A DNA stretch of 64,000 nucleotides, taken from the NCBI GenBank assembly GCA_900617105.1, contig UYFQ01000327.1, positions 1 through 64,000 of the forward strand. The letters run 5' to 3'. The position numbers were made by a program, and so were the translations under genes. The stretch comes from Hydrurus foetidus (lineage: Eukaryota). Positions 1 to 64,000 of the stretch are shown here, in pieces; position 1 is the stretch's first letter; each line of letters starts with the position of its first letter. The notes under the pieces are model-generated. The model was given only the letters and a program-made list of their open reading frames with translations. It was not told the DNA's origin and ran no database searches.

Positions 1-3000
1 GCGCTATCCATACTGCATTAGGTCCTGCGAGACGTTTAGCCGCAGCTTCACTAGTCATCAAACGCTCGTTAACAATATGTAATAAATTCATATCCACTTT
101 TCCAATTCTTGCTCCTTTCAGAAACAAATTCATATGTGGAGTAGCATCATTTCTGTACCTCGTATTTTCTGTCAACTCTACATATTCGTTTAAACTTAAC
201 CATATATCACGTCCCTTTTCACAGAAAATATTTTCTAACACATCAAAATATATAGGCTGTCCAAATACGGGTTTCAATTGATAAAAGTCTCCTGTAAAAA
301 GTACGTGCGTGCCCCCAAAATGGCAACATCCCATATTTATTCTTTCCGTTTCATCAGTGATAAGAGTACCCATAGATTTAGTATGCCGCACGCTAATTTC
401 GTATAATGTTTCCAAATTGATCATAGATATTTCATCGATGATAACTAATTTAACACCATTTAATTTGGCACCTACAGCTTGCGCACACGGACCGGATATA
501 ACGTCACTTAAATTCGATTTGTTAAAGCCTTTTCCATACACAGATTGCCAAGTAAACCCTCGAATAACATTTGCGGCCGACCCAGTAGGAGCTACAGCAA
601 CAGCAGCACCATATATACCATTTTGTTTACCATGAAATAAATTGGTGAATTCCATTATTAATGATATAAGAAAAGATTTCCCTGTTCCACCTTCTCCAGA
701 CACAAACATTTTCATTTGATTTTGTATTTTGCCACTAATATATCCGACTGCTATATTATAAGCTTCGAGCTGTTTTATAGTTAAAAGCTCCACATTTTCT
801 AGCAGTATTTGTAACCGGATATTATAGTTATCGACAGGAATATTATTTTTCACCATATTAAACACAGACACACTATCAATATCCACATTGACACGATTTC
901 TAATAGACAAATTCTCCATAAATTTTTTTTGTTGTGTATGTACATAATGCATTAAATAATTTTTGGAAGATGTACACACATTAGTAAGAACACCATTATT
1001 ATTGGAGAGATCCGTTTCGATATAATTAATTACGGATTCATTTCTATCCGTATGTGAATTATACACATGTTCAATTTCATCATTCTCATAGTCATTGCCA
1101 TCATTTGGATCTCTCATTGTACTACTACAAATAGTACCCACATTTTTTCTTATCAAATCAGAATGTTGGTACTTCTCAAGAGTACTTTTCACGTACATAG
1201 GAAATAAGTTTTGATCTAGTGCAAGAGCATAGTATTGTATCGATGACAATCCAGTAGGAATTAGACACAGTTCACCAGCTAGTGGCCATGGAAGGTGCAT
1301 TAATAAATTGGAGAAACAAGACACTTCATCACAGTGATTAATAGGAACATATGGACACAAATTCACAACAGTATCCTTCCGTAATCTTGTATAAACAGTT
1401 TTTTCAATTAAAAATTTATTTGAACCGCTGCTATTCAAAATAATACCATATTTATCAAGTACTAATAGGGGAGGAAATTTTAGATTACTATTCTTATTTG
1501 ACTTCTCGACGCTGATACTATATGATGTAAGTAAAGAATAGTATGAGACATTACAAACGCCATTGTACGTAGTTCTTTGTTGGCACACTAATATCTCATA
1601 CGCACAACGTCGACCCAAATTAGAATTAGGGCCTGACTCAATAGCAGAGTCAGTATCCGCTAATTTACGGATACATTCGGGTCGAGTCTTCAAACTACGG
1701 ACAACAGAATCACCTATAAAAAATAAACAAAAATAATTAGTATAATAATGTTAATATACAAATTCGATATGAAATATACAATACGTACGATGTAAAGAGT
1801 TCACGTTGAGAACTCTCCGCGAAGATTGCACGAAATTTAATCCCAACAAACTGTAGCAAGCCTGAACCGAACCGATAGGACTACTACCCAACAAAGCACA
1901 CCCGACAGAATATAATCGATCACGATCTGTAATATTTGATGCATTATTCGACAAATATGCTATTTTCTTATTGAATATATTGGTCATAACTTTTTTATCG
2001 GGTTCTTCAAACTTAGATGCATACGATGCAACATATTCAGCAGCACCTACGGTATTTCCGATATATTGCAAATCATGATTGCCACCGTGAGCAATTGTAA
2101 GCAACGGTGAAATACAGGTCGCATTAATGTATGCATTATTCCTCTGAGGTAGGACAGAAACACGAACACGACTCTTTTTGTCACGGTCCTTGACAATAAG
2201 TGGTCCAAATAAACAATCCTTCGACGTCCATGGGAAACCAAAACGACACACTTTGTCATGTTTACGACAGTATTTGTAACATGTGAAACAGCATCTGTGA
2301 AACTGATTTGCGATTTGTAAAGATCGATAATGTTGTTGAACATAAACATCAGAAAAATCGCCATTACAGGACCGCTCATAGTTCAGTAACGGATCAAAGT
2401 TGATCCGACATGGATTGTCACCATCAACAAAATAGTCCTTATCAGGATTCCACAAAAGTCAGTTTCGTCAAGTCCAACTTCTCTAGAAAGTATAGAATAG
2501 TCTTCAATCTTGCAAGGATTAGCAACGAAATTTGCGGAAACCACACCCTGAACATACCACTTAACTTTGTCTTGTTCGGAAGATGATTCACTATCAACAG
2601 ATGTATTATCAATTCCGTCGAGGTTCGATACGCAAATTAGACTATGGACATGCGGTGTACCACGTGCCTGAAACTGGACATAAGAGAGCAATGTACATGT
2701 ATAAGAAAATGAAACAGAAAGAGATAGTGTATGTAATAATGAATGTGACTGGAATTGATATGAGATTAAAAAAGTAATCCGAATGGAAAGACAATGAAAA
2801 AGACAATGACCACATAATGAAAGATAGGAACGGATAAGAAATGAAATAAAAACAAAAAATTAGAAACCGAATAATATAGAAATGAAAAAGTGAAGGTGAA
2901 AATTTAGGTGAACACGAAAATGGAACTGAACATAGAATGAAAATGAAAAAAAAAGGAATATTAGAAATAAAATGAAAATAAAAATAGAACTGAAAATACA

Positions 3001-5980
3001 AAAAAAAATGAAAGTGAAAATGAAAAGGAAAATAAAAATGAAAATGTAAAAGAAAATAACAATAATAATGAAAATAAGAATTTAAAAAGAAATAAAAATG
3101 AAATGGAAATCAAAATAAAAAAATATATAAATAATAAAAAGGTGCACCTCGACTCTCCGCCAATAATCAGTTATGAGACCAAATGGACGGGCTTTGCCAA
3201 GAAGTATATGTTTCCATATACAGTCTTGTTTAGCATCGTACAATCGTGCCATCGTAGCAGGATGTTTCCGTAACAGACTCAGTCTTTCAGATGCAACTAG
3301 ACTGCGAGTCTGAGAAAAAATTACATATAGTTAAGACCATACTAACAAATAACCATTCGCAAACAGTAAAGTCACCTTAATATGACGGGCACCCCATGAT
3401 TCGATGGAACTGTCACTAATCGGACTCCCCACAACATCGTAAAATCGGCTCTCGTAGAGATCGGCAGGAGCCGTAGTAAAAAATAAACGCAATGAACCAT
3501 AATTACATATAATAGGTGATGGTAACATAGCCATTAACTTACCCCTTTCATATGCAATTTGTGATGTAGTCCCTTGTAAGGATTTAGAATAGGGAATTAG
3601 TCTTTTTATCAACTTTTCCATCTCGGTCGCTCGATTAATAGCTTCAGAATTACCCACAGGATCGACAATCAAATGAACAGCCGCTCCGACATTATCATTA
3701 TTAACTTCGGTATTCTTCGTTACATCTAGATATGACAGTAACTCATTAATATCTTTTATATTAGGTGTATCATCATTGCTTTGTTCATCATATTCCTTCC
3801 GTTGAGCAAGATATGCTACACCACCTATTTTTCGTCTCATTTCCATTGTGTACATACTAAATATAAATTTTGCATTTTGCTGAAATCTACGGGCGTCAGG
3901 ACCACCACCAAGAGATAGCATATGCTTAGTGTAATTTGCCATTGTGATCATATTGCAATTAACATCACTAGGACACCCACGCCCATATGGAAATATAGTA
4001 GGAAAACATCGGGGTAAATAATATTCTGGATTTTTGTATTGACAAACAAATTGATGATTAGCCGTACGCTGAAAAGACTTGGTACGGGGATCGACCAACG
4101 CATTACGAATATCTTCCAATAATGAGACGAGTGTATTAGGTGCCGCTAACAGCAACTCATGCTCTTGTCCACTAGATGCTACAGTAGGAAAAGTTATGTT
4201 AACAATCAGAATATAGCGAACACATAGACACTTGTTCAAGGCAAGCATACGTACCTGGATTACAAGACGGTATATCGCCAGGAAACGGAATTTCAGCTAC
4301 ACCTTCATCAAGTTCGAGTTCTTCCGCATCAGATACATCAATAAAAGGAATATCAATACACTCCGAATTATTGGCCCAATCGATAATTTCTGACGACCAC
4401 TTCAACTTTACATCCTCATATAAGTGGTTATTGTGTTTCAACCAGATCAGCGCATTATAAACACGATTGGGACGATACGTGTAATCTTTGTTAAGTTTAG
4501 TAGTGGCATGTCGAAGTACAGCCGTACAATCAACAGTTGGCATGCGAGGTAGCTCCTTAGCAACGCTAGTCAGATCATTGATAATTGTGTAACAAGTAGC
4601 GCCCCGTGATTTAAAGTGTTTCCCCCCAGCCAGACTAATATTAGTAACAGCACTATATATGTTGATCATACTCTCCTCAACAGAAGTTAGATTTTGGAGC
4701 TCATTGGGTATAGATCCAGTAAATAAACCACGAAATAGACACACCTTAGGACAAACAGACTCGCCACCATCCGAGTCGGTACTTTGATCATCTGATAAAT
4801 TTGTTGAAACATCTTCGCAACTTATCCCCCCTCTAGATAATTCATCATTTGTAACCTTATTCAAAAGTAATTGGCGAGAACACGTCCGACATATAGTATC
4901 CACATCACGTATAAGCCCATCCTTAAAAAACGTATCCAGCTCTCGATTGAATATGGTATCATATCTGCTCTTACAACGTTCAGGACTAACCACGTTATTG
5001 AACTTAGTGGCGATCCCAGACATTTCTAGCAGGTCGCCAACGTCTGCAACAGATACACAACCAACGCGACTACCCTCTAAACCACAAATAGCACATACTA
5101 TGAATTTCGATAACGAATCATAGGAATCACTATACGCAATAGCGTCAGAGGCGCTATGTGAAGGCGCAGGATCCAACAAACAACGAGGTATTTTCCTACG
5201 AAGCCGAAGAGAATCTCCGTAATGTTTGAATGGTGACGAAACAGAGAGAAGACGTTTAGTAGCAAGAATAGCACGATTCCGAAAGTCGACTCTAGGCAAA
5301 GCAACCCGGGGTTCATTACGTGAATGCTGAATGCAACCACGTCGAGTTGCAATGATAGACTGATAACGAACTCTCTGTCTCTTCACAGAAGCACAAGTAG
5401 CGGTTACCCTAGCACCAACCGTAGTATTAGTTACAGCAACAGACACACTATCATGAATACTGGCCAAATGTGATGAGTGATGAACTGGGTCGAGAATGCA
5501 ATCGTAATGATTGTGGCCAGTGTAAAGAAGATAAAAGTTATTGACACGATTACGACCCGGCAGGGGCGTTGCAAAAGTTGTCATCCATTTCATCCAACGG
5601 CTGACGATATGAGGCTGGAAAACGTATATATCAACAGGATACATGTGAACCATACAAGCCAGCTCAATCGCACCACCCCAGGACGTACTCTTCGACATAT
5701 AGTTGACGTAGCGTTCAATACTGTAGTGCTCCAGAGCAATGCACTCAACAACTGAATAAACAGATCCAGGCCCAAGATAAAGCAACGTAGACGGATGAGA
5801 TCGAATGAAATCGTTTATCTCAGAACGCAACAACTGAGGAGTGTAAGACGACGTCTGGTACATCCGATTAAGAAAGAAACAAAACGAATGATACAAGCAA
5901 CTATTATCACCGAGCTGTTTTATCACAAGACCACCAACAAGATCCCCATCGACGAGATCAACATCACAACTGGCATCCAT
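1..5980 (-). CDS. Helitron RepHel protein: OTU protease-like, DUF6570-like, HUH Rep and PIF1 helicase domains; five exons (5980-4255, 4178-3376, 3309-3148, 2673-1789, 1713-<1), one frameshift near 2455
   Basis: OTU motifs GDNSC, WGGAIEL, HNHYD. Rep motifs LFFTTAPAD, spliced RVE|FQARGTPHVH, and YVASYASK. Helicase motifs MFVSGEGGTGKSFLI (about 709-665), VIIDEISM and FTGDFYQLKPV. GT-AG introns at 4179-4254, 3310-3375, 2674-3147 and 1714-1788 restore the reading frame. Confidence 0.92.
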
Positions 5981-6039
5981 GACAACCACTATGTGACAAC
6001 CACAATGTAGCAAGAACCAGATGTGTAACAACGAACTAC

Positions 6040-6246
6040 TGTGGCTCCCTCAGGGTCTGCTACCCCATTCAGCCGATTAGATGCTGTTTCCACCTTAGTA
6101 CCTTCGTGTTCACAGCCACGACTATCAGTCACTAGCTAGTTTGTGCTGCTTTGCAGAAGTTACTAGCGTACCTTCTGTTGCATCCCTAACTAACTAGCTC
6201 CTTTTAGCCTTTAGACTTCCCTTCTCTTTTGCCTTCCAAGGTCACA
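6040..6246 (+). repeat. Gypsy 5' LTR
   Basis: TGTGGCTCCC...GGTCACA, direct repeat of 14445-14651. Confidence 0.97.
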
Positions 6247-6337
6247 GTAGATCTACTTCCTTTAGTTTCTCTTCTTTAGACCCTATCCTCCTACTCTAAG
6301 CTACCATCCCCTATACTACCCTGCTGCCCTAACTCAC

Positions 6338-6681
6338 CCGATTATCTGCGTGGAGAATCTCGAATTTTATTCGAAATTCTCGTTTACGAGCAATTCTTAC
6401 TATCGCGAGCAAGTCTCCGAAGTCTGGTCGCCGTAAACTTAGTCACTCGGTTTCTCCCGATACTTGACTATTTTGTGGTTGCTTGAGTTTCATCTCAGCA
6501 ATCCCATACCGATTACCTGCGTGGAGAATCTCGAATTTTATTCGACATTCTCGTTTGCGAGCAATTCTTACTATCGCGAGCAAGTCTCCGAAGTCTGGTT
6601 GCCGTAAACTTAGTCACTCGGATTGAGATTTCTCTCCCGATACTTGACTGTCTTGTGGTTGCTTGAGTTTCATCTCAGCAA
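6338..6681 (+). repeat. Tandem duplication of about 170 bp in the Gypsy 5' leader
   Basis: CCGATTA(T/C)CTGCGTGGAGAATCTCGAATTTTATTCGA...CATCTCAGCAA occurs at about 6338-6501 and about 6508-6681. Confidence 0.9.
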
Positions 6682-6986
6682 ACCCAAATTTTTGTGCAGA
6701 GTTAACTCCGTTAACTTCTGCCCATCTCTCGCCGCAAGCTTTGCTTGGCTGACGTCCGTGGATAGCTTTGTCTTCCACGCCGTTCTCGTTATTGGTCGAG
6801 CAAGTCTCCCAATCCCGACTTATTTTGTACGGATTGATTCACTCATCCGTCCAGAACCTGCTTGACTTATTGTGCTTCGTCTAATCGCCTGTTTGATTTT
6901 CATCCAAACGGCACGAGGCGAAGCCCTTGAAAATTTTTTTTGGCGACTCTAGCCATTTAAATTGTCAAGACATAAGTCATCTAACG

Positions 6987-9900
6987 ATGCCGTTATCCGA
7001 TGACTCTTCGGAGATATCGCCGTCGCTCGCCGAATTGACTACTCAATTAATTCCGGCAGCGACGACAGTTGCGACAATCCAGTCGACAACAACAACACCG
7101 ACAGCAGTAGCTGCGTCTGACAGAACTGATCGCCCGGTATTCCCAGTAACAATACTGGGACCTACCAACAGTTCCAATCAGGCGCCGCCTAATCGTCATA
7201 ACGACGACGACGACGACGAAATTCAGACAACGCGACAACATGACAATGTCACGTTGCGTTCGTCAGACGCAAATCGTCAGCAAACACGCCATAACGGCAA
7301 CCCTGACCGGGATGATGACGACGACGATACCAACCCTCGTCGCCGTGTAGATTCACCCCCACAACGATACCTCCGTCGTCAGGGCCTCGACAGTTACGAC
7401 AATTCAACTCGTCGGAATAACCTCGTCGACGGAGATGCAACGGGCGACGACTCGCCCACTCACAACCAACAAAGTGGTAGCGAAGACGGTGGTGACGGTA
7501 ATCGTTACGATAACCGTCAACGCCACGAGTCTAACCAACGTCAATACAATGACGATAATCGAAACAACAACGATTATCGACGTTCTAATGATGACAATCA
7601 AGGTCACAACGACAATCGTCGTACCTACGATGACTCCAACCCTCCCAGGGACAACCGTAACACGGGCCCTTCATACGGTACGGAGCACCGTAACGACAAC
7701 CGTTACGATAACGATGGACGTCAATATAACGATGATCGCCGAAATGACAATCAACGTCAGAACGATGATCGTCGTTATAACGACAATTACCGTCAGAATG
7801 ACGACAACCACGACTACGACAACGATGGTCGTCGCGGCTATGACACCCCATTCAACGACGACAACAGACGTCAATATGACGATCGACGCAACATCGACAA
7901 TCGTCGCAACGACGACAACCCACGTCAGAATGACGGGCGTCGCGATTACGACTATCGCCAACAAGACGACAACCCTAACAGGGATAATCGCAGAGACACT
8001 TTCCAACGTCACAACGATAACCCCCAAAGGGATAATCGTAATTACGAGGATTCTCGTAGTAATGACAACCCAAACAGGGGAAATTATTCGACTAACAATC
8101 GCAGTTTCGATAGTTTTCGCGACGACAACAACGACAGTTTCCGTCAGGGAGACAACAACCCCAATAGGAGAAGTCGTCGAGAACCCCCACAGGGTCAAGA
8201 TGACAGTTCCCCAAGGGACTATCCTCAAAGAGACAATCGTCGCCAACAGGATACCTCCAACCGGGGCAACCGTAATACTGACGGTCGTCGGTACAACGAC
8301 AACCAGTACGAGGACGAACGTGCGACTCCACGGGCAACCGTACGCGTCACCGACAATCCTCGACTACTCGAGAGTCGCGATACGCGCATCCCCGAAAATG
8401 TGGAGACAATAACCCGCACAGCGGACGCCCCTCGCAAACGCGCGTCACCTCCACAAGAGGGTCCCACATCACGCAAGCGACAAGCTTCCCCACCAGGGTC
8501 ACCGGAACGGCCAACATACGTACGTACGTTCACCGGTGACAAGGATTACAACCCACAACCCCAACGAGTCATCCAGGAGATCCCAAGGGAAATTCGGGTT
8601 CCTAACCCACTCCCCTTGGATCCTCCAGACATCGTGGTACTGCCTGCAACGGATCGCATAATCGATTACGAGCAGCAAACAGCAGCATTCCGAGCTGCAG
8701 GGGGCGGTCCCGACCCCAATGCAGCGCACCCGGTACGACCCCCGATACCACGGTACATACACGATCGTACGTCACCGATCAACGTACCCGCGGTACAGTT
8801 TGCCACACCCAATGCGGCACCTACAGCGCTTGTAGTGGGTGGCCGGGCGGTGGACGATGGTTCCCGACCCATCTCCGCTATTGCCTTGCAAACGGTACTT
8901 TACGTTCTCAACGTAAATGCGTCAGGCATTATTGGACAAGAGGCTGCACGGGAGTTTTTCGAACACTCCCAGAGGTGGACCAACAACTACGATGTTGGTC
9001 AAGTCATCTCGACTAAAGCAGTCAGGTGTATCGATGATCAGATCCATACGGATCAAGATTATCCATACGCGGAAGAGACACGTAAAATGTGGCTCCAAAC
9101 ACTGACTGTCCCTCAAGTAGCGCAATTAGTCCTGCGCTACTTTCGCGCGGACACACAGCTAGGACAGTCACTAGCTGAGCATTTCTCGGAAGTCCATCTC
9201 GCCTTTTGTTACAACAAAAGGGAGATTGAGATGCGCTGCATGACTCAGTTTCGTGAGGTGGTGGAGAACCATGTACAAGTACATGGCCCACTCAGCACCT
9301 CCGACCATGCTGCACTCACTCTCATCTTCGAGAAAAAGATGCCTCTTAACGGTGCCATCACCGCCAAATACAAAGAGCATAAACGCGTCAATCCGCATGA
9401 CGTGGACGATTGGGAATTCGCGATGCGTCGCTTTTTCTCCCAAGTCAATGCGGTACGCCAACTTCAGCTACACGTAGCGGCTTTTGGGGACCCCAACGAC
9501 ATTTATTGTCACCCCGCTACCCAAAACCCATACGGGTTGTCTCTCACGACGAACCCCAAAACCCTGTTGGTTGGTGCGGCACTCCCAGCCTTACCACCGC
9601 TGGCACTGCCAACAACACCACTCCGACAGTGTAACTCGTGTGGACATATGGACCATCTGCTGAAAAACTGCCCACACATGTGGATGGTGGATTCCAACAC
9701 CAACCACAATGTGCCGTGGGAGCACTCCAACATGGGTCGCACGTGGGCACAATACGGTCATGCGACCTACCCTATCAATGATCGCATCCCTGGTCTGGGC
9801 CGCTTTAAAATCCACATACCCCGTCGTGAAACAAATTTCACTGATGAGGTACTGAATAAAGCTCAGCCCCCAGGGGGTGGCCATAAGAAAAAATACCAAG

Positions 9901-11105
9901 GGAACCCCAATCATGGGGGGAACTATAATCGAGGTCCCACCAACAAACCGCGATACGGTTCTGGGGGACAAAACACCACGTTGGCCAACAACACCTCCAC
10001 CAACGCAACCCACAGTGGTCTAACGCCCGCAGCCGCATATGATGGTACGTTACCTCATGTCACGGTGGTGGAGTCCTTGGTAGTGGCGATACATGCTACT
10101 AGCACATGTACACCTACCGATACACCATCACCTGCATGTATACTCAACACTGACATACTTGTAACGAATACATTGGAGGTCTCAACCCCCTCCAATACAG
10201 TATCGGATAACACTAACAATGTTCTTCCCACATGTCTTCACGTGTTACAGCCACCCCATACCTCCCTGCCTCTAATCTCGGAGGTGCTGGCGGCATGCCA
10301 TAACCAGACCGACATGTCGGAAATACCGCTCATAGGTACGTTACCGTCTGACTCACTTGTAGCAGCGGTACACTCAACACATCCTAATGAACTTCTTTCA
10401 TTATTGGTGTTCAAGGATGAACGAAGAACCTTGCAGGGACACGCCCCCACCACAGCCGCGTCAGCACCCCAGTCCACGGGACTTAGTCTTACAGCGCACG
10501 CGCTCCTAGACACGGGTAGCATGGCCGGCGATTTTGTTTCCAAATCACTGCTTGTCTCACTTGATGCACTTGCTCATTGTTATGTGTCTTCAACAGCACT
10601 TAACGTTTGTAGCGGTCTTGATGGAACTTGTTATAGGTGTAATACCTTAGTCGATTTAGGCCTTACTTTTTTCGATGATAGTAATATTAAGCACACTATC
10701 TATATCACTTTTAGTGTTAATCCTTTTGCACAATTGGATCTGATCATCGGACGCAAGTCCCTGAATCAACACAACTTGTTTGTGCTGACGCCGAAACGTA
10801 TGGGCTTTGACCCTACGTTAATCGAAACGTCACCCAGCCCAGATGACATCGGTCTACTTCCCTTAAGGGCAGAGTCCGACATCGGTACAGATTCACATAC
10901 CGACGTCTGTTGTCATCATAGTGACGCTGTCGGATCGCGTAGTCCTTGTACACAGTGTCGCCTAATTACCGACACTGCTGACAATGGAGACGAAGGTCAC
11001 TCGAGCACCCACCGTATTCCAACAGTGGGAGAAGAGTGGGGTCCATCTGCGCTATGGACGGGCAGTGGTCTTAACCGCCCCCTTCTGAGACCGGGACGAG
11101 AGTGA
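6987..11105 (+). CDS. Gypsy Gag-protease with a long N/D/R-rich low-complexity N-terminus
   Basis: First ATG at 6987 (MPLSDD). CCHC knuckle CNSCGHMDHLLKNC. Aspartic protease motifs LLDTGSMAGDF and DLIIGR. Confidence 0.88.
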   Translation: MPLSDDSSEISPSLAELTTQLIPAATTVATIQSTTTTPTAVAASDRTDRPVFPVTILGPTNSSNQAPPNRHNDDDDDEIQTTRQHDNVTLRSSDANRQQTRHNGNPDRDDDDDDTNPRRRVDSPPQRYLRRQGLDSYDNSTRRNNLVDGDATGDDSPTHNQQSGSEDGGDGNRYDNRQRHESNQRQYNDDNRNNNDYRRSNDDNQGHNDNRRTYDDSNPPRDNRNTGPSYGTEHRNDNRYDNDGRQYNDDRRNDNQRQNDDRRYNDNYRQNDDNHDYDNDGRRGYDTPFNDDNRRQYDDRRNIDNRRNDDNPRQNDGRRDYDYRQQDDNPNRDNRRDTFQRHNDNPQRDNRNYEDSRSNDNPNRGNYSTNNRSFDSFRDDNNDSFRQGDNNPNRRSRREPPQGQDDSSPRDYPQRDNRRQQDTSNRGNRNTDGRRYNDNQYEDERATPRATVRVTDNPRLLESRDTRIPENVETITRTADAPRKRASPPQEGPTSRKRQASPPGSPERPTYVRTFTGDKDYNPQPQRVIQEIPREIRVPNPLPLDPPDIVVLPATDRIIDYEQQTAAFRAAGGGPDPNAAHPVRPPIPRYIHDRTSPINVPAVQFATPNAAPTALVVGGRAVDDGSRPISAIALQTVLYVLNVNASGIIGQEAAREFFEHSQRWTNNYDVGQVISTKAVRCIDDQIHTDQDYPYAEETRKMWLQTLTVPQVAQLVLRYFRADTQLGQSLAEHFSEVHLAFCYNKREIEMRCMTQFREVVENHVQVHGPLSTSDHAALTLIFEKKMPLNGAITAKYKEHKRVNPHDVDDWEFAMRRFFSQVNAVRQLQLHVAAFGDPNDIYCHPATQNPYGLSLTTNPKTLLVGAALPALPPLALPTTPLRQCNSCGHMDHLLKNCPHMWMVDSNTNHNVPWEHSNMGRTWAQYGHATYPINDRIPGLGRFKIHIPRRETNFTDEVLNKAQPPGGGHKKKYQGNPNHGGNYNRGPTNKPRYGSGGQNTTLANNTSTNATHSGLTPAAAYDGTLPHVTVVESLVVAIHATSTCTPTDTPSPACILNTDILVTNTLEVSTPSNTVSDNTNNVLPTCLHVLQPPHTSLPLISEVLAACHNQTDMSEIPLIGTLPSDSLVAAVHSTHPNELLSLLVFKDERRTLQGHAPTTAASAPQSTGLSLTAHALLDTGSMAGDFVSKSLLVSLDALAHCYVSSTALNVCSGLDGTCYRCNTLVDLGLTFFDDSNIKHTIYITFSVNPFAQLDLIIGRKSLNQHNLFVLTPKRMGFDPTLIETSPSPDDIGLLPLRAESDIGTDSHTDVCCHHSDAVGSRSPCTQCRLITDTADNGDEGHSSTHRIPTVGEEWGPSALWTGSGLNRPLLRPGRE

Positions 11106-14071
11106 ACACAGTAACACTTAACGCCGCGAGCGTGTTGCCGTGCGGAATCAATCTCAATGGAGATGAGATTGATGATGACAAAACAGATGCGTTCGGTCCG
11201 TTTCTTTCTGCATTGATGAAAGACCCTACCCCAACAGGTAGGGCGAACGACGTCATCTCGACAATCACCTTTGGTGGGTCGGAAGCTCTGCAAACAGCAT
11301 GCAGAGCATTATGTACCGAATTTATTGACATCTTTCAAGATGAGGTGGCCCGTGAACCGGCCCGTATACCTCCTTTTGATATTGATCATAAGGCGGCACA
11401 ATGGGAAGTACCTGGTAACAGGACTCCGCTCCGCCCACAATCCTCACAGAAGGAAGAGGCGATTCACAATAACCTTCAGGATCTGATACGGATCGGGGTG
11501 GTTGAAAAGTCTAATGCGGTATACTACAGTCACCCTGTAGTAGTACAGAAGTCACCCGGACAATACCGTGTATGTATTGACTTCCGGCCACTTAATAACT
11601 GTACGGAGTCGGCCAGTTGGCCACTCCCAAACATTCCAGCAATGTTTGAACGCATTGGCGCTCGCCAACCTGACATCTTTGGGGTCATGGACTTAACGTC
11701 CGGCTACCATCAAGCACCCCTTACAGCATCAGCCAAAATCCTGACTGCATTCATATGCTTTTCTGGAATTTACCAATTCACTCGATTGCCTTTCGGCCTC
11801 AAACGTGCCCCATCATACTTCCAGGAGATGATGGCCACGGTTGTCCTTGCGGGCCTTTTATATGTAACATGTGAGATGTATCTCGATGATTGCATTGTAT
11901 TTGGTAATGGACCTGACGAGTTTCTGCAGAGACTTCGTGATGTCTTCATCCGTTTTCGAGAGAAGAATTTATTCTTGAAAGCTAAGAAGTGTAAGTTCGG
12001 AGTTACACGCCTCGAATACGTCGGACGTGTGATCTCCAAAGAGGGGTTATCTATGTCGGCTGAGAAAATAAAATCTGTTTTAGATTTTCCTCGCCCTAAA
12101 ACCGTTACTGCCCTTAGGGGATTTCTCGGTTTAGCGAACTATTTTAGAGGGTTCGTACCAAACCACTCCAACATAGTAGCACCGTTACATAAAATGACGG
12201 TGTCTACAACTCATAAACATTCCAGAGTAACTTGGAATGCTGAAACCATTAAAGCGTTTCAAGACATTAGGCAGGCAATCTCTCAATGCCCCCTGATGCA
12301 CTTCATTGATAATGTATCACCAATACATTTATACACCGACGCATCTGATTATGGTGTAGGTGGTGTACTGTTCCAAAAAGTTGGAGATGAAATGAAACCC
12401 ATTTCATTTGTGAGTAAGTCACTCACCTTCTCACAGTTGAACTGGTCAACAATCCAGAAAGAAGCTTATGCTATCTACTTGTGTTGTACAAAACTTGATC
12501 CACTATTACGTGATCGCAAGTTTACGATTCACACAGATCATAAAAATCTGACATACATGAAATCCTCCCCTAACTCGATGGTAGGGAGATGGTCCATGGC
12601 TCTACAAGAGCTCGATTACACAATCGCATACGTGCGAGGGTCTGAGAACACGGTAGCGGACGCTATGTCCCGCCTCTGTGCTAATCTCTCGGACCTTGTC
12701 ATCAAGGTTCAACCAGCCACCACTGGCACAGAACCGGATAACTTACCGGGCCCGTTTTGCGGCGCCCTCAAGGTCATCCCAGAGATGACTGATACGCAGC
12801 GCGACGCACTCAACATGTGCCACAACAAGTTTGTTGGACACGGGGGCGTTAAACGCACCGTCGAAAAGCTTTTAGGCTTACCCATTCAGTGGGAACACAT
12901 GGTTCAGCACACCCACTTGTTTATACAACAATGTGCATGCTGCCAGAAGATGAACGCGACCCGCGTACCGATACGTGTACACAAGTACGTTACTTCTGCG
13001 TACAAACCGTTCCATGTATTGAACATCGATTTCATCGGACCCTTCCCCGATGCCTCACACGTTCTTGTCATCATCTGTGCTTTCACACGATGGACAGAAC
13101 TATTTTGGTGTGCGGATAATACGGCCCAATCGGCTACCGATTGCCTTCTCCAACACTTTGGAAGATACGGTGCACCCCAAATGATCAGATCTGATCGGGG
13201 TTCACATTTTGCTAACGAATTGATCAAACAATTCCTAGTGTCAACGGGTACACCCCACAACCTGACACTAGCATACTCTAAACAAGAGAATGCTATAGTT
13301 GAACGAGTTAATAAAGAAATTAACCGGTACTTACGTTCGTTCCTGTATGATACAAACGACGTGTACCAGTACAAAAACTGCTTACCGTTTGTACAGCGCA
13401 TTTTGAATTCTTCAATTCACAGCAGTACCAATGCCTCCCCAGCAAGTTTATTGTTTGGTAACCAAATCAATCTTGATTCGGGCATACTTTCACCATTCCC
13501 ACAATTACCGGAAGTGGAAACTTCCGCATCGAAAGTGGTCTGTGAGATGTATCACATCCAGGATACCCTGATTGCCCAAGCACAAACTGCTTTGCGCACA
13601 ATGGACGCGGCTCATGTTGCCACAAGTCCACAGGATATAACGGTTTTTCCCGTAGGTTCATATGTGTTGGCTAGATATACCACACAACCGCCCACACGGT
13701 TACACACGTTGTGGCGGGGACCGTTTCAAGTGATATCGATTCACAATTCTGATTATACGTTGTTAGATATAACTACGAAGAAACATAAACATCTTCATAT
13801 TAGTAATCTTAAACAATTTGTTTTCAACCCGAAACATACGGATCCTGCTGATGTAGCACGCCGCGATTATATGGAATTCTTTATTGATTCCATTCTTCAG
13901 CACCAAGGCAATTCCAGGCGCAAAACCCAAATGCGGTTTTTAGTCAAATGGACTGACTTTGATGACTCGCACAATACGTGGGAGTCGTGGAAGAATCTTC
14001 GTCTTACAGACGCTCTTCACACATATTTACGCCTTCACGGCATGTCGAAAATAATTCCGACAGAAAAGTAA
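11102..14071 (+). CDS. Gypsy Pol: RT, RNase H, integrase, chromodomain (-1 frame relative to gag)
   Basis: RT motifs RVCIDFRPLN, LPFGL, YLDD. RNase H motifs TDASDYG, TDHKNL. Integrase HHCC, SDRGSHF, ERVN, GPF. Chromodomain FLVKWTDFDDSHNTWESWKNL. Confidence 0.97.
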   Translation: MNTVTLNAASVLPCGINLNGDEIDDDKTDAFGPFLSALMKDPTPTGRANDVISTITFGGSEALQTACRALCTEFIDIFQDEVAREPARIPPFDIDHKAAQWEVPGNRTPLRPQSSQKEEAIHNNLQDLIRIGVVEKSNAVYYSHPVVVQKSPGQYRVCIDFRPLNNCTESASWPLPNIPAMFERIGARQPDIFGVMDLTSGYHQAPLTASAKILTAFICFSGIYQFTRLPFGLKRAPSYFQEMMATVVLAGLLYVTCEMYLDDCIVFGNGPDEFLQRLRDVFIRFREKNLFLKAKKCKFGVTRLEYVGRVISKEGLSMSAEKIKSVLDFPRPKTVTALRGFLGLANYFRGFVPNHSNIVAPLHKMTVSTTHKHSRVTWNAETIKAFQDIRQAISQCPLMHFIDNVSPIHLYTDASDYGVGGVLFQKVGDEMKPISFVSKSLTFSQLNWSTIQKEAYAIYLCCTKLDPLLRDRKFTIHTDHKNLTYMKSSPNSMVGRWSMALQELDYTIAYVRGSENTVADAMSRLCANLSDLVIKVQPATTGTEPDNLPGPFCGALKVIPEMTDTQRDALNMCHNKFVGHGGVKRTVEKLLGLPIQWEHMVQHTHLFIQQCACCQKMNATRVPIRVHKYVTSAYKPFHVLNIDFIGPFPDASHVLVIICAFTRWTELFWCADNTAQSATDCLLQHFGRYGAPQMIRSDRGSHFANELIKQFLVSTGTPHNLTLAYSKQENAIVERVNKEINRYLRSFLYDTNDVYQYKNCLPFVQRILNSSIHSSTNASPASLLFGNQINLDSGILSPFPQLPEVETSASKVVCEMYHIQDTLIAQAQTALRTMDAAHVATSPQDITVFPVGSYVLARYTTQPPTRLHTLWRGPFQVISIHNSDYTLLDITTKKHKHLHISNLKQFVFNPKHTDPADVARRDYMEFFIDSILQHQGNSRRKTQMRFLVKWTDFDDSHNTWESWKNLRLTDALHTYLRLHGMSKIIPTEK

Positions 14072-14444
14072 GTTCCCCAGGAACGACCTACACATTATCT
14101 TTTGAAGATTCCTCCTCATTTTTACAACGTTACGTTGCTTTTCAGGAGGTTTAGTCAGTAAAAATCTGACATAAATGTGTAGGGGAACACTTAGTTACAA
14201 CACATCTAGGCACTCTCGTTTCTCGCTTTCCCCATCTCTCACATGTACAAATATCTGTATTTATTGTACGCATTTATTTCTGTCTTTTATTTATTTATTT
14301 ATTTTTTATTATTACCTTTTTCTGCATTTTTCTCTCTCACGCTGGAGTCATATTTGTTTGTTACACACTGTAGATAGAAACTCACCAAGAGAGAGAGAGG
14401 GAGAGGGAGAGAGAAATGAGAAAACGAGAGATAAGTAGGGGTAG

Positions 14445-14651
14445 TGTGGCTCCCTCAGGGTCTGCTACCCCATTCAGCCGATTAGATGCTGTTTCCACCT
14501 TAGTACCTTCGTGTTCACAGCCACGACTATCAGTCACTAGCTAGTTTGTGCTGCTTTGCAGAAGTTACTAGCGTACCTTCTGTTGCATCCCTAACTAACT
14601 AGCTCCTTTTAGCCTTTAGACTTCCCTTCTCTTTTGCCTTCCAAGGTCACA
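14445..14651 (+). repeat. Gypsy 3' LTR
   Basis: Matches 6040-6246 and is preceded by the polypurine tract ...GAGAGATAAGTAGGGGTAG. Confidence 0.97.
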
Positions 14652-14861
14652 CTACAGTATATCCAACCGACGAACTGATATCGATGCGCAACACAAAGAA
14701 TGAAACATGAAAAAAAAAAACCTGAATCGGGTCCCAAAAAGTAGGAGACATACTCCATACTGACTCAAAAAAGCAAGTATGTTTTGGATTTCGCTATATA
14801 AAGGTGGAACCACCATACGGTTAATCCCCCAATTGCGTTGTAGGACTACCGTTAGTTACGA

Positions 14862-15560
14862 CAAGGGGGTATAGAAAGGAGGTTACCCCCTCTTGGTTCT
14901 ATTCCGCTCTCAGAGGTAGGTCCCTTTAGGGGGAGACATCCCCGTGCGACCTCACGGCTTTTCACCCGCGCTCTCCGTTGCATCCTAGATGCTCAGTTCG
15001 AAGAACAGAGAATGGAATAAATGCGGCGTTATCTTACAATGGGTGCGCCTGCGCGCCTGGGCTCGCCCGTCCGCCCTCCCCTGCTGTTCTTCCTTCCGAA
15101 CCAAGCTTGGGTGTTGGGGGCGGACCTTGGGTCAGAGTTTCCTTCACCAACTGGCACGCAAGTGGTCAGATAACATTGCACAACATCTTATACTATCACC
15201 ATAAAAACGTAGGATTGGTTGGCCACGGGGTAATAAAATGCGTCACACTAGATAGACTAAGGTTAATCAAAAGATTGTGAGAGAACACTCTCAGTGAAGC
15301 GCGTCGACTACGAGCGGGCACACTATATTAATAATTCGAAAAAGTGCTGAATAATTATTCGAAAACGTAGAATGACACTACAACGACTAGGGGGACTTAT
15401 TCCCGCTGCATGTCGGTCCAACGCTATCATCGTCATCGTCCCCCGTCCCGTCCCTCGGTATCTCCCCATCCGCAGCCGCCCCTTTAGGGACCGGCACCGG
15501 TCAGCGGCCTTAGCTCCTAGCCGCTCCAGAGAACCCATACTACCGTCCGGTATCCTTTAA
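14862..15560. mobile_element. Unclassified 699-bp non-coding insertion with 6-bp direct repeat TTACGA
   Basis: Absent from the sister LTR at 20570-20852. TTACGA occurs at 14856-14861 and 15561-15566. The insert starts with hairpin CAAGGGGGTA...TACCCCCTCTTG. Confidence 0.85.
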
Positions 15561-15835
15561 TTACGAGGTGTGGTACGCACGTACGCACCGAGTCCGGTTA
15601 ACGGCGCTACTCTTTGTATGCATGAAAATGAATGAGTAGTTTAGCGAGCGACACTTTAGATTGTAGGTGACCGAATAAGTGTCGTGGCTAATGAACAGGG
15701 ACATTAGTCACAAGTTTAAATAACAAGTACTGATCGAGAGCAGTCGATTTTTTACGAGTCTTGGAACGTGATACACCACCGGATAGTTCTAGAAACACCG
15801 GATTTCCAACATATTTAAACTGACAAGGAAGCATC

Positions 15836-18800
15836 GTGATGCCTCCAAAACGCGCCTCTTATGCTAAAGATGCAAAGGAATGTATGCTTCAGATCGGGAA
15901 GTACAACAATGTCGTGGCCTGGAACCTCGACGTTAGGGCCTCCGTAGGAGCTACCTACGGCAGCAGCGCCCTATTCCTGACAACGGACGCCAGGATTACG
16001 TTGTCACCTACCCCACCGGCGATGGAGATCCAGCGCCAGTCGGAATGTCAGCTGAGCTGAAAGCGGACCTTAAGAAGGACGCCTTCACTAGCAGACAGCG
16101 AGAGATGCGAAAGCAGAAGGAGGACCAGAAGAAGATATACAGTGTCCTGTGGATGAGGATGTCACCTGCCTCACAGAGCAAAGTGAGAGAGCAGGCCGAA
16201 TTTGAAGTAGCAGACGTCAGTAAGGACTGCGTCGTGCAATGGACTAACATCAATGGTGCACAAGCCCCTATGGTCCGGCTGAACAAGAGGGATTAAATGG
16301 CGCGGTACAACGTGCTCAGACAAGGTGATAGAGAACATGTTGCTGCTTTCAAAATCCGTTATGACGCGCAGGTTCAAGCGGGTGTTGGAGCCGGTCTCAC
16401 CGCCCTCGACGAAGAAACGATGGCTATGGATTTCCTCCATAAGCTCGACCAAAAGAGATTTGGCAAGCTACTGACGCACATGAGGTGGAACGCACTGTTC
16501 AACAATGCCGACGCTTATCCGGCTACCCTGGCCGCAGTAGTCACGATCGCTTCAGACTAGCCAGATGAAGGTCCAAGTTCCGGGAGGTCCGACCCCTCAG
16601 GCAACGATACCCACTCTGCCTTCGTCACCGCAGATTCTTGCTTTGTTACGGAAGCTAAGGATTCTGGAAAGAGAGGTGCAAAAGCTCCGGCGGCCGACAA
16701 AACCGCCCCAGGGAAGAAGAAGTCATTAGAGGAAGTTGAGTGCTAAGTCTGCGGCGAACTGGGACACTACGCGCGCGACTGCAAGAATAGAAAGTCTACT
16801 GCGAAGGCTCTAGTCGCGCAATCGGCGGTGGAAAAGGGCGATGACAACGACGAGTATGAGAGCGAGGAGGAGGACGAGACGGTATATGTTACAACCTTGG
16901 AGACTGTTCTGTTCGCCAAGGACGACGTGCTTCTCGACAGCCAGGCCTCTATCAACGTGTTCTGCAATCGAGCCCTCTTGAACAACGTGAGGAAATCGGA
17001 TAGAAACGTTGTGCTCAATGGCGTCCAGTCTGGTGCCGCCGGGGTGAAGATCACACAAGAAGGTGACTTCAATAACGTGGGATAGGTATAGTACAGCTCA
17101 GAAGCTACAGCAAACATCTTGTCATATGCCGTCATGATCGACGGCAGAAATCGGGTGAGGTACGACCAACGCAACGACAGATTCCTGCTAAGGCCAGTCG
17201 GGAGCAACATGGTATACTCGTTCTGTAGGAAGAACATCCCTGGTAGTGAAGGTCGATTCTACTGCTGCAATTTCAACTCAATGGTGAGCGAACACGCGAC
17301 GACTTATCCGACAGACGATTGCGTGTTGATAGAAACCGAGACTGAGAACATGTCGCGATATACAAAGCGCGAAATCGAAGGAGCGTGCAAAGCCAATAAT
17401 TTGCTCGCTAAGATGGAATTTCCCCTGGTTTCTCAAGCAATCGAGATTGCCACACGCGGCGTCAACTTTACAGTAACGGGTACAGACTTCCAGATAGCAA
17501 ACAATATATGGGGTCCAAATATCGCGTCCTTAAAGGGTAAGACGAAGAAAAATCGCGGACATCCATATTCCGAAACCAACGCTGCAGTAGGAACAAATTC
17601 TATCGGTCGACGTCATGTATGTTGAGGGTGTACCCTCGCTAATCGGCCTGGCGACACCATTTGGTCTCACTATGGCAGTGTCGTTGCTCAGTCTCGATTC
17701 TACACACGGTTCGAGGTCGACTAGTATCATCAGGGATGGAATCTTGGAATTTATATCGACTTTGTCGTCACGGAACTTCGTGACTCGACTCATTATGACT
17801 GACGGTGAGGGTGCAGTGGGATAGATCACTAGAGAGCTGAATCAAATGGGGATAGAGGTCGACATCAGTGGGGCTGGTGGCCATGTTGCTCGTATAGAGC
17901 GTAAAATCCAAACGGCAAAAGGAAGGACGAGAACAATCATGCAATCCGACTATCTCCCATACACACTAACCCGTCTTGGAGTGGCAATGCTAGTACTATC
18001 CTGCGTTTCTAGGTTGAACTATCAGTCATCCGGAACTGGTGGCAGATTCTTAAGCCCGAGAGTCGCGTTCTCAGGACGTCAAGTTGACGAGACCCTAGAC
18101 TTCAGAGCGAGCTTCGGGGAGTACGCACAATACACTGTAGCCAACACCGATAGGTCCATCGCACCACGCATGGAGGACTGCATTGTAATGCTGCCTACAG
18201 GCAACAGGACGGGATCCATGAAGATGATGTCCATCAGGACTGGTAAGCTTGTGACGAGGGATCAATTCAAATTACTCCCCATGGCATCCTCTGTTATCAC
18301 CAGGCTTAACGAGATGGCAGCTGCAGAAGGAAGGATCACCGGCACTAGATCTAGGATAGTGTATGATGCAGAGCGAGGGTTGGAGAAAGACGACGTGACG
18401 TATATCCGGCCAACAACCGAAGACGACGGACCACTCCCGTTCATCCCGGCGGAAGCCAGGGACAGTTACGGAATCAGTCCGCTTGCCGACGCTAACATAG
18501 ACAACAAAAAGAGCGACAGCTACCGGTACGAACCGTACTCAGCTGAGGATATACATGGACGCACAGTACCCTGAGTGCTACCCTCCGCAGCGTCTCATGG
18601 AGCTTAACGCGGATGACCTCGACGAGGGCCCACCAGTAGAGTTCGAAGAGCCCGTTACGGAAGTCCATAGGCATTCCGATGCAGCAATACCGGCCGCCCC
18701 ATCAAGACCAAGAGGTAACTCGGATATCAGGCTCGATACGGTGAGTTCGACACCCACCGCCAGTACCACGCCTCTTCCACTTAGGAGGAACCTGTCGAAC

Positions 18801-20432
18801 CATTACCAACCTGGGGATACGACAGTCCTAGCCAAAAAACACGTGATGAACATCACAGTCAAGGAAGCGCTAAGGAGTAGGGGTGTGGAAGCAGTGCGAG
18901 TCATACTCAAAGAACTATCACAAATGATAGACAAAAAGGTATGGACGCCTGTTCACATGTCCGTACTCTCCAATACGGAAAAACACGGTATTATTCGTTC
19001 GCAGATGTTTCTCAAGGAAAAGTACTTACCTACTGGTGCATTCCAGAAACTTAAAGCTCGACTAGTCGCTGGTGGAAACCATCAGGACAAGGACCTCTAC
19101 GACGACCTCTCATCACCTACTGTCTCCACGAGTGTGGTTATGACAGTGTTCGCCATAGCTGCTCATGAGAAGAGGAGCGCCGTTGTGGTCGACATTGGGG
19201 GTGCCTATCTGAATGCTAGCATGAACACAGGGGTGACCGTGCACATGAGACTCGATGCTAGCATGTCCAGAATGATGACAAAGATAGACCGACACTACAA
19301 CCAGTTCACAGACAACAGAGGGTGCATCGTAGTACGGCTCGACAAGGCATTGTACGGGTGCGTGGAATCAGCGGCGTTGTGGTACGAGAATCTATCTGCT
19401 ACCCTAGCTGGGCTAGGGTATAAGAAGAATGACTACGAGGCATGCGTGTACAACAGGACTGAAGGAGGGGTGCAGTGCACGGTTGCATTCCATGTAGATG
19501 ACTTGATCATCACCAGCGAGAACAGTGAGTATGATCGATGATCTGTGCAAGGGACTCAAGTGTGAGTACGGAGAAATAAACAGACGAGATGGGCCACTGC
19601 TGAATTACCTAGGAATGTCGTTCGACTTATCAGTGCCAGGTGAAGTGAGCATGGGCATGAAAGGGTACACCAACGATGTGATACTATGCGGGGGTATACC
19701 GGGTAAAGCGCGTAGCCCGGCTACTGACGGCCTATTTGACATAAGAGATGGTACGGAACTCGTGGTGGAATCGACCCGGGTATGGTTCCACAGTATTGTT
19801 GCGAAGCTATGGTTCTTGGGGAAGAGAGCAAGACCAGATTGTTTAGCAGCATTAGCGTACCTCGCTACTCGTGTCACTCGCTGCACTGCTGATGACGTCG
19901 AGAAACTTAAACGTTTGTTGAGATACATAGCTGATACCAGAGACAGAGGTGTCGTATTCAGACCAGGCAAATTTGGTTTATCGATGCAGCATACGGGGTG
20001 CATCCGGACGGTAAATCACACATAGGAAGCTGTGTGGTGATAGGTGACTTGGGTGCGGTGCACTGCAAATCTAGCAAGCAGAGTATAGTCACTAAGTCGA
20101 GCACAGAAGCCGAACTAATCGCACTATCTGACTTTGCAAACCAAGGCCTCTATATCCGTAATTTTCTTATCTCGCAGGGACACAAGATGAAGCCGGTGAT
20201 GATCTATCAGGACAACACTTCCTGCATGGCCTTTGTCGAGAGAGGACGCTCAGGAGCAGAGCGCACACGGCACATCGCTATCCGAAACTTCTGGATACGT
20301 GAGCGGGTCACCACTGGAGAAGCTGTCATAGAGCATATGGGGACGAAGGAGATGTACGCGAATGTACTGACGAAGCCCCTCAAAGAAGCACAATTCGTAT
20401 ATGAGAGAAAGTGTCTTACGGGACAGGAGTAA
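15836..20432 (+). pseudogene. Copia-1 gag-pol, broken by stops and frameshifts
   Basis: Knuckle C*VCGELGHYARDC near 16741. Protease LLDSQAS. Integrase IMTDGE and HVARIERKI. RT KARLVAGG, LDKALYG, HVDDL. RNase H SSTEAEL and YQDN. Confidence 0.93.
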
Positions 20433-20569
20433 TCATAACGTGCATTACTGCAGATGTAATGAAATCTATTGCGTGCTGTTTGATGTATTGTGAAATCTAC
20501 TAATGTATTGTTACAAGCTGTTTGAATATAAATAATTCATGATGTTTAATTGCGGTAGCCCTAGGGGTG

Positions 20570-20852
20570 TGTTGGATATTGCGTTATAGGACTACCGTTA
20601 GTTACGAGGTGTGGTACGCACGTACGCACCGAGTCCGGTTAACGGCGCTACACTTTGTATGCATGAAAATGAATGAGTAGTTTAGCGAGCGACACTTTAG
20701 ATTGTAGGTGACCGAATAAGTGTCGTGGCTAATGAACAGGGACATTAGTCACAAGTTTAAATAACAAGTACTGATCGAGAGCAGTCGATTTTTTACGAGT
20801 CTTGGAACGTGATACACCACCGGATAGTTCTAGAAACACCGGATTTCCAACA
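20570..20852 (+). repeat. Copia-1 3' LTR (283 bp)
   Basis: Direct repeat of 14832-14861 plus 15567-15811, with about 2 substitutions seen. Confidence 0.95.
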
Positions 20853-20864
20853 ATACCAATAGTA

Positions 20865-21317
20865 CCGTCGAGTGCCTATTCTTTTGCCATTTTCGATTTC
20901 CGGTTTTCGGAATTTTGGGGATATTTGGCTGTTTTCCAGCAATTTCGCGACAACTAGAGAAGTGGGGACCCCGATGAGATCTGTCAGGTGTTGCTTGAAG
21001 TTGTCCGCATCTTTTGATCTATGATGGTCATGCACCTACGATGAGCAGATCGGCTGCAAATCGCGATCCAAAACGAACTTTCGGTCCCTTACAATCGAAA
21101 TTTCTCGATTTTGGGGGGCGTAGATTAAAAACTGAATAGGCAGTGTAGCTAAAATAACTATGCTCTTTCCGAATCCACTATCATATTTGAGTGAAATTCT
21201 ATGTCCGAGGCGTTAGCAGTTCCCGTTGGCAATTACCGTGACGAAATTTACGTGATTCTGACCGTTGTCAAAATCCTCTTCTCACTTCAAAAGGGCAAAA
21301 GAATAGGCACTCGACGG
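20865..21317. mobile_element. MITE, Tc1/mariner/pogo-like (24-bp TIR, TA TSD)
   Basis: TA|CCGTCGAGTGCCTATTCTTTTGCC ... GGCAAAAGAATAGGCACTCGACGG|TA. Confidence 0.88.
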
Positions 21318-23554
21318 TATACGAAAATTGTCGACATCAAAACCGATGGAAAAACCGAAAATCGAAAACCGGAATAATTCTTTCACAAAGGGGTTTTGGT
21401 TATTTTAGACGACACTTCGCCGCCCTGTTGCAAAGTTCCGTCTCCGACCATATGTTTTATTTTGTTTGAGTGTAGATACGGGAAATTGGGCTTCTTTTTG
21501 TCCTCTGATGAACATACTGCCTAAAACACACCTTCGCACTCACAATACAACAGCTTCATCAGTTGTCGACGTAATCGACTTTTGAGTCGTGCAAAGTGAT
21601 TGCTTTGCTGTAGTTAGTCATCGGCGAGCACGACAACGGGATCTGAGGAAGACTTCTGTCGGAAATCGGTTCGCAAGAAGTCGTCTTTTTCAACAGCGAT
21701 TAGGTGAGGAGATCGATATTGTGACTTCTGCCAATTGGATTGTCCTTTTAGCTCTAGTTTACGATCAGAAATCTATTTTAGCATTAGAATCAGTCAACTG
21801 CGCCCAGGTTGACGCTCTCTCTGATTCTAAATGTCTAATTTACGAGATCGTGTCAAATCTCAGGCATGATCATTTTGCACAGCTTCAAGTGCGGAGCTAG
21901 ATGGTCCTTTGCTCTTCGCGGCAGGGCATCGACCAACAAGTATTATTCCTGCAGACCACCGTCACAGCCTGCTACCTGCAGGACGCAATATTGTTCACAA
22001 TGTCGCATCTTTGATGTGTGTCCGATTACCTACCACAAATCTTTATCTCCGATGAACTATGATTAAATTTTGCTTCCTGACTGAATCCCGACTAACAAAG
22101 CCATATCTGACACTAGACGAAGCTCTCGCAATTTATTTTTAAGTATCTCTCGCAGATACTGATGATTCGCCAGGTCAGATGTGCGCTAGTGCAGGAGTCA
22201 TGCCACCCACCTCATGTTATGCGGGCGGCAAATCCATCGCGCATCTTTTCATTTGATCGCTTCTCGATAGATTCCCTCTTGATGTACTGTCTTTTTGCTT
22301 CATGAGCTGTTGACATCAACTGTAATTAATGAATCTGTATTTCAATTCTCCTTCCTCTCCTCTCTCGACCAATTTGGGGCAGAATCCACATTTCTGAGCA
22401 TTCCATGGCTGCCACCATTTCATTTGATTCCCCTCTTCGATCCGGGGCTTCTTATAGACTTGTAATGTGCGCAAGAAAAATTCAGAGCTCGTAGGTAATG
22501 ATATTTCTGAAGAAATTACTGAAATAAACATGGTGCGCTTATCTACGGTAAAAAAAATCAAAGTTGAACGAAGCCACGCCCGCAACATCACTAACGGGAC
22601 CGAATGAGATCCACATAGGGTAATTAGAGGTAGATTAAAACCATCGGCAACGTCAAAAGCGCTGTATTCGCGACGCAAAGGCATCATCTCCAACTTTCTT
22701 GCGCAATGATTTTCAGATGAATCGGAGAAAATATCTTGGGCGCCCCAAAGTGGGCGCACTTTATAGAATCTGATTTCTACAACATATAGAAATCGATTGT
22801 ACTTGGTTTTTTTCAATCTGTTGCAGAAAAATTGATGGAATTTGGTCAGTAAACGCGATTTCGAGAGGTTTCCGCTATCTCAGCGGATTATCATTAATTT
22901 TCGATGAATTAAAAAGTTGCTACAGCAACCTAGAGAACAGTGCAACCTGCGTCTGAAGATACCTCAAATATTCTCAGATATCGTCAGTTGAGTGATATCT
23001 TGCCAGAACAATGCAAAGTTGAGGTATGCTAGGGTAGGTATAGAACTTGGATCGGTATGAGGCCGATTTCCCGTATTCTTGGAAAACGGAAAATATAACG
23101 TCCAGTGCCTATTAATGTGTTTTACGGATTCGCCAAAACATGCATATTTTGGCATATTTAAAAAAGCTCTTCAGCTGCTATGATGCCAACGTGCCGGAGA
23201 TTATCGAACTGCAGTAATTCGGACATTTTAAACAAGATATTATCTGATGTCGTGATCATCTGAGGAGTTCTTAACTGTCAACTTGTCACCTAAACTTACG
23301 ATTTTGTCCATCTCGGTACCGGGGGTTGGAAATTTTGCAAACCACGAAATAGCTAGAGAAATTTTGAATCGGCAGTCCACCCTTAAAAATCACGCTGAAT
23401 TCGAATCTTCAATTAGGTCGTCATGGTAAGCAGCATTGATGGAGATAGCTTTTTCAATTGTCTTCGAGAAATTGAAGATCACGGGGATTTTGGTGAATTT
23501 CGGTGATTTTGACCGGAGGCAAATTTCCTTATTTTCCACTCCGAAACACATTAA

Positions 23555-23579
23555 AATAGGCACTCGACACTCGACGGTA
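23555..23579. repeat. Orphan right TIR of the same MITE family, with a 7-bp internal duplication
   Basis: AATAGGCACTCGACACTCGACGG|TA compared with AATAGGCACTCGACGG|TA at 21302-21319. Confidence 0.65.
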
Positions 23580-23711
23580 TGGTCGGAGACGGTAGAGGAG
23601 AACTGCAAACCCTCCCTTTGATTAAAAATTTACTCTAACATCATATCATCTCTTCTAATATTCCAGCAGGAAAATAGTCTGACATCACCTGAATGAGATT
23701 GAGTCGCAAAG

Positions 23712-25549
23712 ATGATGAGCTGCAGTGCGGTGGCTAATCAATTTCTCGTTCAATTGATCAGCGATTTCGTGCTGAAAGATAATTGCTTTGCATGTGATCA
23801 AGTTTGTGCAACTCTCTCCGTGAGAGCATTCGAAGCCGTTTCTCAAAAGTCCTCAAAGAATAGCATTTGTAACTTTGCTGTGATAGCCCGTGAATACTTG
23901 TGGGAAGTTCTCCATTCAAAAAGTTGGGTCGATGTTCCGCTGCAATATCGAGATGCCTTCAGTCTGTTCTCCATAATAGTAGCGTATACGATTTCCGATC
24001 AAACTCTCAATTTATCGATCACAAGTGACAAGTTTAGACTTAATGTTATGTCTATAATTGATTCTGGCATACTGCTTGGTTCGGCATCTTATCATCCCAT
24101 TTTGTTGCAGCTGGTAGAAAGAATAGGTGGGGAAATGATTGAATATCCCAATCTTCTTGAAGTAAAAGGCGAATTTTCCATCGTAATCGATCGATTCTCC
24201 CAGCGGATAAATCTCTTGCCACGGCCAATATCTATGAGGATCTTCTTATCGAAGTCGGAAGACGTGTCGGTTAGGGCGAGTAGCGTAGAGCGTATCAGAG
24301 CTCCTCATCTACTGCAATTTCTCGAAGTACACCTACTTCTGTCGAGACCCGTTGTACTGACAGATTGCATGGAAGAGTGGAGTGCTCTTAAGAAATGGAG
24401 GAACCTCGAATACTATGCCCAAGGTATCCTTCATGACGTCTGTATATTTCTCTGTGATAATGAGAACCTATTTTGGTGTCTGTGATCGATCGGAGTGAGT
24501 ACAGATCAGATTGTACAGTCTTCGTATATCTTCTAAATTCAGGGCGTTTGTTTAGTTGCAGGCAGCAGATCGGTCCCAGTTGAGATAGGCTCCTCTTACC
24601 TGTCCAGTGATTACAATCAGCAGCTCATGACACTAACAAGCTTCATATCGCGATACATAATCGGCATCGAGAGAGATCCACAGGAGACAGGATACCTCGC
24701 TCAACATAGGCTGCTGGATCAGATTCCGCAGTTAATGAGGGACATTATCACCCCGGACTACTGTGCACTGCTGACGCCTGAAGACGAGCAAGAAGTCGAC
24801 CCTAGTGCCAGCACAACTGGCAGTGTAGATGATGTTCTCGTCAATGCTTGGCTGGGTCCCAATACAACAGTATCTCCACTGCATCATGATCCATACCATA
24901 ATCTTCTAGCGCAAGTGGTGGGGTATAAATACGTTCGTCTCTATGACCCCAGTCAGTCAGTCTTTCTCTATCCCATGACGGACCACAAGAGCAACAACAG
25001 GTGAGCATCTCGTACTTACACAACCGACGGCACTTTTCATTCGAGATTTTACGCACTTTTCTCTCGACCTACAGTCAAGTTGATTTGACAGCAGTGGGAG
25101 AAGATGGGAATCAGTTTCCGCTGTCAAGAAGTGGATCCTGCTGCTTTACGGAAACTGTGCTAAAGCCGGGAGAGATGTTATTTATCCCAAGGTTAGTATA
25201 ATTCTACACGACCACATATTTGCATTGCACCATAACGAATGCAATGATTAACCGATGGTTTTGCTTGTACAGGTGGCATTGGCACTTCGTGGCCGCAATC
25301 GACGAATGCGAGGCCAAAGAATGGTTTGACAGGAATGGTGGATGTACTTCACCAGAAAGTGATCATTTGGATACAACGAATTTAAGAAAAAGAAAAGCCA
25401 TGACATCGATTGTACACACTGATGAAGCCATTGATTCGCCCACTGCTCAACCAGTGCTTCCCGGACGTGACAAATCAAGAAGCCAACCTGAATTTAGTTC
25501 TTCAGTAAGCTTTTGGTGGGGTAGAAGGATATTGAAACCAGACAGCTAA
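23712..25549 (+). CDS. JMJD5: JmjC-domain protein, JMJD5/KDM8-like; exons 23712-24423, 24556-25000, 25075-25191, 25273-25549
   Basis: Motifs WEVLHS..W..V, RPVVLTD..W.AL.KW, AGSRSVPVEIG, GYLAQHRLLDQIPQLMRDIITPDYC, NAWLGP.TTVSPLHHDPYHNLLAQVVGYK, LKPGEMLFIP, WHFV and SVSFWW. Three in-frame GT-AG introns. Confidence 0.93.
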
Positions 25550-25785
25550 ATTACCACTAGAAATCTTCATGTAACAGTAGTTTTGATTGGATATTTTATT
25601 AGACTTACACGCGCAATAATTACAGTAGGACATTCTCGATACTGTGTGCATATTGTAGCGATGTGTTGCCTCGCGGTGTTTACGAGCATTGAGATTTCTC
25701 AGTTATTTCATGAATTGTGTTGCAGTTCTCGACATCTGAAGCAGAAAATCTCAAAGCTTAATTTCCAGTCATAATTAATGGACAA

Positions 25786-26661
25786 TCATGCTGCATTATT
25801 GGACTGAATTATGATAGCTGTGCTATGGCGAAGATTTTCAGCTGGCACTGAGCAACTCGAAACACCCATTACTTCAAGGAACAAGCTCTCCCGGTGATTC
25901 AGATTGCCGGAGTAGTCCAGATGCAGTAATTCCTTATTAGAATTCCTGTTTCTCAATGCAGATATTACAAAAGGCCTGATATCAAATGCACTGATTCCAG
26001 TATGAGAAAGCACGCTAATACCGTCAAAATTTCTCGTCAGGAGGATTCCTGTCACCTTCGGCTCCCACACTAGTTTGTTGTATGAATGCAACTTTAGACT
26101 CTTCGGCCTCAGTTCTGTCTCGTCCATTCTCAGCTCCTTTGTGTCAATTCCTGATTCGTTAAGGTGCGGAAGACCGCCGTCGTTATATTCAAATCTGTAG
26201 CATACATGTCTGATTTCATTTATCATGCATAACAGCTGTGCACATTCAACGCAAGGACTGTATGTGACAGCGACATGAAGGGATCCAAGTGGCGGCGGAA
26301 AAGTGCTCAAATACTGCGCTAATGCGTTCATCTCAGCATGAACACCGACATGACGAAGAAAGGAGTTGGTTGCTCTGATCAGCACAACGTTGCCACTTAA
26401 TATCAGACAGCCAACTTTCTGATTCGTTTTTTTTGAAGGGCTGAGGAGCTCAATATTTTTGAGCTCGCTCGTCAAGAAATCATCCCCCAAATTGGTCAGA
26501 CAATCTTCAACTGTACAGAATTTTGTTTGTTGAAAATGGTTTGCTCGGCAGACATTTGCGAATCGTTGTTTTGGAAGGAAAGCAACGGATTGGAAAAGTG
26601 AGATGATCAATAATACTGAATAATGAAGCCATCTCACAAGGTTCCGCTCACTGGGCATCAC
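25786..26661 (-). CDS. Zn-dependent CMP/dCMP-deaminase-family protein with a putative bipartite (signal plus plastid transit) presequence
   Basis: HAEMNAL and TYSPCVECAQLL (HxE...PCxxC), plus QKVGCLI. A hydrophobic N-terminus ends in QSVA-FLP. The ORF is intronless. Confidence 0.82.
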   Translation of the reverse strand: MMPSERNLVRWLHYSVLLIISLFQSVAFLPKQRFANVCRANHFQQTKFCTVEDCLTNLGDDFLTSELKNIELLSPSKKTNQKVGCLILSGNVVLIRATNSFLRHVGVHAEMNALAQYLSTFPPPLGSLHVAVTYSPCVECAQLLCMINEIRHVCYRFEYNDGGLPHLNESGIDTKELRMDETELRPKSLKLHSYNKLVWEPKVTGILLTRNFDGISVLSHTGISAFDIRPFVISALRNRNSNKELLHLDYSGNLNHRESLFLEVMGVSSCSVPAENLRHSTAIIIQSNNAA

Positions 26662-28230
26662 ATACGAGAAGCATCACTGTTGGACGCACGCCTTGATACT
26701 GCATCTTGTAGAGCTGTGACTGGAGAGCTTGGGCTTAGGCTCTGAGTTAGGGTCTGACACAACCGGCTCTGAGAATCCCCAATCCGGCTTTTTTTCCGGC
26801 TTTCAAAACCGGCTCTGCTATCTCGACAACTATGAAGAATTTTTAAACTTTCATTGCAGATTTTGAACACCCAGAGTGTGTTCTATCAAAAGCAATACCA
26901 AAAAATGCCATAAGTCACAAAATCCCTAATCAGCAACGTAATTTCTGCCGTCAACGTGATATCCCGATATCGCCATGAAAAGTAGAAACTGTTTTGGTCA
27001 AAAAACATCTTAAATTTTCTATAATGAACCGTTTTCAATTTTATTAACGGAAAATCCGCAACAGACAGTTGTTAGCATCTGACCGGATGCGAATTTCGAT
27101 TGACAACATATTCTCAGATCGAAGGAAGTTCCAAACGCAGATCATCTCTACACTAAAGAGCAAATATACAAGTGGTCAATTGGGAAATGTAAATCAGCAG
27201 GATTTGCCGCGTGATTGCTGCCGTTGTTGAGGTGTGACCTCGAAGCTGATAAGGTGAGGATTGATTTTTAATCTTTTTGTGATTGCTGCGGATGCCCCCT
27301 CAGAATTGATTTTGGTTGCTGACATCACCACAGTTGTCAAAACTCCATCTCAAGCTAATGAAAAGTTGTCTAAGGTATCACTATGCTTGAAATTAATGAA
27401 TGTAGGCGTGAACAGTGCCAGCATCAGTTGGCAGTGTTGGCGAGGTTTCGCCAAATAAGCTAGTAAAAGTCTTCATTAGGAAGCTGGTTTCCTAGAAACC
27501 AAAATAGCTAGACAAATGAGACGGATATCTTTGAGATGCGAAGGCTATCTCTCGTTCAATCGTTGAATTTGGCTTTGACCAGTCTCAGCGGCTGAAGTAA
27601 GTGATGGGTGCCGCGTGCATAATTGTCGATGTATTAGCGGAACGTCATCCTACAGACGCATTTTACGTTTGTAGATTGATCAAATTGATCACCAGAGAGC
27701 TTTTATTTGCAGCTAGTAATCTAGCATCATTTAAAATCATTGATTTCTATGTTTGGCGATGGGTGGATTTGCTCAACATGTGTACCCTCAGGCAGCCGCT
27801 TGACCGTGGTGCGGTTATCACAGTCGATACGACTGACAGTAGATGGCCAACGTTGGACATCTGCTGGATTATGATGTCAGTCTTTCAATCGGCGCTGCTG
27901 ACGATGTCGCTATCTACAGCGTAGTGGGACAGCTGCTTGCTGCTTGATCATGGCGTAGCCATCACAGTCAGTTCAACTGACGGTAGACTGCTGACGGCAG
28001 CAAGGTGCGACATCTGCTCGATCGTGATATTGGCCTCTAAAGCGGTGATGAGGACGGTGTCGCTGCCGTCATCAGTAGCCTAGTGGGAAAGCAGCTTGAT
28101 CGTGTCGTATTCAGAACAGTCGGTACGACTGAGTGCTGACTGCAGCAACATGAGACATCTGCCGGGTTGTGACAGAAGTCTCTTAATCGGCGACGCTGAC
28201 GGTCAGCAAAATTATTCGATAAAGGACAAG

Positions 28231-28400
28231 TTAATGAAAACAAAGGGAGTCAAAACTTTAAGAGAGTAAATGAAAACAAAGGGAGTCAAATGAAAACGAA
28301 GTGAGTCAAAACAAAAAGTGAGTAAATGAAAACAAAGGGAGTCAAAACTAAAAGTGAGCAACTGAAAACAAAGAGAGTCAAATGAAAAGAAAGTGAAGGT
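28231..28400 (+). repeat. A-rich minisatellite
   Basis: Repeated AATGAAAACAAAGGGAGTCAAA variants. Confidence 0.85.
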
Positions 28401-28614
28401 ACTCTACAAATATAAAATCGTTTTCCACGGATGAGAGCATTATCTTCTATTAGTCTGAAGCATGCATGACAGCATAGAATAATCTTCAAGGGCGAGTCTT
28501 TGTCCATTGCCGAAGCAGCATTTTAGAGTCGAGAAGGAACGCTCCGCAGATCCTGATGATGTTGTGATAGTGAAGGCGTACTGAGCGAATCGAGCCAATT
28601 TACGAGGGTACCGT

Positions 28615-29565
28615 AGTATGGCGTGCCAAAGGTGTTTTTATTATTTTCACCGTTTTCCCGAGGATCCCGTACTTTTCTTTCTCCGCTCCTACGGTACCCT
28701 CGCATCTCCAAACTCCAAACCATCATACACCTCTCAACTCATAGCACTGTAGAAAACGCATATAGAAGATTCAAAAGCTGTCCATGAAAGAGCACTTTTC
28801 TCAGGATAAGAATGCTTTTAATTACAATTTGTTATGCTCTACTGCGATATCTTCAAGACATTCTATACAGTGTGTAATGTAATGACCACAATATTCTATT
28901 CTATCAGCAGAGCAATAATCCGCGAGATATTTGCAAAAGTGATGGTGATATTGAGGTGATGTTTTTGAACGCTTGTAACTATAACAGCAAATGCCACATA
29001 ATACATGAGACGCTAAGAATTTGCAAGCATCATGACAGATATACTTTGCTACTTCGCTCAGAATTTCGTGTGAATTGAGCGGCTCAGTTGCAAAATAGAG
29101 AGGAACTATTTTTTTAGACAAAAATGGCATCAAAAATTTTCGGTGGAATGGAACATTTGGCGTCAGCCTTTGACGTATTAAAGCTCAGTAGCTAGATTTT
29201 GGTGCATTTTCAAGCAAGAATCAAGCGTTAGAAGAGTCTTACCTGCTGTCGCAGATACTCTGTATGGTTTGGAGATGGTGAAATCTCCTGTTTTCGTGAG
29301 TCTTCGGGATGCTTGATTTCTCTCGTGATGAAAATTTCCAAAGGTAGGAGTAGCGGCTATAGCTGCTATGATAGGCATCTTGAGGAACTGCTGATTCACT
29401 TTTCCAACTGGAGTGAAGCTGCATTTTCTACAGTGCTATGAGTTGAGAGGTGTATGATGGTTTGGAGTTTGGAGATGCGAGGGTACCGTAGGAGCGGAGA
29501 AAGAAAAGTACGGGATCCTCGGGAAAACGGTGAAAATAATAAAAACACCTTTGGCACGCCATACT
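28615..29565. mobile_element. Non-coding element with inverted repeats of about 145 bp (foldback or MULE-like, unclassified)
   Basis: 28615-28760 is the near-perfect reverse complement of 29420-29565 (AGTATGGCGTGCCAAAGG... / ...CCTTTGGCACGCCATACT). Confidence 0.85.
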
Positions 29566-29666
29566 GAGCGGAGAGAGAGGGGGCGGATCTCGCACTCGAA
29601 CGATTGACGTCCCCCTACGTCTTAGCCTACTACAACGCCGCTGTCCGCTTCAGCTGAAGACTGAAC

Positions 29667-32600
29667 TGTTGATGCCGACGGATCAACTGGGAAGAATCGA
29701 AGGTCCTGATTCAGTTTGGTTGAATTAGATTATGTCAAAGGAGTGAAGATGATCATGTGATTCAGTAGAAAGCACCTGCAGGTTGGTGAGTTGTCACTTG
29801 TCCGTAATCATGCAATGTTTCAGTGGTTGTGTGATTGCATTCAACATCATGTGATTGTTATCTACTGTGTCCTGAATGCAGTGATTCTCGAGTTTGTCTC
29901 GGTAGAGAAAAGCGGATTGTGTTTCCACGTTCCGCAGGTGGCGCGCACACGTCTTGTTATATCGACAGTATCAACACACTCTCTCAATTTGGCTTTTGTT
30001 TACCTTACTTGACTAGACAGCGGCACGTTGCGCAGAGGATTTCTGGAAAGATTTGGCTGGCGATTGCGGTGTGTGGACAAGAAGTGGCATGAGTACCTGG
30101 TGTGTCTTAGCCGGTGGGGGTTTGGTGAAGAAATCAGCTAGATTATGTTCGCCTTTACGCCACTGTATATGAAAATGTCCTTGGTTTACGCGGTCTCTGA
30201 TCTAATGGTATCGCATATCGATTAATTTTGTCCTTTTTGCTTTGACTGAGTTTATCGCCATACCCACTGCGCACTGGTTGTCGCAGAGTATTAACGTGGG
30301 TGATTGCGTGTAGCCCATGTTTGAGAGAACCTGCCGCAGATATTCCCCGTCTTGGGCCAGAAGGAAAAGCGCCGCATACTCTGCTTCTGCGGCACTAGCA
30401 ACCACTGATGGTATAATGGTGCTGACTGCATGGATAGCACCATTGATGTGATGAGGCGAGCCAGCATTTCCTAGATAGCAGATGCCCCCAGCGACAGAGC
30501 GTGCTTTTGGCCGAGATAGGTAGGAGGCGTCTGCTTGAATGAATAAGGTCATGTCGCACGCGTGGTACACTAATTCGTTGTTAGGGTATCGCGCGCAGTA
30601 GCGTAAAAGGCGGTCGGCAATCTCCTCAACTTGCTCTGTGGGGGCCGATTGCAGCGATGCGATCAGATTCACTGTGGGCAGGAGTGTGACATCGACGCCT
30701 CGGGCGTAGAATAGCCGAAATCGTCTACAACTAGCGCGAAGGTTGTTCCGTTTGATGAGTGTCTGAATAAGCATGGAGTGTCGGTCTGATGGTACTGATG
30801 TTTGCGTAAGTGCTCAATGAGTTTTTGTTGTGCTAAGTACCCTGCCTGCGGCAGTCCGTACATCCCTTTATTAACTTCGAACAGAATGGAATTGTTGGAC
30901 ATGAATCGCTCTAATTTGTGGGCCGCCAGAGTGGCAGGGGGAATAAGTTTACGTTGGATACGAATGTATTCTGGCCGGGATAGTGGCGTATTCAAGTAAT
31001 AGTCCTTGATGTCTAGTGTCATCCAATTGCTGTCATCGCTGACAACTGATTGCAAAAGGATTTTGACGACAGGCATTGCGGCGGTGTTTGCAGAGGTCTC
31101 TCCCGGGTAATTGATCCTGTCACCGCCGATGGTGCCTCGTACTCTGTATGTTCGGTTACCTGTTGCATCTTCCTTCTCTTTAATCTGCGGATTGTAGTAG
31201 CTGGTGTCTTTTCGACGATGCATTGGTTGCTCATGAATGTGTAGGGGTTTCATTGTGTTTGATGAAAATAGTCGGTTAAACTCTTCAATCTCAGCTTGCC
31301 GCCACTGTAGTTCCTGGTCACCACGAATGGCCTTTGCGTATGTTAAGGGTGACCCGTCTGGCGCCAAGTTCAGGGATGATACAGCTGATGCTGATCCCGC
31401 GGTTGTTCTACTGCGTGTCACCGGTGGCTCAGGCTGCGTTTTTAACAGCGTAGTTTTTGAAACGGGGAAAGGTATATTTGGTGCAGTGGCCTCTGTGGGT
31501 AGCATGACGTTTTCTGTCAGGTTAACGCAATGGTCGGACTGCGCCGCACTGTTTATGGTCTGAGGTGCAACTGTAACTGACGATTTCTCGATTAACAGCG
31601 GAAGCGGCGGTGCTTGTTCTTGATTGGGGTCTGCTGGTAACACCCTCTGTTCTGCGTCCGTGTACTGTAGTTGTGACGACGGTTGTTGCAATTCAGTCGT
31701 CGGAATGACGTCGGGTAGGGTAATGGGTTCGGAAGGTGCTATGGCGATTTCAGTTGCTGTCGGAGTATCTGCAAGTTGCAGAGTCCTTGGGCAGAAAGAT
31801 TTCACAAACGCCTTCAAGTCCTTGAGCATTGTATGAGGAACATCATGCAGTTGGCGTGAGTGCGCTGTTGCAGGGTGTGATGTTGCTAATGTGGATATTG
31901 CTGCTGCCAAGTCTTTGATTGCAGCTATGGCAACGTCATGGGGTCCAATATTAGGTAGTACCACTTTGTCGAAGATCCAACCCAGTGTGTCAGTTACTCT
32001 GATGGATTGTGTGTCGATTGACCACACACTAAAGCAGCGATAATGCTGTTGCGCTGGTCCTAGGTAGAAGCCGAGCACACCATGTGGTGCCCAAGTACCG
32101 CGGACAGTTGGCTTGTCGTGGATAATGACTTTGGTGCCTGCGGGCGCTATGGGATGCGCTCGAAAATCGAACTGTCGCCCGTGTAAGCCCTCATAAGCAG
32201 AGATGTTGGGATTAGGACTGTAGGGTATAAGGTGATTCAAGCAAAGTTCTGCTTGCGGGAGCAGTTTGTCCCACAGAATCATTGGAAAGTCGGTGGATAC
32301 TGTGCATAAGGTCGCGATGAAGTGGTTCTTGAATGTTCTGATGGCGCGCTCTGCTTTCAATGATCTGTGTTGTCCTGGAGGGCAATATTGTATTGAGACA
32401 TTGTTTTTTGCTGCATATTCTCTACTGCTAAGGACGTCTCGTTGTCAAGCCTTTGAAACAGTGGCTTATGCCCAACCTTGTCCCAGAATGCCAGAGTGTT
32501 TTTGTATGCGTTGACGTAGTTTGACTGGTGACGCGATGGTATAGCTTCGCAATGGATGTATCCGTCTAGTACTGATACGAACACGTATTCGGCACCGGAT

Positions 32601-34755
32601 AGGGCCTTGACTGGAAACCGACCCGTTAAGTCTGAATGTGCTGTTGGTGAGAGAGACAGTGTCTTTGTGAAGACTGTTCTGCGGGGTGATGGCGGGTGGT
32701 TTGCTTCGTCTGAATCTTCAGGATGATCGTCCAATGATGTCGAGTCGAGGCCCTGGCGGTATTGATCTAAATGTCCCCTAGCTGTCGCTGCCGTGAGAGA
32801 GAGGTATGACCTAACCATAGTGGCAGTCAACCGTGGATAGGAAGAGAGGTACCCTTACCGCACTGCGCGAAGTAGAGTGGAAAGCGAGGGACTGCCGAGT
32901 GTTGTGTGTATAAATGTTGCGAAGGAGGCATCGGTATCGCTACGGAGGATTGCTGATGCTGCCGTGGCTGCTGTCGATTCCACAAGTGGTCTGACTGCAG
33001 TACAGTGAGACCATCTCTGGTAACATGCATTTCCTCGCTTGTAAAAGTGGCAATACATCCGTTGTTGCACAGTTCTGAAATGCTGACAAGTGATGTATCG
33101 AGAGAGGCATCAGGAAATATATGTGCCGTAAGCGGTGCTGGTAGATGGGGCAACCACAACTCTCCAACAGATGAGGAGCTCATAGTGTCACCGTTAGGAA
33201 GTGCCGAACGGATGTTGCTGTTGTGTCGTACGTTGCTTAATGTGACTGCATCCGTTTCTCGCAGTAGTATATGCGAAGATCCCGTGTCAGCACACGGTAG
33301 TTGGGTGACTAGGTGGGCCGATGAAGATAAGACTTTTGGACTAGAACAAGGTTGTGTTAAGTTACCGTCCAAAATCTTAACTTGATGGCCGATTTGTCAG
33401 AGTCCGTGTATGGATCCATTTGCAACATCGGTATGGGTTGTTGCTGCCTTCATAGCTGCAGTGTACTCTGGTAGGGCAGCCATCTATCGACACTTGGAGC
33501 TGCTGTGGGAGTTGTACCCATGTTTGAAACAGTAGGTGCGGTTGGATGCGTCAGTCGATGAGTTTGCTTTCGCTTTGTGGGGAAAGGCTGCCGAAATCCG
33601 TTTATCTATATATGCTGCGAAAGCCGCCGACTCTAGGTATCCCGTTGGCATATTTGTAACGGCAGACACCGACGCTGCGTATCCGAGGTCTACGGGGGCT
33701 GGTGTAAAATTGGGCGCCTGCTCGGTGATATGATTGACAAGTCCAGTAAACGTCTGCTGCACAATGTGTGGATGCGCAGTCAGGTATGATGTGATGGCTG
33801 TTGTGTAGGACATGTGGGAACCGATAGCCGCCCGTAAGTACCGGCACTTGTCGACCTCGGATAGTCCCTGATTGGCCGATAGGAACTGGCTGTGCCGCCA
33901 ATTCGGAAAAAGTCCTACTTCCTATTTTCGTGTTGAGATCTGTGCGGAAAGAGTCGAAGTCAGAGGCTAAGAAGGTCCCATATCGTTCCCGTAACTGGTC
34001 CAGTAGTTGTTGGCACGATATGGATACGAGGCCGAAGAATAGATCGCTTAGCTCGTTTTCATCAGCGTCGGGGAGGCTACTGATGATAGCGTTCTTCAGT
34101 ACCCGCAACGCTTCGGATATAGCGGAATTTCTCCTGAAGGTTATTTCGTACTGTTTTAAGTTTGCTGCTGGTGCGCCCAGTTCGGGTGGCGGCGTGAGAA
34201 CGACAATCGGCCGATTCATGATTATAATTTCTCCTTCGTTGGCTGGATTGTTCATAGCGATGCCAGGAAGCATTGCCCATTGCGCGTCAGAAACGCAAAA
34301 ACCTAGCAAGCCGTTGACTCCCAGGTGTTCCTGACAGCGACTTCCGAATGCTGTATTTGTTGCTCGAAGGAAAGCTTGCATGTTTTGCCTGCTGTTCGCC
34401 TTGATGTCCGGGAGAATCACTTCAGTCATTGTAATTTAATTCAACTGTTGATGCCGACGGATCAACTGGGAAGAATCGAAGGTCCTGATTCAGTTTGGTT
34501 GAATTAGATTATGTCAAAGGAGTGAAGATGATCATGTGATTCAGTAGAAAGCACCTGCAGGTTGGTGAGTTGTCACTTGTCCGTAATCATGCAATGTTTC
34601 AGTGGTTGTGTGATTGCATTCAACATCATGTGATTGTTATCTACTGTGTCCTGAATGCAGTGATTCTCGAGTTTGTCTCGGTAGAGAAAAGCGGATTGTG
34701 TTTCCACGTTCCGCAGGTGGCGCGCACACGTCTTGTTATATCGACAGTATCAACA
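29667..34755 (-). mobile_element. Copia-2: Ty1/Copia element with identical LTRs but defective coding region
   Basis: 310-bp LTRs at 29667-29976 and 34446-34755, identical by eye. TSD TGAAC at 29662-29666 and 34756-34760. PPT (minus strand) GAGAGAGTG. Confidence 0.96.
30202..34429 (-). pseudogene. Copia-2 gag-pol, fragmented
   Basis: Knuckle YCFKHGYNSHSSSKC. Protease CADTGSS. Integrase SDLTGRFP, RLDNE, AERAIRTFKNHF. RT LDIKDYYL, KGMYGLPQAG, VVDDF followed by an internal deletion. RNase H ADASYL, SAAEAEY, CDN. Confidence 0.93.
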
Positions 34756-34760
34756 TGAAC

Positions 34761-34988
34761 ACCCAAGACCCCAAGACTCCGTCATTCCTACTGCCCTCAC
34801 ATCCGACTCTACTACCCCATCAGTGCGCGTCATGACGAAGACTGACCACTCAAGACACCAAGACTCCATTATTCCTGCTACCCCTCTCCATCATTTTCTT
34901 CTACCCCATCAAGTGCGACTCAAAAAAAACCCTGACAGAGACATAAAGAGCGAAGAACGTGGACCCAGACCCAAGACCCAAGACCCAA
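34761..34988 (+). repeat. Short degenerate repeats (CCCAAGAC units and a duplicated CCAAGACTCC...ATTCCT motif)
   Basis: ACCCAAGACCCCAAGACTCC at 34761, ACCAAGACTCC at 34857 and GACCCAAGACCCAAGACCCAA near 34968. Confidence 0.55.
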
Positions 34989-35297
34989 TTCCGGAATGAG
35001 ATATTATCAGCAGTCAGAAAATTATTTTAAGTGCATTATTTTGCATGTTACATAAAGTCTTTTTAGCATTGTTTAACTCTATGCTCATTCGGATCAGTCA
35101 GACCTTATGATACTAAAATTACCCTGTGTGTAATAAATTATCTAACGTCACCATTAAAGTCAACCCCACTATTACCCTACACTACAAAATCATGTTATGA
35201 TACACCATTTGTGAAACTCCAAGTAAACGGAGCATTTTTGAATCCTAATGCGTTTTCATTCGCGTACACCAACCCGACAACTCACGCCATAGGGGTG

Positions 35298-36183
35298 TGT
35301 CGGAATAACTAATGAGTTAAGTAACCGTATAAGTTATTATGTATGCTGTGTGGTAGTCGCTACTCCATCGGTCCAGGTTCCTTTAACCCAGGAACATCAA
35401 AATGATGAAAGTGCACCATGTTTGACTGTGCGGGACAGATCGAATTTGTCGACTGTCTCCATGAACGATGTAAGCGATGTTGCATCGTTAATTACCTTAA
35501 TACTCACACCAGCAGAGCTTTCGCCTTGAGCCCGGGATTGCAACTAGCGCACGTGTTGAACCTGCAGAAGGAGCGCGTACCCAGGAAGGATATAGTTGTC
35601 CATTCAGTGGAAACTGAATCTTAGTGTACGACATAATTAACGAGTTGCTTTCGTTGCAAACAGTTGCAACATGAAAGGCAGAGGCAGAGGCCGAGATAAC
35701 AATACCGCAGGCGGTCGAGCAAACCCTGCCAACGGTGGCAGAGGAAATGCTGGCCGCGGTGCGAAGCCTCCACCAAGAAGAGGAACGGTAGCTGCGATCG
35801 GCGCATTCCTGGAACTTGGAAGAGAGATGAACCATGGCAGCGGAAGCGCATGGATGAGAAAGTTTCGCGAGTATACTCGCGCAAACTATATGTCCGATAT
35901 CTGCGAGATATTCGGCAATGAGGGCATACCGGGTAATTACACGCAATATGTCGCTCCAGTTGACATAGCAGCAGATGCTGGCTTTATGGCGGCAACAAAG
36001 TGGAAGAGAACACTAGAGCTCTACGACAAGCTCATCCTAACTTTGAGAGAAAATAGAAAGCAGGTCTTCGGGTTAATGCTAGGACAAATAAGCGAACAGT
36101 CGACATCGACAATCCGAGAAACGGAATCGGGCGCTACCGCCATGTTAGAGGAGGACCCACTACTATTGCTATTAGCGAAAACA
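35298..36183 (+). mobile_element. Copia-5 fragment: one 336-bp LTR (35298-35633) plus truncated gag start
   Basis: TGTCG...CGACA is preceded by AGGGGTG, the same PPT as Copia-1. The ORF from 35671 has a gag-like QVFGLMLGQISEQS segment resembling Copia-1 KIYSVLWMRMSPAS. It is cut at 36184. Confidence 0.8.
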
Positions 36184-37680
36184 CTTGAGAAGCAAGGATT
36201 TTCTTGTCGAAGGGCAGTCCTTTTTTCAGGGTGAAATCTGCTACTACTAACTTCCACGCAGATTTTTTATTTTTGATGTTAGAATACATACCGTCAGAGT
36301 GCTCACATCAAGCCACTTCACGGAGCCCGCAACTTAAATCTGCACGCTGGACTACATATCTAGAAATATGCTGAATAGACGACCGTTACTGCCGATAAAA
36401 AAGTTGCATCGCAGAAACCTTCAGTTATAGCACTTCACGAATCAGGGCAATCATTTCCATCACAACTTTGTGTGATTTCTCGTGCCCCAACTTTTTTGCC
36501 GAGCAGCTTTTTCGTGGAAAAACTGAAGGCTCGAGAAACTACAGATTTTCTTAAAAACTAAGGTTTTTGGTGTAATTTTCGTTTCCCGAACGCACCCTTT
36601 GGGTTCCTTATGATAAATGCCTGGGATTGCCATATAAATTTACGAATAAACCCTTATATTAGAGGAGTAATAGCCAAAAGGCGGAAGCTATCGGACCGCC
36701 AAAAAAGTTGACCGTAATCCGACACAAAGTCGGAAACGTCGGTTGTGTCAGAACCTAAGCTGTGAGCTGTGAGATGTGAGCTGTGAGGAATTGGCCCTAT
36801 TCCAACTCGTTGGAGTTGGGAGTTGAGGGTTTTGGAGTTGGTAAAAATAGCCCGTATAATTTTGATGGGCTTTTTTACCCACTCCATTTTCGTTTTCAGA
36901 CTCCAAAATTTAAATCGTGGAGTTGGACCCGCACCTTTTGAGTTGGGGTGAAACACCCAGTAAAATAATGTAAAACTCAAATTCTTGTGGTGTACCGGAA
37001 AATCCGGTGTTCACATGACTGACAAATTTTACCAACTCCAAATCCCCAACTCCTCAACGACGGGTGCGTTCGGTAAACCGTGAAACCTTCATTTTTCGAG
37101 GTATTTCTGAAATTTTCCACGAAGGCCTTCACATTTTGGGAAATCATGTTCGGTAACAAACCTACATCATCACATCTGGAGGAAAGTAGTGATTCCAGGA
37201 AGAACGAGTATTTGTTCCTTTTGCGGCGATGAGGATTCATTTGTCGTAGAGAAACTTCTACCGAACGGAATGACGTGAGATTTCAAACTCTCTTGAGGTA
37301 AGCAGCGCGATTTCCCTACTCTTGACGGCTTCTGATGCCACAACTTTTCATGGGGAAACTAGTTGAAACAACTCTCATCGAATGTCACTTGTTAAAGCAG
37401 GACTTTTAGCATCTTGGACTGACGTCAACAAGAAGGTCTTGATTGATGTCTTCGCCGCTTTCTCGGGAGGGTGTTCAAGCAGTGAGCAACGATTGATCGA
37501 TCCGATATCCCCACCAGGATCCCAGATCCCGGATCTCCGATCGATCATCCCAGAAGTTTGGCACAAATGAAATGTTCAATCGTACGAGAACAGTGTACGC
37601 TCTGGCGGGGACGCTGGAACATCTTCATACTGTACGTGTAAGGAGTGAGCGTAAAGTATGGGATGAAGTTGAGACTGTTC
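36184..37680 (+). repeat. Copy A of a composite repeated segment containing Harbinger-type TIRs
   Basis: 36184-37097 matches 48419-49352, 37484-37508 matches 50898-50923, and 37514-37679 matches about 52266-52444. Confidence 0.9.
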
Positions 37681-38492
37681 TGTTGGTAACCGTGGCACAA
37701 TATGTTGTACACATATAACAATCCATACCGTTTTGGCTTCGGCCAATTACAGCCATCAGTATTGCGTGACTGACCGCAGTCATAGCTTACCGCATTCACC
37801 ACCATAATTTAATCACAACAATCGTCGAATAGTCCAATTCGTTTGACACGTTTGATATGCAGTACGCGATCAACAGTTGTGATTAGATCTCTTCGCTTGA
37901 CAATGGAGAGCACGACGCCAATTAATTTACATAGTCATATACGACAAATTTTCTTAGTATGGCGAAGATCGATAATCGAGGCGTACGGACAGTCCTGTAA
38001 TATCTACAACCAACACAGACTGCTGGGATATTGTCAGACTAACCACTAACGTAGTTACGTCTGTTGTATAGTAGTAGATATAGTAGTATAGATACACGTT
38101 AGGTAGTACTGTATACATATATGTATATGCGTAACTGTACGTACACCATAGAACGTACACTGTACATACCAGATATGGCCGTTGGCGATACATCCCATAT
38201 TCGAAAGTATCCTTTCAGTGCCAACAACTGCTATGACCTTTCTTGCAACGCCACACATGATTTCACCTCTACCTTGCTCGCCACCTCGTTTGCCAGGTAG
38301 CCAATCATATGTTAGTTGCATATGTAGGTTGCCAACTGCAGATCTTCTGTATCTTGTAAACCTAGGCAGATCTTAATCGATATAGCTTGCACGCCGACAC
38401 AGCGTTCTAGCCGAATCTTGGAGTTCTACTGCAGTAGCCTCCACACCAGTTGGACTATACGTCATCAGGTGATATCCTTAGCCAGATCCACA

Positions 38493-38501
38493 TGGTAGCG
38501 A
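38493..38501 (+). promoter_or_regulatory. Primer-binding site of Copia-3 (TGGTAGCGA, initiator-Met-like)
   Basis: TGG, complementary to tRNA CCA, follows the LTR-terminal CA directly. The tRNA identity is inferred. Confidence 0.7.
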
Positions 38502-41500
38502 TTGATTGTTGAGAAATCACAAATCAAGTCTGATCATTTTTAGCAACCAAAATTGACGTCATCAGACAAGCAAAGCAATGCTAGCCACTCAGAGCAGAAG
38601 TTCTAGTGTGCCAAAATCAGCGGCAAAACAACCCGCCGCTGCTCGAACGGCTACTCGGTCAAGAGGCCAAACGAGATTTATCTCTTCAGCTTCAGCACCA
38701 TCGAAACCGGCTTTCCTCCCAGATAATGCGGATATTATTCCTCGCGGATATTATTCCACTGGCGCCCATCGTTCAACAAACTGAGTTAGGCATTCCACTT
38801 GAGGATATTCTAAAAGCGCCTGCTCCGCCGGATCTTATTCAGAAAGATCTACTGACAATTCCTGGAGCGATTCTGGATAATGGGAAGAGGAGCGATTCAG
38901 CGGATCTAACCACTCACCATTCCCCGGAGCCTGCCACATCTCTGGCCACTGGGCAATCTTCTAGTATGTATTCTAACGAAGATATGAGAGAAATCATTCG
39001 GTCAATGATGACCGAATATACGATCTGATCAGAAAGTGTGATGAGTAAGACGCCGGTCGAAACGGCGCAACATAATACGGGGAATCAAATCATCCTAGGC
39101 GTAAGAGATGATGTCAGCGACCTCCAATTAATAATCGAAATCACGACAATAGCCTTATCGATGGGTCACCGTCAAGGAGTATACGATCACTACGACGCAT
39201 CAATCATCGATGGCAGTCAAGATCAACTTGTCAAACGACGGGGCTACCAATAGGAAGAAGCTCAAAGAGCTCGAGCTTCTCCTGAATGAGTGCGAGCTCT
39301 TTACTCTCGCTGAGGAAAAGAGGATCCCTGTTCCATCCAATGAATATAACCCAAGTGGTTATACTCATGAATCTGCCAAGTTCGACGGCAACAAAATAAT
39401 CATCACAAAGAAAGGTATACAGGATCGCTTCCATACCCTCCTGCTTGTTCCCTTTGAGCTTCCTGGTCAGTAGGTATAGCTTGTCTGACTCAGTCATACA
39501 CGTGAGGTTAACGTTGTTCACGAGCGTGACAGCTTCTAGGAACGCCGCGATGTTTTCTTTGATCGACTTGCTTGAAGGTGGCTTGAGATCGTCGAGTAGC
39601 CCCCTTGATAGTCCGCTCTCATTACTCCTCTCGCCTTGAGCAAAGCGTTTGATTGCTTTGTACCACTCGATCCCGTTCTTGACGTTGATGTGTTGCGTGA
39701 TGAGATAGTGTAGGTCCTTGTTTGTGACAAGGTTCATCAGAGCGAATAGTCTTTCTGTGGCTTGCGCTCGGATGGTTTACCTCCTGGAGCCTTGGATGTC
39801 TTGCGTGAGTACTTACACCGCTCACCGAATGTGCAGGAGCCTTTGAGGAAATTGCGACAGACATTTCCCTCAGTGATTGCATTCATCTTCAATGCTTTGA
39901 TGGTTGGAGGGTCAGCTCGAATGAGCTGATTGACTAGCTCGCGATATCCTTTACTGTTACGACAAGTCTAAGACAAAGTATCAACCACCGCAGCACAAGA
40001 AGGTATCATTCGAGCACCGATTCAAGACCGGGTCCCCACGTGGAAAACCTACGGACAAGAATCCTGAAGGACACTCCATCAAGCAGCTCGTTGTCCCCAA
40101 GTCGCCTACAAGCCAGGGAAGCAAAGACGGCTGGCAAGATCCAACATACTTTGACATTGCAAAGTCTCAAAACAAGACGGAGCACTTAAACGTATTCAAG
40201 ACAAACGCAATCACGCCATACGTACCACCAAAACGTACAAGCCCAAGACGCGTCGTCATATCCGAGGAGACATCAAGGTGGATCCAAAGTCAAGAAGCCA
40301 TGCTCATGTCCATCGATCAACGAATCAAGACTTTCAGAGATGTAAACGACTTTGTACCCACCATCAAAGATCTCCTCGTATACGTCCACAAGTATACCAA
40401 GTCGGATCTTGGCAGATCCACCAGTGAGGTCGAAGCCACCATATTCACCGGGTTCTGTTGGCAGTCAAGTTGCAACCCACTACACAACATGTGTAAAGAA
40501 AACCTCCAAGTGAAAGATGCGGACCCTCATGTTATGGAACTGCTGTATGAAAACAGCGAGTACTTCAACGCCCGTATGGATTTCCCCACCGCCCAAGAAT
40601 TGACCTATAGAGAGTTTAATCTGTTTAGACCCACATGATCAGACTATCACCCACGGGGAGAACCGGGCCACTACATGTCACGAGCAAATGAAATAGACGA
40701 GTTCTATGTTATCGCAAATAGGATAAACATCATGGGAGTGTCATCGGATACAAGAAATGTTCTAATGCTAGGTCTAGTGTATGACTTTATGTCATATGTA
40801 GCAGAGCATCTCAACGTAGACATTATCAACCGCAAGACAACCATGGCTGGACGAGTCATCATGCGCCACAAGATCAAGAGGCTCAGCAAAGAACCCGAGT
40901 ATGTTCAGCTACATATGCTCACACGGATATTTCATGCCATTGTGGATTCACTCCGCCCACCGGTCATAGAACGCGAAGCACCTCCCCCGCAGGAAGTACG
41001 TACGTTCTCAGTCATGAGCACCTCGGAAGGCAATCAAGGCGACCGCTTCGGCATCGATACCGAAGACGACATGGACTATGAGGAAGCTGTAGGCACATTT
41101 GATCAGCCTGACTATTGGGAGGATACAAGTGACGCAACCTTCAGTCCCAACGCAGCCCTCCGAAACAAGGATATGCAGCGCGAAGACACCACAACAAAGA
41201 GCGTGACCTAAGGAACCTGTACAACTTCCCTGACACGCCGGAGATATTCACGCCTCAGAGAAGGAAGCCGAGGAAGTCAGAGGTCAAAGCGGTACAAACA
41301 CGTCAGGAATATGACGCAGACACTTTCCCTATCCAACCTCCACTAACCACTTGCACCTACACCACCTCGTCGGTACACACCAAGCAAATCATCTGAGCCA
41401 CGCACGCCAGCGACTCCACAGTCAACCCCACAGCGCGTTGCCATAGGCATGTATGGAAATGGTGCACCACGATGGGGTTATGTTGCCAAGCGAACTCAGG

Positions 41501-41924
41501 GCAAGGAGAAAGCAGCTGACCCAGCCCAACCAACATCAAGCAGCATGACTAGCTCATCAAGAAGCGTCATAACGACCCCGCGGTCATCAGCTAGTGTTGG
41601 AAGCGGATCAGCGGCATCACGAAAGAGCACACCTGCTACATCGACTCCTCAGCGCCTCCAAAGCGGATCCTCTGCATCCCACGGTATACACAGCGGATCA
41701 GCGGCACCATCCAGTGTGCACAGCGCATCAGCGGCACCATCGCCGGCTCCCAGCGCCTTAGAGGCATCACCAGGACCCCCCACACCAGCTCTTCAACATC
41801 AGCCACGTTCAGGCAAACCATTTGTAGTCGACCTCACGGCCCCAATGCCACCACGGAGGGCGAAGGCCCCAAGGCTAAACTGAACCTCCTGCACGTTGTA
41901 GGGCCGGCACATCGAGTCCTGGGG

Positions 41925-44900
41925 ATGGCCTCAAAAGAAAATAAAGTTATCATCGACAGTGGAGCTTCCACGTCAGGAACAGGTCTCCAAAATAAGTTTA
42001 AGAACCTACGGCCTGCATCATGCACGGTAAATGCAGCTTTCGGGGAGACCATCACACCATCAGAGATGAGTGACCTGCCACAACCGACCATCGTCATCAA
42101 AGGAATGAAGGACACGACCCTACTGTCACTGTCACAGGCATGTGACGAGATCATGTGCGTTATCTTCACGTCACGCGACTACAGATTCTACGGCCTCAAA
42201 GAGATGCAACCTCACCTGGCACAGATCAGCGAGACCTGCGAGATGAAGTTGTGGGGAGAAGTAGAGGACGGACTCTACATCCAGAAGTCAATCTGACTTT
42301 GTGACGAGGAATGCTTGTTGGTCACAAGCGCTAAAGACACCTCGCTATACGACCACGTCCACCGTGTCCTAGCACATCCTGGTAAAGAAGGGATGGAATG
42401 GCACCAGACACACTCCACTGGAACAGCATACACCCGCAACGATGCGAAGGCACACCGTCCCGTGTATCAAGCATGCGTCCAGGGCACAATGCGACAAGCA
42501 TCCACGGACCACTTAAGAGTCCATAGAGCACCAGCACCCATACCGGGGAGCCAGTTTGGTCTGGATGCATACACCCACGCAGAAAGAGGCGCAGGCCGGT
42601 TCAAATACTGCGACCTCTTCACGGATCTCACCACACGGCGTGTGTATCCGGTGTTCACCCGTGACCGGGGAGCCCAAGAGCTATGCGACCAAGTCAGCCT
42701 GCTCTTCGAGTCTCATCCAGAATGGAGGAACGCATCTACTACATCAGACACAATCGATCGTTTCATCAGGGTCGATGGAGAAAAGTCATATAGATCCAGT
42801 GAGTTCACTAAGTGTCTCGGAGGCTTTGGATACCGCACTAAGCCCACACCACCTCGTCACAAGCATGCCAATGGAGTAGCGGAGCGCACAGTAGGAGTCA
42901 TTGCAGCCAAGTGCAACACGATTATGCTAGCCCCCACACCACCGGTTCCACCCAAGTTCTGGGACATTGCCATGAGCTATGTGTGTGCCACTATGTCGTT
43001 TAATTACAATAGTTTGATAGGTACTTCCCCATACAACATACTAATTAAAAGCATGCTGTCGTCAAACATCTCCATGCTTTCTGGTCCAAGTGCTGGGTCC
43101 ACATACCAACCAAGGACGCAGGCGGTAAAGTCGGTCACCCCCGAGCATACCAAGCCAGGTTCATTGGGTATGACTTGACGACCACACTCAAGCCTACCTA
43201 CAAAGTCATCGAGATATTAGAGAAGGGAAAATATGGCATAGTGAGGATCAGCAAAGATGTCATTTTCGACTAGCCTGAAGAGATAGTGCAACAAGTGGAA
43301 GCCACAACAGCACTAGAGCCACCGCAGCAACATGAGGCAGCTCAAACGCCTGTCCCAGCACCAAAAGCGGCACGCAATCAGACACCTGCAAGTGCACAAG
43401 TCACCATGCATGCACCAAGTGAGGCGACACAACCAAACCAGGTCGACAGCATGCGACGACGAAGTGATGCGAATGCAGTTACAACTCCAGCTAATTCCCA
43501 CCCAGTGGCGCATAGCGGTGCATCCAAGAGGGCCTCACCACCATGCATACCTGATGGTGCACCAATACACCCTGCTAACACTGTCGAATCGATTGGTGCA
43601 AACACACCGATAGTGTCATGGGAAACAGAGGATGCCGTATATTGGTACGCAATCCAGGCCACACAACTGATGACCGTAGTTGAGACGTCTCGCTATGATC
43701 AGATAAAGACACTCCCAGATACCGGCTTTCCCAAATCGTTCTGGAGAGCGATAAAGGACCCACCATGGGCCAAAGCCATCGACACTGAGCTGACGAAGTT
43801 TGAAGTCAACTCTTGCTTCAACCTTGTCCCTTTTACTGGACAGCACCTAGTTCCAATGATGTGGCTGTTCAAGAACGATGGGACGAAGAAGGCTCGACTG
43901 GTCGACAGAGGGGACAAGATGATTCCCAACGTTGACTTCACCCCGAAGCTGTGTATTGTGGAAACGTAGCAGCTTGCTCAATCAAACTAGCCATGGTCAT
44001 AGCGGCAACATACAAGCTCGTCTTGACAGGCGGTGACACTGTAGGTGCATACCTCATTACAAGAGCAAACAAGGACTTCCCAGTGTTCATCACCACACCC
44101 CAAGGTTATTACGTACCACCCGGTTACTGCATCCAAGCAGTAGGACACCAAAATGGATTCCCTCCAGCCGTACAGAACTTCTCCATCGAGTTCGACAAAT
44201 GTTTTAGGGAGTGTGGGTATAAGAACATACCATGGGGCCTCAAACTGTTCTTCAAGTGGACGCACTCGGGCAAACCGATGATTACCATCGCACATAGTGA
44301 TGACTTCAGATGGTTTGGTCCAATCGACCACATCCACGAATGGGATGCAGTTCTCGAAGCATTCAACAAGCATGGATATCAAGTCACTGATGCAACTGAC
44401 AAAGAGTTCGTCGGCATCCGTATAGAAGTAGACGAACACTCCAACTACTACATGGATCAATGCCGTATGATCGACCTCATCATCAAGGAGGCGAACATCA
44501 CAGGTGCAAAGGACGAGCACCTCCCATACCCCACCGACGCACAGCAGCCACCACTGTCCAAGATGGACTGCCCTACCATTGACGCCGATGGGGCCAGACG
44601 TGTCGTCGGACAACTCATGTACGGTATGGTGCACACAATGGTGGGTATTGTGTACGCACTCAACATACTTTCGAGATACGGTAACAACCCTGGTCCCCGA
44701 CACATACTTAACCTCAAGCACCTGTTGAGATATGTCAAGTATGTGAAGAGGGGCCGTCTCATATTCCGGACCCATGACGGACCAACCGACATAGACACCA
44801 TGACCAAGGTACTACAGCTGAAGTTCCAGTGCGATGCAGATCTAGGTGGTAACCAAGATAACCACCACTCCCAGACCTGCTACCTCGGATACCTCGCTGG

Positions 44901-45270
44901 AAGCCTCATCTGCTGGTGTTCCACCGATCAAGGGTCAGTATCCACGTCCACAACGGAATCAGAGATCAAGGCTGTCAACCATGCACTCAAGTCGGAAGTC
45001 ATACCAACTCGCGGTATATTAGAGATGATAGGGTGGAAACAGGATCCAACCATCATCGAAGAGGACAACCAGGCTTGCGTGTACTACTCAAAGACCTCTT
45101 CGATGATGGTTGGATCCTGTTTCCACCCTATCATCTCTAATATACCGCGAGTTGGTATGACTTCCGACTTGAGTGCATGGTTGACAGCCTTGATCAGACG
45201 GCACGTGCACTGTGATCAAAGTGGCCTCTGAAGACAATAACTCGGACATTGGTACCAAGAGGGTAATACT
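41925..45270 (+). pseudogene. Copia-3 pol (PR, IN, RT, RNase H), fragmented
   Basis: IIDSGAS, IRVDGE, ANGVAER, KKARLV, HSDDF, CDADLGG, STTESEIKA, EEDNQA. Confidence 0.92.
44964..45195. repeat. Perfect 101-bp inverted duplication with a 30-bp spacer in Copia-3 RNase H
   Basis: 45095-45195 is the reverse complement of 44964-45064. Confidence 0.93.
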
Positions 45271-45956
45271 CCCCATCTTCACTAAACTAACGTCCCAAAT
45301 TGTTGATAGGACACTCAGAAATAATTTATAAATGTTTTTTGTAAACTTTTGCATATTATTTAATATTTTACAATGCCTTTTGTAATTTTTTAGTATTCTA
45401 CTCACACAGTAGTCTATAATTTTTTGCAATTTGTTATTTGTATTATTAATAGCTCATTAGCAAACATGCACTCATATACATGCATACATCTTCACTACGG
45501 GGAGTGTCAGACTAACCACTAACGTAGTTACGTCTGTTGTATAGTAGCAGATATAGTAGTATAGATACACGTTAGGTAGTACTGTATACATATATGCATA
45601 TGCGTAACCGTACGTACACCATAGAACGTACACTGTACATACCAGATATGGCCGTTGGCGATACATCCCATATTCGAAAGTATCCTTTCAGTGCCAACAA
45701 CTGCTATGACCTTTCTTGCAACACCACACATGATTTCACCTCTACCTTGCTCGCCACCTCGTTTGCCAGGTAGCCAATCATATGTTAGTTGCATATGTAG
45801 GTTGCCAACTGCAGATCTTCTGTATCTTGTAAACCTAAGCAGATCTTAATCGATATAGCTTGCAGTTTCGCCGACACAGCGTTCTACTGCAGTAGCCTCC
45901 ACACCAGTTGGACTATACGTCATCAGGTGATATCCTTTAGCCAGATCAACAGATAT

Positions 45957-48418
45957 CTTATGGCAGATGATGCCTGGGCGCTTCTACCTGGAAATACGAT
46001 CATATCAGAGCCAGTTGACAACCTACCAGCAGTTATCAACATTGCTGCGCGGCCAATATTGCCGGAATTCACACCGCTTGCAGCTGCGCGGCCAATATTG
46101 CCGGAATTCACACCGCTTGCAGCTGCGGCAACGGCGGCGCAACAATCAGCGTGGGATAGGAATACCAAAATACTAAGATGCATCAGGGAAAACCATGATA
46201 CGTTAAAACTCCGTCTGATTACCTGCGATTCTGCGCAACTCAACAACAGCAATCCTACACGTGACTCTACAGGCCATAATAGAACACATTTCAGCGCTTC
46301 ATGGGACGTTAGATAACAACAATTATGCCCAAGTGTTGTTGACACTCACCACAGCTATGACGACGGCGGATACCATTTCGGGCACTGTGGTTCGACACAG
46401 ACATATTCACGAGCAATTCCACAACTCCAACCAGCCTCTTTCTGAGTATCAAAAGTGCACATACTTCATAAATGCGATCAATCAGCATTAGCACATGCGC
46501 TCTGGGTATGAATCATACGTGATTGCCACACCACTCATCGGCAATCAAAATTTCTTGACGCTCACAACACACGTTATCATGCAAGCTCCCAATTACACGG
46601 CGACAGCAGCATTCGCAGCGTTGCTCACCAAGACAGTGCAGCATGCAATACCGCCACAAGGAACACAGAAACAAAAGCCCACTCACTACTGCTACTTCCA
46701 TGGGCATAATAATACACACAGTGGTAGTACCTATTTTAAGATGCTAGGAGACAGCACCATCTACACCGATGCACACCTGAATGCAACCACACCGTCCATG
46801 GTGGCCAATTGGTCGACAGCAGTACCTGGAGATCAGCGTAAAAGTAATCGGACGCGCTCTTAGGTGACAGCAGTAAAGTTAGCTCTCAATGTCATAGGCT
46901 GCTGCAATGTAATTAACACAATTGCGCAGCATGACACAGCTTCCTTTACTGCTTCTTCAATGGCATGTGCTGACACAGAGTCCACACACACACTACTTAC
47001 CCGCTCTGATAGCACGATACTCACGCATGTACACCCCAGTACGTTGAACGTTCAACTACCTAACGGCGCCTGTATCAACTCGCACAGCGTAGGCGCACTT
47101 TATTTACCAAATCTCGACCAAGCAATTAGGGCGCACATTTTTGAAGACAGTGAGTTGTCACTCTCATTACTGTCTATCTCGGATTTATGTAACGCAGGAT
47201 GCACCGCTATCTTTACAGCAGAACGTATCACTATTCAGTACGACGGATGCATAATCGTACAAAACAAGAAACAGTGAGCTGAATCGTTATGGCACGTTAC
47301 TTTGCCAACCACGTCAGTCCACGCGAGTACAGTAAATGTCACGTACAGCTCTGCTCCCAATAATAGCAGCAAGGATGGGGACTTCATACGGTTTATCCAC
47401 GCGGTGTTCGGCAATCCAGCACTCTCAACATTCACCAACGCTGTTCGTCCCAACAATCTGCCATCACTGCCACTACTCACTTGTGCAATGTTGGCAACAC
47501 ATTTGCCTTGCACCATACCGACCGCACTGGATCATCTAGATCAAACAAGGCAAGGACAGAACTCCACGAAGCTATTCACTGCGTTGTTCGCAGACCCAGA
47601 CACCGATCCAATAGACACTACGCATCCAATAGTAGATACCACTATCGACAGCAACACATTCACGCATGTCTTTGCTCTCACAGAAACCATGCACTCTGAC
47701 TTGACTGGGAAATTTCCTGTCACTTCGTTCTCCGGAATGCAGTATATCACTGTTTCTGTGATTAATGGATATATCCACGTTGAACCCATGCGCAGCAGGC
47801 ACCATTTGGAATATGTCGGACAATAAACTCCTTCGCGAAGCTGGGCTGTAAGCCGGTATGAGACATCTACTTGATAATGAGACATCTACAATACTGCGCA
47901 CCACATCAGCACAGAGCGTTGTGGGCTGAGCGAGCGATCCAGATATTTAAATACCACTTCATGGCAACGTTATGTACAGTTGCTAAAGATTTTCCTCTCG
48001 ACATTTGGGACGAATTGCTACAACAAGCAGAATTGTGTCTTAATCACTTGCTTCCTTATCCATCAAACCCAACAGTCTCGGCATATGCTGGATTACATGC
48101 TAGATTTGCAGCGAACCCAATTGCACCAGCAGGCGCCAAAATAGTCATACACGATAAACCCGACACACGAGCAACATGGGCTCCACATGCCACACATGGA
48201 TACCACCTAGGCCCTGCACAGTCACATTACCGTTGCTATCGGGTATGGACAACGGCTACCAAGAGTGTTCGTGTTAGCGACACAATTGCATGGTTTCTTC
48301 ACGGTCCCCAACTGCCTGGTCCGTCCGCAAATGATTTGCTACATGCCGCTATTATCGACCTCACACAAGCCATGAAGACCATTCACGATTCACCTAACAA
48401 CGAATGTTCAAGATTCGC
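45957..48418 (+). pseudogene. Copia-4 gag-PR-IN remnant
   Basis: HYCYFHGHNNTHSG, CADTES, SDLTGKFP, AERAIQIFKYHF, HLGPAQSHYRC. A 39-bp tandem duplication (AARPILPEFTPLA x2) lies near 46043-46127. Confidence 0.9.
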
Positions 48419-49352
48419 CTTGAGAAGCAAGGATTTTCTTGTCGAAGGGAAGTCCTGTTTTCAGGGTGAAATCTGCTACTACTAACTTCCACGCAGATTT
48501 TTTATTTTTGATGTTAGAATACATACCGTCAGAGTGCTCACATCAAGCCACTTCACGGAGCCCGCAACTTAAATCTGCACGCTGGACGACATATCTAGAA
48601 ATATGCTGAATAGACGACCGTTACTGCCGATAAAAAAGTTGCATCACAGAAACCTTCAGATATAGCACTTCACGAATCAGGGCAATCATTTCCATCACAA
48701 CTTTGTGTGATTTCTCGTGCCCCAACTTTTTTGCCGAACAGATTTTTCGTGGAAAAACTGAAGGCTCGAGAAACTACAGATTTTCTTAAAAACTAAGGTT
48801 TTTGGTGTAATTTTCGTTTCCCGAACGCACCCTTTGGGTTCCTTATGATAAATGCCTGGGATTGCCATATAAATTTACGAATAAACCCTTATATTAGAGG
48901 AGTAATAGCCAAAAGGCGGAAGCTATCGGACCGCCAAAAAAGTTGACCGTAATCCGACACAAAGTCGGAAACGCCGGTTGTGTCAGAACCTAAGCTGTGA
49001 GCTGTGAGCTGTGAGCTGTGAGCTGTGAGCTGTGAGCTGTGAGGAATTGGCCCTATTCCAACTCGTTGGAGTTGGGAGTTGAGGGTTTTGGAGTTGGTAA
49101 AAATAGCCCGTATAATTTTGATGGGCTTTTTACCCACTCCATTTTCGTTTTCAGACTCCAAAATCTAAATCGTGGAGTTGGACCCGCACCTTTTGAGTTG
49201 GGGTGAAACACCCAGTAAAATAATGTAAAACTCAAATTCTTGTGGTGTACCGGAAAATCCGGTGTTCACGTGACTGACAAATTTTACCAACTCCAAATCC
49301 CCAACTCCTCAACGACGGGTGCGTTCGGTAAACCGTGAAACCTTCATTTTTC
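48419..49352 (+). repeat. Copy B of the composite repeated segment
   Basis: Near-identical to 36184-37097. The GCTGTGA heptamer has 7 units here and 4 in copy A. Confidence 0.93.
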
Positions 49353-50895
49353 AAAATTTCTGTCTCAGTGGATGTAACTATCAAAAGTGAACCTTTGAAA
49401 AATCTTATACTTATGAGGTTGAGCTATTAGTGTGCATTAATTTGAGCCATATTTAACTGATATGAGCCCACACAGCTATAGCTATATTATTTCGCGAGAT
49501 CTTACCTTCTTGCATATTTAAACCACCTTCGTCCTGATCCTCAATTTCATCATCATCAGCGTTTGGATTGTTAACTAATTCAACATTACAGAATTCATCT
49601 TCATACAATAGATTAAGGCGTACAAAGTTGTGTATAAGGAAACATGATTGTATGATATTGCACTGAAATTTATAATTATAGGAGCTCATTTTTTTTGAAA
49701 CCGGGAATCTATTTTTCTTGATGCCGTACAGTCTTTCTACACAATTGCGTAATGACGAATGTCGTAGATTAAATAATTCTTTATAATTTGCGGGACCTAT
49801 TCCATTGACCGCATACTCCATCAAATGGTAACGAACACCACGATACGGGTCAACATGTACTTACTAAGCCACCGTCTCCTAAGAAGTATTTGTTAGCTAG
49901 CAAAAGTAAACATTTCGTTCATGCATCGTCGTATACTCTGCTATCATCAGAACCCTCCCATCCAATCAAGACGTAGGCAAACGTAAGATCAAAATTGGCC
50001 ACGCCTAAACGTTTTGAGAATGAAATTTCTTCCTATTGTAATATGGGCCTTGCAGATCCACAGGTATTACTGCGGGTATATGTGTTCCGTCAATTGCACC
50101 AATACAGTTGTCGAAGTAAGGCGTAAAATTCGCATTATTCGATATCTTTGCCGGAATAGGATCACCGGCTAGAGCAGGTTTGAAGATGCGATCCTTGATA
50201 TTGTCCAGGCAAGCACTCATCTCATGAACTATGTCAGATATAGTTGCACCAGAGTGTTGCCATCGTTCGGCAGTTTCTCTGTTTGTGTACCCATGGAGAA
50301 CGTGCAGCAGAATAAGAAGATTCTGTCCGCTGCAAATATACATAGAATCTCTAAGTCCCCCATCAATCAGATTTGCCTTAAGCAAATCGAAAGTTTCTTT
50401 GCCCATTCGAGCAACTTCTCGAAATCTGTTGACATTCTCAGTAGCCATAATCTCCCTATAATATAGGTCACCTGTGAGAACCGTATTGCGCTGCGGGCGT
50501 GGTTGTCGCCGCGCTCGGTACATGCCAACTAGGACCACTGCTATCAATCGCATGACATTCATGTTGCCTTCCGCATCCATCGTATAAGTATGCTTTATGA
50601 TTATGCGGACTTGTTGAGTTATCCTTCTAACGGTATTTTCATGTCCATGTGAACAGATTCATGTTTTTTTCATGATTCCGTTCGGTAAACCGGAAATCCT
50701 GGAAACTCGGAACTTTCATTTCTAGCAATGTTTCTTTTCGATCCTGGATGAAGCTTTTTCAAATATGAAGGTTTCTCAGTGAAATTTACCGAACGCACTC
50801 GATATCCAAAACGAAGGAGTTGAATGAAACTAAGGCCTAAAATTTTAGTCTTTTTTACAGCTCCCACCCAACTCCAACGAGTTGGAATAGGGTCA
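49048..50895. mobile_element. PIF/Harbinger-type element (outer TIRs, 3-bp TSD AAT) enclosing a second TIR pair at 49317-50800
   Basis: AAT|TGGCCCTATTCCAACTCGTTGGAGTTGGG ... CCCAACTCCAACGAGTTGGAATAGGGTCA|AAT. Inner pair GGGTGCGTTCGGTAAA ... TTTACCGAACGCACTC. Confidence 0.85.
49453..50580 (-). pseudogene. PIF/Harbinger (DDE_Tnp_4, HARBI1-like) transposase, disrupted
   Basis: CIGAIDGTHIP, NRKKFHSQNV*, GWEGS, YRGVRYHL, ELFNLRHSSLRNCVERLYG. A stop and frameshifts lie between 50005 and 49824. Confidence 0.93.
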
Positions 50896-50922
50896 AATGA
50901 GCAACGATTGATCGATCCGATA

Positions 50923-52260
50923 TTATAACCGACCGAAGGTCGGTATATTTAGAACCGTACATGTACGTACAACTGTTTTGATGGATCTCTACAGGCGGGG
51001 CTCCAAATTGACCAGGTGAATTCATATTCGAAAGGTGGCTTCATTACAGTCACTTTCTACAAAATTTCGACGTTGTTGGATATTCTAGGTAGGTCTAGCA
51101 ACTTCTTTGCACCCCGAATGTCGTGCATCTCTGAAACTAGAAAAATTGAAGACAGCGTTTTCCTGTTTGCTGTGTTGCAGAAAATTCACTTTCACGTCGA
51201 ATGCCGCCCAGGAAGCGTCGCCAAAATGACGTTGCAGAGCCAAAAAAAGAGCAGGAATCATTGATTACTTTTTCATCAGGTATGAATGCAAAATTTCATC
51301 GTTGCAACCTCTCCAACTCCTTACTCTATGGTAGGAAAATGACCATTTTACGATGCTTCCACTCAAAAATCACCCTGTAAATACTCGAAAAGAGCTGATA
51401 GCGTTCTTCAAAATAGAATCTGACCTATCTGATCATTTCAAAATGTATTTATTACTGTAGGCGCAAATTCTTGATGCTAGCCGAGCTGTGATACTCTCTC
51501 CAGCTTCGGAGAGCTTAGGATTTCGAGCGCGTCAGTTGAGAAAATCCTCGCCAAATCTGATATTCAGTTCATTTCAGCTCGAATTTCACTTCTGAAAATT
51601 GAACTAATCTTAGAATGCACCTGATCATCCAGGATCAGAAATGTGGCGCAATCGGAGCTGCACTTAAAAAGTCAGTTTCAGAGAGCTGGTGGTTTCGAGC
51701 GCATCAGGTGAGAAAATCCTCGCCAAATCTGATATTCAGTTCATTTCAGCTCGAATTTCACTTCTGAAAATTGATCTAATCTTAGAATGCACCTGATCAT
51801 CCAGGATCAGAAATGTGGCGCGATCGTAGCATATCTCAAAACTCAAGTCTCGGAGAGCTTCGTTAGATAGGACACGTCGATATGTCGCATGTTACGAAAT
51901 CCAGCGCCATTTCCAAAATTCAAATTAAGTGCACATGTTAAACTTTCTTTGGATTTTTTAAAGTTCAAACAGAGTTCCTAATTTTCCAAACCCAGACAAT
52001 TCTAAAGTTTAACAAAACACACGCCATAAGGAGTATTCTGGGAAATCTGTTGCGGTGATTTCATATCTATCCCGAACATGATCATGATTACTCCGATTAT
52101 ATTTACCATTTCTCAAAGCAAAGAGGGGTGCTCATGCGATCACAGTTCAAATGAAACGAGATTGTTACAAGATTCGTCATCAAAATTACCTAGCAGAAAT
52201 CATACGTCTCACAGCCTACGGCAGTTACGGTCGGTTCGTTATGCAAAGCATACAGTATTA
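50923..52260 (+). mobile_element. Non-autonomous Helentron-like (HINE/DINE-1-type) element
   Basis: Absent from copy A (empty site GATATCCCCACC near 37504). Left hairpin ACCGACC-GAA-GGTCGGT at 50928-50944. Matching subterminal repeat CGGTCGGTT at 52228-52236, then hairpin TATGC-AAA-GCATA at 52240-52252. Internal tandem duplication at about 51521-51830. Confidence 0.75.
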
Positions 52261-52605
52261 TCCCGACCAGGATCCCAGATCCCGGATCTCCGATCTCCGA
52301 TCGATCATCCCAGAAATTTGGGACAAATGAAATGTTCAGTACGAATACGAATCGTACGAGAACAGTGTACGCTCTGGTGGGGACGCTGGGACCCCGTGAG
52401 GAGTGATCGTAAATCGTTAAGTATGGGATGAAGTTCAGACTGTTGATCAGCGCCCTTACTTCTACCTTATCGCTTTCAAAATGGCTTTCGTGGTGATGAA
52501 TTCGCATAGTGATGGAATGACCACAACTGATATTGTGTAGACAAAATTTGGTCTCATGATGTTAGGTTTTCCGTCTCGCCTCAGTGGATAATCCTGAAAT
52601 AAGCC

Positions 52606-55600
52606 ATGAATGGTTTTTTAGGGCTTAATTGCTCGGCTGGAGGTCACATATTATGTCGACATGATAACCAATTGCTAGCCCTTAACTACGAAAACCTTTG
52701 TGACGCGGAATATTTGGATAGACTGTTCACATCTCAATCTGGTGAGCAAGTTGATAAACAAGGGCATTCTACAGCATTGAAGGACAGTGAAAGTTGGATT
52801 CTCAGTGCTGATACTGCCGAAGATGTTATAGTCTTTGGAAGTGATCCGTTTTTAGGGAAACGTCTCATGCTGAAAAGATATCTGGCTGGCATTGCTACAT
52901 CCGTAAGTAGTCATGACATTTTATCCACACTGGTACAGCGTCAAATTATTGTTTTTGAGAGGATTGGGAGACTGATTGAGGCAAGCTGTCTGCAGCAGGA
53001 AGCACTACTGAAAAAATCAATCGAAGGAACTTTCAGAAATTCAGAATCGACTAAACTTGAGATGAAACCACATGTTAGAAATCATGTTGCCTCCGAGGCG
53101 CTATGTTGTGCCCTCAGAGCACTAGCAAAGCACAGCCGCAATCAGCTCCAGAGATCAGCTGTAGATCCTATAATAACACTGCTGCTTAGAATGTATCAGG
53201 AACGGGGATCTCATTATCTTACTGGTGGCAGCCGTGATGAAGCCCCTAGAGTGGACGATAGACAACTACAGCACCTGAGAGAAGTTCTTTGTAACGGAGT
53301 AGAGCACGGCATCGAGCTTTTTGCAGCATGTACACAGACAGCAGATGTCAAGCAGAACGAGGAGCATCTGAAGCTTTGTCTTTCGTGTGCTTATGGGCTT
53401 CTTGCTGTGGGGATATATGCGAAGGGAGTGGGTGACGTCATGATGGCGCTACTTCAAATAGTTTCGATTTCTCTACTTCTAAATGAATTCCAGTCACTGC
53501 TGCTGAATGACAGAGAGCTGGAGTCGTTTACATTGTCGAGTATTGAGAGGTCGCTTGACGCAGTTGAGACTCCGAAGTTATCAACTGACCAACCGCTACT
53601 CAATGAATATGAAGATCAGCAGAAATTAAATCTTAAGTTGAAAGTCAAGCTGAAGGTGAAGGACAGCGGCACCAATTTATTTCCAATCATAAACAAGTTT
53701 TCTGCGAATGCTTCAACAACATCCTCCATAACTACTTGCGAGACCAAGCTATCTGTTACCTCGAACGATTTCCTCGACCAGCAAAAGTTAAAAAAAATAA
53801 AAGCTGGAAAGTGGGACGCTGTAAATTGCAAATCTAGCGCAATCAAGGTTTTGGATAAAGCAAAGGAATCTCATCTGACCGATCGAGATACTGCAAAATT
53901 GAGAATTCAGCTTGTACGAAGTCGTCTTTATGGTGACGAAGATTTTCCATCGAAAACGATTTCTAACCCCACAAACAGCACGCGAAAAAATGCTCCAAAA
54001 AAAATGAGCAGTATTCCGGGTAGTGGAAATAATAATGAAGATCGGAATTCTCCGGATTTTGATGATGATTCCTATGGGACGATCCAAAGTCCCTCGCAGT
54101 CACACGGATTTCCTTTATCCCTGGCCCCGCAACTGATAACAGGGAGGAAAAGCCACAGACAAGAAGAAAGCAATCAGGCAGTCGTTCTTTCTAGTGCAAC
54201 GGAGACTCATCAGAATATGGAAGTTGATGATCGGAATATCGACACATTTGATGCCCTTAGGATATCCTTTAAGAATCTTTCTCGTATTCCTAAGAGTGTT
54301 CTGAGAATCGTTCTCGATGGATGTGCAGAGCAACAAGCAGAACAGAAAAGAAATACAAAATCCTATGGGGAGGAGATTCCATCCAGTAGGTGCACGATCC
54401 CTTCTAAATCGTACGTGTGGAGTTGCGGACAGAATTCGTATGGAGAATTGGGACACTGTGACGGATCTTTACGAAAAACATTTTCTAAGATTAATTTTTT
54501 AGAGGGAAAAGGTGTTGTAAGTGTTGGTGCAGGAAATGAGCACTCTATATTTGTGTGCAATGACGGCAAAGTGTTTGTCACTGGTTACAATGACAATGGT
54601 CAGTGCGGCAATGGCAAAACAGAACAAGTTAAGTCACCCCAACAAGTTACAGCCCTTGCAGGAGAAGATATCGCAAAGGTCTTTGTATTCAATGGGTGTG
54701 AACACACACTAGTCACCACTAGGGACGGGAAGCTGTACTCATTCGGATACAATTACAGAGGACAGGTTAGTGTGGTCTACTGTACTCGAGAGCATCTATG
54801 AGTGTTGACTCTACTCTGTCTTCCAAGCATTTTGTGATTTCTACTGCACTCAGTCGGTCTTAAATTTCACCTACGCATTAGTTGGTGTGTATCTTATCTA
54901 GCAGTTGGTTCGTCCGTTTTTATCTGCAGTATGTTGTAGAAGAATACTGCTAATCTTACCTACTGTCCTCTTCATAAAACACATACAATCCACTTCCCTT
55001 CCCTTCAGCTCGGTCACGGCAGCACGACCATCGAGTCAGTGCCCAGACTGGTCAAGAGTCTTCTCTCCAAGAGGGTTGTCACAGCTGCGTGTAGCTACCA
55101 CCACAGCGTACTCGTCTGCTCTGATGGATCCCTTTTTTCGTGTGGGAGAAACGACTGCGGACAGTTAGGTCACGGAGATACCATTGACAAGAAGACACCG
55201 TACCAAGTGTTCTCACTAGGTGCACCAGCAGACGGCGGAATCTCCCAGATATCGTGCGGGCAGTTTCACACAGTCATGCTTACTACTGGTGGGGTGGCGT
55301 TTGCATGCGGTAAAAACGACTACGGCCAGACATGTTTGGAAAGCCCTGAGAATTGCAAAACATTCACCCGCACTCTGGGTCAGTCTCCTAACGACTTGAT
55401 AAAACAAGTGTGCTGCGGCTACTACCACACGCTGTTGCTGTCGCAAAGTGGAGCGGTTACCGGATTCGGCCGCAATGACTACGGCCAATTAGGTACCCAC
55501 TGTCTAACTCCTGTCTCTCTGCCTATCTCTCTGCCTATGTCTGTCTCTCTGCCTGTATATCTGCCTGTCTCCCTGCCTGTATGTCTGTCTCTCTGCCTGT

Positions 55601-58600
55601 ATGTCTGTCTCTCTGTCTCTCTGTATGTCTGCTCTGTTTCTCTGTCTGTCCTGTATGTCTGTCTGTCTCTCTGCTCTCTGTCTGTCTGTCTGTCTCTGTA
55701 TATCTGCCTGTATCTCTGCCTGTATATCTGCCTGTATATCTGTCTCTCTGCCTCTCTGCCTCTCCCTCTGCCTGTATATCTGTCTCTTTGCCTGTATGTC
55801 TGCCTGTATATCTGTCTCTCTGCCTGTCTCTCTGCCTGTATGTCTGCCTGTCTCTCTGTTTGTTTACCTATCTTATAATTTGTGAGTTTATTTGCTCCAC
55901 TCGAATCAGACTTCGCTCTCTCCTCCGCCTTCTGCAGGAACACCGCACATCATAACACATTGTCCAACATCTTTTCACCTACCCTATCCCGCCACTTGCA
56001 ACATCACACGGTGTTCAGGTATAGGTCATTCTCAAGCCAGGGTATTCGGAGGCCATGCTGTTGCGTACTTGAGAGACAAGAATGTGATATCTTTGGCATC
56101 TGGGTGTTACCACTCCATAGCGGTTACGTCAAATGGAATGCTCTACGCCTTCGGAAGTAAGTGTTTGAATTCTATTCACCAGTGATGTTGTGCATATTGT
56201 ATGACTGATATATTTATATTATGTGATGTGATGTGATATGATATGATATGATATCATTTTAAGGAACATTGAGCGATATAGAAATATTGTGGTCAGTGCA
56301 TTCTGCACTGCACTGCATTGTCCACTCATATTGAAAACTACAAAACTCACATCTTACTTTACGTCACCGCAGGAAATAATCATGGTCAGCTTGGTGCTGG
56401 TGACCAGGAAGACAGAAACTTCCCGCACCCTATAGACGATTTCATCGGCTGTCGCTCTCTCGAAATAGCTGCTGGATTCTACCACACAATAGTGGTAGTG
56501 ACCGAAATGTCCGAAGATGGTGTTGTAGATGTACCAGAGGGTCACGGTATAATACCGCCAATTGATGTTGCCTTACCGGTCAGATCTGATATTCAGCTCT
56601 CAGCTCGTTTAAACTCTTTTCGAGATCCGATAGTTGGTTTGGGTCCGAAAAAATTGTCCACGCATGCTATTTTTTACGGTTTTGACAAAAAAGCGGACGG
56701 AGAAATTCAGCGGGATCGAAAGAACACTGGGTTCGCTCTGAACAATGCTAGCAAGACTGCTACTATTAGTGATTTGCTGTCATTCTTAGTGGCGTATCTG
56801 GAGGGTATGATTGTGAACTCCTCTCAGTTGCGCAGTCAAGGAGCGGGAGAAAGTGAAGCATGGATAGAAACTGATGTACACGAAGAGAAAAAAGGAAAGA
56901 AAATCTTTACAAAAAAGAAAAAGGAACAGAAGAGTCCTAATCTAGAGGTCTTGGGTCCGTCTTTCACTTGGATGATAAAGCAGATGAGCGCAATATCAGT
57001 GCTACTCGAGATGGTCAGAGGGCTTCTGCTGCAGAGTTACGAAGTGAGAGGTACAAGTGTAGATCTTCCTCTGTCCAGCGAGGATGCGACTGGTTTGTTG
57101 AGAGCTTTGATGAGTTGTGCGGACCATCTATTGCAATCACAGGGAGTGCAGTTACGTAGGATTTTAGGCACCTCGAATAGTGTAAATAGCAATAGTGATG
57201 CAGGTGCTGTTGGAAGTACGTCATGCGAACAGGCACCTGATTGTAGCTCTGAAGATGAAGAATATGCTGTGGAAAATCTTCTGAACGGACAGCCTAGTAG
57301 AGTGTACAGTGCATTGGAGTTGGTGCAAGAGGTACAGGGGGATTTGATTAAGCCTAAGAGGAACACGTTATTCAAATCGGCGTCTACCACAGCATCGGGC
57401 AATACGTCATGTAACGGTAGTAGCAGTATCGGACGTAGTGGTGACAAGGTAGGGATGGATAGTGCACATGTGATAGAGTGCGTCAGTGGTTCAGAGTCAA
57501 AGGTGCTCAGAAACGCCATCAGTAGATTGAGGCGAGAAATGTTCATCACTTACTTGAGATGCAGTACATCTACCCCCTCTGTCACTACGGATAATCAGGA
57601 TCCATCTAGCAGCGCACTGATCAACGAGTATGAGTCCTGTATATCGCACCATTTTGAGACACTATTCTACACTGATACGGCACGGTCAGAATTCTTTTGT
57701 CTCCTACGAACTCAGCTGTGCAAGACCCTAGATCCCATTTCGTCAATGATTCCGACAAGTCAAGGACTGCAGACGAGCACAACACCCAACACATTTTCCA
57801 GGGAGACTGAGGAGTATTGTAGATCTCTCCGTTTGTTCGTACAGATATCATCGAAATTCAATCGGATAAATGAAGTTGTCAAGGTATTTCCTCGTCCTAG
57901 AAGATACTACGGTTTGAGGATATTCCAACAGCTGCTTGCTGTGTACAGTCATCTCTCCTTGCTCTCCTTGGAGTACAGGGCATCACAAATATCAACCCAG
58001 AATCAATTACAGAATCAGATCCAGGGTCCAGGAGGGAAGGGTCTCTGGATTCCTGCGAGTGACATGTGTCGAGCATTAGCTGGATTAGAGCAGTGCAACG
58101 CTAACTTTGTCAAGTGTTCTATGCCTCACATTTTCTCAACCTCACTCACCTCACCTGTTTTTCAAGTCAAACCTTCCACACCTCTTGCGTCACCTCCCTA
58201 TCCCTCCTCTAACTTCGAGTCATCCGGAGATGGTGTGTTGAGAACTGCTGAGGAGAGGGCATGTATTCGAGCGAAGGAGGAGGCAGAGGATGACAGAAAA
58301 TGGGTAGCATTTGGATCGGCTATTATCAAAGACATCTTCCTCAGCGCTGAGAGTGTTTTTAATTTATTGGCCACTTTGTCGCTGACAGATGATGTGATGA
58401 ACGTACTGAGGTACGGTACGGTGGTGCCTAGTGTGCTGCCCACTATTCTTATTTATGGGATATCTAACGCTGGGTCTCAGGGGTGTGTTCAGGATTTATT
58501 GCCTCTCGTGCACTCACTCTCTAAAAACATTCAAGCTCTGATAATGGGGAAGGAGAAAGAGAACGATGCCTCAACTATCAGTAAAGTCAGCTCCAAACTG

Positions 58601-61600
58601 ACAACTCCTTCGCTTTCTAGGTGTGCCACAGCAAGCAATCTCTCAGCCGCCATTGCCAGTCAATTGATAAAGGAAGAAATTCCGTGTTTTTCAACGACAA
58701 TAAGCAATTTTCCTGGCACGTGCACCAATGATGTGGACAAGGAGTTAAGTCTAATCGCCCTTGCAGTGTCTAGCACTCCTACACAGACCCTCAGTCCGAT
58801 TAAGAAGATCTCAGCGGATAGGGAGAAAGACCTCTCTCATCTGACATGGTGGTCCAGACTGTTAAAGCTCTCCGCTGTACTACATGCAAAGTTAACTGCA
58901 AGTCTTATATTCGACAGCAATAAATATCGCAGGGAACTATCACAGAATTCCGAGAGTCCGAGGTCAGAGTGTGAAGGCAGTCGACTGCATCGACATCGCG
59001 TGTGGGCTCTGATCACACCCCCTGAAGATCTGTTCTCTCAAGCTTTGCCTGCTGCATCTGCACGTTCGTACGTACAGCCTGTGGGGGCTTCCACTCAGAA
59101 GCCCTCTAGTGGGAGGTCTAAATACATTGCTCCACTCACCCCTAGCACAGCTACCAGCAATGCTAATAGTCTGTACATAAAGATATTGAATCAGTGCGTA
59201 GTGCTGAGAGATCAAGAGGCGCTTAGTGATTCTGTATATAGATCCATACAGCAGATACTGAGGAAATCAGTCAATGCTAAGGTGTTGGTGCAGGGAATCG
59301 AACACGCGGTGTTTGAAGCTGCTGTCTACATAGAGGGGGCTCACTTACTGGATGTCTCTCAACACACACATGCTGCCTCCTCCTCCTCTTCTTCTTCCTC
59401 TTCTTCTTCCTCATCTTCTTCATCTTCATCTTCTACTGTTCAGTCGCCTAGTCGGAGAGATAAGTGCAGTTGGATCTGGAAGTCGATAGCGAGACTCACT
59501 AAGAGAATCCAGTCACAGAGATCCCCACTAGTGTCCAACAACCCAACATTCAACTGGCTAGAAATCCTCACTGTGCTGCTGAGACAGACCACTGCCATCA
59601 AGGATTTGGTACTAGCTTCTGTCTCCATGATAGTCATCACACCTATTCTACTGTCAGAGAAGGTCAGGAAGTTTCCTTCATTACGTCGTGTTGTGTTGTT
59701 GGTGATGTGCTCCATACGATGGAAGGCTGCAGTGCGACTTCGACTCAAATCTGTTGGCATCATGGTGGTTGACTTCATGACGGACAGTCTGGAATATATG
59801 ACCCAAGATCTCTGCACTGTTGGTCCTGTCAGCTCTATGGGTACGCAGTGGGAGAAGCTGCTGCAACAATTGAGGGCTGGCAGCACAGATGTGTCGCAAT
59901 TTGCTAGTGGCTTAACGACTGCTACACTCACTCTGCGTGACACCCCGTTCAGCTCTGTTAAGCACGATGTGCTGTCTTCTCTAATTGTTGCTTGGAAAGA
60001 CAGAGTTGTATCCGAGAGGGACGAAGCAGTATCGATGAAGACAGAGAGTTCATCTCTTTGCTGTGCAGCGTCCATATGGAAATTGAGAAAGGGTGCATTG
60101 AGAACACTAGAGTCTTATTTATGTCGAACAGTGAGAGAGTTTGTCGTCAGTTATCTCTCTGGATCAACCATGGGCAATGCAGAAGTTAATTTCTTCAGTC
60201 TAGTTCTCGCTCTCCTTCAACTACTCTTAAACAGCAGCAATTATTTTGAAAGCGCATCATCCTCGAGTGGCTGCATCTCCGACATCAAATTATCCACAGC
60301 TACGAAAATGGAAATTCTCAAATTGGTCGAAAAACTGTTTATCGCAATTGATGTGCGGACTCTGGATCCAAATTCCGCGATTTCTGAGGAACGTACGAGC
60401 AATACCGTACGCACTAGGGGCAGTTCAAGAGATCGAAATAAAGCGCTTAGGAAAGTTTCTACTTCTATAGTGTCGCTCCTACAGGCGTTCTCTTGTCATG
60501 AAACATATTCCTCTTCTTCTTTCTCTACCTCTTCCTCTACCTCAAATGGGACTCATGGGATTAATACACCGAATCATTTTTTATGCAACAGCATAATGAA
60601 CACACACAACGAGCTGCTATCTCACCTCCAGCGAATCAGAAAAGCAGCACAGCAGCAAATTGCAGATTCAGAACTACTCACTTCAACAAGTGCAGTACCA
60701 TCTCGCAAAAACTCTGTTGAAAACGGTACGATTAAAGACTCATCTAGCAATGCGGTATCACCTTTATTTAAGATAAGTGCTGCCTCTAAAGACAGTTCAA
60801 AGAGAAGATGTCAAGAGTTGATAGTGAGGCCTATGGAGTTCTGTAGAGTGCAGGAGGGGTTTGTCGTGCAAGGAGACAACTTGTTGAGTAATTTTAAGGG
60901 CATTGACTTTACTCTGGCCACTTGGGTATTCATAGACAAAAAATCTTCGGTTAAGCACGGCTTCGTAACTGGCAAAGTGAGTCATCATGATGCATGGCCT
61001 CTGGTGGTGTTACGTAGTGACGGCAAATTAGATATTATTTACGGGCACAGCAACGACTTCGAGTGCATGGCATCTGCTTCTGCAATACCCCTGTACACGT
61101 GGACACATGTGGCTGTCGTCATAGAACAGAAGAAAATCAAGCTGTTCATCAACGGAGTGGTTGACTCTCAAGTGAGCACTAAAGGCAATGCGAGAGCAGT
61201 CATGTACCCCATTGTGGTGGGTAGATGTCCGCAGGGCCTACGCACGCATGTGGACTATGTGAGGGTCGGATTCGATGGGTTACTTGCTCAGTATAGATAC
61301 TACACTAGAGCCCTCTCTCCTATCCACGTCAGAGTCGTCTTCGATCAAGGTAACTCTCTGCTCCAACCTGCTCTATCTAGCGAACACAGAACCCCTCCCC
61401 CTCATCTCTTCACTACTCTCCCCCATTTCGGCATCATCTAAACCTGTTGCATTCCGTCTCCTATTTTCACCCTCTACTATAGGTCCCCCTGAGACATACG
61501 ATGTAAGAGAGCGATGGCTGTATAAGTTGATCGCTTCATCTCGACTTCTGCTCGAGTCTCGCTCCGTCCTGTCAGCAGTAACTGCTCGACGCCATGCCGA

Positions 61601-64000
61601 CTGTCTGATGAGCTTCTTCGTGACGGAGTCAACGAGTCGGGTGAGGTGCAGTGCATTGAAGTCTCTGTGCATCATCCTCTCCAAGGATATCATCAATGGC
61701 CTACACCTGCTGTCAGACACAACAATCAATGCTAAGGGAGAAGCATCCCTCTCTGACCAGTCGTCATTTAAAGAACGACTAGCGCTCTATTTCATCCGTC
61801 AACTAGGTGTCTGCAGTTCACCAGAACTCTTGCTCGGCGCTGCTGATACGCATGATAACAGTACAGACGATACCGATGATTCAGAAGTGAAACCGCTGAC
61901 TCGATTCCTCTCCACCGCTCCCACAGTGTTCAGTGATAGGGCCCCCAACACTGAACCTTCAACACCTCCTATATTCACCCCACCAGTGCAGGCGGCAGGC
62001 ATCAGCGATAGAGCGGCTACGAGAGACGCATGCATGGGGGAGATATCATACCATGTGCTCACTCTCCTTAACACGCTCTCAGCCATCTCCTCATGGTGCG
62101 AAGCTATCAAAACAGTTCTGAAGGGAATTCTATCCGGATCTGCTGCTGTTGTAAGTGCCCCTGCATTGTGGTCATCCCTGAAGGGATTGGAGACCTTGGG
62201 TGCGTCAGTTTTCTTAGGAGAGATCAGTGGTGGACCGTACTTAGGCGCTACTGCTGTGAGTCACTACAGCGTAGGTACGTGCCGTGTGCTCAGCATTCAC
62301 AAGGCTATGAGCGTAGCTATCGTACTGGGGCTGGATAGCAGTCTGTCGAAAACACAGTTGAGCACTGTGAGACTCAGTGACCTCAGCAGCTTCCCACTGC
62401 AACCCTCATTCGAACTGGACTCCACTCTCCTCTCTGGATGCATCGACTTATTGGACAGTCTGAGGGGCTCTGCAGTAGCAGCCGTCAGTGACCTCATGTG
62501 TGCTCTAAAACCAGAACATCCGTACTTGCGTAACGTACTTCTGAGAATCCTGAGACCAACAGAGATCTTTGTGTTTCACCACATTCTAAGATGCCTGGCA
62601 CGCTCAGGCAGTGGATTGAACTCTGTCAGTGAATTGCTGAGAGGAAAACATGAGTTGTTTCTTTTCATTCTACAGTCATGTGCTCGGACTCACTCTCTCC
62701 CAACATTGAACTCTAAAGGCCTACCAGGCCTGCTGCATCAATCAGGCTACTCCTTGTCTATCCCACGGCTATGGGCAAGCAATGCGATGTTTGTATCTTC
62801 CATTCCCAATACTGTCACTACAATAGATTACCCTGCTGAGAATTTTGACAGAACGTTCCTTGTACGTACTCGAGAATCTTCCGGAGAATGTTCTGGTGTG
62901 GAGGTGGATCGGTTGGAAGGAGTGCAGGGTGCTTTGATTCAGAGGGGCATGCTACCAGAACTAATTATCAGCAACTCAAGCAGTGACGTGAAACGGTCTG
63001 ATTTGTGTGCTGCATCGTTTCTGGGCAGTAAGGGTACTATTCCATCCACTGAGTGGGGTTCTGCCTCGCCTACAGGATGCAGTTTGAGCACAAGTATTGC
63101 TCATCTATTTGGGACACCTGGCTGCGTCTCAACTAGTCTGCTTACAGCTGTTGGAGTGAAGACTACTGATGAGTTGGATGCGAGTGCCAATGCGTTTAAG
63201 TTGATGATGGCTCTGAGGGTGTCAATTATCAACAGCTCTCGACAACTCATCATCGATCACAATATACTGGATGCAGCCATTTTCCGCTCTTTATCCATGC
63301 CGTGGAAATTGCTGATGTGGTTCAGCTTTGCAAACCGCTTCTCCTCTTCGACTACATCTACATCTACACTTATCCCCTCTCCACACCGTCAAGATGTATC
63401 TCCTCTCACGAGTCACAACCCATCCGACCAAGAGGGTGTATTCTGTATATCTGGTGACAGCAACCATGCACTGCATGCACTTCAAGGTGCCATCACAGTC
63501 AGAGGAGTTGGCAGTTCGTTACTCACAGTGATGCTGTCCGATCTCTCCAAGACATACGAGGACGTCACCGAGTCAATCGCAGCTAACCTGCGCTTCTACC
63601 TTCTGTCTGTCAGAAGCACGGATGACTCTCTTGACACATGCGATCTCCTAAAGAAATTGCTATGCAGCGCGCAAGCATGGCTTAGAGCGCATGAAGACAA
63701 AGACAGTGAGCCTGACGTATGCTTCCGATTCCTAACAGTTCTTCTGCCTTCTTTATCGAAGGTCCAGAATCTAGAAACAAGTCAAGCACTTGTGAAGGTA
63801 CGTACGTCACAACTTTAAGCATGTCACAACTTCGAGCACATGTTGTATATTAGATAGTCCTGTCCTGTCGTACTTATAGCAGTTACAATCTTACACACTA
63901 GAGAGTGGAAGAGCAGAGGTCATTGACAAGATATGTCTCACACTCTAACACCATCCTATTTCCCTCTCTCTTCACTATAATTATTAGATATGTTGCCAAG
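52606..64000 (+). CDS. Giant RCC1-repeat protein with a LamG/concanavalin-like domain, possibly HERC-like; 3'-partial; exons 52606-54765, 55009-55492, 56019-56156, 56373-61349, 61483-63797, 63988->64000
   Basis: About seven RCC1 repeats (CGQNSYGELG, GYNDNGQCG, FGYNYRGQ|LG, CGRNDCGQLG, CGKNDYGQ, FGRNDYGQLG, FGRNNHGQLG). LamG-like FTLATWV...WTHVAVV...IKLFING at about 60900-61340. All GT-AG junctions are in frame. Confidence 0.9.
55501..55870 (+). repeat. Intronic pyrimidine-rich compound microsatellite (CTGT/CTCT/CTGC/TATA units)
   Basis: Lies within intron 55493-56018. Confidence 0.92.
56220..56255 (+). repeat. Intronic (TGATG/TGATA)n pentamer repeat
   Basis: ATGTGATGTGATGTGATATGATATGATATGATATC in intron 56157-56372. 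Confidence 0.8.

Follow-up and report, generated by a model that had tools for sequence, protein, structure and literature searches.

Ty1/Copia elements of two protist lineages carry primer-binding sites that match their own LTRs and probably prime reverse transcription with their own RNA

Copia elements of the window and their self-complementary sites

The window, that is the whole stretch of 64,000 nucleotides of DNA analyzed here, contains the Ty1/Copia elements Copia-1 to Copia-5 (Table 1). Features of this group are present: RVT_2 matches were obtained for Copia-1, -2 and -3 as well as for intact relatives, RNase H motifs are legible in the translations of Copia-1 and Copia-2, and an integrase-like stretch (no Pfam rve match) lies ahead of the RT in the translations. 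The order PR-IN-RT-RNase H is backed by colinearity with the relatives P0121 and P0001, and colinearity of Copia-1 with P0121, which is intact, gives gag-PR-IN-RT-RNase H. Target site duplications of 5 bp flank Copia-2 (TGAAC) and Copia-3 (GATAT), none being visible for Copia-1, -4 and -5, and polypurine tracts (PPT) precede the 3' LTR of Copia-1 and the LTR of Copia-5. The window copies of Copia-1, -2, -4 and -5 are all broken by frameshifts, truncation or nesting. The Copia-5 gag starts at 35671 and is broken off at 36183 by a 0.9-kb repeat, and the Copia-4 gag runs from 37903, is interrupted by the insertion of Copia-3 and resumes at 45957-48418. Copia-5 belongs to a high-copy family, and its gag is similar to those of two loci of the Copia-1-like family (L018 and L029). 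The integrase and RT motifs of Copia-2 and Copia-4 presumably resemble those of diatom Copia elements.

The LTR ends of Copia-1 and Copia-2 were set without use of the pairing described below: both Copia-1 LTRs diverge directly past CCAACA (15811 and 20852), and Copia-2 has two identical 310-bp LTRs and its target site duplication. Copia-4 and Copia-5 have a single LTR each in the window, with ends taken from the TG...CA termini, the PPT (Copia-5 only) and the gag ATG, which lies 27 nt (Copia-4) or 37 nt (Copia-5) downstream of the LTR. Because a PPT stands before it and a primer-binding site (PBS) behind it, we read the Copia-5 LTR as the shared LTR of a tandem.

Table 1. Positions of LTRs, candidate primers, putative primer-binding sites and coding regions of the Copia elements in the window.
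Feature	Position	Strand	Remarks
Copia-1 5' LTR, 5' part	14832-14861		~700-bp insertion between both parts; first 8 nt missing
Copia-1 5' LTR, 3' part	15554..15811	+	98.8% identity to 3' LTR over 258 nt
Copia-1 candidate self-primer AGTTTAAATA	15713..15722	+	predicted start of R
Copia-1 putative primer-binding site TATTTAAACT	15812..15821	+	first 10 nt past LTR
Copia-1 gag-pol, frameshifted	15839..20432	+	tblastn; RVT_2 match
Copia-1 PPT (..TAGGGGTG) and 3' LTR	20556..20852	+	LTR 283 bp, 20570-20852, TGTTGG...CCAACA
Copia-2 gag, frameshifted pol (PR-IN-RT-RNase H), 3' LTR	29667..34435	-	3' LTR 29667-29976
Copia-2 putative primer-binding site GTTGAATTA(A)ATTA	34432..34445	-	mismatch at base 10 (34436), private to this copy
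Copia-2 5' LTR, 310 bp	34446..34755	-	identical to 3' LTR 29667-29976; TSD TGAAC
Copia-2 candidate self-primer	34498..34511	-	9-nt core 34498-34506; 14 nt total
Copia-5 PPT and 336-bp LTR (TGTCGG...ACGACA)	35281..35633	+	LTR 35298-35633
Copia-5 candidate self-primer TCGTTAATTA	35485..35494	+	
Copia-5 putative primer-binding site TAATTAACGA	35634..35643	+	
Copia-4 probable 5' LTR, 195 bp (TGTTGG...TCAACA)	37681..37875	+	left end without second-LTR confirmation
Copia-4 candidate self-primer	37807..37819	+	10-nt core 37810-37819; 13 nt including one G-U
Copia-4 putative primer-binding site GTTGTGATTA(GAT)	37876..37888	+	
Copia-3, internal control	38032..45951	+	LTRs 38032-38492 and 45505-45951; TSD GATAT

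In Copia-1, -2, -4 and -5 the first 9-10 nt past the LTR are exactly complementary to a segment within the element's own LTR. The first-pass annotation had reported these matches, and when checked in the sequence its eight motifs lie at the positions it gave, the motif pairs are correct and its loops of 89 (Copia-1), 52 (Copia-2), 139 (Copia-5) and 56 nt (Copia-4) were recovered. Pairing begins at the first post-LTR base in all four elements, again as claimed, and the length of these anchored perfect matches was reached by 11 to 52 of 20,000 dinucleotide shuffles (Copia-1, 19; Copia-2, 52; Copia-5, 11; Copia-4, 32), Copia-1 being scored via its intact 3' LTR and Copia-4 with an LTR start one base short. 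Copia-3 holds up as the internal control: it has a TGG site, TGGTAGCG at 38493, and no self-complement, its match being 5 nt only, a length that 15,066 of 20,000 shuffles reach.

If one mismatch at 34436 is allowed, the Copia-2 match reaches 14 nt; at this position, other copies of the element (6 contigs in run X1 and 2 in run X3) carry a T>C that makes a perfect 14-mer. The Copia-4 match reaches 13 nt including one G-U. Copia-2 shows one further 10-nt match to a downstream offset, which indicates that isolated matches of 9-10 nt arise by chance. The non-chance feature is the anchoring in four out of four elements, rather than any single match of this length. In the high-copy family of Copia-5, about 10% of the LTR depth carries a C>T at the second primer base, and no compensating PBS change is listed; a G-U pair would remain after this change, and a PBS is lacking from most LTR copies of the family.

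Anchored matches in relatives

The search for relatives led to 240 proteins, among them the Copia-2-like P0046 from Spumella vulgaris, and the intact ones reach Pfam RVT_2 scores of just 32-86 bits. A scan of viral contigs gave 318 pattern matches, with no relative among them. Fifteen loci that carry prokaryote labels (L079-L093) are, we infer, eukaryotic contamination of binned genomes. The elements Copia-1, -2, -4 and -5 fall into two lineages that are about 30% identical in RT-RNase H. The RT-RNase H tree is a quick version built without a named reference and leaves out Copia-3, -4 and -5; consequently it shows the diversity and the two lineages but not their placement.

We started from 93 loci and dropped 33 in which the pol end or a PPT match was missing or the sequence after the LTR start was shorter than 230 nt. 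The 60 loci scored comprise 41 in which PPT, LTR and gag lie in one piece (gag-linked) and 19 without a visible gag behind the LTR. Perfect anchored matches of at least 9 nt (range 9-25 nt) occur in 31 of the 41 gag-linked loci versus 5 of the 19 others, and a shuffle P<=0.05 in 31 of 41 versus 3 of 19. Examined post hoc, the 10 gag-linked misses include six with a match of 10-16 nt that follows a variant LTR end or contains a G-U or mismatch, one apparent deletion and three with no match.

Further comparisons were made on 35 elements chosen by match length, so that the Watson-Crick purity of their matches is partly built in. The mean match is 12.0 nt to the own LTR versus 4.6 nt between elements, where only 3 of 1,190 comparisons give 9 nt or more, and the first 9 nt of the site are unique in 34 of the 35. 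Three loci with RT-RNase H sequences 86-90% identical (L056, L059 and L065) have different matches of 21, 25 and 19 nt, and another pair (L021 and L028) differs by two compensatory pair changes. The PBS start YAATT is conserved in the Copia-1-like family and is near-palindromic. The first-pass annotation had proposed covariation of PBS and LTR across families as a test of its reading; the sites do differ (34 of 35 distinct) while complementarity is kept (31 of 41). Chance inverted repeats in AT-rich DNA would be another source of such pairs, the duplexes being short and 81% A+T and single inverted repeats of 9-11 nt occurring elsewhere in the regions. This explanation is refuted by the anchored matches of the relatives and by the cross-element controls, to which the dinucleotide shuffles and the matches of up to 25 nt add, and we give it virtually no credence.

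The stem ends precisely on its inner side. Pairing halts at the LTR boundary in 25 of the 35 elements; in the other 10 one extra base is possible and in none of these a second, and a G-U occupies the first outer position in 1 of 35. Stems of this kind are common in retroelement 5' UTRs, and the present one lies 13-55 nt ahead of the first ATG in 33 of 35 elements, where it could regulate translation. The pairing could accordingly be a structural long-range stem that serves packaging, translation control or RT recruitment, with another primer such as a small RNA. The exact inner end, the near absence of G-U at the first outer position and the lack of any other visible primer site (no TGG within 5 nt in the 35 elements) speak against this, and we regard it as quite improbable.

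Candidate primers and the start of the RNA

Textbook Copia elements depend on a host tRNA for priming. TGG is present at none of the 35 sites, and ARAGORN detected no tRNA gene in the window. Half-tRNA priming is nevertheless known in Copia elements, namely Osser, Bryco and Bianca as given in PMC6317226 and FunCo1 as given in PMC5445492, and an anticodon-arm pattern occurs at some offset in 8 of the 35 elements; host tRNA halves or fragments might thus prime, the LTR complement being a by-product. However, the half-tRNA pattern fits at the first post-LTR base in only 2 of 35 elements, and Copia-1, -2, -4 and -5 fit it at no offset tried. A tRNA primer predicts neither 34 different sequences in 35 elements nor unrelated sites in close relatives, and the perfect LTR complement would be left without a reason. 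We consider such priming highly improbable.

The outer end of the match bears a CA in 23 of the 35 elements, versus 19% of 1,174 other AT-rich inverted repeats (P 3e-9), and in 21 of 30 after retaining one element per close cluster. CA-type starts correspond to the initiator consensus, and cap-templated addition of C is also known. The base directly after the match in the PBS is a C in 17 of 35 elements (P 6e-4) and in 12 of 30 once each close cluster is reduced to one element (P 0.02), which weakly suggests copying as far as the cap. Upstream of the match there is a T-rich stretch and, in the 35 elements, no TATA-like enrichment. The 93 reads in each of two RNA runs that bear the same species label (about 6 in 100 sampled) mark no transcript start. 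The Copia-5 LTR is covered by 23 and 18 reads in the two runs, mostly read-through from another locus; sense reads run out close to the match, at about 35478-35510, and no poly(A) ends at the match are listed among them.

For RNA beginning at the match, folding predicts pair probabilities of 0.85-1.0. For a Copia-5 RNA that starts 25 nt upstream the predicted pairing falls to 0.03 because the primer is trapped in a U3 hairpin. Side duplexes of the Tf1 type reach P<=0.05 in 4, 1 and 3 of the 35 elements, with a mean z of about 0 versus shuffled loops, and Copia-2 has a local U5 hairpin (P 0.01). Rfam detected no ribozyme in the window between 14500 and 48500 (3 sub-threshold matches) or in 20 of the 93 loci (no match).

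The element's own RNA could also prime from another copy, with its 3' R end (poly(A) lost) or as a dimer partner, and no 5' cut in cis would be needed. If the match opens R the segment is present at both RNA ends, the fall of the Copia-5 sense reads to zero is as expected with a short R, and the near-palindromic YAATT start and the absence of Tf1 side duplexes point the same way. The initiator-like CA at the outer end fits a 5' end instead, and the lack of listed poly(A) ends at the match also counts against a 3' primer, so that we hold priming from another copy to be unlikely, if the least so of these alternatives. Of note, priming in trans by the 5' end of a partner leaves the same sequence signature as priming in cis.

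We therefore favor Tf1-like self-priming with the first 9-25 bases of the element's own RNA, which on the sequence evidence is likely in both Copia lineages. The first-pass annotation had drawn the same inference, and its core is supported by the covariation in 31 of 41 loci, the absence of tRNA-type sites and the initiator-like CA; the flanking duplexes of Tf1 show no enrichment, and the RNA start is placed from sequence. A fixed primer of about 11 nt, the length it gave for Tf1, does not hold for the relatives, whose matches span 9 to 25 nt. The PBS opens at the first post-LTR base and matches the own LTR, with letters that vary between elements. Transcription would begin at the outer match end or within about a base of it, and in the Copia-2 lineage a few bases beyond it, which would make the match the RNA 5' end. 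This end is predicted by folding to pair with the PBS over a loop of 40-195 nt. On the model of Tf1, the RNase H of the element would cut at the 3' border of the paired stretch, giving a 3'-OH that would copy U5 from the LTR-terminal A. More speculatively, plus-strand strong-stop synthesis may copy the RNA primer, so that every cycle would rewrite the PBS from it; this would account for long, pure Watson-Crick matches with quick turnover. A fuller version, to which we attach only tentative belief, is that at least two deep protist Copia lineages are tRNA-free as a rule, independently of TAR and Tf1 and without side duplexes, that the capped 5' end primes and is copied, cap included, into the new PBS, and that primer and PBS are rewritten together, leaving length and sequence free.

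Relation to known elements and significance

The mechanism is proven for Tf1, where the PBS pairs with the first 11 nt of the RNA and the RNase H cut falls between bases 11 and 12 (PMC7175516). As in Tf1 and Tf2 of Schizosaccharomyces pombe and in the Tf1/sushi group including Tj1 and Tcn1, the PBS of the present elements adjoins the 5' LTR and complements an LTR segment. In that group no tRNA takes part and the segment opens the RNA, whereas here both are predicted from sequence. The Tf1/sushi elements are Ty3/Gypsy chromoviruses, while the present ones are Copia (RVT_2, integrase before RT), have no chromodomain, are known from sequence alone and have matches of 9-25 nt instead of 11. The two side duplexes around the PBS that make up the Tf1 'pretzel' according to PMC10085805 are not enriched in our 35 elements. 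RVT_2, the absent chromodomain and the lack of the three-duplex 'pretzel' rule out membership of the Tf1/sushi group.

Contrary to the first-pass annotation, which knew of no such case, self-priming as such is not new in Copia: PMC6317226 predicts it for 89% of 203 plant TAR elements and refers to a previous suggestion of it in Houba and Osr-1. The two protist lineages would be added cases. Like TAR elements (Houba, Osr-1), they are Copia with a PBS complementary to the own 5' LTR, by the same sequence criterion as in PMC6317226. TAR has been described from plants, whereas the sources of the present elements are a probable stramenopile and aquatic metagenomes, and the elements form two lineages about 30% identical. 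The placement of the host is weak: the best named matches of the KDM8-like gene were a 905-aa record labelled as a mite, followed by Ochromonadaceae sp. and Pythium. The low RVT_2 scores and the non-plant sources disfavor TAR membership, and we infer a separate origin, with TAR compared here by its description. The present elements are also divergent Copia lineages like the diatom CoDi elements (CoDiI, CoDiII; Blackbeard, Surcouf), compared here by their description in PMC2806351 as stramenopile Copia outside the main Copia branch; neither 'primer binding' nor 'tRNA' occurs in the main text of that article. Fungal GalEa elements are likewise Copia without a tRNA PBS and have a Conserved Hairpin Site (CHS), one variant of which, CTAATTAGT, resembles the TAATTA start of present sites (PMC5445492). 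The CHS has a conserved sequence and a pairing partner that lies downstream, and its authors reported no LTR complement in PMC5445492, whereas the present sites vary in sequence and have their complement in the LTR, which rules out membership. In the accessible literature we found no experimental proof of Copia self-priming, and in the stramenopile literature no description of it in these two lineages; subscription journals and the GyDB and Repbase records were outside this scope.

Should self-priming hold in two distant protist lineages as well as in TAR and the Gypsy elements of the Tf1 group, priming without tRNA would have either several origins or an ancient one. Either would bear on the proposal, made in PMC3601003, that hairpin priming is older than the tRNA PBS. 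Such elements may also escape silencing by tRNA fragments at the PBS, and self-priming would explain why PBS-based annotation misses them. It would further provide, in matches of 9-25 nt, a natural series of primers for probing the requirements of the RNase H cut.

Copia elements of the window and their lineages

The window region contains decayed retrotransposons nested in one another amid eukaryotic host genes. For one host gene, Ochromonadaceae and Pythium are among the top named matches, after a mite-labelled record. RVT_2 matches and colinearity with two intact relatives, P0121 and P0001, confirmed the Copia type of the elements. In a 186-aa stretch of RT-RNase H, Copia-1 and Copia-2 share only 30% identity, and they represent two well separated groups. 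Copia-4 groups with Copia-2 (40-60% identity to P0001). One Copia-2-like protein comes from Spumella vulgaris, which together with the host-gene matches weakly suggests that the host is a stramenopile. Copia-5, whose family has a very high copy number in sequencing runs X1 and X3, was placed in the Copia-1-like family because of its PPT, the start of its PBS and weak gag matches. A PPT precedes its LTR and a PBS follows, which makes this the shared LTR of a tandem.

Elements and associated features of the window
Feature	Position	Strand	Remarks
ORF	4199-6049	-	matches to OTU-like protease and DUF6570; likely part of another transposon
Chromovirus-type Gypsy	LTRs 6040-6246, ~14445-14651		RT-RNase H-integrase-chromodomain
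Insertion in Copia-1 5' LTR	14862-15553		~700 bp, splits the LTR; TTACGA flanks both sides
Copia-1 5' LTR	ends 15811	+	interrupted
Copia-1 3' LTR	20570-20852	+	283 bp
Inverted-repeat element	28615-29565		146-bp terminal inverted repeats (99% identity); probably a non-autonomous DNA transposon
Target sequence of Copia-2 insertion	29566-29666, 34756-35633		apparent Copia-5-family 3' non-coding part; TSD TGAAC
Copia-2 LTRs	34446-34755, 29667-29976	-	310 bp each, identical; TSD TGAAC
Copia-5			single 336-bp LTR; PPT in front, truncated gag behind
Repeat	36184-37109, 48419-49362		0.9 kb, 96% identical; truncates both Copia-5 and Copia-4
Copia-4			probable 195-bp LTR; gag entered by Copia-3
Copia-3	38032-45951		TSD GATAT; inside Copia-4 gag
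Copia-3 PBS	38493-38505		TGGTAGCGATT
Palindrome in Copia-3 RNase H region	44964-45195		~230 bp, near-perfect

PBS/LTR matches in the window elements and their relatives

The first-pass annotation had reported eight motifs pairing the PBS of Copia-1, -2, -4 and -5 with their own LTRs, and all were located where it placed them. The longest perfect complement that begins immediately behind the LTR (anchored match) measures 10 nt in Copia-1, Copia-4 and Copia-5 and 9 nt in Copia-2, and was equalled by 19 (Copia-1), 52 (Copia-2), 11 (Copia-5) and 32 (Copia-4) of 20,000 dinucleotide shuffles. Copia-3, proposed as an internal control, behaved as one: it carries TGGTAGCG, and its 5-nt match was reached by 15,066 of 20,000 shuffles. 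The Copia-2 match can be extended to 14 nt with a single mismatch at 34436, and in the other Copia-2 contigs (six in X1 and two in X3, all those counted there) the base at this position gives full 14-nt pairing. When folded with the RNA beginning at the match start, the LTR/PBS duplexes had pair probabilities of 0.85-1.0; that of Copia-5 was abolished when the folded RNA began 25 nt farther upstream.

Searches with a Copia-1-like alignment against metagenomes and with a Copia-2-like alignment against genome contigs yielded 78 and 15 loci, respectively. Many of these assemblies are circular or permuted and carry the end of pol, the PPT, the LTR and gag without a break. With the PPT marking the LTR start and the terminal inverted repeat giving the candidate LTR ends, each locus had its best anchored match tested against shuffled LTRs for which the same candidate ends were allowed. 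Scoring was possible for 60 of the 93 loci; in 41 of these the LTR is followed by gag or pol homology, and in 19 it is not. A perfect anchored match of 9-25 nt was found in 31 of the 41 versus 5 of the 19, and shuffle P<=0.05 was obtained for 31 and 3, respectively. Post hoc re-inspection of the 10 loci lacking such a match among the 41 recovered a 10-16 nt match in six, given a variant LTR end or a G-U pair or mismatch; one other is apparently deleted at the junction and three are without any match. The LTR end is CAATA instead of CAACA in L041, L066, L079, L083 and L087, which retain the anchored match.

The 31 matching relatives and the four window elements form a set of 35. PBS/LTR covariation, which the first-pass annotation had put forward as a check, was found: in these 31 of 41 loci the two sequences vary together. 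The first 9-mers of the PBS are distinct in 34 of the 35 elements, and what is conserved is the geometry, with a loop of 40-195 nt between LTR segment and PBS, together with a YAATT start in the Copia-1-like family. Three loci with RT-RNase H 86-90% identical (L056, L059 and L065) have differing matches of 21, 25 and 19 nt, L021 and L028 show two compensatory pair differences, and the 12- and 11-nt matches of L080 and L088 (84% identity) are unrelated although their positions align. Chance inverted repeats are a negligible explanation, since the mean match is 12.0 nt to an element's own LTR versus 4.6 nt to those of other elements, and only 3 of 1,190 cross-element pairs match over at least 9 nt.

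Candidate primers and the presumed 5' end of the RNA

No TGG lies within 5 nt of where the LTR ends in any of the 35 elements. Priming by tRNA halves is very improbable: placed directly behind the LTR, a generic anticodon-arm pattern suits only 2 of the 35, and with every tried offset allowed it fits 8 of the 35 and none of the four window elements. At the PBS position of the Gypsy element neither TGG nor an LTR complement was found; it is a perfect 12-nt palindrome, AGTAGATCTACT (6246-6257, last LTR A included), resembling the Conserved Hairpin Site described for fungal GalEa Copia (PMC5445492). The Copia-3 PBS agrees with the initiator-tRNA PBS given there for GalEa, TGGTAGCAGAGC, in the first 7 nt only.

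In Tf1, the PBS pairs with the first 11 nt of the transcript, which RNase H cleaves between bases 11 and 12 (PMC7175516). Judged from sequence, the anchored match of the window elements and their relatives is real and lineage-wide, and very probably reflects self-priming as in Tf1 in two deep Copia lineages. What the sequences demonstrate is the geometry and the covariation. Transcription would start at the match, and the RNA would be cut and its own 5' segment would prime synthesis; speculatively, the PBS might even be rewritten from the primer. Priming from the 3' or partner copy of the same LTR segment is unlikely, and somewhat less likely still is a structural stem with another molecule as primer. 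Ribozyme families gave no match in window positions 14500-48500 or in 20 of the 93 loci.

The outer match end carries CA in 23 of the 35 elements, against a share of 19% among other AT-rich inverted repeats in similar regions (n = 1,174; P 3e-9), and in 21 of 30 when one element per close cluster is kept. Read against the initiator consensus, this CA is consistent with an initiator at the match start. When a capped primer is copied all the way, reverse transcriptase would add a C. Such a C directly follows the match in 17 of the 35 PBSs (null 22%, P 6e-4) and in 12 of 30 with one element per cluster (P 0.02), which weakly suggests a trace of copying up to the capped primer end. Two RNA runs (93 reads each over 33900-38700) revealed no common RNA start; reads at the Copia-5 LTR were largely read-through and dwindled near 35478-35510. 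For a C>T variant of the Copia-5 family (~10% of LTR depth), no partner PBS change was found among the variants listed.

Comparison with Tf1 and other known LTR retrotransposons

The first-pass annotation knew of no self-priming in Copia, but for the plant TAR lineage it is already predicted in PMC6317226, where the sequence criterion is that used here (89% of 203 elements in its supplement table) and where a previous proposal concerning Houba and Osr-1 is cited. Fungal GalEa, as described in PMC5445492, likewise lacks a tRNA PBS but differs in having another hairpin and no LTR complement. The paper that introduced the CoDi elements of diatoms says nothing of primers in its main text (PMC2806351), and we found no description of self-priming in stramenopile elements in the literature covered, which includes few subscription journals. 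According to PMC10085805, Tf1 requires two additional duplexes flanking the PBS, whereas side duplexes in our elements were no better than in shuffled loops (4, 1 and 3 of 35 at P<=0.05). New here relative to self-priming as known or predicted elsewhere are the hosts and lineages, the variable length of the presumed primer and the lack of detectable side duplexes.

Follow-up and report, generated by a model that had tools for sequence, protein, structure and literature searches.

Sequence signatures of probable Tf1-like self-priming in two distant Copia lineages of aquatic eukaryotes

How does reverse transcription start in an LTR retrotransposon whose primer-binding site (PBS) carries no TGG and pairs with a stretch of the element's own LTR? 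This question is raised by Copia-1, an element located in a 64,000-nucleotide stretch of the Hydrurus foetidus contig UYFQ01000327.1 (hereafter the window, positions 1 to 64,000 of the forward strand). We describe the element and its close copies, the pairing in distant relatives, a second lineage represented in the window by Copia-2, and the priming mechanisms that could account for the observed signatures.

The Copia-1 element and the pairing beside its 5' LTR

Copia-1 is classed here as a decayed copy from a large Copia lineage that occurs in aquatic eukaryotes, and it has the TG...CA LTR pair, the polypurine tract, the gag-PR-IN-RT-RH order and the RVT_2-type reverse transcriptase (RT) of a Ty1/copia element. 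Its 3' LTR is complete (20570–20852, + strand, 283 bp, TGTTGG...CCAACA) and is directly preceded by the polypurine-tract position AGGGGTG (20563–20569, +); the junction GGGGTG|TGTTG is found repeatedly among its relatives. A 699-bp insert (14862–15560), flanked by a TTACGA duplication (14856–14861 and 15561–15566), interrupts the 5' LTR, and no ORF of at least 120 aa is present in it; an Rfam search of positions 14600–16000, including the insert, gave no match at E<=1. To the left of the insert lies a detached piece (14832–14861, +) corresponding to LTR positions 9–38, which matches the start of the 3' LTR at 29 of 30 bases, while the remaining part of the 5' LTR (15561–15811, +), comprising U3-R-U5 and ending in CCAACA, is identical to the 3' LTR at 248 of 249 positions over 15563–15811. 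For the missing first 8 nt, no upstream TGTTGGAT was found between positions 1 and 20570, and no target-site duplication was found.

The gag-pol region (15839–20432, +) is decayed, with numerous stops and frameshifts, and comprises a zinc knuckle, PR, IN, RT and RNase H in Copia order. It matches RVT_2 with E=5e-22 and the intact relative P0002 in seven pieces, six of them at 63–89%. In P0002 the domains follow the order PR 378, IN 700, RT 1088 and RH 1403, and the intact relatives of the lineage have a single ORF of about 1550 aa with the same Copia order. These intact relatives carry RNase H motifs in which the fourth acidic position is N in 34 of 36 cases. The last motif reads ANxLTK in 34 of the 36 polyproteins of the lineage and in the window copy (20359–20382 region), and the Copia-2 lineage has D in the corresponding motif in 38 of 40. 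In other RNases H, the Asp of the last motif is the most tolerant of the catalytic residues.

Immediately after the 5' LTR, whose end (CCAACA, 15811) is set by the direct repeat that it forms with its 3' counterpart, lies the PBS position TATTTAAACT (15812–15821, +), at offset 0 and without TGG. Together with AGTTTAAATA (15713–15722, +), the paired part of the predicted self-primer, it forms a perfect 10-nt inverted repeat with arms 89 nt apart. The initial annotation, made on the letters of the window, had claimed this 10/10 pairing directly after the LTR and the absence of TGG, and both observations stand in the window copy. A self-match of 10 bp has a probability of 0.00085 under a first-order Markov model of the element's own LTR (20,000 trials), and folds computed with three start points give the duplex pair probabilities of 0.85–1.0. 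Since A15722 pairs with T15812, extension of such a primer would run straight into U5. The PBS arm is 9/10 A/T, with a TTTAAA core.

Public runs that share up to 0.49 of sampled words include freshwater or sediment metagenomes, and close copies of Copia-1 were compared in four public runs. In the runs X1 and X2 the family has a high copy number and several subfamilies. Among 93 contigs from the four runs, no change is listed within 15812–15821; the variation begins at 15821/15822, and U5 is divergent just 5' of the PBS. Position 15712, an A in the window copy, is T in every contig covering it in X1 and X2, and 15822 is G or A; T15712 can pair with either, so the close copies can form an 11-bp duplex. 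Counting against self-priming, one LTR subfamily in X1 and X2 (13 differences over 102 nt; depth 1839 of 5681) carries A>C at 15720, for which no compensating change at 15814 is listed, in contigs that do not link the LTR variant to its PBS.

Covarying complementarity at offset 0 in distant relatives

A scan of metagenome contigs, for which 36 full-length polyproteins had been aligned, yielded 235 stretches that encode a relative, and 79 loci were obtained. Forty loci, belonging to 37 families, had enough DNA upstream of gag to be scored, and the other 39 were excluded. The LTR end of each relative was chosen by its match to TTYYAACA, blind to pairing. At this site, pairing of at least 8 bp with the element's own LTR at offset 0 was observed in 28 of the 40 loci (26/37 families) and of at least 10 bp in 19 (18/37 families), the length in the 28 positive loci being 8–16 bp. 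When PBS and LTR were swapped between families, 8 bp or more were reached in 37 of 1554 combinations (2.4%) and 10 bp or more in 7 (0.45%); the Copia-1 PBS itself pairs over at most 7 bp with the LTRs of the 40 relatives. When the PBS position was displaced, 8 bp were reached in 19 loci (−1), 2 loci (−2) and no locus (+9), against 28 at offset 0, and beyond +9 the pairing was at background.

Among the 27 families displayed, in which RT is 41–58% identical to that of the window copy, there are 24 distinct PBS 8-mers, and PBS positions 2 and 3 are almost always AA (25/27 each). The complementarity is thus element-specific and covarying, is placed at offset 0, and occurs without a tRNA-end PBS. 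Because distant relatives keep the pairing with different letters, the lineage likely primes with the 5' end of its own RNA. The initial annotation had held that intact copies with a TGG PBS, or without the complementarity, would refute its claim; a TGG starts the PBS in none of the 40 scorable relatives, the blind rule recovers pairing in the majority stated above, and no change within the PBS is listed for the close copies.

The blind rule missed 12 of the 40 loci. In eight of these, a different CA/TA near the ATG, chosen post hoc among 68–82 sites tested per locus, gives 11–16 bp. One locus (L079) reaches 15 bp at the blind site only if G.U is allowed, which fits RNA pairing; another (L006) has the same PBS as L007, apparently without a matching LTR piece, and in L025 and L059 no duplex was seen. 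In L051 and L077 the 5' LTR seemingly ends in CAATA, not CAACA, directly 5' of the PBS. Scans of viral contigs gave no relative of either the Copia-1 or the Copia-2 lineage.

The two edges of the duplex are also informative. The PBS-side edge coincides with the LTR boundary, and the LTR-side edge falls at C|A in 15 of the 27 families (1.29 expected), is at most one base away in 20, and lies off CA in 7. Duplexes that start with A are preceded by C in 15 of 16 cases (2.72 expected), and the C|A edge is also found in five of seven rescued loci. A YCAYT motif with its A 10–18 nt before the primer end is present in 12 of the 27 families (0.56 expected); the oomycete initiator is given as YCAYTYY in PMC3599244, according to which it apparently occurs in a diatom as well. 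We infer from these edges that pairing is retained from the first transcribed base onward but not upstream of it. In Copia-1 the initiator-like site, assigned from the relatives, is TCACA (15708–15712, +; TCACT in copies from other runs). The initial annotation had placed the transcription start near 15713; because the duplexes of the relatives end at an initiator-like C|A, we predict +1 three bases upstream, at A15710, with a primer of about 13 nt. Across the families of the lineage the implied primer measures 9–16 nt, and the partner site lies 45–210 nt upstream of the LTR end.

Two RNA runs picked by their species label (X21 and X22) gave 0 and 4 reads on 15540–16140, all of them in U3. Upstream of the primer, a TATA box showed no positional consensus across the 27 families. 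A stem-loop in the last 60 nt of U5 had a mean z of −0.91, with 12 of 28 at −1.5 or below, against −0.54 and 6 of 28 in the gag control.

The Copia-2 lineage and other elements of the window

Copia-2 (29667–34755, − strand) has two identical LTRs, and its PBS position GTTGAATTA (34437–34445, −), at offset 0, pairs 9/9 with 34506–34498 (P=0.002). This segment is the paired part of a predicted primer (34498–34512, −) whose predicted +1 is the A at 34512. The difference in RT motifs from which the initial annotation had derived two lineages was confirmed, with KARLVAGG and HVDDL in the RT frame of Copia-1 and RVRGTIGGD and VVDDF in Copia-2. KARLVAGG and RVRGT...GMYGLPQAG are motifs that we take to be typical of diatom Copia. 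As a description, the occurrence of the trait in two lineages also holds, the two RTs being about 21% identical; in an RT tree of 48 rows the Copia-2 clade is separate (97/91), and Copia-3 and the Gypsy outgroup stand on branches of about 10 changes per column and are unplaceable, no named references being included.

The scan of genome contigs for relatives of Copia-2 gave 14 loci (L080–L093), nine of which were long enough to be scored, the short L089–L093 being left out. Eight of the nine show 8–13 bp of pairing, at LTR ends of the form CAACA, CAATA or CATCA that were picked post hoc among 37–98 sites; in L085 another site scored higher, and in L084 no pairing was seen. The swap control gave 1 of 72. 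In a positional check independent of pair length, 8 of 9 elements, Copia-2 among them, had a YCAYW 14–18 nt upstream of the primer end (0.6 expected). The implied primer in this lineage is 15–17 nt long, has 3–7 unpaired 5' bases and lies 31–95 nt from the LTR end.

Several features of these loci are recorded in their own right. The 5' LTR seemingly ends in CAATA, not CAACA, directly 5' of the PBS in L080, L082 and L086. In L080–L088 a gag stop codon is followed by a G-rich run just 5' of the pol frame, which suggests read-through or a separate start; in the Copia-1 lineage there is one ORF. L080–L093 are eukaryotic Copia contigs filed in bacterial MAGs of GTDB; most of the contigs so filed are probably binning contamination, although L088 lies in a contig of 162 kb.

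Copia-3 (38032–45951) serves as an internal control, with a tRNA-type PBS, TGGTAGC (38493–38499, +), that has a self-match of only 5 bp (P=0.74). The element contains a 232-bp near-perfect palindrome (44964–45195, 91%), possibly a fold-back or an assembly artefact, and is flanked by a 0.93-kb direct repeat (36184–37109 and 48419–49362, 96%), whose copies are possibly the LTRs of an older element that received the Copia-3 insertion. A chromodomain Gypsy (6037–14654) has long open ORFs and LTRs that end in TA...TA (TAGTGTG...CACACTA), not TG...CA; the bases 3' of its 5' LTR lack both TGG and a self-match, the best being 5 nt with G.U allowed. Adjoining it are Helitron-like ORFs (3331–6049, −) with weak Helitron_like_N, DUF6570 and weak OTU matches. 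At 52603–63818, long ORFs carrying RCC1 repeats and a laminin-G-like domain are probable host genes, and no tRNA genes were found in the window.

Proposed self-priming, its alternatives and known systems

We consider it highly probable that elements of the Copia-1 lineage prime in the manner of Tf1, with the first 10–16 bases or so of their own RNA and no tRNA, and self-priming of this kind very probably operates in both of these distant, non-plant Copia lineages, as judged from the conserved, element-specific pairing. Under this mechanism, transcription would start at the initiator-like YC|A (A15710 in Copia-1) and the 5' end of the transcript would fold back onto the PBS. The RNase H of the element would cut after the paired stretch (after 15722), as in Tf1, and would free a primer of about 13 nt with its 3' end opposite the first base after the LTR, which RT would extend into U5. 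If the primer were copied during plus-strand synthesis, the PBS would be rewritten in every cycle, and such rewriting would explain both the joint change of the two sites and the stop of the pairing at +1.

The alternative that survives best accepts the duplex as real and conserved but gives it a structural or regulatory role, in packaging, dimerisation or translation control, and leaves priming to a protein, a host small RNA or the RNA 3' end. Our tests read sequence signatures alone, and the Copia elements of fungi known as GalEa, which lack a PBS, carry a conserved hairpin that the authors of PMC5445492 were unable to reconcile with the Tf1 model. Nothing about a generic helix, however, would make it stop at most one base from the LTR end (offset 0, 28 loci; −2, 2 loci) or place its other edge at an initiator-like C|A. 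An alternative PBS is not seen, and the partner of the GalEa hairpin is described in the same paper as lying downstream, outside the LTR. We regard this structural role as improbable.

Still less probable is priming by an internal or half-tRNA fragment, as in Osser, Bryco and Bianca, with the self-match as a secondary feature. Half-tRNA PBSs without TGG are known in Copia (PMC6317226), and the AA at PBS positions 2 and 3 in 25 of 27 families each could be read in the same direction. A tRNA primer would nevertheless keep the PBS near-constant, and the 24 different 8-mers in 27 families, each matching its own LTR and seldom those of others, count against it. Half-tRNA-primed Copia elements, defined by a conserved PBS that complements an internal tRNA segment, were considered as a class for the lineage and set aside, as they would not be expected to show this PBS diversity.

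That the pairing is a chance product of AT-rich, partly palindromic sequence, the caveat already attached to the motif in the initial annotation and one to which the 9/10 A/T arm, its TTTAAA core and the AT-rich LTRs of the lineage lend some ground, was ruled out by the Markov null (P=0.00085), the swap control (at least 8 bp in 70% of own against 2.4% of swapped pairs) and the fall to background beyond +9, and has a negligible probability.

Self-priming has been proven for Tf1 and proposed for Tj1 and Tcn1 (PMC7175516, PMC4600332), PMC5006619 also belonging to the literature base on the subject. PBS pairing in Tf1 involves the first 11 bases, and the RNase H cut falls between bases 11 and 12 (PMC7175516). 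Tf1 and Tf2 of Schizosaccharomyces pombe, with the Tf1/sushi group, to which Tj1 and Tcn1 belong, resemble the present elements in what these sources describe: no tRNA PBS, a PBS that complements the own LTR, and about 11 paired bases. They are Ty3/gypsy chromoviruses, whereas the window lineage is Copia by its RVT_2 domain and PR-IN-RT-RH order; membership in the Tf1/sushi chromoviruses was rejected, the lineage having no Ty3/gypsy RT, no PR-RT-RH-IN order and no Chromo match. In contrast to Tf1, the implied primer varies from 9 to 16 nt across the families of the Copia-1 lineage, and the Copia-2 lineage would leave 3–7 5' bases unpaired. Tf1-type priming requires a U5-IR-like stem-loop beside the primer duplex, according to a title cited in PMC7175516 and PMC4600332; in the Copia-1 lineage, known here from sequence data, a U5 stem-loop shows no clear enrichment.

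Within Copia, self-priming is predicted in 89% of 203 elements of the plant TAR lineage, including Houba and Osr-1 (PMC6317226, supplement file 3), by a signature of at least 10 bp of complementarity within 0–5 bp of the LTR end (PMC6317226). A self-priming Copia element is therefore not new in itself, and TAR shares with the present elements, as far as this source describes it, both the superfamily and the signature. TAR, however, is a land-plant lineage, and freshwater and sediment samples are the source of the present elements, which reach only 72–90 bits with RVT_2; these low scores and the aquatic protist context argue against TAR membership.

GalEa is similar in being Copia without a tRNA PBS and in having a conserved pairing that begins at the LTR end (PMC5445492). 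Its partner lies downstream of the PBS position, is conserved in sequence and, per its authors, does not complement the LTR, while the partner in the Copia-1 lineage is found 45–210 nt upstream, within the LTR, and changes freely. A possible likeness to the diatom CoDi elements (Maumus et al. 2009, PMC2806351) is drawn from the Atlas clusters nearest to the Copia-1 RT-RH, which are eukaryotic and most commonly Bacillariophyta (3 members with a phylum label). The terms "primer binding", "tRNA" and "priming" have 0 occurrences in the main text of PMC2806351, the supplement of which may list PBS features, and the literature searched, outside subscription journals, GyDB and Repbase, held no report of self-priming in the Copia elements of diatoms, chrysophytes or other stramenopiles.

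EukProt entries for the chrysophyte Dinobryon divergens include two relatives of Copia-2 (60% and 57% RT identity). The nearest labelled relatives of these elements are stramenopile, and their host is likely a stramenopile living in fresh water. RT relatives at E<=1e-20 number 1073 and 1782 for the two lineages. A broader proposal, which we offer tentatively and hold to be somewhat less likely than its contrary, is that self-priming, instead of being an oddity confined to Tf1-like Gypsy and plant TAR elements, may be the normal, perhaps ancestral, start of reverse transcription in deep-branching stramenopile Copia, with a primer that overlaps the initiator, primer and PBS rewritten together, and dependence on tRNA lost (or gained) repeatedly. 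On this proposal, two lineages about 21% identical in RT would both self-prime, each with its own geometry, and such repeated loss (or gain) would follow.

Priming by a host tRNA counts as the hallmark of LTR elements, to which, in the literature searched, Tf1 is the sole proven exception and TAR the sole predicted one among Copia. A covarying self-primer signature in two abundant and very distant Copia lineages would make the exception common, and annotation based on the PBS would overlook such elements. Their natural variants, with primers of 9–17 nt, full or partial pairing and G.U tolerated, could be used to study primer cleavage and the frequency with which tRNA priming is lost, and the PBS would predict the transcription start of these elements to the base.

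Follow-up and report, generated by a model that had tools for sequence, protein, structure and literature searches.

[quoted passage not shown] Tf1 and Tf2 of Schizosaccharomyces pombe, Tj1 of S. japonicus, and the Tf1/sushi group have in common a PBS that lies beside the 5' LTR, complements the element's own LTR, and matches no tRNA (PMC7175516, PMC4600332, PMC5341516). Self-priming has also been predicted for the TAR copia elements of plants (Houba, Osr-1), based upon 10 bp or more of complementarity between LTR and PBS, starting 0-5 nt past the LTR, and the sections of PMC6317226 covered here report neither covariation nor initiator spacing for these elements. Fungal GalEa copia elements carry a Conserved Hairpin Site at the PBS position, with no tRNA PBS and no complementary LTR sequence in the account given by the relevant sections of PMC5445492. 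In the CoDi copia elements of diatoms, the pol ORF is preceded by an ORF1 and the ends are TG/CA, which some families lack; the main text of PMC2806351 makes no mention of tRNAs, priming, or primer-binding sites. Within the portions of this literature covered, self-priming is experimentally established for the gypsy element Tf1 alone and is predicted for the Tf1 relatives and the plant TAR copia. In the openly available papers searched, we found no report of self-priming in diatom or chrysophyte copia.

The element described here is a minus-strand Ty1/copia retrotransposon, present as a defective copy in a 64,000-nucleotide stretch of a Hydrurus foetidus contig (hereafter, the window). It has the hallmarks of its superfamily, namely two TG...CA LTRs, a polypurine tract (PPT), and a 5-bp target site duplication (TSD), the coordinates of which are collected in Table 1; a GAGGGTG-type tract ahead of the TG is also found in many relatives. 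The original prediction had placed the LTR ends using the two identical LTRs and the TSD, and this placement held up, because contigs from runs X1 and X2 join both flanks without the element and thereby fix the LTR end. Since the flank belongs to a high-copy repeat, the empty sites may derive from other copies of it, yet the ends remain fixed. The LTR repeat extends 3 nt beyond the LTR end by chance. The repeat in which the element sits (34756-34950 and 29560-29666) is of very high copy number, with a summed contig depth of up to ~100,000 vs. 100-400 inside the element. Two RNA runs (X22 and X23, from one sample, ~6 in 100 of which was read) each yielded 4 reads on the high-copy flank and 0 on the element interior.

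The window pol matches Pfam RVT_2 with an E value of 4e-06, which is under the curated cut-off, and the copia domain order of PR-IN-RT-RH was obtained from the order of motifs in a relative (P0169, 82-92% identical) that is collinear on the window. Thus, with RVT_2 and a copia order, the element is not a member of the Tf1/sushi group, whose elements are Ty3/gypsy chromoviruses with RVT_1, an RT-RH-IN order, and a chromodomain. Its nearest named relatives carry labels of the chrysophyte Dinobryon divergens (56-59% RT identity), and its RT motifs RVRGTIGGD and DIKDYYLNT resemble those of CoDiI. By description, the element is similar to CoDiI/CoDiII as an aquatic stramenopile copia with TG/CA ends and an ORF1 before pol (PMC2806351), and it is similar to TAR, again by description rather than by RT phylogeny, as a copia with predicted self-priming, except that TAR elements have plant hosts. 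That the LTRs are identical while the interior is broken points to a recent insertion that was mobilised by an intact partner; the window copy cannot encode its own enzymes and would therefore need one. Assembly errors could also contribute to the breaks in gag and pol.

Table 1. Features of the copia element in the window (positions are those of the 64,000-nucleotide stretch).
Feature	Position	Strand	Details
TSD, right copy (GTTCA)	29662..29666	minus	5-bp direct repeat
3' LTR (TG...CA)	29667..29976	minus	310 bp; identical with 5' LTR
pol (PR-IN-RT-RH)	29974..33372	minus	four frame pieces; ~100 RT residues missing; stop in RH; tblastn with P0169 and ORF ends
PPT (GAGAGAGTG)	29977..29985	minus	precedes 3' LTR
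gag	33400..34429	minus	frameshift near 33890; tblastn with P0182, 90-92% identity, two frames
Candidate PBS	34432..34445	minus	first base after LTR onward; complements 34511-34498 with one mismatch at 34436
5' LTR (TG...CA)	34446..34755	minus	310 bp; identical with 3' LTR; empty-site contigs of runs X1/X2
Loop between arms	34446..34497	minus	52 nt; variable in close relatives; fold unconserved among families
Predicted self-primer (5' arm of helix), start of R	34498..34511	minus	pairing, fold, covariation
Initiator-like motif (CATAA)	34509..34513	minus	predicted start on the A at 34512 or on the T at 34511 (first paired base)
TSD, left copy (GTTCA)	34756..34760	minus	5-bp direct repeat

The original prediction was that the 14-mer directly following the LTR on the transcribed strand complements a second 14-mer inside the LTR. 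Both 14-mers were indeed found on the minus strand at the positions listed for the two arms in Table 1, and the proposed pairing was reproduced as 9 bp, one A.C mismatch (34436/34507), and 4 bp, with an offset of 0 from the LTR end. Folding of the leader, which had been suggested as a check, yielded the helix as the minimum-energy structure of 34512-34427 (z -2.99), and 1 of 200 shuffles was as good. Pair probabilities of the 9-bp part were 0.93-1.0 with starts from 34511 to 34520, and the duplex energy of the helix was -8.6 kcal/mol. The gag ATG lies 16 nt past the 5' LTR end as predicted, and the helix stops 2 nt short of it. As a single locus the helix is modest, since 26 of 150 shuffles had a perfect stem of at least 9 bp somewhere in the region; AT-rich sequence could supply such a stem through chance complementarity. 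When a stem of at least 9 bp was required together with the LTR-end dinucleotide and an upstream CA motif, the count fell to 1 of 150 shuffles. The 9 perfect base pairs of the window copy are one short of the 10-bp rule applied to TAR (PMC6317226). The loop between the arms had also been described as able to fold; two hairpins are predicted within it (z -0.9). The GAATC/GATTC pairing is part of the fold of 34512-34427, while the AACTG/CAGTT pairing is absent from that fold and was rejected as a component of it.

Close relatives of the window copy were informative about the mismatch. Position 34436 reads T>C (plus strand) in every covering contig of the other runs (4 of 4, from four studies), which turns the mismatch into a G-C pair and implies 14 unbroken pairs in these relatives. 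Fourteen unbroken pairs are likely to be the family norm, with the window copy carrying a derived change. The remaining differences listed within 34432-34511 fall in the loop (34454-34493), except for a variant at 34503 in the primer arm, which was seen in 1-2 contigs per run, with no partner change among the rows listed. In run X3, two loose ends (at 34459 and 34500) can be read by eye as another PBS together with a 14-nt arm to match, although the two may lie on separate contigs.

We then turned to more distant relatives, which were identified by pol alignment as the best 80 of 509 confirmed loci plus 14 more; all family counts below refer to this set. Thirty-three of the 94 loci were dropped (30 lacked a gag ORF beside pol and 3 had <110 nt upstream), and the remaining 61 loci together with the window were grouped into 50 families, after L053 had been repositioned manually at its 5' copy. 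For each family, the longest perfect stem with a loop of 25-130 nt was chosen irrespective of its position, and neither the CA/TA nor the CAT[AT]A anchor played any part in the choice. This longest stem began directly after a CA/TA in 43 of the 50 families vs. 8.4 ± 1.9 (maximum 12) in 20 shuffle sets, with the other 7 failing this automatic CA/TA test. It reached at least 9 bp in 44 of the 50 families vs. 5.6 in shuffles, and its mean length was 10.8 bp vs. 7.2 bp when shuffled. LTR ends were inferred from single-LTR contigs for most relatives; wherever a second LTR copy mapped the end, the stem started there, as in the window (9 bp), L008 (12 bp), L053/L057 (12 bp), and L045 (8 bp, mapped against L031 with 3 nt of slack). 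The trait extends over RT identities of 31-63% in a quick tree of the best 80 of 509 loci plus 14, in which L087 and L088 were left out for having too little RT and the named rows were Dinobryon-labelled only. Among the 47 families of the covariation set described below, loops spanned 26-95 nt within the search range of 25-130 nt, leaders from the LTR to the ATG spanned 13-180 nt, and the LTRs ended in CA or TA. An LTR end of TA rather than CA was observed in many relatives (L045, L047, L046, L035, L067, L051, L030, L081, L014, and others), and in L002, L014, L026, and L084 the LTR begins with TA rather than TG after the PPT. The 14 contigs L081-L094 of this clade are found in bacterial MAGs of GTDB, probably through binning contamination. 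Scans of metagenome and viral contigs with the gag pattern gave no match, nor did RT/pol scans of viral contigs.

A second feature of fixed position lies at the other arm. The motif CAT[AT]A was present 13-17 nt ahead of the end of the 5' arm in 32 of the 50 families from the best 80 of 509 loci plus 14, vs. 0.6 (maximum 2) in shuffles, and this strict form was absent from the other 18. A CA located 14-18 nt ahead of the primer end was found in 45 of 47 families, with a consensus of gcTCA[TC][AT]A. This motif resembles the published initiators of diatoms (CAY+1A and TCAH+1W; PMC4686930) and oomycetes (YCAYTYY; PMC3599244). From the motif, transcription of the window element is predicted to start at 34511-34512, which is within the interval of 34506-34512 given by the original prediction. 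Alternatively, CATAA could be a 3'-processing signal, such that the transcript would end at 29719 within the arm copy of the 3' LTR and this RNA 3' end would anneal to the PBS as the primer. The identical 3' LTR does have the arm (29732-29719), and a fixed spacing of 14-18 nt could suit a cleavage signal. However, the consensus agrees with published stramenopile initiators, and given the established mechanism a poly(A) tail would block such priming, while the first strand transfer would have to proceed without a free R. Priming from the RNA 3' end is therefore extremely unlikely in our estimation, and we regard the motif as a putative initiator.

Covariation between the arms was examined in 47 families with stems anchored after CA/TA, leaving out the junctions L026, L062, L065, and L086. 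Among these families, drawn from the best 80 of 509 loci plus 14, there were 46 different PBS 8-mers, and pairing of at least 8 bp with the family's own LTR was present in 45 of the 47 (mean 10.8), although such anchored counts are biased toward pairing, since pairing was the basis on which stems were picked, unlike the position tests, which are free of this bias. When the arms were swapped between families, only 0.4% of 2162 cross pairs reached at least 8 bp (mean 3.5). All four pair types were present at stem positions 3-10. Of the four junctions left out, three were found by hand to have the same layout (8 bp in two of them and a single internal mismatch in the third), and L065 had no valid junction. 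For 17 hand-picked pairs of near relatives, which are subject to the same anchoring bias, 41 of 48 changed positions were Watson-Crick in both members and 7 broke a pair. The clade-wide position, spacing, and covariation of the helix lie far outside the shuffles and swaps, which refutes chance complementarity at the level of the clade, and we now give it next to no credence even for the window copy. From these results, we are nearly certain that the pairing is real and selected.

In another reading, a tRNA or a fragment of one would act as primer here or elsewhere, with the helix being a structural leader hairpin involved in packaging, dimer formation, or the control of gag translation. The short distance between the helix and the gag ATG in the window would allow such a hairpin to gate translation, and fungal GalEa elements offer a precedent, as they conserve at their PBS position a hairpin whose role is unknown (PMC5445492). 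The window clade is similar to GalEa as a copia without a tRNA PBS in which the PBS position takes part in conserved base pairing, but the GalEa partner is located downstream of the PBS position, whereas the partner in the clade is inside the LTR behind an initiator-like motif (PMC5445492, for the sections covered). We searched for tRNA priming in several ways. There was no TGG within the 60 nt past the window 5' LTR, and 0 of 47 families from the best 80 of 509 loci plus 14 had a PBS starting with TGG. A TGG 1-2 nt past the LTR end was found in 3 of 49 families and could be read in favor of a tRNA, yet these same three families pair over 9-12 bp with their own LTR. Priming by half-tRNAs was assessed with a signature comprised of Y32, U33, R37, and the closing pairs, with the anticodon arm cut at position 39/40, in 8 registers; the positions follow from the general structure of tRNA. 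Depending on the register, this signature fit 0-2 of the 49 families, the window element not being among them, and a full or half tRNA primer was rejected accordingly. One tRNA also cannot match 46 different 8-mers. The 3' arm always sits at the first base past the LTR, a position fixed by priming, whereas the distance to the ATG varies from 13 to 180 nt. Consequently, we consider a leader hairpin combined with tRNA priming to be very unlikely. ARAGORN identified 0 tRNA genes in the 64-kb window, and Rfam searches of 29500-35000 returned 0 matches up to an E value of 1, so there is no ribozyme in the LTR.

The reading we prefer, and hold to be highly probable, is a Tf1-like fold-back mechanism in which the element primes from the 5' end of its own RNA in place of a tRNA. 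This was implicit in the original prediction and is now supported by the covariation of ~50 families, the initiator-like motif, and the absence of a tRNA signature; Tf1 priming is experimental, whereas that of the window clade is predicted. The PBS begins at the first base past the LTR and pairs with 34511-34498, and across the clade the pairing is kept while the letters change. Judging from the initiator-like motif, transcription from 34512 or 34511 would make the paired site the first 14-15 nt of the RNA, and by the predicted fold this 5' end would fold back onto the PBS across the 52-nt loop. By analogy with Tf1, the RNA would be cut between 34498 and 34497, with the element's RNase H as the probable enzyme; this would release a free 3'-OH, from which reverse transcriptase would copy 52 nt (34446-34497) as strong-stop DNA for transfer to the 3' LTR. 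Such a transfer would require that the poly(A) site, i.e., the end of R, lie within 29718-29667. In other LTR elements, the PBS is re-copied from the attached tRNA during plus-strand synthesis. Here, it would be re-copied from the attached self-primer instead, which would leave its letters free to drift. Unlike the 11-nt primer of Tf1, the predicted primer measures 14-18 nt from the initiator A, with ~9-14 nt of it paired.

The foldability attributed to the loop in the window did not prove to be a conserved feature, as the loop varies among close relatives, and across the 47 families (from the best 80 of 509 loci plus 14) the loop fold energies had a mean z of -0.6 with just 9 below -1.5. A conserved loop fold was thus rejected, with loops being no better than shuffles on average, whereas a U5-IR-like structure is reported as necessary for Tf1. 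The freedom of loop length (26-95 nt) and the unconserved loop structure would equally suit priming in trans, in which the same 14-15-nt sequence would be supplied as a separate LTR-start RNA (abortive or processed) or by the other genome copy in the particle through its 5' end, so that neither a fold-back within the same molecule nor an RNase H cut of it would be needed. Trans priming also predicts an identical covariation and initiator spacing. Nevertheless, folding predicts the cis helix as the lowest-energy structure for the window element and for the families whose folds were listed, the arm is never >95 nt from the PBS even though the search range extended from 25 to 130 nt, and the Tf1 precedent is one of fold-back and RNase H cleavage (PMC7175516). 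Trans priming is for these reasons unlikely, and fold-back of the RNA upon itself remains our favored account of the helix.

The window holds several other mobile elements. A second copia (15554-20852, plus strand; LTR 15554-15811) is of a distant RT type, with 23% best identity to the clade. It has a self-complementary PBS at 15812-15821 that pairs with an LTR site at 15713-15722 over 10 perfect bp, with an offset of 0 and an 89-nt loop; a TCACA motif is located just upstream of the LTR site, the ATG lies 27 nt past the LTR, and the 5' LTR is without its start. No relatives of this second copia (Copia-1) were found in viral contigs. A third copia (38032-45951, plus strand) carries a PBS of the TGG type without a self-complement (longest run, 5 bp), and tRNA priming thereby has an internal control within this genome. 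This third copia lies inside a 12-kb repeat pair (36184-37097/48419-49352), and its RNase H region contains a 101-bp inverted repeat that is perfect and has a spacer of 30 nt (44964-45195), an inverted duplication of coding sequence that is either a fold-back lesion or an assembly artefact. A chromodomain gypsy element (6040-14651, plus strand) has a 12-nt palindrome at 6246-6257 that consists of the last A of the LTR and the next 11 nt, which recalls the palindrome of fungal GalEa (PMC5445492, for the sections covered); neither a TGG nor an LTR complement was found at its junction. Adjoining the 3' flank of the minus-strand element is a MITE-like sequence (28615-29565) with 146-bp terminal inverted repeats (99%) flanking 659 nt. 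Helitron-like ORFs (Helitron_like_N, DUF6570, and OTU protease) are found at 3331-6049 on the minus strand and are interrupted near the gypsy insertion, while large ORFs with RCC1-repeat and LamG domains at 52603-63818 on the plus strand, including a 12/12/8-nt repeat array at 55491-55902, form a HERC-like host gene.

Taken together, these observations permit a broader reading, which we offer tentatively and regard as possible but somewhat doubtful in its entirety. A large copia clade of aquatic protists may prime with its own initiator-defined 5' end of 14-18 nt, having come to do so independently of Tf1 and TAR; this primer would drift freely, as the PBS is re-copied in each cycle, and would be cut without a conserved loop structure by a rule unlike that of Tf1. 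As a second, distant copia lineage in the window has the same layout, copia elements of these hosts may even prime without tRNA as a rule. The clade-wide covariation, the fixed initiator spacing, and the exact predicted start and cut sites make copia self-priming directly testable. In practical terms, annotation rules that demand a tRNA PBS would miss or mis-bound such elements, and silencing by tRNA fragments presumably could not act upon them. Hairpin priming has been proposed to predate tRNA priming in LTR elements (PMC3601003), and this clade bears on whether it did.

What the first reader, a model, noticed from the sequence alone, without database searches (positions are those of the whole stretch)
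35485..35643. Copia-5 self-complementary PBS
After the putative LTR end ...GTACGACA (35633) comes TAATTAACGA (35634-35643), which pairs 10/10 with TCGTTAATTA (35485-35494). The gag ATG follows at 35671. This fourth example has the longest loop, 139 nt. The LTR end is inferred from TGTCG/CGACA termini because only one LTR is present.
Basis: partly seen in the sequence, partly recalled or inferred. Interest (0 to 1): 0.7.

Follow-up and report, generated by a model that had tools for sequence, protein, structure and literature searches.

The report
Self-priming site in a Copia retrotransposon
Where a jumping gene normally binds a host tRNA to start copying itself, this broken Copia-type element and three neighbouring Copia families instead carry 9-10 letters that pair with their own terminal repeat, so they likely start copying with a piece of their own RNA.

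Summary
Confirmed. 35634-35643 pairs 10/10 with 35485-35494 across 139 nt, starting at the first base after the LTR's CA; 3 of 5000 shuffled LTRs do as well. The LTR is 35298-35633. A purine tract precedes it. One contig from another run leaves the sequence right after ...TACGACA, and three share the LTR-PBS junction, so no tRNA site hides elsewhere. The gag is a Copia gag, cut at about 36183; this copy is dead. The LTR sits between a 3' remnant and a new 5' end, so it is a shared LTR (tandem or assembly join). Three other Copia families here show the same geometry with different letters, each matching only its own LTR; a fourth has a TGG site and no match. Best reading: Tf1-like self-priming (0.7). 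No transcription start or cleavage was shown, and Tf1's flanking 'pretzel' helices are not evident. A 10-bp hairpin overlaps the primer and varies at one paired position. Self-priming is proven for Tf1 and predicted for plant TAR Copia. This scan already noted it in diatom Copia (31 notes, at least 6 genomes).

The parts
34756..35290 (+). Remnant of the family's 3' internal (non-coding) region, with a short direct repeat; cut on the left by the Copia-3 insertion
   Evidence: In other runs it is about as deep as the gag, and 2 of 32 listed contig pieces bridge it into the LTR with 31 or more letters on each side (X1 record 2, X3 record 10). Internal repeat 34756-34827 / 34843-34917. No pol similarity. 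Only 34900 onward was laid.
35291..35297 (+). Polypurine tract AGGGGTG (predicted plus-strand primer)
   Evidence: Directly before TGTCG; same letters as before the 3' LTR of Copia-2
35298..35633 (+). LTR, 336 nt, TGTCG...CGACA; shared between an upstream 3' end and a downstream 5' end
   Evidence: Roughly threefold deeper than its flanks in X1 (crude measure). 3' end supported by one X8 contig.
35464..35489 (+). 10-bp hairpin (one G-U pair) across the predicted U3/R border, covering the first five primer bases
   Evidence: -11.8 kcal/mol; 39 of 500 shuffles as stable. Of the four listed variants in it, G35467A and C35486T hit one base pair, and 35476 and 35478 lie in the loop (linkage not shown).
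35485..35494 (+). Predicted self-primer TCGTTAATTA (predicted 5' end of the genomic RNA)
   Evidence: 10/10 complement of the PBS; mean pair probability 0.97 if the RNA starts 1 or 6 nt upstream
35495..35633 (+). 139-nt loop (predicted rest of R and U5), with a small hairpin at 35602-35619
   Evidence: Fold. The hairpin core is also seen, by eye, in loose ends of a diverged subfamily (X5, X8).
35634..35643 (+). Primer-binding site TAATTAACGA, at +1 after the LTR; no TGG, no half-tRNA fit
   Evidence: Junction bridged by 3 of 16 listed pieces (X4 record 8, X8 records 14 and 16).
35671..36183 (+). 5' part (171 codons) of a Copia gag, truncated
   Evidence: 16 longer relatives at 58-95% identity, full length about 370 aa with a CCHC knuckle; homologous to the Gag of RVT_2-bearing polyproteins
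36184..37109 (.). Unrelated repeat that cuts off the gag (second copy at 48419-49362, 96% identical)
   Evidence: the rest of the gag is not in the window
15713..15821 (+). Comparator Copia-2: AGTTTAAATA (15713-15722) pairs with PBS TATTTAAACT (15812-15821); loop 89
   Evidence: LTR end fixed by two copies; 5 of 5000 shuffles
34437..34506 (-). Comparator Copia-3: TAATTCAAC pairs with PBS GTTGAATTA; loop 52
   Evidence: Two identical LTRs with target duplication GTTCA; 12 of 5000 shuffles
37810..37885 (+). Comparator Copia-6: TAATCACAAC pairs with PBS GTTGTGATTA; loop 56
   Evidence: Single LTR, ends inferred; 9 of 5000 shuffles
38493..38504 (+). Negative control Copia-4: site begins with TGG (tRNA type), no self-complement
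   Evidence: Longest match 5 nt, reached by 3801 of 5000 shuffles

Best explanation
This is the LTR, primer site and gag start of a dead Copia retrotransposon whose primer site pairs with ten bases of its own LTR, and the family likely primes reverse transcription with the 5' end of its own RNA, as Tf1 does. Shown: the pairing, its exact register at +1 after the LTR, the lack of a tRNA-type site, and the same design with different letters in three other families. Inferred: transcription starts at or just before 35485 (I predict A35484 of a CA). The first 10-11 bases fold onto 35634-35643. The element's RT/RNase H cuts after 35494 and leaves a 3'-OH paired to the first PBS base. RT then copies the 139-nt R-U5 loop into minus-strand strong-stop DNA, and the purine tract primes the plus strand. 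Further inferred: the hairpin at 35464-35489 hides the primer in RNAs that contain U3 (the 3' copy of R, read-through transcripts), so that only correctly started RNA primes.
For: 4 of 5 Copia 5' LTR ends in the window have a 9-10 nt complement at offset 0 (3, 5, 12 and 9 of 5000 shuffles). All four primer sites differ, and each matches only its own LTR; off-diagonal matches are 6 nt or less. The TGG-type Copia-4, the Gypsy element and four 3' LTR flanks reach 0-6 nt. The boundaries of Copia-2 and Copia-3 are fixed independently by paired LTRs. Their RTs are only 22% identical over 189 residues, so the design spans distant lineages. There is no TGG, and no anticodon-loop fit with a closing pair, in any of the four. 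In other copies no listed substitution falls in 35487-35494 or 35634-35643, while neighbouring positions vary; the one listed change in the primer (C35486T) keeps a G-U pair (40 rows shown, 14 hidden). The geometry matches Tf1 (PMC7175516, passages) and the 10-bp criterion used to predict self-primers in plants (PMC6317226, passages).
Against: No transcription start, cleavage or cDNA was observed; only assembled contigs were available. The duplex is weak and AU-rich (-8.3 kcal/mol; -6.5 to -10.6 in the others). It is lost in the model if the RNA starts 30 nt further upstream (0.09), and in Copia-3 it falls to 0.34 with a start one base upstream. Tf1's two flanking helices (PMC10085805, passages) are not above chance: leader stems are reached by 931, 131, 815 and 1000 of 1000 shuffles, U5-end stems by 463, 84, 25 and 216 of 1000. 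C35486T looks compensated in the upstream hairpin, not in the PBS, so half of the primer is under a second constraint. One X1 contig lacks G35642, and one X8 contig departs 13 nt before the LTR end. No outside full-length copy was obtained.
Confidence: 0.7

Rival explanations
1. The element's own RNA primes, but not as in Tf1: the primer would be cut from inside a longer transcript, come from the 3' copy of R, or be supplied by the second packaged RNA.
For: Tf1's pretzel helices are not evident. In Copia-3 and Copia-6 the pairing extends 4 and 3 positions outward past a mismatch or G-U pair, which suggests that the RNA begins upstream of the core. A hairpin overlaps or abuts the primer in Copia-5 and Copia-2 and could mark a cut site.
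Against: With U3 attached, the Copia-5 primer is predicted to fold away from the PBS (0.09 and 0.0). A polyadenylated 3' end could not be extended (inference). I found no precedent in the passages read.
Confidence: 0.12
2. The pairing is a conserved RNA structure with another job (masking the PBS, dimerisation through the palindromic core, control of gag translation), and priming uses an unidentified host RNA such as a tRNA fragment.
For: The primer sites of Copia-5 and Copia-2 hold 6-nt palindromes (TAATTA, TTTAAA). Fungal GalEa Copia have a palindromic non-tRNA site of unknown role at this position (PMC5445492, passages). The host's tRNAs could not be tested: no genome and no tRNA gene in the window.
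Against: Four unrelated primer sites would need four unusual host primers, each copied into the LTR. There is no TGG and no anticodon-arm fit. Copia-6 has no palindrome. The GalEa partner lies downstream and no LTR complement was found there, unlike here.
Confidence: 0.15
3. The match is chance in AT-rich sequence, or the LTR end is misplaced and a tRNA site lies elsewhere.
For: The end of this single LTR was first chosen with the match in view, and about 0.25% of all window positions have such a match (159 of 63570).
Against: The match recurs in 4 of 5 Copia elements, two of them with independently fixed ends. Other runs share the junction, and one contig marks the same end. There is no TGG between 35634 and the ATG.
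Confidence: 0.03

Closest known systems
Tf1/Tf2 (Schizosaccharomyces pombe), Tj1 and the Tf1/sushi group of Ty3/gypsy chromoviruses: demonstrated self-priming (PMC7175516, PMC10085805, PMC4600332, PMC5341516; passages seen)
   Same: No tRNA site; the PBS directly after the LTR's CA is complementary to a 10-11 nt stretch in the LTR at a plausible U3/R border.
   Different: This is a Copia, not a Gypsy chromovirus. The duplex is 9-10 bp rather than 11. The two flanking 'pretzel' helices are not above chance. A hairpin overlaps the primer. The RNA start is not mapped.
Plant TAR lineage of Ty1/copia (Houba, Osr-1): self-priming predicted (PMC6317226; passages seen)
   Same: Copia superfamily; meets the same computational criterion (a complement of 10 bp or more in the 5' LTR, starting 0-5 bp after it).
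   Different: The host appears to be a freshwater microbial eukaryote, not a plant (habitat labels). Relationship to TAR was not tested: no TAR sequence was available from a tool.
Fungal GalEa Copia with Conserved Hairpin Site (PMC5445492; passages seen)
   Same: Copia without a tRNA PBS; short palindromic sequence directly after the LTR.
   Different: In GalEa the complement lies downstream of the site and none was found in the LTR; here it lies upstream, inside the LTR.
Diatom CoDi Copia groups (PMC2806351; passages and first seventh of the main text seen, supplements not available)
   Same: Aquatic microbial-eukaryote Copia, some with gag and pol separated by a stop or frameshift, as the 370-aa Gag here implies. 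The RT and integrase motifs resemble CoDi by my recollection only.
   Different: The paper's text has no passage on priming. Membership was not tested against CoDi sequences, and the host of this window is not identified.

Membership tests
Ty1/Copia LTR retrotransposon | TG...CA LTR with a purine tract before it and a primer site after it | tested here: met
   35298-35633, PPT 35291-35297, PBS 35634
Ty1/Copia LTR retrotransposon | Gag homologous to that of Copia polyproteins | tested here: met
   A Gag profile from 40 long RVT_2-bearing polyproteins hits 16 of 16 Copia-5 Gags, best E 4.7e-12 at Z=1e6. In the reverse search, reversed-sequence controls reach no better than E 0.02. CCHC knuckle.
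Ty1/Copia LTR retrotransposon | pol in the order PR-IN-RT-RH within the same element | not testable with these tools
   This copy lacks pol; the contigs encoding P0001 (up to 8221 nt) could not be fetched
Tf1-type self-primed elements (works like) | PBS directly after the 5' LTR, complementary to a stretch of the LTR, with no tRNA match | tested here: met
   10/10 at offset 0, 3 of 5000 shuffles; no TGG or half-tRNA fit; host tRNAs themselves not available
Tf1-type self-primed elements (works like) | The complement is the very 5' end of the genomic RNA | not testable with these tools
   All 24 listed runs are assembled contigs, which cannot show starts
Tf1-type self-primed elements (works like) | RNase H-dependent cleavage releasing the primer | not testable with these tools
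   Needs biochemistry
Tf1/sushi group (membership) | Three-duplex 'pretzel' with helices on both sides of the PBS | tested here: not met
   Leader and U5-end stems not above shuffles for Copia-5 (931 and 463 of 1000); the test looked for ungapped helices only
Tf1/sushi group (membership) | Ty3/gypsy chromovirus polyprotein | tested here: not met
   The Gag belongs with RVT_2 (Copia) polyproteins
Plant TAR Copia lineage | RT/RH/INT phylogeny within TAR | not tested
   No reference sequences from a tool; this copy has no pol
Diatom CoDi Copia | RT phylogeny within CoDi groups; diatom host | not tested
   Supplements of PMC2806351 not available; relatives carry no organism names
Fungal GalEa CHS | Palindromic site after the LTR pairing with a downstream sequence, no LTR complement | tested here: not met
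   The partner is upstream in the LTR

The most novel reading that the evidence does not exclude
Two deeply split Copia lineages of aquatic microbial eukaryotes replicate without any tRNA, using a minimal 9-10 bp self-primer that needs no Tf1 pretzel. In the Copia-5 family a U3/R hairpin is a switch that locks the primer away in every RNA that does not start at the right base.
Probability: 0.25. Interest if true: 0.68.

Novelty: new variant of a known kind. Interest (0 to 1): 0.47.

Why it matters
In the passages I read, self-priming is demonstrated only for Gypsy-type Tf1 elements and merely predicted for one plant Copia lineage. If Copia RT/RNase H does it too, in lineages whose RTs are 22% identical, tRNA-free priming is either ancient or has arisen repeatedly. 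That bears on the proposal that LTR elements began as self-primers (PMC3601003, passage seen). It also explains why tRNA-based annotation would report 'no PBS' for such elements. The 10-bp rule predicts the transcription start to within a base or two, which makes the idea directly testable. This particular copy is dead and adds one more instance to a pattern the scan has already noted.

Tried and rejected
No host genome is held. Scans for related loci found none: the gag alignment in metagenome and viral contigs, Copia-3 pol and Copia-2 RT in viral contigs, and a polyprotein alignment in viral contigs. A 20-mer LTR pattern gave 2 metagenome and 2 genome hits, all 4 chance. Rfam gave 0 matches at E up to 1 in 34700-36200. 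No tRNA gene lies in the window. The protein atlas did not complete. The deaminase homologue search and cluster look-ups gave no organism names, so the host stays unidentified. The four RNA-labelled runs hold only 6-12% of the words and are contigs; I did not lay them. Summed contig depth was rejected as a precise boundary measure: it is erratic and already high at 35277-35291, which I attribute to subfamilies sharing the PPT region. The depth drop after about 35980 was not read as a deletion derivative, because this copy diverges from most copies there. A window-specific helix between 35538-35544 and the leader was rejected, because most copies differ at 35538-35543. An 8-bp match between 35477-35484 and 35665-35672 was seen by eye and not pursued. 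Half-tRNA priming: one loop fit in Copia-2 without a closing pair, none in the other three. Primary Tf1 papers PMC1369541 and PMC109269 are not held.

Full report
Observation. The window is a nest of eukaryotic transposons: a Gypsy chromovirus at 6040-14651 and five Copia-type elements, among host genes. TCGTTAATTA at 35485-35494 is the exact reverse complement of TAATTAACGA at 35634-35643. The loop is 139 nt and an ATG follows at 35671. Of 5000 dinucleotide shuffles of the LTR, 3 hold such a match.

LTR boundaries. No genome and no second LTR were available, so I used other sequencing runs. Twenty of 24 listed runs hold part of the stretch, mostly freshwater biofilm, sediment, water, air and glacier metagenomes, all as contigs. 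I laid five of them (X1, X3, X4, X5; X4, X8). One X8 contig follows the LTR to ...TACGACA and then runs into unrelated sequence, as a 3' LTR should. Three of 16 listed pieces bridge the LTR-PBS junction with 31 or more letters on each side (425 pieces and 41 loose ends not shown). Another X8 contig departs 13 nt earlier and is unexplained. At the left, TGTCG at 35298 follows AGGGGTG, the same purine tract as before Copia-2's 3' LTR. The sequence upstream is about as deep as the gag, and 2 of 32 listed pieces bridge it into the LTR. So the LTR is 35298-35633, with the family's 3' end on its left and its 5' end on its right. It is the shared LTR of a tandem, or an assembly join, and I cannot tell which.

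Identity. The reading frame from 35671 has 16 longer relatives at 58-95% identity, about 370 aa with a CCHC knuckle and a conserved stop. A Gag profile built from 40 long polyproteins among the 120 best relatives of the Copia-2 RT hits all 16 (best E 4.7e-12 at Z=1e6); the reverse search finds the Gag ends of those polyproteins but not their reversed sequences. The element is therefore a Copia related to Copia-2. Its gag stops at about 36183, where a repeat of about 930 nt begins, and the remainder is not in the window. The host is not identified. A likeness of the pol motifs to diatom CoDi elements is recalled, not tested.

Comparison inside the window. Four of five Copia 5' LTR ends have a complement starting at the first base after the CA: Copia-5 10 nt, Copia-2 10 nt, Copia-3 9 nt and Copia-6 10 nt, reached by 3, 5, 12 and 9 of 5000 shuffles. 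The four sites differ, and each matches only its own LTR (off-diagonal 6 nt or less). Copia-4, whose site begins with TGG, reaches 5 nt, the Gypsy element 4 nt, and four 3' LTR flanks 0-6 nt. Copia-2 and Copia-3 have paired LTRs, Copia-3 with a GTTCA target duplication, so their ends were not chosen for the match; the ends of Copia-6 are inferred. For Copia-2 I took the intact 3' LTR copy, since the 5' copy is interrupted upstream of the site. The RTs of Copia-2 and Copia-3 are 22% identical over 189 residues. None of the four has TGG or a half-tRNA anticodon-arm fit (generic motif test, host tRNAs unavailable).

Folding. Started at the primer, all four RNAs fold the primer onto the PBS with pair probabilities of 0.83-1.0. 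For Copia-5 this holds with starts 1 or 6 nt upstream (0.97), but not 30 nt upstream (0.09). For Copia-3 it drops to 0.34 with a start 1 nt upstream and a longer leader. The Copia-5 loss comes from a 10-bp hairpin at 35464-35489 that covers the first five primer bases. On its own it is not striking (39 of 500 shuffles). However, of the four listed variants in it, two fall in the loop and two change the pair G35467-C35486 to A-T (X8: depth 62 of 194 and 69 of 121; X4: 6014 of 165686 and 22762 of 227574). The pooled tables do not show that the two changes sit on one molecule. Copia-2 has a 10-bp hairpin ending one base before its primer (0 of 500 shuffles); Copia-3 and Copia-6 have none. C35486T leaves a G-U pair with the PBS. 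No other listed substitution touches primer or PBS (40 rows shown, 14 hidden). One X1 contig lacks G35642, which would restore a U-A pair if it were linked to C35486T; that is not shown. Tf1's two flanking helices are not above chance here.

Mechanism. Tf1 pairs the first 11 bases of its RNA with the PBS, and RNase H cuts between bases 11 and 12 (PMC7175516, passages). By analogy I infer a start at or just before 35485, a cut after 35494, and copying of the 139-nt R-U5 loop (0.7). The start, the cut and the hairpin's role as a lock on U3-containing RNA are all inferred. The rivals are another route to a self-derived primer (0.12), a structural role with an unknown host primer (0.15) and chance (0.03).

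What is known. Self-priming is demonstrated for Tf1, proposed for the Tf1/sushi group (passages) and predicted for plant TAR Copia with a 10-bp criterion that this element meets (PMC6317226, passages). Fungal GalEa Copia have a different, downstream hairpin (PMC5445492, passages). Eight literature searches listed no paper on self-priming in algal or protist Copia. The search for self-prim with Thalassiosira gave 0 papers; with diatom and copia it gave 2, whose passages do not describe it. Term searches of the two diatom papers found nothing on priming (PMC2806351; PMC8147415). The library lacks most subscription papers and Repbase. I recall, without being able to check, that Repbase entries for diatom Copia may mention self-priming, and the supplements of PMC2806351 were not available; either could lower the novelty. 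After I had recorded my reading, the scan's index returned 31 notes in at least 6 other genomes with the same idea, mostly diatom Copia. These are unchecked AI notes, and I did not test them.

Verdict. New variant of a known kind; interest 0.47.

Noticed in passing
window 36184-37109 and 48419-49362: The same repeat of about 930 nt (96% identical) truncates two different Copia elements, Copia-5 in gag and Copia-6 in integrase; neither remainder is in the window, which may point to recombination between the copies.
   Followed up: partly
window 38032-45951: Copia-4 is inserted into the gag of Copia-6 with target duplication GATAT. Its LTRs differ by small indels, its site begins TGGTAGCG, close to the GalEa PBS quoted in PMC5445492, and its RNase H region holds a long inverted repeat (about 44950-45195).
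   Followed up: partly
window 6040-14651: The Gypsy chromovirus (LTRs 99% identical, target duplication CTAC) has neither TGG nor an LTR complement after its 5' LTR, but a palindrome GTAGATCTAC at 6247-6256; its priming is unexplained.
   Followed up: partly
window 14830-15560: The 5' LTR of Copia-2 is split by an insertion of about 700 nt upstream of the primer site.
   Followed up: no
window 29667-34755 (minus strand): Copia-3 has 100% identical LTRs but its reading frame is broken several times, which suggests assembly indels or very fast decay.
   Followed up: no
window 35602-35619: A small U5 hairpin whose core appears kept, with another loop, in a diverged subfamily (loose ends in X5 and X8).
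   Followed up: partly
proteins P0001-P0016: The Copia-5 family Gag ends at a conserved stop after about 370 aa, whereas the related Copia-2 lineage has single Gag-Pol frames of 1500-1640 aa; pol expression must differ (frameshift, read-through, or gag-only elements).
   Followed up: no
window 28615-29565: An element with 146-nt terminal inverted repeats (99% identical) lies just left of the Copia-3 insertion site.
   Followed up: no
window 3331-6049 (minus strand): Helitron-like frames with an OTU protease domain and DUF6570.
   Followed up: no
window 37506-37680 and 52259-52444: Two copies (77% identical) of an unclassified repeat; the first ends where Copia-6 begins.
   Followed up: no

Follow-up and report, generated by a model that had tools for sequence, protein, structure and literature searches.

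In the window, a 64,000-nucleotide stretch of eukaryotic DNA rich in LTR elements, the LTR of a degraded Ty1/copia retrotransposon (E4) carries, close to a predicted transcription start, an arm complementary to the bases that directly follow the LTR. The group to which E4 belongs likely primes its own reverse transcription, because dozens of relatives keep this pairing between arm and primer-binding site (PBS) with different letters. By analogy with Tf1, the front end of the element's own RNA would replace the host tRNA, and we put the probability of this reading, for the E4 duplex and its clade, at about 85%. The clade is most likely a self-priming copia group of diatom type, its pairing far beyond chance, which resembles Tf1 in mechanism but stands outside the Tf1/sushi group. 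Four features are observed: arm and PBS pair, the duplex abuts the LTR end exactly, it covaries across the clade, and it keeps a fixed distance to an initiator-like motif.

E4, which the first-pass annotation called Copia-4, is placed in Ty1/copia by the protease (PR) and integrase (IN) that it has in common with a second element of the window, E3 (the annotation's Copia-2), its own RT being missing. Ty1/copia membership of the group is indicated by PR-IN-RT-RH order, a copia-type RT, TG...CA LTRs and a 5-bp TSD; the RVT_2 match of E3 (E 4e-6, 27 bits) lies under the cut-off of 31.6, and PF07727 is found in intact relatives. E4 is a dead element, interrupted by an unrelated nested Copia (E5) and cut off at 48419 by a repeat, with RT and 3' LTR absent from the window, and its duplex structure is an inheritance from its active family. 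The truncating repeat measures 947 bp and has copies at 36184-37109 and 48419-49362; E4 also sits inside a copy of another short repeat (37506-37679 and 52259-52444). E5 provides an internal negative control, since its longest self-complement is 5 bp and its score under the anchored rule described below is 7, equalled in 21 of 30 shuffles. Ahead of the E5 protease lies an unusual low-complexity coding sequence of about 3 kb (39153-42296).

Table 1. Coordinates of the elements and of their observed and predicted features in the window.
Feature	Position	Strand	Remarks
E2	15554-20852	+	initiator-like A 15710; arm 15713-15722; LTR end 15811; predicted PBS 15812-15821
E3	34755-29667	-	LTRs 310 bp, identical
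E3 5' LTR	34446-34755	-	initiator A at 34512; arm 34511-34498
E3 predicted PBS	34432-34445	-	pairs with own LTR arm at 13 of 14 positions
E3 3' LTR	29667-29976	-	identical to 5' LTR; 5-bp TSD 29662-29666 / 34756-34760; empty-site joint 29661-34756
E4 5' LTR	37681-37875	+	195 bp, TG...CA (TGTTG...CAACA)
E4 initiator-like motif CATAA	37802-37807	+	transcription start predicted from sequence at 37804 or 37805
E4 predicted self-primer	37804-37819	+	16 nt; paired arm 37807-37819
E4 R/U5 loop	37820-37875	+	56 nt; hairpins 37824-37847 and 37852-37873 predicted by RNA fold
E4 predicted PBS	37876-37888	+	zero spacer to LTR end; complementary to LTR arm
E4 gag start	37903-38031	+	open frame from ATG; interrupted by nested element; 5-bp duplication flanks insert
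E5 (nested, unrelated Copia)	38032-45951	+	LTR pair; TGG-type, tRNA-Met-like PBS at 38493
E4 remainder	45952-48418	+	gag, in-frame TAG 46861-46863, protease, integrase with stops and frameshifts

The 13-bp duplex that the first-pass annotation had described in E4 is borne out: 37876-37888 pair with 37819-37807 through ten Watson-Crick pairs, one G:U and two more pairs, followed by mismatches, across a loop of 56 nt. This duplex closes the minimum-energy fold of 37804-37900, with a z of only -1.98 for the single sequence, and a 10-mer complement arose by chance in 13 of 20000 shuffled LTRs. The annotated LTR end at 37875 also holds, on three lines: the homologous end of E3 (itself fixed by the 310-bp identical LTRs, the 5-bp TSD and the empty-site joint), the ends of RNA reads, and the LTR span 37681-37875, given by contigs of related copies in which a polypurine tract lies, as a loose end, directly before 37681. 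The reads in question, 26 and 52 in number and from one sample, derive from a related copy of the LTR; their alignment ends exactly at 37875, beyond which they continue into unrelated flank. Sense reads of this related LTR span 37816-37875, with the bin 37816-37829 as top limit and five reads ending at 37822; the upstream limit fits a start near 37804 but could reflect divergence instead, the reads being less than 90% alike and from one sample. The related LTR, which has no PBS, drives or belongs to a sense, oligo-dT-selected transcript that enters flanking DNA (runs X22 and X23). In two RNA runs searched at a 90% threshold, over about 6% of each run, zero reads fell on E3 or on the LTR of E4, a result that says nothing on expression.

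The comparison between E4 and E3 was the starting point of the earlier claim. In E3, the nine annotated pairs and the 52-nt loop stand, but four further pairs beyond one A.C mismatch had been missed. Homology of gag, PR and IN had been asserted; PR and IN are 44-58% identical, while gag is marginal (36 residues, E 0.011). The LTRs, described as dissimilar, indeed give no blastn match, yet a weak alignment extends across the initiator, R and U5. In a gapped alignment, the differences between the two duplexes come down to a matched indel of 1 nt, a compensatory change (T-A/C-G) and a single imperfect site, and because this amounts to only about two matched events, the E3/E4 pair is weak by itself and the family is needed to carry the claim.

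The family set consists of 80 of the 571 metagenome loci that matched in a homolog search and alignment. A complete 5' LTR-gag junction is present in 58 of them, which together with E3 and E4 gives 60 junctions; the 22 loci with an incomplete junction were left out (L007-9, 15, 16, 18, 21, 23, 26, 29, 32, 37, 44, 45, 50, 52, 58, 64, 67 and 77-79), and removal of the near-duplicates L054, L055 and L059 leaves 57 elements. In a blind search that used no anchors, E3, E4 and the majority of relatives had the LTR/PBS duplex as their best stem in the 330 nt before the gag ATG. An anchored rule, which combines an initiator-like motif with a CA or TA LTR end and takes the best duplex, gave a score of at least 8 in 55 of the 60 junctions and of at least 10 in 45, with a duplex of 8-14 bp abutting the LTR end; the corresponding values were 5.7% and 1.2% for dinucleotide shuffles, and 7/60 and 2/60 for antisense strands. 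Since this rule picks the best duplex and, like the list of 60, was written with the sequences already seen, it is the controls and not the raw percentages that carry weight. Five junctions fail. Two of them, E3 and L012, do not match the motif pattern, although their duplexes extend over 9 and 11 bases; those of L042 and L043 contain bulges, and pairing in L033 is poor. Four of the five (E3, L012, L033 and L043) were set by hand. A chance origin is rejected on the blind search, the shuffle controls and the shuffled-LTR count given above, and an assembly artefact is rejected too, the duplex occurring in two elements of the window as well as in dozens of unrelated contigs, and missing from 3'-LTR flanks and from E5.

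The geometry of the duplex is closely constrained. Its 3' arm starts on the first base after the LTR, with zero spacer, and the loops of the family measure 26-84 nt. In 56 of 57 elements there is a YCAYWA motif whose A lies 14-18 nt before the end of the upstream arm (C at -1 in 55/56, the pattern-required A in 56/56, A at +3 in 53/56), and the arm is likely to be the RNA 5' end because it ends at this distance from an initiator-like CAYA motif. The family motif fits both the diatom initiator, CAY+1A / TCAH+1W, as given in PMC4686930, and the oomycete initiator YCAYTYY, as given in PMC3599244. Contiguous pairing begins 2-8 nt, mostly 3-6, after the initiator A in 53 of 56 elements, a measure that hinges on the true start. 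The base next after the arm is T in 2 of 57 elements, against 34% T in the loops (binomial 2e-8, relatedness ignored), and by this avoidance the helix ends at the edge of the LTR, as is required of a primer end. In 3'-LTR copies of close relatives, the arm is kept and similarity is lost at the called end (+0, +0, +2, +3). Of the 43 elements with a visible polypurine tract, only 25 have the called end ranked first by terminal inverted repeats; the TG...TA subclade is without any.

Two further features of these elements were observed. The LTR ends in TA and not CA in 20 of the 57 elements (L006, L011, L024, L046, L062, L070-L073 and others), and a few also start with TA. Gag and pol lie in frame with one stop between them in the 33 junctions, out of 55, that were judged (TGA in 28, TAG in 5), followed by a G-rich stretch; the arrangement, to which the E4 stop at 46861-46863 can be compared, suggests programmed readthrough.

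The features of the duplex can be arranged into a course of reverse transcription whose start site, cleavage, enzyme and priming we infer from Tf1. In E4, the RNA would begin near 37804, at the initiator-like motif, and its first ~16 bases would fold back onto the site directly after the LTR. RNase H is the predicted agent of a cut after 37819, and the 3' end set free in this way would prime minus-strand DNA. The R/U5 loop would template a minus-strand strong-stop DNA of 56 nt, which would then make the first jump through R; as a further step, plus-strand synthesis may copy the retained primer into the next PBS.

Not all of the Tf1 architecture recurs in the clade. Of the three duplexes of the Tf1 "pretzel", the U5 stem is patchy in the clade, where the hairpin at the U5 end beats shuffles in only 14 of 57 elements, E3 and E4 among them, and the third is absent, pairing 3' of the PBS being at chance level (6/57, mean rank 0.48). 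With two Tf1 features weak or absent, the duplex could be a conserved RNA structure with another job, such as packaging, dimerisation, gag translation or 5'-end protection, priming being achieved otherwise; its fold in the predicted leader is stable (z -2.0 to -4.7 in six elements), and a conserved hairpin of unproven role occupies the same position in fungal GalEa copia (PMC5445492). A generic stem, however, has no need to start right after the LTR, to end at the LTR edge or to avoid G:U (5 of 570 cells), and the duplex leaves no space for another primer site in elements that have no conserved PBS sequence, so that we regard such a role as unlikely. The same sequence signature is also predicted by pairing in trans, in which a short RNA of its own, transcribed off the same LTR promoter (an abortive, second-copy or solo-LTR transcript), would be the primer and no intramolecular cut would occur. 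Sense transcription of the related LTR without PBS and the incomplete pretzel are compatible with this, but short loops favour folding in cis, a defined 3' end would still require a cut, and no precedent was found in the literature examined; a primer in trans thus appears highly improbable beside self-priming in cis.

Covariation in the family supports the self-priming reading. The 57 elements carry 57 different PBS 10-mers, with all four pair types at positions 3-10, and over ten positions 540 of the 570 cells are Watson-Crick. An element's own arm forms 10.75 of 12 possible Watson-Crick pairs, compared to 4.95 for a foreign arm, and is strictly the best in 47 of 57. In 28 path-disjoint sister pairs drawn from a PR-IN-RT-RH protein tree, the ten positions hold 99 pairing-preserving double changes and 26 other changes (7 non-pairing doubles, 2 singles saved by G:U and 17 pair-breaking singles); the root of this tree is meaningless, E2 and E5 having almost no aligned columns, and the pair counts are independent of it. 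Parsimony requires 173 steps for the arm, 183 for the PBS and 194 for the pair state, and hence nearly every change is joint. Inner-edge anchoring inflates double-change counts wherever primer lengths differ; nine close pairs of equal primer length show 17 pairing-preserving double changes against 9 other. An unfitted MAFFT alignment of 41 junctions, which is out of register at unequal primer lengths and whose shuffle control ignores relatedness, gave 113 double-change cells versus 55.4 +/- 5.9 in shuffles (0 of 500), with register 0 topping all slides. A MAFFT alignment of 22 equal-length primers was excluded, its PBS side being out of register.

The annotation's proposal that LTR arm and PBS change together is thus confirmed across the clade, in 57 elements and 28 sister pairs, and so is its view that the PBS does not match a fixed tRNA, each element having a 10-mer of its own. 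It had named a lack of covariation across the family, or an LTR end elsewhere than 37875, as grounds against itself; covariation is found and that end is supported. Host tRNAs or anticodon-loop half-tRNAs could nonetheless serve as primers, a different one per family, the LTR match being a by-product: varied half-tRNA priming is known in copia (PMC6317226, PMC10886601), and the host-tRNA match was judged here from TGG and PBS diversity, which bears on it indirectly. This is very improbable, given the diversity of the PBS 10-mers and the scarcity of TGG, which occurs within 0-5 nt in 3 of 57 elements and at position 1 in none; moreover, sisters 0.15-0.3 substitutions apart show 1-4 paired changes, and tRNA priming gives the LTR no reason to track the PBS.

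The annotation had further read the joint changes as selection on pairing. The arms do covary, but selection on pairing as such is not established by this, since copying gives the same pattern: if the self-primed plus strand copies the primer into the new PBS, the two arms change jointly and no second mutation is needed, and they would be expected to drift together quickly. Double changes in RNA stems usually pass through G:U. In the family, G:U pairs are rare, double changes in the nine same-length close pairs comprise 12 of transversion type against 5 of transition type, and in 12 sister pairs the arm (mean identity 0.78) diverges as fast as the unpaired loop (0.76). Judged from these sequences, the data lean to templated copying, and selection and copying probably both act.

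Self-priming itself is well described for Tf1 (PMC7175516, PMC10085805, PMC11042837). The Tf1/sushi elements Tf1 and Tf2 (S. pombe), Tj1 and Tosmo have, like the clade, a PBS right after the LTR that is complementary to their own LTR near the RNA start; that group is without a tRNA site, and the clade is without a TGG start or a conserved PBS. Tj1 shares with the clade a stop between gag and pol, as described in PMC4600332. Tf1, however, has 11 fully paired nt from the first base, whereas the clade has a predicted primer of 14-18 nt with an unpaired 5' tip and a highly variable sequence; RNase H cleavage, which releases the primer in Tf1, is predicted for the clade. Membership in Tf1/sushi, a Ty3/gypsy chromovirus group with RT-RH-IN order and a chromodomain, is rejected on the copia order and RT, the likeness being one of mechanism only.

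Within Ty1/copia, self-priming has been predicted for the plant TAR lineage (Houba, Osr-1) in PMC6317226. TAR, E4 and E2 (the second lineage, described below) are all copia with a self-complementary PBS, and E4 and E2 satisfy the rule given in that source (10 bp at a distance of 0-5 nt from the end of the LTR). The hosts of TAR are plants, whereas the nearest named relatives of the clade are proteins of Thalassiosirales diatoms: one branch matches Thalassiosira, Cyclotella and Skeletonema proteins at 58-74%, the E3 RT being about 47% identical, and it is because of this branch that the clade is considered CoDi-like. The CoDi copia of diatoms (PMC2806351) also have at most one stop between gag and pol, like the clade; the main text of that paper does not mention priming, tRNA or primer binding, and its supplement may bear on this. 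In the literature searched, which left subscription journals, Repbase and GyDB outside, no report of self-priming in diatom-type copia was found. The Conserved Hairpin Site of fungal GalEa elements is, like the duplex of the clade, a paired sequence at the PBS position of a tRNA-less copia. As described in PMC5445492, it is a palindromic, sequence-conserved 9-mer downstream of the LTR that pairs with a 9-mer 12-41 bp further downstream; in the clade, by contrast, the partner arm lies upstream inside the LTR, and the PBS is neither palindromic nor conserved. In a gypsy element of the window (6040-14651), the last A of the LTR and the next 11 bases (6246-6257) make up a 12-bp palindrome without mismatches; it contains no TGG, has no complement in the LTR and recalls the fungal GalEa hairpin site.

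A second copia lineage of the window, represented by E2, whose RT is 21% identical to that of E3, carries a comparable duplex of 10 Watson-Crick pairs with a loop of 89 nt. Its relatives comprise 23 loci, seven of which are non-identical and have a full junction (L082, L086, L090, L091, L093, L098 and L099). Under a rule loosened to primers of 10-18 nt and loops up to 220, and in a small sample, E2 and six of the seven relatives pass with 9-16 pairs (7 of 8 complete junctions); six junctions beat at least 29 of 30 shuffles, L086 was equalled in 8 of 30, and L082 has a 9-bp run at the LTR end, yet fails. Chance-level scores were obtained for E5, for the gypsy element and for one 3'-LTR-only locus; an AT-rich 3'-LTR-only locus scored 11.5, equalled in 4 of 30 shuffles. 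In this lineage pairing begins at A or A+1 in four of seven cases. Loci L081-L103 are eukaryote-type copia contigs within bacterial GTDB bins, likely through binning contamination, and viral contigs held zero relatives of either the E3/E4 or the E2 lineage. Tentatively, and at somewhat short of even odds, two or more deeply separated copia lineages of diatom-like protists could have tRNA-free self-priming as their rule, with a shared design (an initiator-anchored primer of 13-18 nt, zero spacer and no Tf1 pretzel) that would either date back to an ancestor of much of copia or have arisen repeatedly, and in which primer and PBS would co-evolve by templated copying, self-correcting and drifting near-neutrally.

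Self-priming has been demonstrated only in gypsy elements of Tf1 type, and merely predicted in one plant copia lineage. Its presence in a large protist copia clade and in a second, distant lineage would, if true, make it a recurrent or ancient solution, a point that bears on whether tRNA priming arrived late in LTR element evolution, a question raised in PMC3601003. The proposal is directly testable in diatoms, which can be transformed and carry copia induced by stress (PMC2806351), and it would reveal whether the RNase H of a copia element can cut an RNA:RNA duplex. If true, it would also explain the failure of PBS finders on these elements, which would be freed from the host tRNA supply and from silencing by tRNA fragments.
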